From: a virus
DNA length: 15,496 nt
Direction: 5' to 3' (one strand)
Virus record (IMG/VR): IMGVR_UViG_2619619053_000002
Location: 1-15,496 of that record
Shown: positions 1-15,496 of the stretch, in pieces
Position numbering within the stretch: position 1 is the stretch's first letter
Layout: each line of letters begins with the position of its first letter
Made by a program: the position numbers and the translations under genes
The notes under the pieces: generated by a model
Seen by the model: only the letters and a program-made list of their open reading frames with translations
Told to the model about the DNA's origin: nothing
The model's database searches: none

Positions 1-90
1 GCTCCGCCCCCCGCAAATCCCAACGGCGCCGGACGGCGCCATCATCTCAGGAAGGACGCTACTGGCGGATGGGCGGGCGGCGCGAAGCGA
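1..90. repeat. Terminal direct repeat, left copy (identical to 15407-15496)
   Basis: Base-by-base comparison: gctccgccccccgcaaatcccaacggcgccggacggcgccatcatctcaggaaggacgctactggcggatgggcgggcggcgcgaagcga occurs at both ends. Confidence 0.95.
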
Positions 91-131
91 GCCGAAGGGC
101 GACACCGCCAACGGACAGAAGCGCCCGGGCA

Positions 132-159
132 TTTGCAGTTTCTAAAGGTTTGTGATAGT
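132..159 (+). promoter_or_regulatory. Candidate sigma70-type promoter for the long + strand array
   Basis: TTTGCA (132-137), a 16-nt spacer, then TGtGATAGT (151-159, extended -10 like). It sits in the first AT-richer island after the GC-rich repeats. The match is only moderate. Confidence 0.25.
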
Positions 160-174
160 TTGGTGGCATGCCTG

Positions 175-196
175 AGTATTGTCCTAAGTATTGTCC
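175..196. repeat. Two direct copies of AGTATTGTCC, 12-bp period
   Basis: AGTATTGTCC at 175-184 and 187-196, just downstream of the candidate promoter. Confidence 0.8.
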
Positions 197-309
197 CTGG
201 TGTCGTGAGGTAGTGATTCGTGGCGTTGGCTGGTGCTACGAGTGTCAGGTCTGTATCTGGTGTTGCGCTGAATGCCCCGAGAATGAGCAGTCTGTTAAGT
301 GGTGGGTGG

Positions 310-639
310 ATGATGCCAATCAGTCCTGAGAGGCGCAAGCTGTATCCGCGCAACTGGAAAGAGATCAGCTTGCGCGTTCGGCGTGAAGCTGGCTTTCGCT
401 GTCAGTGGTGTGATGCTGGCCTGGGCGAAGCTCATCCTGTGACGGGAAGCAAGGTGGTCTTGAGTGTACACCATCTCAATCATCTGCCAGAGGATTGTCG
501 TCGTGCCAACTTGGTGGCGCTGTGTCAACGGTGTCACTTGAAAGAGGACATGCGAGCGCACGTGATCAATCGGCGTGTGAATGCTGCTCGTCGTGAGCGT
601 GAAGCAGGTGAGGCGGCTGGTCAGATGCTATTGCTGTAG
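310..639 (+). CDS. HNH (His-Me finger) endonuclease, packaging-associated
   Basis: CQWC ... VHHLNH ... N ... CQRCH zinc-finger HNH pattern. Tandem ATGs at 310/313 are preceded by GGTGGGTGG. The gene lies directly upstream of the terminase genes. Upstream in-frame starts (GTG 220, ATG 283) cannot be excluded. Confidence 0.85.
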   Translation: MMPISPERRKLYPRNWKEISLRVRREAGFRCQWCDAGLGEAHPVTGSKVVLSVHHLNHLPEDCRRANLVALCQRCHLKEDMRAHVINRRVNAARREREAGEAAGQMLLL

Positions 640-722
640 ATGGCAGTAGGGCGTTGTTGCTAGAATGTTGGTTTTTTGAGCTTGCGCGATGGGCTGGCCC
701 CTCGTAAAATCTGGGGGAAAAT

Positions 723-1004
723 TTGCAAAAACCGGAAACATGGGATGATTTTGAGGCGCTTGCGCAAGATTTTACTAAATTAGAAGCGGCTTTGCGGGTG
801 CGTTTAGTAGAGATCGCGTTTGGGAACGGCGGCTCGGCGCAATGCCGGGCGATAGAGACCTTAATCGGCATGCCAGCGGTAGCGGGTGACGATGACATTG
901 CAGAAGGCGAACATGACGGTCTTGAATCACTGGCCCTCAGATATTTACAGTCGCGCGGATTTGTTGTCTCGCGCCCTGCGGACATCAGCGCGGACAAGTC
1001 TTAA
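723..1004 (+). CDS. Hypothetical protein in the small-terminase position (93 aa)
   Basis: TTG start preceded by GGGGGA (713-718). It lies immediately upstream of, and overlaps, the large terminase ORF. The assignment is positional only; I recognise no motif. Confidence 0.45.
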   Translation: MQKPETWDDFEALAQDFTKLEAALRVRLVEIAFGNGGSAQCRAIETLIGMPAVAGDDDIAEGEHDGLESLALRYLQSRGFVVSRPADISADKS

Positions 1005-2316
1005 GTCCTTCGTTCTGTACACAATGCCTGAATATGATTTGCAGCCGCATCATGACTTGATGATGTCTGCGATACAGCAAGAAATTGAGCGCCCTGACGG
1101 GCGCTTATATATTGGCATGCCGCCGCGCCATGGAAAGAGCGAAACCGGCACGATTCGGACCATCGCCTGGCATATTGGGTGCTGGCCTTGGAAGCAGGTC
1201 GTATTGTTGTGCTACGGCAGCGAGCTGGCGGCGGAATTCAGTCGGCGGATCCGGGCTATGGTGCGTGATGATCGTCTGTATCGTCATGTCTTCCCGCATG
1301 TAGGTCTCGATCCTGAGCGGGCGAAATTGCTTGATTGGAAGACGACGGCGGGCGGTGGTCTCAAGTCTCTTGGCGTCCAGGGCGGCATCACCGGACACGG
1401 CGCGGATTTCATGGTGATAGATGACCCGCATAAAGAGGGCGACGCGGAAAGTCTGACGACGCTCGACCAGATTTACGATTGGTATGTAACGGCGGCGAGA
1501 ACAAGGTTAAGTCCAGGGGCGTCGATCGTCTTTATTATGACGCGCTGGCATATGCTGGATTTGGCGGGGCGGCTGTTGGATGCAAAAGATAGCGACCAGT
1601 GGCGGCAAATTGTCTTGCCGGCGCTGGCGGAAGATGGGGATCTGCTTGGACGCGAGCCGGGACAAGCATTGTGGCCAGGTCGGTTTGATCGCGCGAATTT
1701 ATTGGCGATAAAAGCGCTGAACGATCGGTATTTTCAGGCCTTGTATCAGAATAATCCGCGCGGCGCGGATGATTTGATGTTCGATGTCTCTCGTGTGGAG
1801 TGGATTGACGCGGAGCCAGGCGAGTCGGCGTTCTGGACCTGCGATCTGGCGACGTCACGGCTGGAAACGGCGGATTATACAGTGTTGGCGCGGTGGAAGT
1901 ATGACAAGGATCGTTTATTTTTGCTGCAGAATTATCGGGAGCGGGAAACATTCGCGGCGGTGCGGCGGCGTCTTTTGGAGATTTCTGAGAAATATCCGGA
2001 TGATAAGATTGTCTTCCCCAAAGAGGTCTTGGAACTCTTAATGCTGAAGGATTTAGGTCGCGAAGTTGGCGCGGGGCGGCTTAAGGAAGTGAGCATGAAG
2101 GGCGACAAGGTGCAGAAGGCGATACCGGTCTCGACCCTTGTCGCGAACGATCGCTTTGTGGCGACGCCAAGTAAAGAGAATGATTATTTTGTGAGCGAGT
2201 TAGGCTTGTTTCCCCAGGGTCGCTTTGATGACTGTGTGGACGCGGCGGCAGTGGCGGCGCATTGGGTGGGCGTACCACGCGAATTTGAATTCTTTATGGG
2301 TGGGGGGGCGTCGTGA
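913..2316 (+). CDS. terL: Terminase large subunit
   Basis: Walker A-like GMPPRHGKSE, Walker B-like FMVIDDPH, and C-terminal nuclease-like acidic motifs (WTCDLATS, DDCVDAAAVAAHW). The start is ambiguous: GTG 886, ATG 892, or ATG 913 (GAAGG 5 nt upstream). Confidence 0.9.
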   Translation: MTVLNHWPSDIYSRADLLSRALRTSARTSLKSFVLYTMPEYDLQPHHDLMMSAIQQEIERPDGRLYIGMPPRHGKSETGTIRTIAWHIGCWPWKQVVLLCYGSELAAEFSRRIRAMVRDDRLYRHVFPHVGLDPERAKLLDWKTTAGGGLKSLGVQGGITGHGADFMVIDDPHKEGDAESLTTLDQIYDWYVTAARTRLSPGASIVFIMTRWHMLDLAGRLLDAKDSDQWRQIVLPALAEDGDLLGREPGQALWPGRFDRANLLAIKALNDRYFQALYQNNPRGADDLMFDVSRVEWIDAEPGESAFWTCDLATSRLETADYTVLARWKYDKDRLFLLQNYRERETFAAVRRRLLEISEKYPDDKIVFPKEVLELLMLKDLGREVGAGRLKEVSMKGDKVQKAIPVSTLVANDRFVATPSKENDYFVSELGLFPQGRFDDCVDAAAVAAHWVGVPREFEFFMGGGAS

Positions 2317-2516
2317 GTGATAAGTGGTTTCCTGATTGGTGGGGGCAGGAAGATCCGCGGAGTAAGCCGGTAGAGGTCGATAAATTTGAGTTAGTGGTAG
2401 CGCAGGTGGAATTTCTGCGGCAGGAGTTGGCGACGCTCATACGGGTTACGTCAGATATGAAATCGGAGCTGAGTCGCTTGCGGGAGGATTTAGAGGATCG
2501 CAATGGGAGTGATTGA
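2313..2516 (+). CDS. Small coiled-coil protein (67 aa) between terminase and portal
   Basis: GTG start in a GTGA overlap with the terL stop, with a G7 run upstream as RBS. It has a heptad-like charged C-terminus (LRQELATL...LSRLREDLE). Its position and size match lambda gpW, but I see no sequence resemblance. Confidence 0.6.
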   Translation: MSDKWFPDWWGQEDPRSKPVEVDKFELVVAQVEFLRQELATLIRVTSDMKSELSRLREDLEDRNGSD

Positions 2517-3708
2517 TCGGTTCCGGGCGCTTTTTCGCGCTGGCGGCGAGCGCACCGTAGAAAGCGGCAGCGGTCGTCGGGTAGCAGACATTCATGACGC
2601 GCCGGAGTGGATGTGGGTCGCGAATCCTGATTTCACGGATTATCTGGCGACCTATGCGTATCGAGAGTGGTTTTCCACGGCGATCGATCGCGTCGCTGAG
2701 ATGTGCGTCTCGGTACCGATGGTCGTGCGCGAATCTGAAGGCTTTGGTCTGCGCCCGGAGCATCCGCTGTTGGGATTGCTAGGGACTTACGGCCAGGCGA
2801 ATCGCCATCAGGATAGCTTTGAGTTTTTGGAGTCGCATTTCCGCCGTATGGACATATTCGGCAATGATGTCTGGTATTGGGTGTCGCGGGGTGGCGGCGC
2901 TCCTGACGAAGTATATCAGCTCGATTTGCGGACGCTGACGATACGGGTCATCGATGGCGAGCAGTGGTATATCTATAATGTCGGCGGTGTTGAGTATCGG
3001 ATATCGCCTGAGCAAGTGACGCATTTCAAGCGGGCGAATGTGGTGGCCAGCGGCGCGTTTTGGGGTCTGTCCGCGATAGACAAGCTGCGGAATGTGGCGA
3101 ATACGGATCGGTATATGACCAAGTTTCAGCAGGAATTCTTTCGGACGGGTGCGCCAAGCGGCATTATCATCGTCGATGCGGGTGAGGTGGATAGCAAGCA
3201 AGCCAAGTTAATCGAGACGGAATTCCACGAAAGCGCGGATGCCGGTCGGCGGTTGGCGGTCATACGCGCAAATGCTGGCAGCGCGGTTTGGAATGAGGCG
3301 GGCGCAAAGCAGCGCGATATGGATTTTGAGAAGGGGCGGCTGCTGACTCGTCAAGCGGCCTTCGATGCTTTGGGATTTCATGTCGGGGCGGTCTCTGAAG
3401 CGTCGACAGAAGCGCATGCGCGGGTGGCGGAAGCGTTGGTACGGGAAAGCGCCTGGACTCGGCACCGGCGTACGGCAAGCGCCTTGAATACGGTATTGCA
3501 GTTTTGGCCGGCGTCGCGGGGTCTGCGCGTAGATTTTGAGGATGTCCGGGCGACGGATTGGGAACGGGAGTCGAAGAAGCTGCAAGCTGTCAGTCCGTTC
3601 ATGACCATAAATGAGGTTCGTTCGTCGTATCTCGGTCTTGGTCCTATAGCCGGCGGGGATGTCTTCGCTCGCCAGGGGGTGCGTAATGTCACAGACTCTG
3701 TGCGCTAG
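2503..3708 (+). CDS. Portal protein (HK97/SPP1-like family)
   Basis: 401 aa, directly after terL. Contains portal-like stretches (EHPLLGLL, FGNDVWYW, ISPEQVTHFK). Order and size are typical for a portal. Confidence 0.8.
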   Translation: MGVIDRFRALFRAGGERTVESGSGRRVADIHDAPEWMWVANPDFTDYLATYAYREWFSTAIDRVAEMCVSVPMVVRESEGFGLRPEHPLLGLLGTYGQANRHQDSFEFLESHFRRMDIFGNDVWYWVSRGGGAPDEVYQLDLRTLTIRVIDGEQWYIYNVGGVEYRISPEQVTHFKRANVVASGAFWGLSAIDKLRNVANTDRYMTKFQQEFFRTGAPSGIIIVDAGEVDSKQAKLIETEFHESADAGRRLAVIRANAGSAVWNEAGAKQRDMDFEKGRLLTRQAAFDALGFHVGAVSEASTEAHARVAEALVRESAWTRHRRTASALNTVLQFWPASRGLRVDFEDVRATDWERESKKLQAVSPFMTINEVRSSYLGLGPIAGGDVFARQGVRNVTDSVR

Positions 3709-3937
3709 ATGCAGGTTGCGAATTGTTCTTGAGGCGGATTGCGCATGGTCTCGTTTATCTATGGATCAGCGCAAGTATTTGGAGACAAACGGCGTCAGTC
3801 CTTCGAAGTATTGCGGTTATCGAGCGGTAGAGTATGAGCGCTGGTCGGAAGAGCAGGGTTTGGGCGACGGGATTAAAGGGTTTGGGCGATGGGATTCATC
3901 GGAATCGGTTTCATGTTTGTATGGTCTTGATTCATAG
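3686..3937 (+). CDS. Hypothetical small Cys-containing protein (83 aa)
   Basis: ATG 3686 is preceded by GGGGG and overlaps the portal stop. Has CxxC plus two more Cys. Coding status is uncertain because a 19-bp direct repeat with a 22-bp, non-codon period lies inside it. Confidence 0.4.
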   Translation: MSQTLCARCRLRIVLEADCAWSRLSMDQRKYLETNGVSPSKYCGYRAVEYERWSEEQGLGDGIKGFGRWDSSESVSCLYGLDS

Positions 3938-4071
3938 CGCGTTTTTTACCAGTAAGCGCGCGCCGCGCCCGAAGGGCAGCGCCGCCGCAGGGTGTGGTGG
4001 GCGTAGGGCAGGCGGCGGCGCGGCGCGCGATCAAAAGTTTTTGTCAAACTTTTTTCAAAAAGTTTGTGGGG

Positions 4072-4090
4072 TCTGGGGCGAAGCCCCAGA
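4072..4090 (+). promoter_or_regulatory. Stem-loop immediately upstream of the capsid gene RBS
   Basis: tctggggc / gaa / gccccaga, an 8-bp perfect stem. It is followed by GGGGGG and ATG 4108. Confidence 0.6.
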
Positions 4091-4107
4091 TGTGGGGGGC
4101 TAGAGCA

Positions 4108-6198
4108 ATGTCAATAATTACACGGACGGGTGATTTCGTTGAAGGCACTCTCGTTCCGTTCGCCGGGCCGGATGATGACGGCTTTGGGACCTGGTGGGAC
4201 GCGGATACTGATTTCGCCTTGGATCTGTACGCCCCGCATGCGTTGTTGTATTTGCACGGCGTGAAAGATCTCAAGCAGCACGGGCGTTTGCGAGATTTCG
4301 GGATTGAAGCTGATGGGCTGCATGTGCGCGGACAAATCACGCGCCGCGACAGTCCGATTTATGCGCTTGTCGACAGTGGACAAGCGGCATGGAGCAGTGG
4401 CAGCATGGCTGGCGTGGCGTCACCGGCGCGGATGGATGGCTATATCGCGCGTTGGCCAATTGTTGAAGGCAGCATCGCCCATCATCGCGTCGTGGTAGCG
4501 CGGCATGGTCTGACGAAGGCGGATTATGTTCGCGCGGGCGTTGGTGTGCGCGGGGGCGGTCAGTATTTACGAAGTGTTTGGACGGGAGCGAGTTTCATGG
4601 AGACAGCACAACAGGAAGGGCAGCAGGAAGCGCAGCATGAAGGGCAGCAGGAAGCGCAGCATGAAGGGCAGCAGGAAGCGCAGCAGGGCCAGCAGCAGGA
4701 AGCGCAGCAAGCGCAGCAGCAGGGCGCGCAAGGCGGCGCGACGGATGAAATGGCGGAGTTCCGCGCGTGGCAGGCGGAACGGGACAAAGAGAAGCGCAAA
4801 GAGGAAATGCGCGCCATGCTGGAAGAATTAGGCATAGTGCCGGAAGGCGAGAAGCCGGCGCGGGCGCTTCCGAAGGAAGGCGCGAAATCGCCAGTTAATC
4901 AGCAGGACCCGGTGATTCGCGTCGCGAGTCCATATGACCAGGTGTCGTTGCTGGGCATGGCGATGCACTATGAGGGCAAGGCGGCGTTTCGCAGCAGAAG
5001 CAATGATACGATGGCGGAATTTGACGACAAGTATTTTCGGGCGCTGGCCTACAAGGTTGAGGATCAGTGGAAGAAGGACAAAGAGGTTGAGCAAGAGTGG
5101 ATACCGACGTCGCAAGGGTTTCTCGAAGTGATTCCGATGCGAGCGATCGATTATCAGACGTACCGGAATTGGAATAATGCCATACCGAATTTGCGGGCGG
5201 ATGAAGCGATGATGTCGACGCTGGCGAATAAAGGGGATGAACTTGTTCCGACCTTGCTCTCGTCGTCTTTGTATTACTTCATGCGCCTGGAATCGATGGT
5301 CGCGCCATTGTTCCGAACTTTCAGGATGCCTAGCCAGCCCTTTGATTATCCGAAGATTACCAGCGGGCCGACCTTCGTGCGCGGGGCCGAGTTGCAGGAT
5401 TCCACGAATTTCAATATAGCAAATTCGAATATCGATTACTCGCAAATTGGCACGGACAAGGTGACGTTCACGGCGGGCAAGCTGTCGGCGATTACGTTGT
5501 ACAGTGAGGAATTGGTAGAGGATTCGACCGTTGCCTGGGCGGAGGCCGCGGCGCGGGTTTACGTGGAAGAGATGGCGCATGCCTTCGATTTCGTTATTCT
5601 GAATGGCGATATGGACGCGAACGCCACCAATATCAGTTTCTATGGCACGAATCCGAATTCTGCGATTGAGACTAAGCGGATTTTGACCTTTGACGGCATC
5701 CGTAAGAAGATTGCGGCCGCTGATCAAGTTGCCGTCGCCGACATCGCGGACGATTCTATCTTGGGCGTGATGGCGACGATGGGCAATCGCGGCATTATTG
5801 GTCGGGATATTGGTAATTTGGTCTGCATCGGTCCACCAGAGGTGGGTTACAAGCTGGACGCGCTGGATGCCTATGAAGGATTGGACAAGGTCGGCTCGCA
5901 AGCAACCTTGTTGAGCGGTCAGTTGGGCTTCTGGCGTTCGGTCCCTGTAATCATCACTGAGGAATTTCCGCAGACGGACGCCAATGGGCGCGTAGATGAT
6001 ACAGCGTCGGAGAATAGCAAGGGCGCCTGGGTGGTAGCGAATCGCAATGCCATCATGATTGGTATGCGACGTATGCCCATGATCGAGCAAGGGCGTCAGC
6101 CCGGCGTTGATGGTCGTTTCATCACGGCGTCGCTGCGAGCGGACGTGAATTTGATGGAGCCAGGCGCGGCGGCAATGGGCTACAACTCGACAGTTTAG
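4108..6198 (+). CDS. Fused prohead protease - Q/E-rich scaffold - HK97-fold major capsid protein (696 aa)
   Basis: The N-terminal ~160 aa resembles S78/HK97-type prohead protease (LLYLHG ... DGLHVRGQI ... WSSGS, His-Ser spacing about 47 aa). The middle is a QQEAQ repeat and charged coiled-coil (EMAEFRAWQAERDKEKRKEEMRAMLEEL). The C-terminus is HK97 MCP-like (FTAGKLSAITLYSEELVEDS ... FDFVILNGD). ATG 4108 has a G-rich RBS; the upstream extension to 3994 is rejected. Confidence 0.85.
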   Translation: MSIITRTGDFVEGTLVPFAGPDDDGFGTWWDADTDFALDLYAPHALLYLHGVKDLKQHGRLRDFGIEADGLHVRGQITRRDSPIYALVDSGQAAWSSGSMAGVASPARMDGYIARWPIVEGSIAHHRVVVARHGLTKADYVRAGVGVRGGGQYLRSVWTGASFMETAQQEGQQEAQHEGQQEAQHEGQQEAQQGQQQEAQQAQQQGAQGGATDEMAEFRAWQAERDKEKRKEEMRAMLEELGIVPEGEKPARALPKEGAKSPVNQQDPVIRVASPYDQVSLLGMAMHYEGKAAFRSRSNDTMAEFDDKYFRALAYKVEDQWKKDKEVEQEWIPTSQGFLEVIPMRAIDYQTYRNWNNAIPNLRADEAMMSTLANKGDELVPTLLSSSLYYFMRLESMVAPLFRTFRMPSQPFDYPKITSGPTFVRGAELQDSTNFNIANSNIDYSQIGTDKVTFTAGKLSAITLYSEELVEDSTVAWAEAAARVYVEEMAHAFDFVILNGDMDANATNISFYGTNPNSAIETKRILTFDGIRKKIAAADQVAVADIADDSILGVMATMGNRGIIGRDIGNLVCIGPPEVGYKLDALDAYEGLDKVGSQATLLSGQLGFWRSVPVIITEEFPQTDANGRVDDTASENSKGAWVVANRNAIMIGMRRMPMIEQGRQPGVDGRFITASLRADVNLMEPGAAAMGYNSTV
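4615..4686 (+). repeat. 24-bp in-frame tandem repeat x3 (GAAGGGCAGCAGGAAGCGCAGCAT), degenerating into CAG/GCG-rich sequence up to about 4735
   Basis: Units at 4615-4638, 4639-4662 and 4663-4686 (last base differs). They encode (E)GQQEAQH repeats. Confidence 0.9.
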
Positions 6199-6261
6199 GG
6201 GGTACTGAGATGCCCTGTGTCCTTTTTTAAGCGAAATTGAACCGGTTGTCTGGGGTCGAAA

Positions 6262-6810
6262 ATGGCATATCCCACGCTGACTGAGATAAAAGCGCGTCTT
6301 GCCATCACCGGCACGGCGCAAGACGATCTTCTGCAGCATTCCCTGAATGTGGCGCGGGGGGCTGTGGAGTCGTATTGCGGTTATCGCTGGGGCCTGGTAG
6401 ACAGTGAGGCGCGCTTGTTTCAGCGTTCGTATTATAGCGGCCGGAAGTCCGTCTTTGACGTCTCTGATCCGGGCTTGTTGAGTTACACGGATTTAACGGT
6501 CAGCAGGGGCGGCACTGAGCGAACACCGAGGGATGACGACGTGTTGCTGGTGCGGTACAGCAGGACAGGGACGGGCCCCTGGGACTTGTTTCGCGTGAAT
6601 GGCGATTGGGATGAAGTATCCATAAGGGGTATCTGGGGACAGGGGACGGAGCCACCGTCAGAGGTAGCAGAGGCGGTCATGATCGTCGCGATGGGCGTGT
6701 TCACGGAAGGTTATCGCGTGGGGTCTGGCGGTGAAGCGTCTGATGCTACGTTGGACATCGGGAGCGGTCTGGTCGGATTTTTGTTGAGCGGTCATAGGAG
6801 GGCGCGGTGA
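6262..6810 (+). CDS. gp6-like head-tail connector/adaptor protein
   Basis: The N-terminus MAYPTLTEIKARLAITGTAQDDLLQHSLNVARGAVESYCG has the typical opening of gp6-like head-tail connector proteins. It is the first gene after the capsid gene. Confidence 0.75.
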   Translation: MAYPTLTEIKARLAITGTAQDDLLQHSLNVARGAVESYCGYRWGLVDSEARLFQRSYYSGRKSVFDVSDPGLLSYTDLTVSRGGTERTPRDDDVLLVRYSRTGTGPWDLFRVNGDWDEVSIRGIWGQGTEPPSEVAEAVMIVAMGVFTEGYRVGSGGEASDATLDIGSGLVGFLLSGHRRAR

Positions 6811-7247
6811 GCGTGTCGGGAGCATTGAGCAGACTTGCGGCGCTGCGCTGTGAAGGCGTGGCGGCCGAGCAGCATTACAGTCTTGGCGCGAGCAAACCGG
6901 ATTTGGCGACCGAAGCGCTCATCTTTTATTCCTTCGCCAGTTCTGAAGGATGGGAGTTTGAGCCGGAAGATTATGACGCGGGGGCGGCGACGCTGCAGAT
7001 GGGCGTAGTGGCGACGTTGGTGATCGAACCATATCGCGGTCGCGGGCAGCCGGGCGCGGTGGCTTCCCTGCCTATGTGGATACAGCGGCTTATGGATATG
7101 TTGGCCTCAGATTTGCTTCTCGATGATAATCTGGCGCGTCCGATGTCCGGCAGGTTGCGCAAGGCGGGGGTATTGGATGGCAGTCAGTTGCGCTATCTAG
7201 GCCTCGTGATTGACTTGAATTTGCTTATCAGGATTGAAGCGTCGTGA
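6807..7247 (+). CDS. Hypothetical neck/tail structural protein (146 aa)
   Basis: GTG in a GTGA overlap with the upstream stop. AGGAGG at 6796-6801. Assigned by position in the structural array. Confidence 0.65.
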   Translation: MSVSGALSRLAALRCEGVAAEQHYSLGASKPDLATEALIFYSFASSEGWEFEPEDYDAGAATLQMGVVATLVIEPYRGRGQPGAVASLPMWIQRLMDMLASDLLLDDNLARPMSGRLRKAGVLDGSQLRYLGLVIDLNLLIRIEAS

Positions 7248-8755
7248 TTCGATTTTATCTGGATACTGACGATGATTTTGATGTCAGCGTCACTTTGGAT
7301 ATCACAGATGAAATTGTGAGCTGGGAAACTTCTCGCGCTGTTGACAGGTTCAGTCGGGCGGAAAGCGAAGGACGGGCGGAATTTCTTCTGCGGCGCGGTC
7401 GCGCAAGGGCGTCGTGGTGGCGCGTCGGGCGTTTGATCGAAGGACGCGCGGGCGAGCATGTTGTCTTTCGGGGATTCATCATCGAGGCGCGGGGTAGCGC
7501 TTTCGGGCGCGTTGTCGTGCAGGCGCGAACATGGTTGCAGTTCATGGCGTGGCGGGGTCGGACACCGGATGTGGTTGGATTGGGAGCGAGTGACGGGCTG
7601 CGCCGGATAGTGAGTGAAGCGGCGGCGGGTCTTCCAGGGGCGCGAGTGCCATCGGCGGCGGTGTTGGAAGCGGCGCATGATCTCGACCCGGCGCGACGAT
7701 TGTTTTGGATAAGCGGGGATCGCCCGCTAGAGTGGGTGTCATCGGAGCGGCCGTTGTACTGGATTACCGGGCCAGAAACGGGGGTCACGTATGCCTATGG
7801 ACGTGTGGGCGATAGCGATACGGTGGGCGACGGTCTGTTGGTTGGTCCGCCGCAGCCGGAAGTAGTGGGCGACGCGGCGACGGTGATTGATCGTTTAACG
7901 GCTGTGGAATATGCGATAGAGAATTACGAATATGGGCGTTATTTGGATGAATTGTCTGTCTTGGCGAGCATCGAGCGCGGGTTTCTGTACAGTGGCGGCG
8001 AGAGTGATATAGCTTTCCAGGCGCGGGCGGAAAGCGCAGCGCCAAGCGGGGCGGCAATGGAAGTCACCGGCGCCCGGTTTGGTCGCTACGAGTACGAGTG
8101 GCGCGTCGGCAGCGCGGCGGCGGCGCAATTTGTGGGGCGGCTGCCGGATGTGCAGGCATCCGAAGGCTTGATTTATCGTCAAGAGGATTTGATAGCGCCG
8201 CCGGGCGCGTCAAGCTGGCGCGTGGTGGTGCGCGATAGAGGTCGCCCGGCGGAAGCGACGGGGGCGCTGGTGGTAGAGATGGCGCAGACAGCGGGCGTAA
8301 GCGCGCTGGCGTCGTCAGTGGCGGGCGATCTGCTGCTTGAAGTCTTCAATTCAACGGGGGCGGCGGCGCAAGTGGACTGGCTGGAAGTGACGGGCAATTT
8401 GCGCGTTTACCAAGGTGGGGCCTATGGGGATCGCGTAACCGGCCGCTACGGCGGCGCGAGCGTGGAGCTGGTGGGCGTGGGGGGTGGCGAAGCGGGCTTG
8501 AACGACGCGCTTGAGTATTGGAGCGTGGTCGGCGCTGAAGGCGGGCCAGAGGTCGCGACAGTGCGCCTAGACGGGCGGCGATATGCGGATGTCTGGGGTG
8601 GCGAATTAGGCGGCCTGTTGAGGACGGACGCGCTAGACAGAGAAGGTATCACCGGCGGCGCGGAACTGTACTGGATCGTTGGCGCTCGCGGGCTTGGGGA
8701 TCCGGCGACAGTGACAGTAGAATATGAATTGATGCGCTATGTGGATGTGAGATAG
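7244..8755 (+). CDS. Hypothetical tail protein (503 aa)
   Basis: GTG in a GTGA overlap. It is the long ORF after the adaptor. Contains an internal (D/E)RPL(E/Y)W(V/I) duplication. I recognise no family; the function is inferred from position. Confidence 0.7.
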   Translation: MIRFYLDTDDDFDVSVTLDITDEIVSWETSRAVDRFSRAESEGRAEFLLRRGRARASWWRVGRLIEGRAGEHVVFRGFIIEARGSAFGRVVVQARTWLQFMAWRGRTPDVVGLGASDGLRRIVSEAAAGLPGARVPSAAVLEAAHDLDPARRLFWISGDRPLEWVSSERPLYWITGPETGVTYAYGRVGDSDTVGDGLLVGPPQPEVVGDAATVIDRLTAVEYAIENYEYGRYLDELSVLASIERGFLYSGGESDIAFQARAESAAPSGAAMEVTGARFGRYEYEWRVGSAAAAQFVGRLPDVQASEGLIYRQEDLIAPPGASSWRVVVRDRGRPAEATGALVVEMAQTAGVSALASSVAGDLLLEVFNSTGAAAQVDWLEVTGNLRVYQGGAYGDRVTGRYGGASVELVGVGGGEAGLNDALEYWSVVGAEGGPEVATVRLDGRRYADVWGGELGGLLRTDALDREGITGGAELYWIVGARGLGDPATVTVEYELMRYVDVR

Positions 8756-8757
8756 CT

Positions 8758-9273
8758 ATGGCATGGGAAAGTCCCAAGACCTGGGTAGACACTGAAGACA
8801 GACTGAACGCGGCGAATTTGAATCGTTACGTGCGCGACAACCAGATTGCGCTTCGAGCGGACGCGGCGGCGCTGAGTCAGCGCGTGGGGACGCTTGAGGT
8901 GGGCGGGTTCAGCGACGCCATGCTGCGGGATGTAAATTTCGGCACTTCATCGCGCGGTCAGCAAGTGTTGACGAATTTGACACCGCCGGCAAATACCAAA
9001 CTTATTTATATCGGGGTGCGGATAGAGAATTTTTCGTCTTGGACGGCGGTGCCTTTAATAGATTACGCGATTTGGAAAATGTTCCCGGAGTACGAGGCCG
9101 GAGTGACTGTACCGGCGGCGGAGCGCTGGCCGTTTCGAGCGCAGGGTTATCTTGAGCAGCATGTTGTAGGCGGGTATGTATTCAAGGGCACGGGCGGCGT
9201 TTTGGGCCTGTGGGGCGGCTCTGCCAGTCGTGACGAGCGGTATGATCAGATTTGCGTTAGGTGGTATACGTGA
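8758..9273 (+). CDS. Hypothetical tail fibre/needle-like protein (171 aa)
   Basis: The N-terminal W..TEDRLNAANLNRYVRDNQIAL motif is of the kind seen at the N-termini of phage tail-fibre proteins, and is followed by a short coiled-coil-like stretch. Confidence 0.65.
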   Translation: MAWESPKTWVDTEDRLNAANLNRYVRDNQIALRADAAALSQRVGTLEVGGFSDAMLRDVNFGTSSRGQQVLTNLTPPANTKLIYIGVRIENFSSWTAVPLIDYAIWKMFPEYEAGVTVPAAERWPFRAQGYLEQHVVGGYVFKGTGGVLGLWGGSASRDERYDQICVRWYT

Positions 9274-11291
9274 CAGAGCAACCTGAGGTCATCGATAATA
9301 GTGATGACGGGGAACCGATTAGTGATACGACGCGCTTTTTGATGGCGCAAGCGGGGACTCTGCGTCCGTTTGTTGTTGAAATGCAGCGCGCGCGCCCGAT
9401 AATTCAGCAAGGCATCATTCCCTTTGACAATTCGGACAATGAGCGGCGGCTGGACGGGCTGGAAGCGGTCACCAGCGAGATTGGGACTGACAAGGTCGCG
9501 GTCTGGGCTGACAATGCGGATGTGAATGGCGCGGCGGTCTTCATCGGTGTCTACAGCCCGGATGACTCGTTTACTCAGGACGTGATTCGCGGCTTCAGCT
9601 ACGCGTCCAGTGTCACAGTTTCTAGCAATGACAATTACCGGATATTTTTGCGTGTTGCTGTTGGTCGGGATTTGACGAACACGCGGGTTATGATTGATTA
9701 CCCGGCGACTGATGATGACGAAGTGGTAGGGGCGTCGGGCTGGACGCTGCAATTTTCCGACAACTCGTTCGCTTATTATCAGCGCATTCACCCGGACGCG
9801 GGCGGCCGTGAGTTCAGCGGTCTTAATCTGGGCGCTGTTATTCTGACGCAGGTGACGGCGACTGTGCGGCATTATCGCTGGGATGGGGAACTCAATAATC
9901 TGTCCATGTTCGCGGCTATCAGCGAGGCGGTTTCGGGGGATAGGGATACGCGAGAGTATGTCGCGCCTACTGAAAACGGCTTGGTTTACCGGAGATTGCC
10001 TGACATCGCGCCCGGCGCGGGCTTAGGCGTCTTTCGTGGCATATTTGACCGTCCGAGTCGGGCCGGGGATTATGTGACCTATTTGACGGAGACAGTGGCG
10101 GGCGAGCGCAATAATGACATCGCTGCGATCTATTCGGACATCGATTTTTTGGTGAGTTATTATCGCTATGAAGGCGATACTTGGGTTTTTCTCTATGATG
10201 AGTCGCTATTGGTCCCGGCGGCGTGGGCGGTTATCAACAACGGCGAGGGTATACCTTTTTTCAAAATGCGCCCGTTCCTTTTCGACTCGGATGTATTGAC
10301 TCCGATATCGGGCGCTGCGGCGACTATCAATTTTGACGTGAATAATGTGCCTGGCGGGGAAACAATTGCCAGCACCGGCACGTTCACCGTTACTGAAACT
10401 CAGGTTGCCGAGCCGAACGCGCAGATTCGGATTGACTATGATATGACTGACGCGTCGCGCTCGGGGCAGCCACCGACTGAAGTGGAATTGATTCTGCGTA
10501 TGACTGGGGACGGCAGAATTATCGACCGTCAGCCGTTGCAGGATTACAGAGCTAGTCATCTTACATTCGATGTATCTGCGGAAACGGCCGCTATAACCTT
10601 GAGATGGGCAATCCGCGTTGCCACCAAAGGGCGGTATCACGGGTCGGTTGCGATATCTAATGTGAATTTTCATGCTGATGATGGGTCTGCTGATCCTTTC
10701 ATCCGCCGCGTTGCGTCTGAGCTTGTGAATGCTGAGGTAGAGCGCACGCGTGGCAGGCTTTTGCCTGAGAATCCCACGATTGGTGATTTTGCGAAGTGGG
10801 ACGGTTCAAACTGGGTAGCGTCAGCTGCGCCGAGCGGTGGCGCGTCGCCGGAGATGATCGGCTTGCAGGATGTCAGCATCGGAGCCAATGCGAATACGGT
10901 GAATGTGCTGGTGAATACATCGGTCTCGTCTGTGGGAACGCTGGTGCTGGCGCTGTCGGCGGGCGGCGGTCGTCCTGGCAGCGGGATTCGACTCAAGGCT
11001 GGCTCGTATCTGTTGACCTTCATGGGTGATGTAGACGCGACGGGCGAGCGTTTCAATCCGCAGTTCAGCGTTACCGGTCCGCGCGTGGGTGGCGATACGG
11101 CGCCGGTGTACTTTCGTGGCACGACGGGCGAAGACTCGGCGGTGTGGCATATGTCGCTTGTGCTGCCTAGCGATAGTGATTTGACGTTCAGCGCTCGGCA
11201 GGGTCAATACAGCACGCAGGTCGGCGGGATCGGCGGGGCTGGGACTGTCTCGGATCTGCGCCTTTTGATTCAACCGCTTGGTATGATGTAG
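9270..11291 (+). CDS. Putative tail fibre/spike, receptor-binding protein (673 aa)
   Basis: GTG 9270 in a GTGA overlap, with AGGTGG 6 nt upstream (GTG 9261 is an alternative). It is the largest distal structural ORF. Contains a tail-fibre-like GDFAKWDGSNWVA motif. Confidence 0.7.
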   Translation: MTEQPEVIDNSDDGEPISDTTRFLMAQAGTLRPFVVEMQRARPIIQQGIIPFDNSDNERRLDGLEAVTSEIGTDKVAVWADNADVNGAAVFIGVYSPDDSFTQDVIRGFSYASSVTVSSNDNYRIFLRVAVGRDLTNTRVMIDYPATDDDEVVGASGWTLQFSDNSFAYYQRIHPDAGGREFSGLNLGAVILTQVTATVRHYRWDGELNNLSMFAAISEAVSGDRDTREYVAPTENGLVYRRLPDIAPGAGLGVFRGIFDRPSRAGDYVTYLTETVAGERNNDIAAIYSDIDFLVSYYRYEGDTWVFLYDESLLVPAAWAVINNGEGIPFFKMRPFLFDSDVLTPISGAAATINFDVNNVPGGETIASTGTFTVTETQVAEPNAQIRIDYDMTDASRSGQPPTEVELILRMTGDGRIIDRQPLQDYRASHLTFDVSAETAAITLRWAIRVATKGRYHGSVAISNVNFHADDGSADPFIRRVASELVNAEVERTRGRLLPENPTIGDFAKWDGSNWVASAAPSGGASPEMIGLQDVSIGANANTVNVLVNTSVSSVGTLVLALSAGGGRPGSGIRLKAGSYLLTFMGDVDATGERFNPQFSVTGPRVGGDTAPVYFRGTTGEDSAVWHMSLVLPSDSDLTFSARQGQYSTQVGGIGGAGTVSDLRLLIQPLGMM

Positions 11292-11300
11292 TTGTTTTTT

Positions 11301-11309
11301 TGTTATAAT
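11301..11309 (+). promoter_or_regulatory. Extended -10 promoter-like element (TGTTATAAT) ahead of the lysis cassette
   Basis: Perfect TATAAT (11304-11309) with TG at -15/-14, in the 54-bp AT-rich gap after the fibre gene. No good -35 element. Confidence 0.4.
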
Positions 11310-11345
11310 TGCAGCATCGATTGGCAAATTTTATGGAGGTTCATT

Positions 11346-11483
11346 ATGTTGGCTGGTTTGATAGCGGCTGCCATTGCCGCGCTCATCAATCACGCGCATG
11401 ATCAAGAGGGCGTCGAGGGCGCGAAGGCCGCGGCGCAAGCCATTCGCGATACGCTGGATGGTCATCCGCATTTGCAAGACTGA
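11346..11483 (+). CDS. Small membrane-anchored protein (45 aa)
   Basis: GGAGG (11335-11339) lies 6 nt before the ATG. N-terminal hydrophobic helix MLAGLIAAAIAALI followed by a charged tail. Confidence 0.6.
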   Translation: MLAGLIAAAIAALINHAHDQEGVEGAKAAAQAIRDTLDGHPHLQD

Positions 11484-11489
11484 GATACC

Positions 11490-11512
11490 GGGGCGCTTCG
11501 GCGCCCCCTTTG
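11490..11512 (+). terminator. GC hairpin with TTCG tetraloop and weak U-tract (attenuator or RNA-stability element)
   Basis: ggggcgc / ttcg / gcgcccc followed by ctttgg. It lies between the 45-aa ORF and the holin-like ORF. Confidence 0.45.
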
Positions 11513-11527
11513 GTGAAGGGACATAGC

Positions 11528-11734
11528 ATGACTGGAATCGGCAAGTTGGTTCATATGCGGTCGTTTTGGACGGCTGTATTCACTCTGGCGGGTATCGTGC
11601 TGCATGAGGTCTTTGGATCTGACGTCATCAATGAGCAGACTCAGGGCGTGTTTGTGGCTACGATTCTCGCGCTTATCGGTGGCGGGGCGGCGAGCGACGC
11701 TGTTGAGACGCACAGGGGGCATGATGGCGCGTAA
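11528..11734 (+). CDS. Holin-like protein, two predicted TM segments (68 aa, pinholin-sized)
   Basis: GAAGGG RBS. Hydrophobic segments SFWTAVFTLAGIVLHEVF and GVFVATILALIGGGAA. Two in-frame Met (M1, M10) with K/R between them. It sits upstream of the endolysin. Confidence 0.6.
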   Translation: MTGIGKLVHMRSFWTAVFTLAGIVLHEVFGSDVINEQTQGVFVATILALIGGGAASDAVETHRGHDGA

Positions 11735-11912
11735 AAGCAAGGCGCAGACGCGGCTGGAAGCGCTGGACGGCTTGCGCTCGCAGTTCGCGGTATTCAAGAA
11801 TATCGTGATGGATGCCCAGCATCCTGATCATGCCAAGGTGTCGGCGCTGGTTGACGCGCTGCCCGAGTACATTGAGTCGGCGCTGGCCGGCAAGGATGGC
11901 GACGATGGCTAA
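11724..11912 (+). CDS. Hypothetical soluble protein (62 aa) nested between holin and endolysin
   Basis: ATGATG at 11721/11724 after AGGGGG. It overlaps the holin stop, and its own stop overlaps the endolysin start (ATGGCTAA). Confidence 0.5.
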   Translation: MARKSKAQTRLEALDGLRSQFAVFKNIVMDAQHPDHAKVSALVDALPEYIESALAGKDGDDG

Positions 11913-12423
11913 GCGCGGCAGATTGATAGCGGTTGCGTTGGCGCTGTTGTTCGCGGCAAGCAGTGTATGGGCGCATGACGCGCTGACGATCGACCAGTTG
12001 TGCGAGTTGGCGCTAGAGCATGGCAGCGGGCTGCCACCGGACTTGGTGGTAGCGCAGATTCAGGAAGAATCGGGCGGGCAGCCGGATATTGTGTCCAGCG
12101 CGGGCGCGGTAGGTCTTCTCCAGGTGGTGCAGAAGTATCATCCTGACGTGGATTTGAAGGACCCGGGTATCAATATCGAAGTAGGCACGCACGTTCTGAT
12201 ACAGGATACTTTCTACCTGAGCCACATTCGCGCGGGCTGGTCGTCTCCAGATGACATTGACTGGCTGAATATGGAGTATCTACGGCGGGGTCTCGCGGGC
12301 TATGTGATGGGTCCCGGCAATGTGACCTGGTACGACAAGCATCCTGAGAAGCAGTGGCCGGAGAACGTAGTAAGGTATGCGGACATTATCGAGAACTTGT
12401 ATGGGGAGCGGCTCTGTGCCTAA
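11905..12423 (+). CDS. Secreted or SAR-type lytic transglycosylase endolysin (SLT domain)
   Basis: N-terminal MAKRGRLIAVALALLFAASSVWA signal/anchor. SLT catalytic signature QIQEESGGQP ... AGAVGLLQV. Confidence 0.85.
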   Translation: MAKRGRLIAVALALLFAASSVWAHDALTIDQLCELALEHGSGLPPDLVVAQIQEESGGQPDIVSSAGAVGLLQVVQKYHPDVDLKDPGINIEVGTHVLIQDTFYLSHIRAGWSSPDDIDWLNMEYLRRGLAGYVMGPGNVTWYDKHPEKQWPENVVRYADIIENLYGERLCA

Positions 12424-12634
12424 AGACGTTCGGCAGTTAGAGGTGGATCGAGAGAAGATTCGGATACAGTTGGTCGCGCTCTTGGCGTTGGGGGTGTCGC
12501 GGTGCGACCAAATGCAGCTCGAGGTCAAGGGAGCCAATTTGATAGCGACATTTCGAGGGCTTGACGCTGATTTTCTTGAGAAGGTCGAGCAGGGCGCGGA
12601 AAGCGGGTTTGATAGTCTTTCCGACAACGTGTAG
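12416..12634 (+). CDS. Hypothetical protein (72 aa)
   Basis: GTG 12416 overlaps the endolysin stop (ATG 12401 is an alternative). No motif recognised. Confidence 0.45.
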   Translation: MPKDVRQLEVDREKIRIQLVALLALGVSRCDQMQLEVKGANLIATFRGLDADFLEKVEQGAESGFDSLSDNV

Positions 12635-12711
12635 GAATTTATGGATAATTCGCGAAATTCGAGGTTTTTCGGCGTGATTTCGTAGTACAAAGTGTATGAA
12701 GGGGGTGGCTC

Positions 12712-12939
12712 GTGATTGAGCAGATGATTGAGTTGTTGCCACCAGAATACAGAGATGAGGCGCGGTGTCTATTCGAGGATGTGCGGAATGACGATGAGCA
12801 TCCTGCAGAGTTCCTTCGGAAAGTAGACGATTTCTTTAAGAGATTGTGCGCTGCCGAAGGACAGGATTATGAGGCGATTTTCGGCGGCGTGCGCGGCAAG
12901 ATGCGCCATATGATAGCGCAGGGTGTTGATCATGACTGA
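12712..12939 (+). CDS. Hypothetical highly acidic protein (75 aa)
   Basis: GTG preceded by GAAGGGGGTGG. 18 D/E against 10 K/R residues. Confidence 0.6.
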   Translation: MIEQMIELLPPEYRDEARCLFEDVRNDDEHPAEFLRKVDDFFKRLCAAEGQDYEAIFGGVRGKMRHMIAQGVDHD

Positions 12940-13132
12940 ATTGGAATTTGGGCTGCTGTCCTGGTCGTTTCCGGTTATGGATACCTGCATCGGCGCCGTG
13001 AAGGAAAAATGTGAAGAATACGATCTCAAGTTCGATGTGCGGAACACCGGCGGCCAGCTGCTCTTTGAAGTGACGGGGGCCACGACAGCGCAATTGGTGG
13101 AGTTACAGGGTTTGTCCGGTCATTTGGATTGA
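12932..13132 (+). CDS. Hypothetical protein (66 aa)
   Basis: ATG 12932 overlaps the upstream stop (ATGACTGA). It is the last gene of the + array, directly before the terminator. Confidence 0.55.
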   Translation: MTELEFGLLSWSFPVMDTCIGAVKEKCEEYDLKFDVRNTGGQLLFEVTGATTAQLVELQGLSGHLD

Positions 13133-13163
13133 CGGGCGCGCTCGTGCGCCGCAGAAGTAAAGG

Positions 13164-13186
13164 CAGCCCCGAAAGGGGCTGTTTTT
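13164..13186 (+). terminator. Rho-independent terminator between convergent genes
   Basis: cagcccc / gaaa / ggggctg followed by TTTTT. It sits in the 56-bp gap between the + gene stop (13132) and the minus gene stop (13189). The reverse orientation has a weaker T-rich tail. Confidence 0.85.
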
Positions 13187-13188
13187 AT

Positions 13189-13455
13189 TTACTCTGCGCC
13201 TATCTGGGATAGGTTCGCGGGGTCTTGTGGCGTCGCTTCGTAGTTCGATTGGAGCGCGTCGACTGCGGAACACAAGCGCACAAAGTCTTCGTAGTGTTTC
13301 CATTTTTGGGACTCGTTAAAGCGGGCGTAGCGGTTGAATGCGGGCCATACGATGGCGGTCATCGTCTGTCGCAGAACGACTTCTGGTAGAGGCGCACCGG
13401 TGTCGGCGAGCGCGCGGGCCTGCTGGACTTTTTTACTTAGGACTTGGTCGGTCAT
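13189..13455 (-). CDS. Hypothetical protein (88 aa)
   Basis: ATG at 13455 (complement), with GGAGA 8 nt upstream. The longer ORF start at 13518 lacks an RBS. Confidence 0.6.
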   Translation of the reverse strand: MTDQVLSKKVQQARALADTGAPLPEVVLRQTMTAIVWPAFNRYARFNESQKWKHYEDFVRLCSAVDALQSNYEATPQDPANLSQIGAE

Positions 13456-13547
13456 ATTAATTTCTCCGTATGTTGAACTGTACGCCGCTGTGGTGGGCGA
13501 TACTGTACAGTGTAGCACAATGGCGAGCAGGGGTCAAATTATGCCTG

Positions 13548-14270
13548 TTATGGGGGTTTTGCCGGCGGGATCCGGAATCCTGGGGGTTTAGGCAGCTTGA
13601 AAAAGTCGTGGATGGGGTGTCTTTCGGGTTTGGGCTTCACACTATCCCGCAAGGTGCTGTTTTTGCGGTTTGGCAGGGCGCGATACCATGCCAGCCACTG
13701 CACGCCTGGGAATGCGGCCAGCTGGTAGACGTGGCACCATTTGTCGTACTGGCGGCCGCGCCATACAAAGCAGCCGCGCCAGTCGAAGCTTACGCGTTCG
13801 ATCACTCCGGCCTCTCTGAGGCGTCCGACCCAGACGTTGGTCTGCTCGCGCGACAGCCCGGCGGCCCGTCCGATGTTTTCCTGCTTGGCGCTACAGTAGC
13901 CGTTGACGTACATGTACAGCAGTATCGCGCCCAGGACCCGCCCGGCGGTTGGATGCCAGTCTTCGTCGCTGTGGTTGCGCAGTATGTAGTTAGCGGCGTG
14001 GAAGGCTTCGGCGCGGCGCTGTTTGACGATCTGCTCCGTCCGGCGACGGATGTATTTGGCTTCTTTGGCGGATTTGGCGGCGGCGTGGATGTCGCGCAGG
14101 TTGTCGGCAGTGGAGTATCGATGCGGAATCAGCGCGTAGTATGTCCAGGCTGCGATGAATGGATTGCGGTTGCCTTCGACGTATTTTTCCCGGCGCATTG
14201 GCTTGTCGAGCAGCACACGAAAGTCGAGTTTCTCTAAAGGTGTTGATATTGCTTGCTTAGACGGCGTCAA
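13548..14270 (-). CDS. Winged-HTH DNA-binding protein, candidate replication initiator or early regulator (240 aa)
   Basis: wHTH-like segment SAKQENIGRAAGLSREQTNVWVGRLREAGVIERV. TTG start at 14270 with AGGA 7 nt upstream (ATG at 14198 is an alternative). It is the only obvious DNA-binding gene in the genome. Confidence 0.7.
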   Translation of the reverse strand: MTPSKQAISTPLEKLDFRVLLDKPMRREKYVEGNRNPFIAAWTYYALIPHRYSTADNLRDIHAAAKSAKEAKYIRRRTEQIVKQRRAEAFHAANYILRNHSDEDWHPTAGRVLGAILLYMYVNGYCSAKQENIGRAAGLSREQTNVWVGRLREAGVIERVSFDWRGCFVWRGRQYDKWCHVYQLAAFPGVQWLAWYRALPNRKNSTLRDSVKPKPERHPIHDFFKLPKPPGFRIPPAKPP

Positions 14271-14318
14271 CGTGTTATCCTAAAGTGTGAATTTGTGCTG
14301 GTCGAGCTGAATTCGCCG

Positions 14319-14352
14319 AACCGCCGAGCTTGCTCGGCGGTTTGTGCTTTTT
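14319..14352 (+). terminator. Orphan + strand intrinsic-terminator-like hairpin, antisense to the leader of the wHTH gene
   Basis: aaccgccgagc / gctcggcggtt (11-bp arms, minimal loop) followed by tgtgcttttt. No + strand gene lies upstream of it. Confidence 0.5.
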
Positions 14353-14555
14353 CTGTAGTGTATTTATTAAGACTTAAGACGCAAGTGGATTTGGCAGCGA
14401 ATCTTTATTCGCCTTAGAAAATATGTTCTAGGGTGGGGTACGTAGGGCAAAAAAAATGCAGTGAGCTTGTGAACCCGGATTCTCTGGGCGAGCAAGGTTT
14501 TCTGGTAGCCAACTCGCCCGCTCGCAGAAAGCGCAACAACGGAGCGTTTTTGAGA

Positions 14556-14644
14556 ACGGACGAGTTGTCGGCGGGCAAGTCTTACCTGTTCGCGGAAAAT
14601 GGATTCGGTCGCAGACCTTTCGTATCCGCCGACAACTCGTCCGT
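14556..14644. repeat. 19-bp perfect inverted repeat with a 51-nt spacer
   Basis: acggacgagttgtcggcgg (14556-14574) and ccgccgacaactcgtccgt (14626-14644). Confidence 0.9.
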
Positions 14645-14811
14645 CTATCTTCTCTCTCTCTCAACCGTACGCTTCCGGGCGTCGGGATAGCGCGGGCGCG
14701 CCGACAAGCGAAGCGCGAAGGCGCGCATAGGCGGCGGCGGGGCAGGGCGCGGGGAATGACGGGCGCGGCGTTTTTCAGCCGCGCGACCACAGCGCGCCCC
14801 CCGCGCCCAGA

Positions 14812-14945
14812 GGGAAGGCGAAAAACCGGGGGGTCTGCCGGCGGTTGCGAATCGAGTTTTCGCGCTGTTTGCGAAACGAGATGCGCGATCCGCCGGACGG
14901 GGCGCGGTGGCGCCCCGCCCCCCGCCTGGTGTTTTTCGCCTTCCC
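14812..14945. repeat. Long imperfect GC-rich palindrome with nested hairpins
   Basis: The outer arms gggaaggcgaaaaa (14812-14825) and tttttcgccttccc (14932-14945) are perfect over 14 bp. Inner pairs are G6 (14828-14833)/C6 (14918-14923) and ccggcgg (14838-14844)/ccgccgg (14890-14896). A side hairpin cggggcgc-ggtg-gcgccccg lies at 14898-14917. Confidence 0.8.
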
Positions 14946-14947
14946 GT

Positions 14948-15236
14948 CCCCGCCGCCGCCTTTCCGCGCGGGCTGGAGTATGACGGGTCTGCTGGCTCTG
15001 TCTCAGTGGCGGGCTTGAGGGCAGCAGGTTTGCGAGTGGTGTTGCGGGTATAAGCTGGGTTGGCTGTGTCGTAGTGGCTGGCTTGCTATCGCTCCCCGCC
15101 GCCGCCTAAGCGTTGGCTGAAGTATGACGGGTTTGCTGGCTCTGTCTCAGTGGCGGGCTTAAGGGCAGCAGGTTTGCGAGTGGTGTTGCCGGTACAAGCT
15201 GGGTTGGCTGTGTCGGAGTGGTTGGCTTGCTATCGC
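14948..15236. repeat. Two tandem copies of a ~144-bp unit containing four 24-bp iteron-like motifs
   Basis: 14971-15092 against 15115-15236 gives 7 mismatches in 122 nt. The motif TGGCTsTGTCnnAGTGGnkGGCTT occurs at 14993-15016, 15061-15084, 15137-15160 and 15205-15228. Confidence 0.9.
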
Positions 15237-15295
15237 GCGTAGCGCGGCCCGGGCGCGACAGTCCGTTGGCGGTTGCGCCGCCCTGCCGCAGAGCA

Positions 15296-15373
15296 GGCGT
15301 TTCTCGTCCGCCCCCCGCAAATCCCAACGATGCTAGGAAGGACGCTACTGGCGGATGGGCGGCGAGAAACGCC
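15296..15373. repeat. Stem-enclosed module R1, a paralogue of the module in the terminal repeat
   Basis: An 11-bp inverted repeat, ggcgtttctcg (15296-15306) / cgagaaacgcc (15363-15373), encloses ccgccccccgcaaatcccaacg ... aggaaggacgctactggcggatgggcgg. Confidence 0.85.
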
Positions 15374-15401
15374 AAACGAGGACGCGGCAGGCGAGCCAGA
15401 A

Positions 15402-15489
15402 GCGCCGCTCCGCCCCCCGCAAATCCCAACGGCGCCGGACGGCGCCATCATCTCAGGAAGGACGCTACTGGCGGATGGGCGGGCGGCGC
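15402..15489. repeat. Stem-enclosed module R2 (also at 4-77 via the terminal repeat)
   Basis: Same core as R1 (15410-15431 and 15455-15482), but atgct is replaced by a 23-nt insert containing the palindrome ggcgcc-ggac-ggcgcc. The module is enclosed by gcgccgc (15402-15408) / gcggcgc (15483-15489). Confidence 0.8.
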
Positions 15490-15496
15490 GAAGCGA
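15407..15496. repeat. Terminal direct repeat, right copy (identical to 1-90)
   Basis: Same 90-mer as 1-90. Confidence 0.95.

What the first reader, a model, noticed from the sequence alone, without database searches (positions are those of the whole stretch)
1..15496. The window is a whole ~15.4-kb phage-like replicon with almost no replication or lysogeny genes
Seen: an exact 90-bp repeat at both ends gives a 15406-bp unit. Within it I find a full packaging/head/tail/lysis gene set and only two other genes, an 88-aa unknown and a 240-aa wHTH protein. I do not see a DNA polymerase, primase, helicase, integrase or obvious repressor. About 9 percent of the genome is one repeat-dense non-coding block. 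Established: tailed phages this small are rare, and most of the smallest carry a protein-primed polymerase. Inference: this is a minimal podovirus-like virus, phage-plasmid or satellite-like element that depends on host replication.
Basis: partly seen in the sequence, partly recalled or inferred. Interest (0 to 1): 0.75.

Follow-up and report, generated by a model that had tools for sequence, protein, structure and literature searches.

The report
Complete 15.4-kb mini tailed phage genome
The window is the whole genome of a very small tailed phage of sponge-associated Chloroflexi; it carries all the genes to build, fill and release a virus particle but only one candidate replication or regulatory protein, so it probably relies on its host to copy its DNA.

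Summary
Bases 1-90 equal 15407-15496 exactly, giving a 15,406-bp unit. An independent JGI assembly of the identical sequence (L007) starts 28 bp earlier and reads through the junction. Thirteen related protein clusters exist. Two relatives also close at about 15 kb (15,077 and 15,425 bp).

The genome encodes an HNH nuclease, a TerS candidate, TerL, portal, a 696-aa scaffold plus HK97-capsid fusion, adaptor, four tail proteins without a tape measure, holin-like ORFs and an SLT lysin. It also holds several tiny ORFs and a leftward pair, wHTH240 and orf88. I found no polymerase, primase, helicase, integrase or partition gene.

wHTH240 belongs to a rare phage family whose winged helix weakly matches replication-initiator (O-like) profiles. 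In relatives its slot holds other initiator-like wHTH proteins or a PrimPol-VapE primase-helicase.

The 1.45-kb non-coding block (9.4%) contains four iteron-like repeats. It also holds a conserved, covarying, strand-specific structured element of about 160 nt and unknown function.

One relative is a precise 14,991-bp insertion in a sponge Chloroflexi chromosome and has no integrase.

The satellite reading is rejected and the phage-plasmid reading is unsupported. The architecture resembles the known small-genome actinophages, so I file it as a new lineage of a known kind.

The parts
1..90 (.). Terminal overlap, identical to 15407-15496. It closes a 15,406-bp circle or concatemer junction.
   Evidence: L007 reads through the junction.
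220..639 (+). HNH endonuclease, a packaging accessory. The homology starts near residue 36.
   Evidence: PHROG 1571, E = 2e-19. Conserved in 7 relatives.
723..1004 (+). orf93, a small-terminase candidate. It overlaps the start of TerL.
   Evidence: No profile hit. tblastn finds it at 39-47% identity just upstream of TerL in 7 relatives. The function is inferred from position.
913..2316 (+). Large terminase (TerL).
   Evidence: PHROG 38, E = 3e-84. 37% identity to Acetobacter phage phiAO1 terminase.
2313..2516 (+). orf67, unknown. It is not conserved in relatives.
2503..3708 (+). Portal protein.
   Evidence: Pfam Phage_portal, E = 9e-24.
3686..3937 (+). orf83, unknown small protein between the portal and capsid genes.
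   Evidence: JGI call on L007. Weak similarity in L010 and L011.
4108..6198 (+). 696-aa fusion protein: a conserved N-terminal 170-aa domain (protease candidate), a Q/E/A-rich scaffold-like repeat, and an HK97-fold major capsid protein.
   Evidence: Phage_capsid and PHROG 10. PDB capsid hits with the profile. The N-terminal domain has no profile hit. The 12-nt tandem repeat lies at 4581-4730.
6262..6810 (+). Head-tail adaptor (gp6-like).
   Evidence: Pfam Phage_connect_1 and PHROG 442.
6807..7247 (+). orf146, a conserved virion or tail protein of unknown fold.
   Evidence: Conserved in all relatives. No hits.
7244..8755 (+). orf503, a family-specific tail protein. Its N-terminal ~100 aa resemble the gp27 / Mu gp44 baseplate-hub fold.
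   Evidence: 13 related protein clusters besides its own. Foldseek against PDB, E = 4e-4 to 1e-2 and probability 1.0, on a low-confidence model with pLDDT 51.
8758..9273 (+). orf171, a conserved tail protein.
   Evidence: Conserved in all relatives. No profile hits.
9270..11291 (+). 673-aa tail fibre or receptor-binding candidate.
   Evidence: Only part of it is conserved among relatives and its length varies from 416 to 684 aa. This pattern is typical of receptor-binding proteins; the assignment is an inference.
11292..11734 (+). Two small hydrophobic ORFs (11292-11483 and 11510-11734), holin candidates.
   Evidence: Hydrophobic stretches visible in the translations. orf74 is conserved in L002 and L011.
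11905..12423 (+). SLT-domain lytic transglycosylase (endolysin).
   Evidence: Pfam SLT, E = 3e-9; PHROG 669.
12401..13132 (+). Three small ORFs of unknown function (77, 75 and 66 aa).
   Evidence: no hits.
13164..13181 (.). GC-rich hairpin between the converging gene sets, a terminator candidate.
13189..13455 (-). orf88, unknown. It lies downstream of wHTH240 on the same strand.
   Evidence: 34% identity to a leftward ORF in L010.
13548..14270 (-). wHTH240, a winged-helix DNA-binding protein. It is the candidate replication initiator and/or early regulator.
   Evidence: 21 relatives among 1.84 billion representatives. HTH_36 matches 15 of 19 members. PHROG 'replication initiation / O-like' hits for it and its homologues. 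AlphaFold2 pLDDT 81. Only generic wHTH fold matches.
14350..14449 (.). AT-rich minimum (40% GC) upstream of wHTH240. It contains the conserved palindrome TAGAAAATATGTTCTA.
14456..14614 (+). Conserved ~160-nt rod-like structured element (RNA or single-stranded DNA), plus-strand specific.
   Evidence: 73-79% nucleotide identity to relatives. 46 pairs with 91% of cells paired against 30-45% in slid controls; 17 pairs with compensatory changes; 0 of 500 shuffles reach this. Covariance model: 151 bits on the + strand against 31 bits on the - strand. No Rfam family.
14556..14644 (.). Perfect 19-bp inverted repeat private to this genome (14556-14574 and 14626-14644). It competes with the conserved fold.
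14721..14969 (.). GC-rich block (66-76% GC) of nested inverted repeats.
   Evidence: (fold z-score -4.45).
14947..15236 (+). 144-bp tandem duplication holding four copies of TGGCTNTGTC at 14993, 15061, 15137 and 15205. These are iteron candidates.
   Evidence: 4 exact copies, all here; 9 matches at up to 1 mismatch against 2.7 expected.
15296..15489 (.). Two hairpin modules (15296-15373 and 15402-15489), each made of a 23-nt and a 28-nt repeat. The two independent contigs break here. This is the candidate packaging (cos) region.
   Evidence: The function is an inference.

Best explanation
The window is the complete genome of a miniature tailed phage (HK97-fold capsid, probably short-tailed) that infects sponge-associated Chloroflexota.

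Inside the cell the DNA is a 15,406-bp circle or concatemer. One long rightward operon makes the packaging enzymes (HNH, TerS candidate, TerL), portal, a scaffold-capsid fusion, adaptor, a four-protein tail and the lysis proteins. A short leftward operon makes wHTH240 and orf88.

Replication is done by the host replisome. The most likely route is that wHTH240 binds the four direct repeats in the 1.45-kb non-coding block and opens or marks an origin there, as lambda O or plasmid Rep proteins do, while probably also regulating its own promoter. The same non-coding block holds the packaging site just upstream of HNH-TerS-TerL. There TerL with the HNH protein cuts unit-length genomes (cos type).

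Shown: completeness, gene content, absence of recognisable replication or integration enzymes, and host phylum of the lineage. Inferred: the initiator role of wHTH240, the position of the origin and cos site, and the short tail.
For: Closure:
- Exact 90-bp overlap.
- L007 is identical, starts 28 bp earlier and spans the junction.
- Relative L006 is a long-read concatemer with a 15,077-bp period. L013 has a 93-bp overlap, a 15,425-bp unit, and is broken inside the portal gene, so it is permuted relative to the window.
- P0001's longest contig is 15,533 bp, which equals 15,406 + 127.

Gene set:
-.
- The structural module is conserved at 35-85% identity in all relatives.

No replication or integration enzyme:
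-.

wHTH240:
- It is a real gene, with 21 homologues and a confident fold.
- HTH_36 matches 15 of 19 members.
- It and its homologues hit PHROG 'replication initiation / O-like' families at E = 1e-7 to 3e-4.
- In relatives, the slot next to the non-coding block and the packaging genes holds one of the following: a wHTH240 homologue (L011, L013); an unrelated 129-130-aa HTH_36 protein hitting initiator, O-like and DnaD-like PHROGs at E = 1e-12 (L002, L010); an unknown 304-aa protein (L006); or a PrimPol-VapE primase-helicase (L012).
- This non-orthologous replacement happens while the packaging proteins stay conserved.

Repeats beside these genes:
- Window: 4 x TGGCTNTGTC.
- L013: 4 x 13 nt. 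L010: 3 x 21 nt.

Host:
- A 58%-identical relative is inserted in a Chloroflexi MAG from the sponge Aplysina aerophoba (PMC5649159).
- Empty sites exist in related Chloroflexi genomes.
- GC is 57% here against 59% for the MAG.

Packaging:
- The HNH protein gp74 stimulates cos cleavage by TerL in HK97 (PMC9410871).
Against: - The initiator assignment rests only on the wHTH domain. Structure searches give generic wHTH regulators at E > 0.1 in PDB, and mostly unnamed HTH proteins in BFVD.
- The profile comparison of wHTH240 with the L002 HTH_36 protein is weak (E = 0.005, probability 7%).
- The closest homologue (L037) sits directly upstream of a TerL on the same strand, which is the usual TerS position.
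- The four repeats are about 70 bp apart, wider than classic iterons.
- No DnaA box lies in the non-coding block.
- The L010 repeats are internally palindromic and could be operators.
- The conserved structured element is unexplained by this model.
- Tail type is inferred from absence. The orf503 model is poor (pLDDT 51).
- No reads were available, so the physical ends and topology are untested.
Confidence: 0.6

Rival explanations
1. The genome is the same complete mini-phage, but wHTH240 is a transcription regulator (repressor or late-gene activator) and not an initiator. The phage then encodes no replication protein at all. Initiation would depend on host factors acting on the non-coding block, for example a transcript or single-strand initiation signal formed by the conserved ~160-nt structured element.
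For: - Structure and PDB sequence searches return only regulators: MntR, CRP/Vfr and MarR types.
- The gene is divergent from the late operon, next to an AT-rich region with a conserved palindrome, TAGAAnnTATGTTCTA.
- The L010 repeats are palindromic, like operators.
- The integrated relative keeps a 130-aa wHTH protein in this slot, as a prophage repressor would be kept.
- The structured element is conserved whatever early protein is present.
Against: - Consistent hits to initiator and O-like PHROG families across homologues.
- In L012 a true primase-helicase replaces it in the same slot.
- The window's repeats are direct, not inverted.
- The structured element is absent from L011 and L012, which are near-complete genomes.
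Confidence: 0.25
2. It is a temperate phage caught as an excised or replicating circle. It integrates into the host chromosome through a recombinase supplied by the host or by another element.
For: - Relative L002/L015 is a precise 14,991-bp insertion with intact genes between two conserved Chloroflexi genes. CCTCG lies at both junctions, and empty sites exist in three related genomes.
- That relative also lacks any integrase.
- The window-type circle (L007) and the integrated relative (L004) occur in the same sample, 3300027391.
Against: - All four contigs carrying the window's own orf503 are at most 15.5 kb and show no host flank.
- The window has only about 57 bp between its converging operons, where L002 has a 170-bp repeat-rich att-like region. 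Nothing similar to the L002 ends is found in the window.
Confidence: 0.15
3. It is a phage-plasmid: a prophage kept as a low-copy plasmid by a Rep-iteron replicon.
For: A circular unit, a candidate initiator with direct repeats, and no integrase.
Against: - No ParA/ParB, toxin-antitoxin or resolvase genes.
- wHTH240 has no tblastn match in 72,556 plasmid records.
- No plasmid Rep Pfam family matches.
Confidence: 0.08
4. It is a satellite or an assembly artefact: a chimeric contig or a falsely closed prophage fragment.
For: Small size. The overlap length of 90 is not a usual assembler k-mer size.
Against: - A full structural and lysis gene set is present.
- Two independent assemblies give the same 15,406-bp circle.
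- Relatives from other studies and from long reads close at 15.08-15.43 kb with the same gene order.
Confidence: 0.02

Closest known systems
Small-genome actinobacteriophages: Microbacterium Cluster EE (17.0-17.5 kb), Arthrobacter Clusters AN/AX/FE, Gordonia CW/DM, Rhodococcus phage RRH1 (14.2 kb)
   Same: - Genome of about 14-17.5 kb, almost entirely virion, packaging and lysis genes.
- A single gene fuses scaffold and HK97 capsid; in those phages the protease is fused too.
- An HNH nuclease and a few DNA-binding proteins.
- No polymerase, integrase or repressor (PMC7302621).
   Different: - No detectable sequence similarity: the capsid fusion finds nothing in 50,697 phage records and the whole-genome megablast finds nothing.
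- Those phages are siphoviruses with a tape measure; none is found here.
- The host phylum is Chloroflexota, not Actinobacteria.
- The protease domain of the fusion was not confirmed.
- This lineage has a 1.45-kb structured non-coding block and an integrated relative.
Protein-primed small podoviruses (Salasmaviridae / phi29-like, Rountreeviridae, Mycoplasma phage P1); named from my own knowledge
   Same: Similar genome size, a probable short tail, and a structured ~160-170-nt nucleic-acid element next to the packaging genes. phi29 has a pRNA.
   Different: - No family-B polymerase or terminal protein.
- Packaging is by a classical TerL with an HNH partner.
- The Rfam searches returned no match to any family, phage packaging RNA included if Rfam holds one.
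- The genome closes as a circle or concatemer rather than having protein-capped ends.
HK97-type cos packaging module (HNH gp74 + TerS + TerL)
   Same: An HNH endonuclease is encoded next to TerS and TerL. In HK97 the HNH protein stimulates cos cleavage by TerL (PMC9410871).
   Different: The cos site and end structure are not determined here. In relatives the HNH gene sits in either orientation.
Lambda O / iteron-type origins and phage 'replication initiation O-like' wHTH proteins
   Same: A wHTH protein hits these PHROG families. Direct repeats and an AT-rich stretch lie nearby.
   Different: - No P/DnaC-like loader or helicase.
- The repeats lie outside the gene and about 70 bp apart.
- The similarity is limited to the wHTH domain.

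Membership tests
Tailed phage (Caudoviricetes) complete genome | Large terminase, portal and HK97-fold major capsid protein | tested here: met
   PHROG 38, E = 3e-84; Phage_portal, E = 9e-24; Phage_capsid and PDB capsid hits.
Tailed phage (Caudoviricetes) complete genome | Genome closure (ends overlap; independent confirmation) | tested here: met
   90-bp exact overlap. L007 spans the junction. Relatives close at 15.08 and 15.43 kb. Physical termini could not be tested without reads.
Small-genome phages with protease-scaffold-capsid fusion (actinophage Clusters EE/AN, RRH1 type) | Genome of about 14-17.5 kb with few non-structural genes and no integrase or repressor | tested here: met
   15,406 bp. 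No such genes in Pfam, PHROGs or NCBIfam. Definition taken from PMC7302621.
Small-genome phages with protease-scaffold-capsid fusion (actinophage Clusters EE/AN, RRH1 type) | Single gene fusing maturation protease, scaffold and capsid | tested here: inconclusive
   The 696-aa gene has a Q/E/A-rich repeat and a C-terminal HK97 capsid. The N-terminal 170 aa are strongly conserved, with invariant His50 and Ser96/Ser97, but match no protease profile or structure.
Small-genome phages with protease-scaffold-capsid fusion (actinophage Clusters EE/AN, RRH1 type) | Siphovirus tail with tape measure; sequence relatedness to those clusters | tested here: not met
   No tape measure or tube hit. The tail module is only four proteins. 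No BLAST match of the genome or the capsid fusion in the phage collection.
phi29-like / protein-primed small podoviruses | Family-B DNA polymerase and terminal protein | tested here: not met
   No hit in any library.
Phage-plasmid | Plasmid-type replication initiator plus partition or stability genes | tested here: not met
   No Par, toxin-antitoxin or resolvase genes. wHTH240 has no match in PLSDB. A Rep role for wHTH240 stays possible but is not plasmid-like by sequence.
Phage satellite (P4, PICI, PLE type) | Lacks its own capsid, tail and packaging genes; usually has an integrase | tested here: not met
   A full structural set is present and there is no integrase.
Iteron-type origin with wHTH initiator (lambda O-like) | Initiator with a wHTH domain related to O, Rep or DnaD families | tested here: inconclusive
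   PHROG 270, E = 3e-4 for the window protein and 1e-7 to 2.5e-5 for the best hit of each homologue. HTH_36 in 15 of 19 members. Fold searches are generic.
Iteron-type origin with wHTH initiator (lambda O-like) | Array of direct repeats next to an AT-rich region; DnaA boxes | tested here: inconclusive
   Four TGGCTNTGTC repeats. An AT-rich 14350-14449. No DnaA box within 1 mismatch in the block.
Gene transfer agent | Chromosome-only cluster with no free replicating or self-packaged genome | tested here: not met
   Free circular units were assembled repeatedly, and the genome carries lysis and packaging-recognition genes.

The most novel reading that the evidence does not exclude
This lineage may be a tailed phage that runs replication, and in some members chromosomal integration, with no polymerase, primase, helicase or recombinase of its own. 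On this reading the conserved, covarying ~160-nt plus-strand element (window 14456-14614) is the key cis- or trans-acting part: a primer or single-strand initiation signal for the host replisome, or an RNA regulator that takes the place of a repressor. The precise 14,991-bp insertion of a relative would then be made by a host-supplied recombinase acting on the GGCTGACCACCC repeats. That would define a new class of phage non-coding element and an integrase-free route to lysogeny in Chloroflexota.
Probability: 0.15. Interest if true: 0.8.

Novelty: new member of a known kind. Interest (0 to 1): 0.55.

Why it matters
- Very few phages of Chloroflexota are known, and these bacteria are dominant sponge symbionts.
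- The genome sets a useful lower bound for a terminase-packaging tailed phage: about 20 genes, one candidate replication protein and roughly 9% regulatory DNA.
- It shows that the scaffold-capsid-fusion, HNH, few-early-genes design, known from small actinophages, arose or spread outside Actinobacteria.
- Two side results are directly testable. The first is a conserved structured element with strong covariation and no Rfam family. The second is a relative that integrates precisely without any recognisable recombinase.

Tried and rejected
- Whole-genome megablast and capsid-fusion tblastn against 50,697 phage records gave no match.
- The word-index protein search with wHTH240 gave nothing. Only the exhaustive HMMER search found the family.
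- wHTH240 against the plasmid collection gave no match.
- Foldseek of wHTH240 against PDB and BFVD gave only generic wHTH hits.
- Profile and PDB searches for a protease in the N-terminal domain of the capsid fusion found nothing.
- PDB searches with orf146, orf171 and orf676 found nothing, and NCBIfam found nothing for the ten unknown ORFs.
- The orf503 structure model was poor (pLDDT 51). Only its N-terminal hub-like domain gave consistent matches.
- Rfam found no family in either mode, and there are no tRNAs.
- The pattern scan of IMG/VR for the structured element gave 19 hits. None of them matched the profile built from the element, so they are chance matches.
- The stricter metagenome scan gave only L035 and the known host contig.
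- The Y1 (IS200-like) transposase genes in L011 and L012 were considered as integrases. I rejected this because they sit at different places, between TerL and portal in L012, as insertion sequences do.
- The 411-aa gene beside the integrated relative was considered as an integrase. I rejected this because it is a conserved Chloroflexi membrane-protein gene that is also present at the empty sites.
- No att repeat of 13 bp or more flanks the integrated relative. Its ends find nothing similar in the window or in other relatives.
- wHTH240 as small terminase was judged unlikely. orf93 holds the TerS position in every relative, whereas the wHTH slot is swapped for unrelated proteins while TerL stays conserved.

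Full report
**1. Observation**

The window has an exact 90-bp direct repeat at its two ends (1-90 = 15407-15496), giving a 15,406-bp unit. Closure does not rest on this contig alone. A 15,413-bp contig from JGI sample 3300027391 (L007) is 100% identical. It starts at unit position 15379 and reads through 15406 into 1 and on past 91. The longest contig carrying the identical orf503 protein is 15,533 bp, which is 15,406 + 127. That fits a k = 127 overlap, but I could not fetch that contig. GC content is 57%. GC skew is positive along the whole plus strand, matching a nearly one-directional gene layout. There are no tRNAs and no Rfam families.

**2. Gene content**

Profile searches identify the following on the plus strand:
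- an HNH endonuclease (220-639)
- TerL (913-2316)
- portal (2503-3708)
- a 696-aa protein ending in an HK97-fold capsid domain (4108-6198)
- a gp6-like adaptor (6262-6810)
- an SLT lytic transglycosylase (11905-12423)

A 93-aa ORF overlapping the TerL start (723-1004) has no profile hit. It is conserved at 39-47% identity in the same position in seven relatives, so I treat it as the small terminase candidate.

Four further proteins (orf146, orf503, orf171, orf676) follow the adaptor and are conserved in all relatives.
- The N-terminal ~100 residues of orf503 match the gp27 / Mu gp44 baseplate-hub fold, though on a low-confidence model.
- orf676 is only partly conserved and varies in length, like a receptor-binding fibre.
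- No tape measure or tail tube was found, and the module is too small for a long tail, so a short tail is likely. This is inferred and not shown.

Two small hydrophobic ORFs precede the lysin and are holin candidates.

The capsid protein carries a Q/E/A-rich 12-nt tandem repeat region (4581-4730). It also has a strongly conserved 170-aa N-terminal domain with invariant His50 and Ser96/97. That domain may be a maturation protease, but no protease profile or structure matched.

On the minus strand lie wHTH240 (13548-14270) and orf88 (13189-13455). The public JGI call puts a 255-aa plus-strand ORF over wHTH240. That ORF has no homologue, while the minus-strand protein has 21.

Nothing in Pfam, PHROGs or NCBIfam points to a polymerase, primase, helicase, integrase, transposase or partition protein.

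**3. The family and its host**

orf503 defines a small family of 14 protein clusters: its own plus 13 related clusters at 53-66% identity.
- Contigs cluster at about 15 kb.
- L006 is a 25.3-kb long-read concatemer with a 15,077-bp period.
- L013 has a 93-bp end overlap, giving a 15,425-bp unit. It is broken inside the portal gene, so it is permuted relative to the window.

This lineage therefore has a genome size of about 15 kb.

One member is integrated. It lies in 25-151-kb contigs from several JGI samples and in contig MPMG01000010 of 'Chloroflexi bacterium bin20'. That is a symbiont MAG from the sponge Aplysina aerophoba (PMC5649159).

Three related Chloroflexi genomes have the empty site... 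ABC transporter, a 200-aa SH3 protein, a 411-aa membrane protein, sigma-70 .... Alignment shows a precise 14,991-bp insertion (L002 1370-16360). CCTCG lies at both junctions, and three GGCTGACCACCC repeats lie at one element end.

The inserted copy has all structural genes intact and, like the window, has no integrase. The window-type genome itself was seen only as contigs of at most 15.5 kb without host flanks. It also lacks any counterpart of that att-like region.

**4. The candidate replication protein**

wHTH240 found nothing in the word-indexed search. It found 21 relatives among 1.84 billion representatives.
- The family has a conserved GNRNP motif and a winged helix.
- HTH_36 matches 15 of 19 members.
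- The window protein and its homologues hit PHROG 'replication initiation / O-like' families. E is 3e-4 for the window protein and 1e-7 to 2.5e-5 for the best hit of each homologue.
- The AlphaFold2 model is confident (pLDDT 81). Fold searches return only generic wHTH proteins.
- There is no match in plasmids.

The stronger argument is positional. The packaging and virion genes are conserved throughout the family, but the slot beside them varies:
- a wHTH240 homologue in L011 and L013
- an unrelated 129-130-aa HTH_36 protein in L002 and L010, which hits initiator, O-like and DnaD-like PHROGs at E = 1e-12
- an unknown 304-aa protein in L006
- a PrimPol-VapE primase-helicase in L012

This is the familiar swapping of replication modules.

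Direct repeats lie beside these genes:
- four TGGCTNTGTC copies in the window's 144-bp tandem duplication
- four 13-nt repeats in L013
- three 21-nt repeats in L010

Against the initiator model:
- The similarity is confined to the wHTH domain.
- The repeats are widely spaced.
- No DnaA box is present in the block.
- The closest homologue (L037, another small phage) sits directly upstream of a TerL.

I consider a TerS role unlikely here, because orf93 holds that position in every relative. A regulator role remains a serious rival.

**5. The non-coding block**

It spans 14271-15406 plus 1-309, which is 1,445 bp or 9.4% of the unit. Its parts, in order, are:
- an AT-rich stretch with a conserved palindrome (14350-14449)
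- a conserved structured element (14456-14614)
- a 66-76% GC set of nested inverted repeats (14721-14969)
- the 144-bp duplication (14947-15236)
- two hairpin modules, each built from a 23-nt and a 28-nt repeat (15296-15373 and 15402-15489)

Both independent assemblies break between these two modules, 28 bp apart and about 300 bp upstream of HNH-TerS-TerL. Cos sites usually lie in that position. In HK97 the HNH protein stimulates cos cleavage by TerL (PMC9410871). I therefore propose that the packaging site is here, but only read mapping can test it.

**6. The structured element**

Part of the block is 73-79% identical at the nucleotide level to relatives whose proteins are only 55-65% identical.

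Seven copies from six loci fold into one rod-like structure of 46 pairs.
- 91% of cells are paired, against 30-45% when partners are slid.
- 17 pairs show compensatory changes, against 1-6 in the slid controls.
- None of 500 shuffles reaches these values.
- Many G-U pairs, and a covariance-model score of 151 bits on the plus strand against 31 on the minus strand, show that it is strand-specific.

It is therefore an RNA or a single-stranded DNA structure.

The element occurs once in the window, L002, L006, L010 and L013, whatever early protein they carry. It occurs twice in L035 and is absent from L011 and L012. No Rfam family matches it. In the window, a private perfect 19-bp inverted repeat competes with the conserved fold. 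Its function is unknown. Possible roles are a leader or regulatory RNA, an RNA primer, or a single-strand initiation signal.

**7. Comparison with known systems**

The closest analogues in design are the small-genome actinobacteriophages: Cluster EE at 17.0-17.5 kb, Clusters AN/AX/FE and CW/DM, and RRH1 at 14.2 kb. They share a protease-scaffold-capsid fusion and an HNH nuclease. They also have a few DNA-binding proteins and no integrase, repressor or polymerase (PMC7302621).

This genome works like them but is not a member. There is no sequence similarity, no tape measure, and the host phylum is different.

It is also not a phi29-type phage, because it lacks a family-B polymerase and terminal protein. 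It is not a satellite, because the structural set is complete. It is not a recognisable phage-plasmid, because it has no partition genes and no plasmid-like Rep.

**8. Verdict**

The window is a complete genome of a new lineage of miniature tailed phages of sponge Chloroflexota, so I file it as a new member of a known kind.

Confidence that it is a complete mini-phage genome is high, about 0.9. Confidence that wHTH240 plus the repeats form the replication initiator and origin is moderate, about 0.5.

The most novel features are side results: the covarying structured element, and integrase-free precise integration in a relative.

Noticed in passing
window 14456-14614 (+); L010 2512-2662; L002 2089-2243; L006 10480-10637; L013 10037-10199; L035 444-603 and 3771-3933: A conserved ~160-nt rod-like structured element with strong covariation: 17 compensatory pairs, 91% of cells paired, and plus-strand specific. 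It has an invariant loop GAGCUUGUGA and no Rfam family. It is absent from relatives L011 and L012.
   Followed up: yes
window 14556-14574 / 14626-14644: A perfect 19-bp inverted repeat found only in this genome. Its left arm overlaps the 3' strand of the conserved element's main helix, so the two folds exclude each other, like a switch or attenuator.
   Followed up: partly
L002 1370-16360 (= L015, L004, L036); empty sites at L039, L040 and L041 near 9965-10001: A 58%-identical relative is a precise 14,991-bp insertion between two conserved Chloroflexi genes. CCTCG lies at both junctions and three GGCTGACCACCC repeats lie at one end. The element has no integrase or transposase gene.
   Followed up: yes
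window 1 and 15379 (start of L007): Two independent assemblies of the identical circle break within 28 bp of each other, between two hairpin modules upstream of HNH-TerS-TerL. This hints at physical genome ends (cos) or a sequencing-coverage gap there.
   Followed up: partly
window 13470-14237 (+) versus 13548-14270 (-): The public JGI gene call on the identical contig annotates a 255-aa plus-strand ORF over the wHTH gene. Only the minus-strand 240-aa protein has homologues and a confident fold, so the deposited annotation hides the only candidate replication gene.
   Followed up: yes
window 4581-4730: A 12-nt tandem repeat (about 8 copies) encodes a Q/E/A-rich stretch between the N-terminal domain and the capsid domain of the 696-aa fusion protein. 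Its length differs among relatives, whose fusion proteins are 681-701 aa.
   Followed up: partly
L011 14651-15049 (-); L012 14769-15149 (+): IS200-like Y1 transposase genes occur in two relatives at different sites. In L012 the gene lies between TerL and portal. These look like insertion sequences riding in 15-kb phage genomes. Both genomes lack the structured element.
   Followed up: partly
L002 2343-2899; L013 10502-10793: The non-coding blocks of relatives carry 3-8 copies of a GC-rich hairpin, GGCGGCGTTCTTTGCCGC. These resemble REP-like or protein-binding hairpins. The window has looser versions at 14767-14782 and 15296-15311.
   Followed up: no
L035 1-4132: A 4.1-kb metagenome contig has two direct copies of the structured element, 3.3 kb apart. 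They flank a leftward region with a short stretch (75 nt, 84% identical) similar to the L012 VapE-like primase-helicase gene. That region reads as two overlapping ORFs and may be frameshifted.
   Followed up: partly
L037 9955-12545: The closest homologue of wHTH240 (51% identity) lies in an unrelated 17.5-kb small-phage contig directly upstream of its TerL on the same strand. This is the usual small-terminase position and leaves a packaging role for this protein family open.
   Followed up: partly
window 171-196: A tandem CCTAAGTATTGT x2.2 lies in the AT-richer stretch just upstream of the HNH gene. It is a possible late-promoter or operator site.
   Followed up: no

What the first reader, a model, noticed from the sequence alone, without database searches (positions are those of the whole stretch)
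14948..15236. 2 x 144-bp tandem repeat carrying four 24-bp iteron-like motifs: candidate iteron origin served by the wHTH protein
Seen: two ~144-bp copies are about 94 percent identical. Each contains two copies of TGGCTsTGTCnnAGTGGnkGGCTT, with spacings of 68, 76 and 68 bp, plus an extra AGTGG-containing half-motif. The only DNA-binding gene (13548-14270, minus strand) lies about 700 bp away and is transcribed away from this block. Established: Rep_3-type plasmid initiators and lambda O-type initiators are wHTH proteins that bind directly repeated iterons. Inference: this is the replication origin and/or an incompatibility or copy-control locus, which would fit a plasmid-like lifestyle.
Basis: partly seen in the sequence, partly recalled or inferred. 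Interest (0 to 1): 0.65.

Follow-up and report, generated by a model that had tools for sequence, protein, structure and literature searches.

The report
Tandem repeat in phage control region
A real 2 x 144-bp repeat carrying four copies of a 24-bp motif lies in the large non-coding control region of a complete 15.4-kb Chloroflexi phage; it is probably an array of protein-binding sites, perhaps part of the replication origin, but nothing yet ties it to the neighbouring DNA-binding protein.

Summary
TRF finds 14947-15236 as 2.0 copies of a 144-bp unit. The four 24-mers sit at 14993, 15061, 15137 and 15205, spaced 68, 76 and 68 bp, and occur nowhere else.

The window is a complete ~15.4-kb circular or terminally redundant tailed-phage genome of a Chloroflexota host. 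The block lies in a 1.35-kb non-coding region between a minus-strand early module and the HNH-TerS-TerL module.

The 240-aa minus-strand gene is real, although public gene calls take the opposite-strand shadow ORF. Its family has 21 representatives. The winged helix is of the HTH_36 / phage O-like initiator type, not Rep_3 or RepA.

The link to an iteron origin is unproven:
- The block has no adjacent AT-rich element and no DnaA boxes.
- There is no motif copy at the gene's promoter.
- Site spacing is atypical.
- The block is absent from syntenic relatives that carry orthologues of the protein.

Different G/T-rich tandem arrays do recur in the same region of relatives, always between an HTH_36-type gene and HNH. 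Two other non-coding blocks are conserved and structured.

Best reading, about 35%: initiator-binding sites in the origin region. Rivals are a terminase recognition array, a transcribed leader, regulator sites and a neutral minisatellite. It is a new member of a known kind, of modest interest.

The parts
14947..15092 (+). Tandem repeat unit A (146 bp). It has a GC-rich 14-nt head, TCCCCGCCGCCGCC, which is also the 3' base of the giant hairpin. This is followed by a G/T-rich body carrying two 24-mers and one half-motif.
   Evidence: TRF; the repeat finder D1/D6/I1; alignment.
15093..15236 (+). Tandem repeat unit B (144 bp). It differs from unit A by 11 substitutions and a 2-bp indel. Only 2 differences fall in the 24-mers, both at positions that also vary between motifs.
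14993..15016 (+). 24-mer site 1, TGGCTCTGTCTCAGTGGCGGGCTT.
15061..15084 (+). 24-mer site 2, TGGCTGTGTCGTAGTGGCTGGCTT.
15137..15160 (+). 24-mer site 3, identical to site 1.
15205..15228 (+). 24-mer site 4, TGGCTGTGTCGGAGTGGTTGGCTT.
15032..15044 (+). Half-motif GCGAGTGGTGTTG, with a second copy at 15176-15188. Together with the following TGGCTGTGT it is shared with the 51-bp tandem array of relative L027.
13548..14270 (-). 240-aa winged-helix protein gene (TTG start, AGGA Shine-Dalgarno). It has an N-terminal helical region with a conserved GNRNP motif. The wHTH spans residues 107-153 and a long beta-hairpin wing spans 157-184. The domain is of the HTH_36 / O-like initiator type. It is the candidate binder of the repeats.
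14357..14384 (-). Putative promoter of the wHTH gene: -35 TTGCGT at 14384-14379 and -10 TACACT at 14362-14357, with a 16-nt spacer. The architecture is conserved upstream of orthologues in L008, L029, L007 and L015. It lies in the only AT-rich stretch of the region (GC 0.39).
   Evidence: Sequence reading; composition. This is an inference, not a tool prediction.
14317..14354 (+). Intrinsic-terminator-like hairpin plus T-run on the + strand, just past the antisense of the wHTH gene. On the minus strand it is the 5'-UTR hairpin of the wHTH mRNA.
   Evidence: L001 3954-3981, which equals window coordinate minus 10363.
14441..14649 (+). Conserved structured non-coding block 1. It is also present in L013, L011/L019 and, weakly, L027.
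14721..14969 (.). Giant GC-rich hairpin (GC 0.74). Its 3' arm overlaps the head of unit A. The head of unit B is a second possible partner for the 5' arm.
   Evidence: I1, I3, I5, I6; z -7.4; analogue in L013.
15257..15402 (+). Conserved hairpin unit 'block 2', copy 1. Copy 2 is at 15409-15492, which equals 3-86. The homologue is L027 4180-4399. A one-copy (120-bp deletion) variant exists in the population.
220..639 (+). HNH endonuclease gene, the first gene of the + strand packaging and structural operon. G/T-rich tandem arrays lie next to its homologues in L008, L027 and L013.
723..1004 (+). Conserved 93-aa ORF just upstream of TerL; a candidate small terminase subunit.
   Evidence: No family hit.

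Best explanation
The 2 x 144-bp block is a lineage-specific tandem duplication, itself built on an older ~72-bp duplication. It presents four full and two partial same-orientation copies of a G/T-rich motif on duplex DNA.

It lies in the 1.35-kb non-coding control region of a complete ~15.4-kb Chloroflexota phage, between the divergent early module and the HNH-TerS-TerL late module. The early module contains the phage's only initiator-like protein.

The most likely role is an array of binding sites for that HTH_36 / O-like winged-helix protein. The array would form the specificity part of the replication origin, or an origin enhancer. Bound protein would help recruit the host replisome, because the phage encodes no polymerase, helicase or primase. 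Replication would then proceed in one direction.

Shown:
- The repeats and motifs exist.
- The motifs are invariant in the population.
- The motifs are better conserved than their flanks.
- The block lacks single-strand structure.
- The protein is real and its domain is of the initiator type.
- The genome is complete.

Inferred:
- The protein binds these motifs.
- Binding starts replication.
For: - The repeat and four unique 24-mers are confirmed.
- The motif keeps 20/24 identity while its flanks keep 52% (null 45 +/- 3%). Unit-to-unit substitutions hit only degenerate motif positions.
- The block folds worse than all 200 shuffles (z +3.1). This argues for a duplex-DNA role rather than a structured-RNA role.
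- The wHTH gene is real and conserved. Its family matches HTH_36 (16/20 members, best 1.8e-11) and phage initiator PHROGs (11/20 and 8-9/20). TerS or regulator families are hit by only 1-2 members each.
- Positional counterparts in L011 and L013 match initiator PHROGs at 1e-12 to 1e-7.
- The phage has no other replication gene.
- Related phages carry their own, different G/T-rich tandem arrays in the same region next to an HTH_36-type gene, as expected for fast co-evolving specificity sites (L027, L013, L008).
- HTH_36 Rep proteins with a few iteron-like direct repeats are documented in plasmids (PMC3832669).
- Direct-repeat origins bound by a phage origin-binding protein are documented for SPP1 (PMC6316719).
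- Non-coding, sequence-diverse origins between divergent early and late modules are documented for c2-type phages (PMC7150918).
Against: - No AT-rich unwinding element abuts the block. The block is 63% GC and its flanks are 71-74% GC. The nearest stretch at 39% GC or below is about 530 bp away.
- There are no DnaA boxes.
- There is no motif copy at the wHTH promoter or anywhere else.
- Site spacings of 30, 38 and 76 bp are unlike classical iterons.
- The window protein itself is below the Pfam threshold for HTH_36 (13.3 vs 25 bits). Fold searches give only generic winged-helix matches.
- Orthologue-bearing relatives L007, L008 and L029 lack the block. No arrays flank orthologues in L009, L014, L015 or L016. 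Several of those loci are incomplete.
- The arrays are equally well associated with the HNH/packaging module.
- Sub-motifs are shared with the array of L027, whose wHTH protein is only distantly related and has a different recognition helix.
Confidence: 0.35

Rival explanations
1. Packaging recognition array (cosB/pac-like). On this reading the repeated motifs are binding sites for the small terminase, either the conserved 93-aa ORF at 723-1004 or, less likely, the wHTH protein. They would position HNH-TerL to cut nearby, for example in block 2.
For: - G/T-rich tandem arrays lie next to HNH in the window (about 390 bp upstream), in L008 (2 x 50 bp, 20 bp upstream), in L027 (51-bp x 2.2 and 35-bp x 2.5 flanking HNH) and in L013 (3 x 14 nt, 100-180 bp upstream).
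- In L008 the array stays with HNH although the wHTH module lies on the other side.
- The array is adjacent to block 2 both in the window and in L027. Block 2 is conserved with the packaging genes.
- Sub-motifs GCGAGYGGYGTTG...TGGMTGTGT are shared between the window and L027 arrays. The packaging proteins are 64-70% identical, while the wHTH proteins are barely related.
- In L009 the closest wHTH homologue sits directly upstream of TerL.
- TerS binding to repeated boxes is established for SPP1 pac (PMC6316719).
Against: - No genome ends could be mapped. The clustering of contig ends at 15362-15485 is explained by a 120-bp copy-number variant.
- The TerS-like ORF has no family assignment.
- Only 1 member each of the wHTH family hits two TerS PHROGs, at about 5e-3.
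- The arrays differ in sequence, unit length and position relative to HNH between relatives whose terminases are similar.
Confidence: 0.22
2. Transcribed, deliberately unstructured G-rich leader. A + strand transcript would start in the AT-rich region, fold into block 1 and the giant hairpin, then cross the G/T-rich repeats. There it would either form a persistent RNA:DNA hybrid that primes unidirectional replication, or serve as a regulatory leader of the late operon.
For: - Block 1 is conserved in three to four phages. It has a nested structure that fits the + strand better: 8/49 compensatory pairs, G-U pairs, and a covariation term of -2.09 versus +1.57.
- The repeat block has 40% G and 21% C on the + strand and folds worse than every shuffle.
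- G>C skew is orientation-independent and never switches sign. This fits the + strand being the leading strand all round the circle.
- Origins that work without phage proteins and lie in a transcribed non-coding region exist in c2-type phages (PMC7150918).
Against: - No promoter was predicted on the + strand.
- No canonical G-cluster initiation zone was seen by eye.
- The covariation rests on three sequences.
- Skew can also come from rolling-circle replication or from late read-through transcription.
- This reading does not explain why a discrete 24-bp motif is better conserved than its flanks.
Confidence: 0.12
3. Transcription-factor sites. On this reading the wHTH protein is a regulator (activator or repressor) of the + strand late operon. 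The repeats would be its upstream operator or enhancer sites.
For: - The winged helix also resembles CRP/MarR/MntR-type regulators.
- The array lies upstream of the first + strand gene.
- In L014 the orthologue sits beside an integrase, as repressors often do.
Against: - The sites are direct rather than inverted repeats.
- They lie 390-620 bp from HNH, with structured elements in between.
- No promoter is predicted nearby.
- Phage-family matches favour initiators over regulators, 11/20 versus 1-2/20 members.
Confidence: 0.13
4. Neutral minisatellite. On this reading slippage-prone G/T-rich DNA expanded in a tolerant non-coding region and has no sequence-specific function.
For: - The block is lineage-specific. 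Relatives have arrays of different unit length and position.
- Other repeats in this genome vary in copy number: the capsid 24-bp repeat and the 120-bp block 2 unit.
Against: - The two units have diverged by about 8%, yet copy number is fixed at two in about 12 assemblies.
- The motif is better conserved than its flanks.
- The genome is minimal at 15.4 kb, so 290 bp of junk is costly.
- Arrays recur in the same region in several relatives.
Confidence: 0.13

Closest known systems
Phage origins made of direct repeats bound by a dedicated origin-binding protein (SPP1 oriL/oriR with gp38; lambda ori with O protein)
   Same: A small number of repeated sites would be recognised by a phage-encoded winged-helix origin-binding protein that recruits the replisome. 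The wHTH family here scores against O-like and 'replication initiation' PHROGs. SPP1 origins are direct repeats plus a DUE (PMC6316719).
   Different: - No adjacent AT-rich DUE.
- The sites are not inside the initiator gene.
- The sites are not palindromic, unlike lambda iterons (from memory).
- Spacing is 30-76 bp.
- No helicase-loader or helicase partner gene.
- Only the ~80-aa DNA-binding domain matches.
HTH_36-type plasmid Rep replicons (Paracoccus pAES7, pMARC3, pMOS2)
   Same: The initiator has an HTH_36 winged helix, and the oriV has only two iteron-like direct repeats of 18-39 bp near the rep gene (PMC3832669). 16/20 members of the window protein's family hit HTH_36.
   Different: - The window protein itself is sub-threshold for HTH_36.
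- No plasmid homologues.
- No partial inverted iteron at the start of the gene.
- The repeats lie 677 bp from the gene and are embedded in 144-bp units.
- The replicon is a tailed phage.
Satellite phage P4 crr (cis replication region) - recalled from memory, not verified here (search found nothing)
   Same: Two long direct repeats (about 120 bp in P4, 144 bp here), each carrying several copies of a short motif bound by the initiator. They lie away from the initiator gene and act as a replication enhancer.
   Different: - In P4 the same octamer is also present at a separate ori. Here no further copy exists.
- The P4 initiator is a primase-helicase, which is absent here.
Non-coding origins of lactococcal c2-type (Ceduovirus) phages
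   Same: The origin lies in the non-coding region between divergently oriented early and late modules. It is flanked by promoters and differs in sequence between otherwise close relatives (PMC7150918).
   Different: Those origins support plasmid replication without any phage protein. No tandem 144-bp units are described there. The host and phage lineage are unrelated.
Terminase recognition sites (lambda cosB R sites, from memory; SPP1 pacL/pacR)
   Same: Repeated short boxes lie next to the terminase genes and are bound by the small terminase (PMC6316719). Here the arrays lie next to HNH-TerS-TerL in several relatives.
   Different: No ends were mapped, and TerS is unassigned. The arrays vary widely between relatives with similar terminases.

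Membership tests
Iteron origin of Rep_3 / RepA-type plasmids | Initiator belongs to Rep_3/RepA (two winged-helix domains) | tested here: not met
   - No Rep_3 or RepA hit for the protein or any of 20 family members in Pfam.
- The PDB profile search gives only MntR and CRP HTH stretches.
- Foldseek finds nothing below E 0.1.
- The AF2 model shows a single wHTH.
Iteron origin of Rep_3 / RepA-type plasmids | Three or more 17-22-bp iterons in tandem at about two helical turns | tested here: not met
   There are four 24-mers at 68/76/68-bp spacing. AGTGG cores are spaced 30/38/76 bp.
Iteron origin of Rep_3 / RepA-type plasmids | Adjacent AT-rich unwinding element and DnaA boxes | tested here: not met
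   The block is 63% GC and its flanks are 71-74% GC. The nearest 35-39% GC stretch is 14341-14440. No TTATCCACA (up to 1 mismatch) occurs in the non-coding region.
Iteron origin of Rep_3 / RepA-type plasmids | Inverted or partial iteron at the rep promoter (autoregulation) | tested here: not met
   The PWM scan gives a next-best site of 9 bits against 33-36 bits for the four sites. Nothing scores in 14271-14460.
Iteron origin of Rep_3 / RepA-type plasmids | Supports autonomous replication or incompatibility | not testable with these tools
   Needs cloning and replication assays.
Lambda O-type phage origin | Initiator with an O-type N-terminal origin-binding domain | tested here: inconclusive
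   - O-like PHROGs 345, 391 and 678 hit 8-9 of 20 family members, best 1.2e-7.
- Pfam Phage_rep_O hits 1 of 20, at 5.8e-4.
- The window protein itself hits only phrog_270, at 3.3e-4.
- The domain is in the C-terminal half here.
Lambda O-type phage origin | Iterons inside the initiator gene, plus a partner helicase loader (P-like) | tested here: not met
   The gene contains only one weak partial inverted copy, at 13676-13699 (20/24, blast E 0.011, PWM 4 bits). No loader or helicase gene is present in the genome.
HTH_36-type Rep replicons | HTH_36 (PF13730) domain in the initiator | tested here: inconclusive
   16 of 20 family members match, best 1.8e-11. The window protein scores 13.3 bits against a cut-off of 25.
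HTH_36-type Rep replicons | A few iteron-like direct repeats near the rep gene | tested here: met
   Direct repeats lie 677 bp upstream of the gene's 5' end. Compare PMC3832669. Binding is untested.
Terminase recognition site (cosB/pac) | Lies next to the terminase genes and the genome ends | tested here: inconclusive
   The block is adjacent to HNH-TerS-TerL in the window, and analogous arrays are adjacent in L008, L027 and L013. Genome ends are not mappable: contig ends are explained by the 120-bp variant.
Terminase recognition site (cosB/pac) | Bound by the small terminase subunit | not testable with these tools
   The candidate TerS (723-1004) is conserved but has no family hit.
CRISPR-like mini-array / RNA anti-CRISPR | Near-identical repeats matching a host CRISPR repeat, separated by unique spacers | tested here: not met
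   - The repeats are only 83% alike.
- The 'spacers' are themselves duplicated.
- The motif is absent from viral contigs. It occurs only as two single, unrelated chance hits in metagenome contigs.
- No Rfam hit.

The most novel reading that the evidence does not exclude
The G/T-rich, deliberately unstructured tandem repeats would be the priming zone of a transcription-dependent, unidirectional origin. A + strand RNA would start in the AT-rich divergent-promoter region and fold into conserved block 1. It would then form a persistent R-loop over the repeats and be extended as the leading strand around the whole circle. This would explain the orientation-independent G>C skew, which has no sign change. 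The wHTH protein would modulate rather than melt the origin. It would be a ColE1- or T4-ori-like mechanism in a minimal tailed phage of Chloroflexota.
Probability: 0.1. Interest if true: 0.7.

Novelty: new member of a known kind. Interest (0 to 1): 0.33.

Why it matters
If the block is the initiator-binding part of the origin, it would define the minimal replication module (one ~240-aa winged-helix protein plus repeats) of a previously uncharacterised clade of very small tailed phages of Chloroflexota, about 13.6-17 kb. That phylum has almost no experimental phage biology. The block would also give a handle for building vectors.

The practical lessons are more certain:
- The initiator-like gene is systematically mis-annotated in public gene calls, because strand-wide G>C skew produces a longer shadow ORF.
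- The non-coding region holds two conserved structured elements that deserve study.

The repeat itself is an ordinary kind of feature.

Tried and rejected
- Word-seeded protein search and IMG/VR pattern search with the 240-aa protein found nothing. The reason is that databases hold the opposite-strand ORF. The exhaustive HMMER search then found the family.
- The profile word search with A1 returned only P0138.
- Megablast of the whole window against phages, and tblastn of the protein against phages and plasmids, gave no match.
- Rfam at E <= 1 and tRNA scans gave nothing.
- A structured-RNA reading of the repeat is rejected (z +3.1 and +0.8).
- A CRISPR-like mini-array is rejected.
- I first read the clustering of contig starts at 15374-15407 as possible physical genome ends (cos). 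This is rejected. L026 shows a real 120-bp one-copy variant that explains assembly breaks there.
- I first thought L027 lacked any wHTH. This is rejected: its 218-aa protein is a distant relative (hhalign 95.8%).
- GC skew cannot be used as an origin locator because there is no sign change.
- Promoter scans were uninformative: one hit against one expected.
- The repeats inside the L009 wHTH gene reflect two similar peptide motifs, not iterons (my reading).
- I could not verify the P4 crr description in the library. PMC194990 is not held.

Full report
**1. The observation**

Tandem Repeats Finder reports 14947-15236 as 2.0 copies of a 144-bp unit, with 91% matches and score 487. The two units differ by 11 substitutions and one 2-bp indel.

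No other match appears with up to three mismatches. A position-weight scan of both strands gives 33-36 bits for the four sites and at most 9 bits elsewhere.

The consensus was built from these four sites, so the independent evidence lies elsewhere. Within a unit the two 24-mers share 20/24 positions, while the sequence around them has decayed to 52% identity (shuffled null 45 +/- 3%). The 144-bp unit is therefore an old ~72-bp duplication in which the motif was preserved better than its flanks.

Only two of the unit-to-unit differences fall in the 24-mers, both at positions that also vary between motifs. The half-motif is GCGAGTGGTGTTG at 15032-15044 and 15176-15188. This gives six AGTGG cores spaced 30, 38, 76, 30 and 38 bp.

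**2. What the window is**

The window's last 90 bases repeat its first 90 exactly. Independent assemblies from other samples run straight across that junction at 100% identity. The window is therefore a complete ~15,406-bp circular or terminally redundant genome.

It encodes the following:
- an HNH endonuclease (220-639);
- a large terminase;
- a portal;
- a protease-capsid fusion;
- connectors and tail proteins;
- a transglycosylase.

It encodes no polymerase, helicase, primase, integrase or partition gene.

Its terminase defines a clade of contigs of about 13.6-17 kb. One relative is integrated in a 95-150-kb contig of a Chloroflexi MAG. Another was assembled as a two-copy concatemer, giving a ~13.65-kb genome.

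**3. The 240-aa gene**

Public gene calls on every assembly of this phage take the + strand ORF 13470-14237. This is why the first searches with the minus-strand protein found nothing. The minus-strand protein is nevertheless the real one:
- It is 35% identical (E 5e-41) to a called minus-strand gene in the same position in L007.
- It has 21 relatives among 1.84 billion representatives.
- It folds with confidence (pLDDT 81). The model has three N-terminal helices, a winged helix at 107-153 and a long beta-hairpin wing.

The mis-call recurs in L008 and in L029/L030. The cause is a strand-wide G>C bias. Third-codon-position skew, read in + strand sense, is +0.30 and +0.27 in the two minus-strand genes. 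That is the same as in + strand genes.

**4. What family the protein belongs to**

There is no Rep_3, RepA or DnaD hit. The PDB profile search and Foldseek return only generic winged-helix regulators, with DnaD-N at E >= 0.1.

At family level the picture is clearer:
- 16/20 members match Pfam HTH_36, best 1.8e-11.
- 11/20 match phrog_270 'replication initiation protein'.
- 8-9/20 match O-like initiator PHROGs.
- Only 1-2 members each match regulator or TerS families.

The matches cover only the ~80-aa DNA-binding domain, and the window protein itself is sub-threshold. In L011 and L013 the same genomic position is occupied by 130-aa HTH_36 proteins. These hit initiator PHROGs at 1e-12 to 1e-7.

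HTH_36 proteins are documented plasmid initiators with a few iteron-like repeats (PMC3832669). They also occur in Stx-phage replication modules (PMC8951638). No homologue occurs on plasmids.

**5. Anatomy of the non-coding region (14271 to 15406, continuing into 1-219)**

In order, the region contains:
- The wHTH 5' UTR, with a hairpin that on the + strand looks like an intrinsic terminator (14317-14354).
- The only AT-rich stretch (14353-14440, GC 0.39). It holds a promoter architecture conserved upstream of orthologues (my reading).
- Block 1 (14441-14649).
- A CT-rich linker.
- A giant GC-rich hairpin (14721-14969, z -7.4). Its 3' base is the head of repeat unit A.
- The 2 x 144 block.
- Two copies of a ~120-bp hairpin unit, block 2 (15257-15402 and 15409-86).
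- The HNH upstream region.

The repeat block itself folds worse than all shuffles (z +3.1 on the + strand, +0.8 on the - strand). It is 40% G and 21% C on the + strand. No DnaA box lies in the region.

**6. Comparative evidence**

The block is invariant in about 12 assemblies, which are clonal apart from two copy-number variants elsewhere. It does not align to any relative. The motif is absent from IMG/VR and gives only two unrelated chance hits in metagenomes.

Relatives with orthologues of the protein (L007, L008, L029) have only about 385 bp and no repeats between that gene and TerL. No arrays flank the orthologues in L009, L014, L015 or L016. Several of these loci are incomplete.

Other G/T-rich tandem arrays do recur in the same region:
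- L008: 2 x 50 bp just upstream of HNH, at a contig end.
- L027: 51 bp x 2.2 and 35 bp x 2.5 flanking HNH, next to block 2 and next to a 218-aa distant wHTH relative.
- L013: 3 x 14 nt upstream of HNH.

The window and L027 arrays share the composite GCGAGYGGYGTTG-N8-24-TGGMTGTGT. It is found nowhere else in the loci. Local alignment of the two arrays beats 98.4% of shuffles. This is suggestive only, because the pattern was chosen after seeing both arrays.

The arrays therefore always lie between an HTH_36-type gene and HNH. Synteny cannot separate an origin role from a packaging role.

**7. Conserved non-coding elements**

Block 1 is 73-76% identical in L013 and L011, although TerL is only 63-64% identical and the neighbouring HTH proteins differ. 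RNAalifold gives a nested structure with 8 of 49 pairs compensatory. The fit is better on the + strand. This rests on three sequences.

Block 2 is conserved in L027. It varies between one and two copies in the population.

These blocks, rather than the repeat, are what is conserved. They are candidates for cos, a host-dependent origin core, or a leader RNA.

**8. Interpretation**

The block is best read as a protein-binding array in the origin/packaging control region. I favour binding by the initiator-type wHTH protein (0.35) over the rivals:
- terminase recognition (0.22);
- regulator sites (0.13);
- a neutral minisatellite (0.13);
- a transcribed R-loop or leader element (0.12).

Classical iteron-origin criteria are mostly not met, and the plasmid-lifestyle inference has no support. 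The skew shows that replication or strand exposure is unidirectional, but it cannot place the origin.

Precedents exist for each reading:
- SPP1 ori and pac (PMC6316719);
- c2-type non-coding origins between divergent modules (PMC7150918);
- P4 crr, which I recall from memory and could not verify here.

Noticed in passing
window 13470-14237 (+) versus 13548-14270 (-); also L008 1056-1574 and L029 120-809: Public gene calls annotate a 255-aa shadow ORF on the + strand instead of the real minus-strand winged-helix gene. The same error recurs in relatives. As a result the real protein of this phage is missing from protein databases.
   Followed up: yes
whole window; minus-strand genes 13189-14270: G>C skew of about +0.2 on the + strand never changes sign. 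It is orientation-independent: third-codon skew is +0.27 to +0.30 in minus-strand genes, as in + strand genes. The host flank of the prophage relative L011 has no skew. This suggests unidirectional or rolling-circle replication.
   Followed up: partly
window 14441-14649; L013 4745-4941; L011 8051-8231; weak match at L027 3660-3733: A ~200-nt non-coding block is conserved at 73-76% between phages whose TerL is only ~64% identical. It has a nested predicted structure and compensatory changes that favour the + strand. No Rfam family matches. The function is unknown; it could be a leader or primer RNA, cos, or an origin core.
   Followed up: partly
window 15257-15402 and 15409-15492 (= 3-86); L027 4180-4399; L026: A ~120-bp hairpin unit (TCCGCCCCCCGCAAATCCCAACG ... 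AGGAAGGACGCTACTGGCGGATGGGCGG) is present twice in the window and is conserved in L027. One assembly (L026) carries a single hybrid copy. This copy-number variant explains why several contigs break here.
   Followed up: partly
window 14721-14969; L013 5005-5275: A giant GC-rich hairpin of about 250 nt (z -7.4) has a similar apex (GCGC..TTT..GCGAAACGAG) in L013 (z -4.3). The head of repeat unit B offers an alternative partner for its 5' arm.
   Followed up: partly
window 14317-14354 (+): A strong intrinsic-terminator-like hairpin on the + strand lies immediately after the antisense of the two minus-strand genes. This suggests that late + strand transcription reads through them convergently and stops here.
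   Followed up: no
window 14407-14424; L011 ~8022-8040; L016 493-546: The palindrome TTAGAAAATATGTTCTA lies between the putative divergent promoters and is conserved in L011. A related inverted pair, TTAGAAAAT...ATTTTCTAA, lies upstream of the wHTH orthologue in L016. It is a possible operator.
   Followed up: no
window 4612-4730: A 24-bp tandem repeat (about 4.6 copies, encoding QQEAQHEG-like repeats) lies between the protease and capsid parts of the fusion gene. Assemblies differ by one unit (688-aa versus 696-aa gene calls).
   Followed up: partly
window 723-1004 (+): A conserved 93-aa ORF (45-47% identity to L007 and L027 counterparts) lies just upstream of TerL and overlaps the long TerL ORF. 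It is a candidate small terminase with no family hit. The true TerL start is probably downstream of 886.
   Followed up: partly
window 13676-13699 (-): A partial inverted copy of the right half of the motif plus its flank (GCAGTGGCTGGCATGGTATCGCGC, 20/24) lies inside the non-conserved tail of the wHTH gene. Its significance is borderline (blast E 0.011; PWM 4 bits).
   Followed up: partly
L015 1032-1412; L027 2893-3291; L011 8320-8880: Some relatives carry an IS200-like Y1 HUH transposase gene next to the regulatory module. The prophage L011 has six or more REP-like hairpins (GCCGCGTTCTTTGCGGC) in its non-coding region. There may be a link between HUH enzymes and the hairpin-rich region.
   Followed up: no
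L013 3682-3745: Three tandem 21-22-bp units each contain the palindrome TGTCATTTTGACA. They lie between the HTH_36 gene and the homologue of the window's 109-aa gene, and look like an operator or iteron array.
   Followed up: no
window 171-196: A small 12-bp tandem repeat (CCTAAGTATTGT x 2.2) lies just upstream of the HNH start, in a moderately AT-rich stretch.
   Followed up: no
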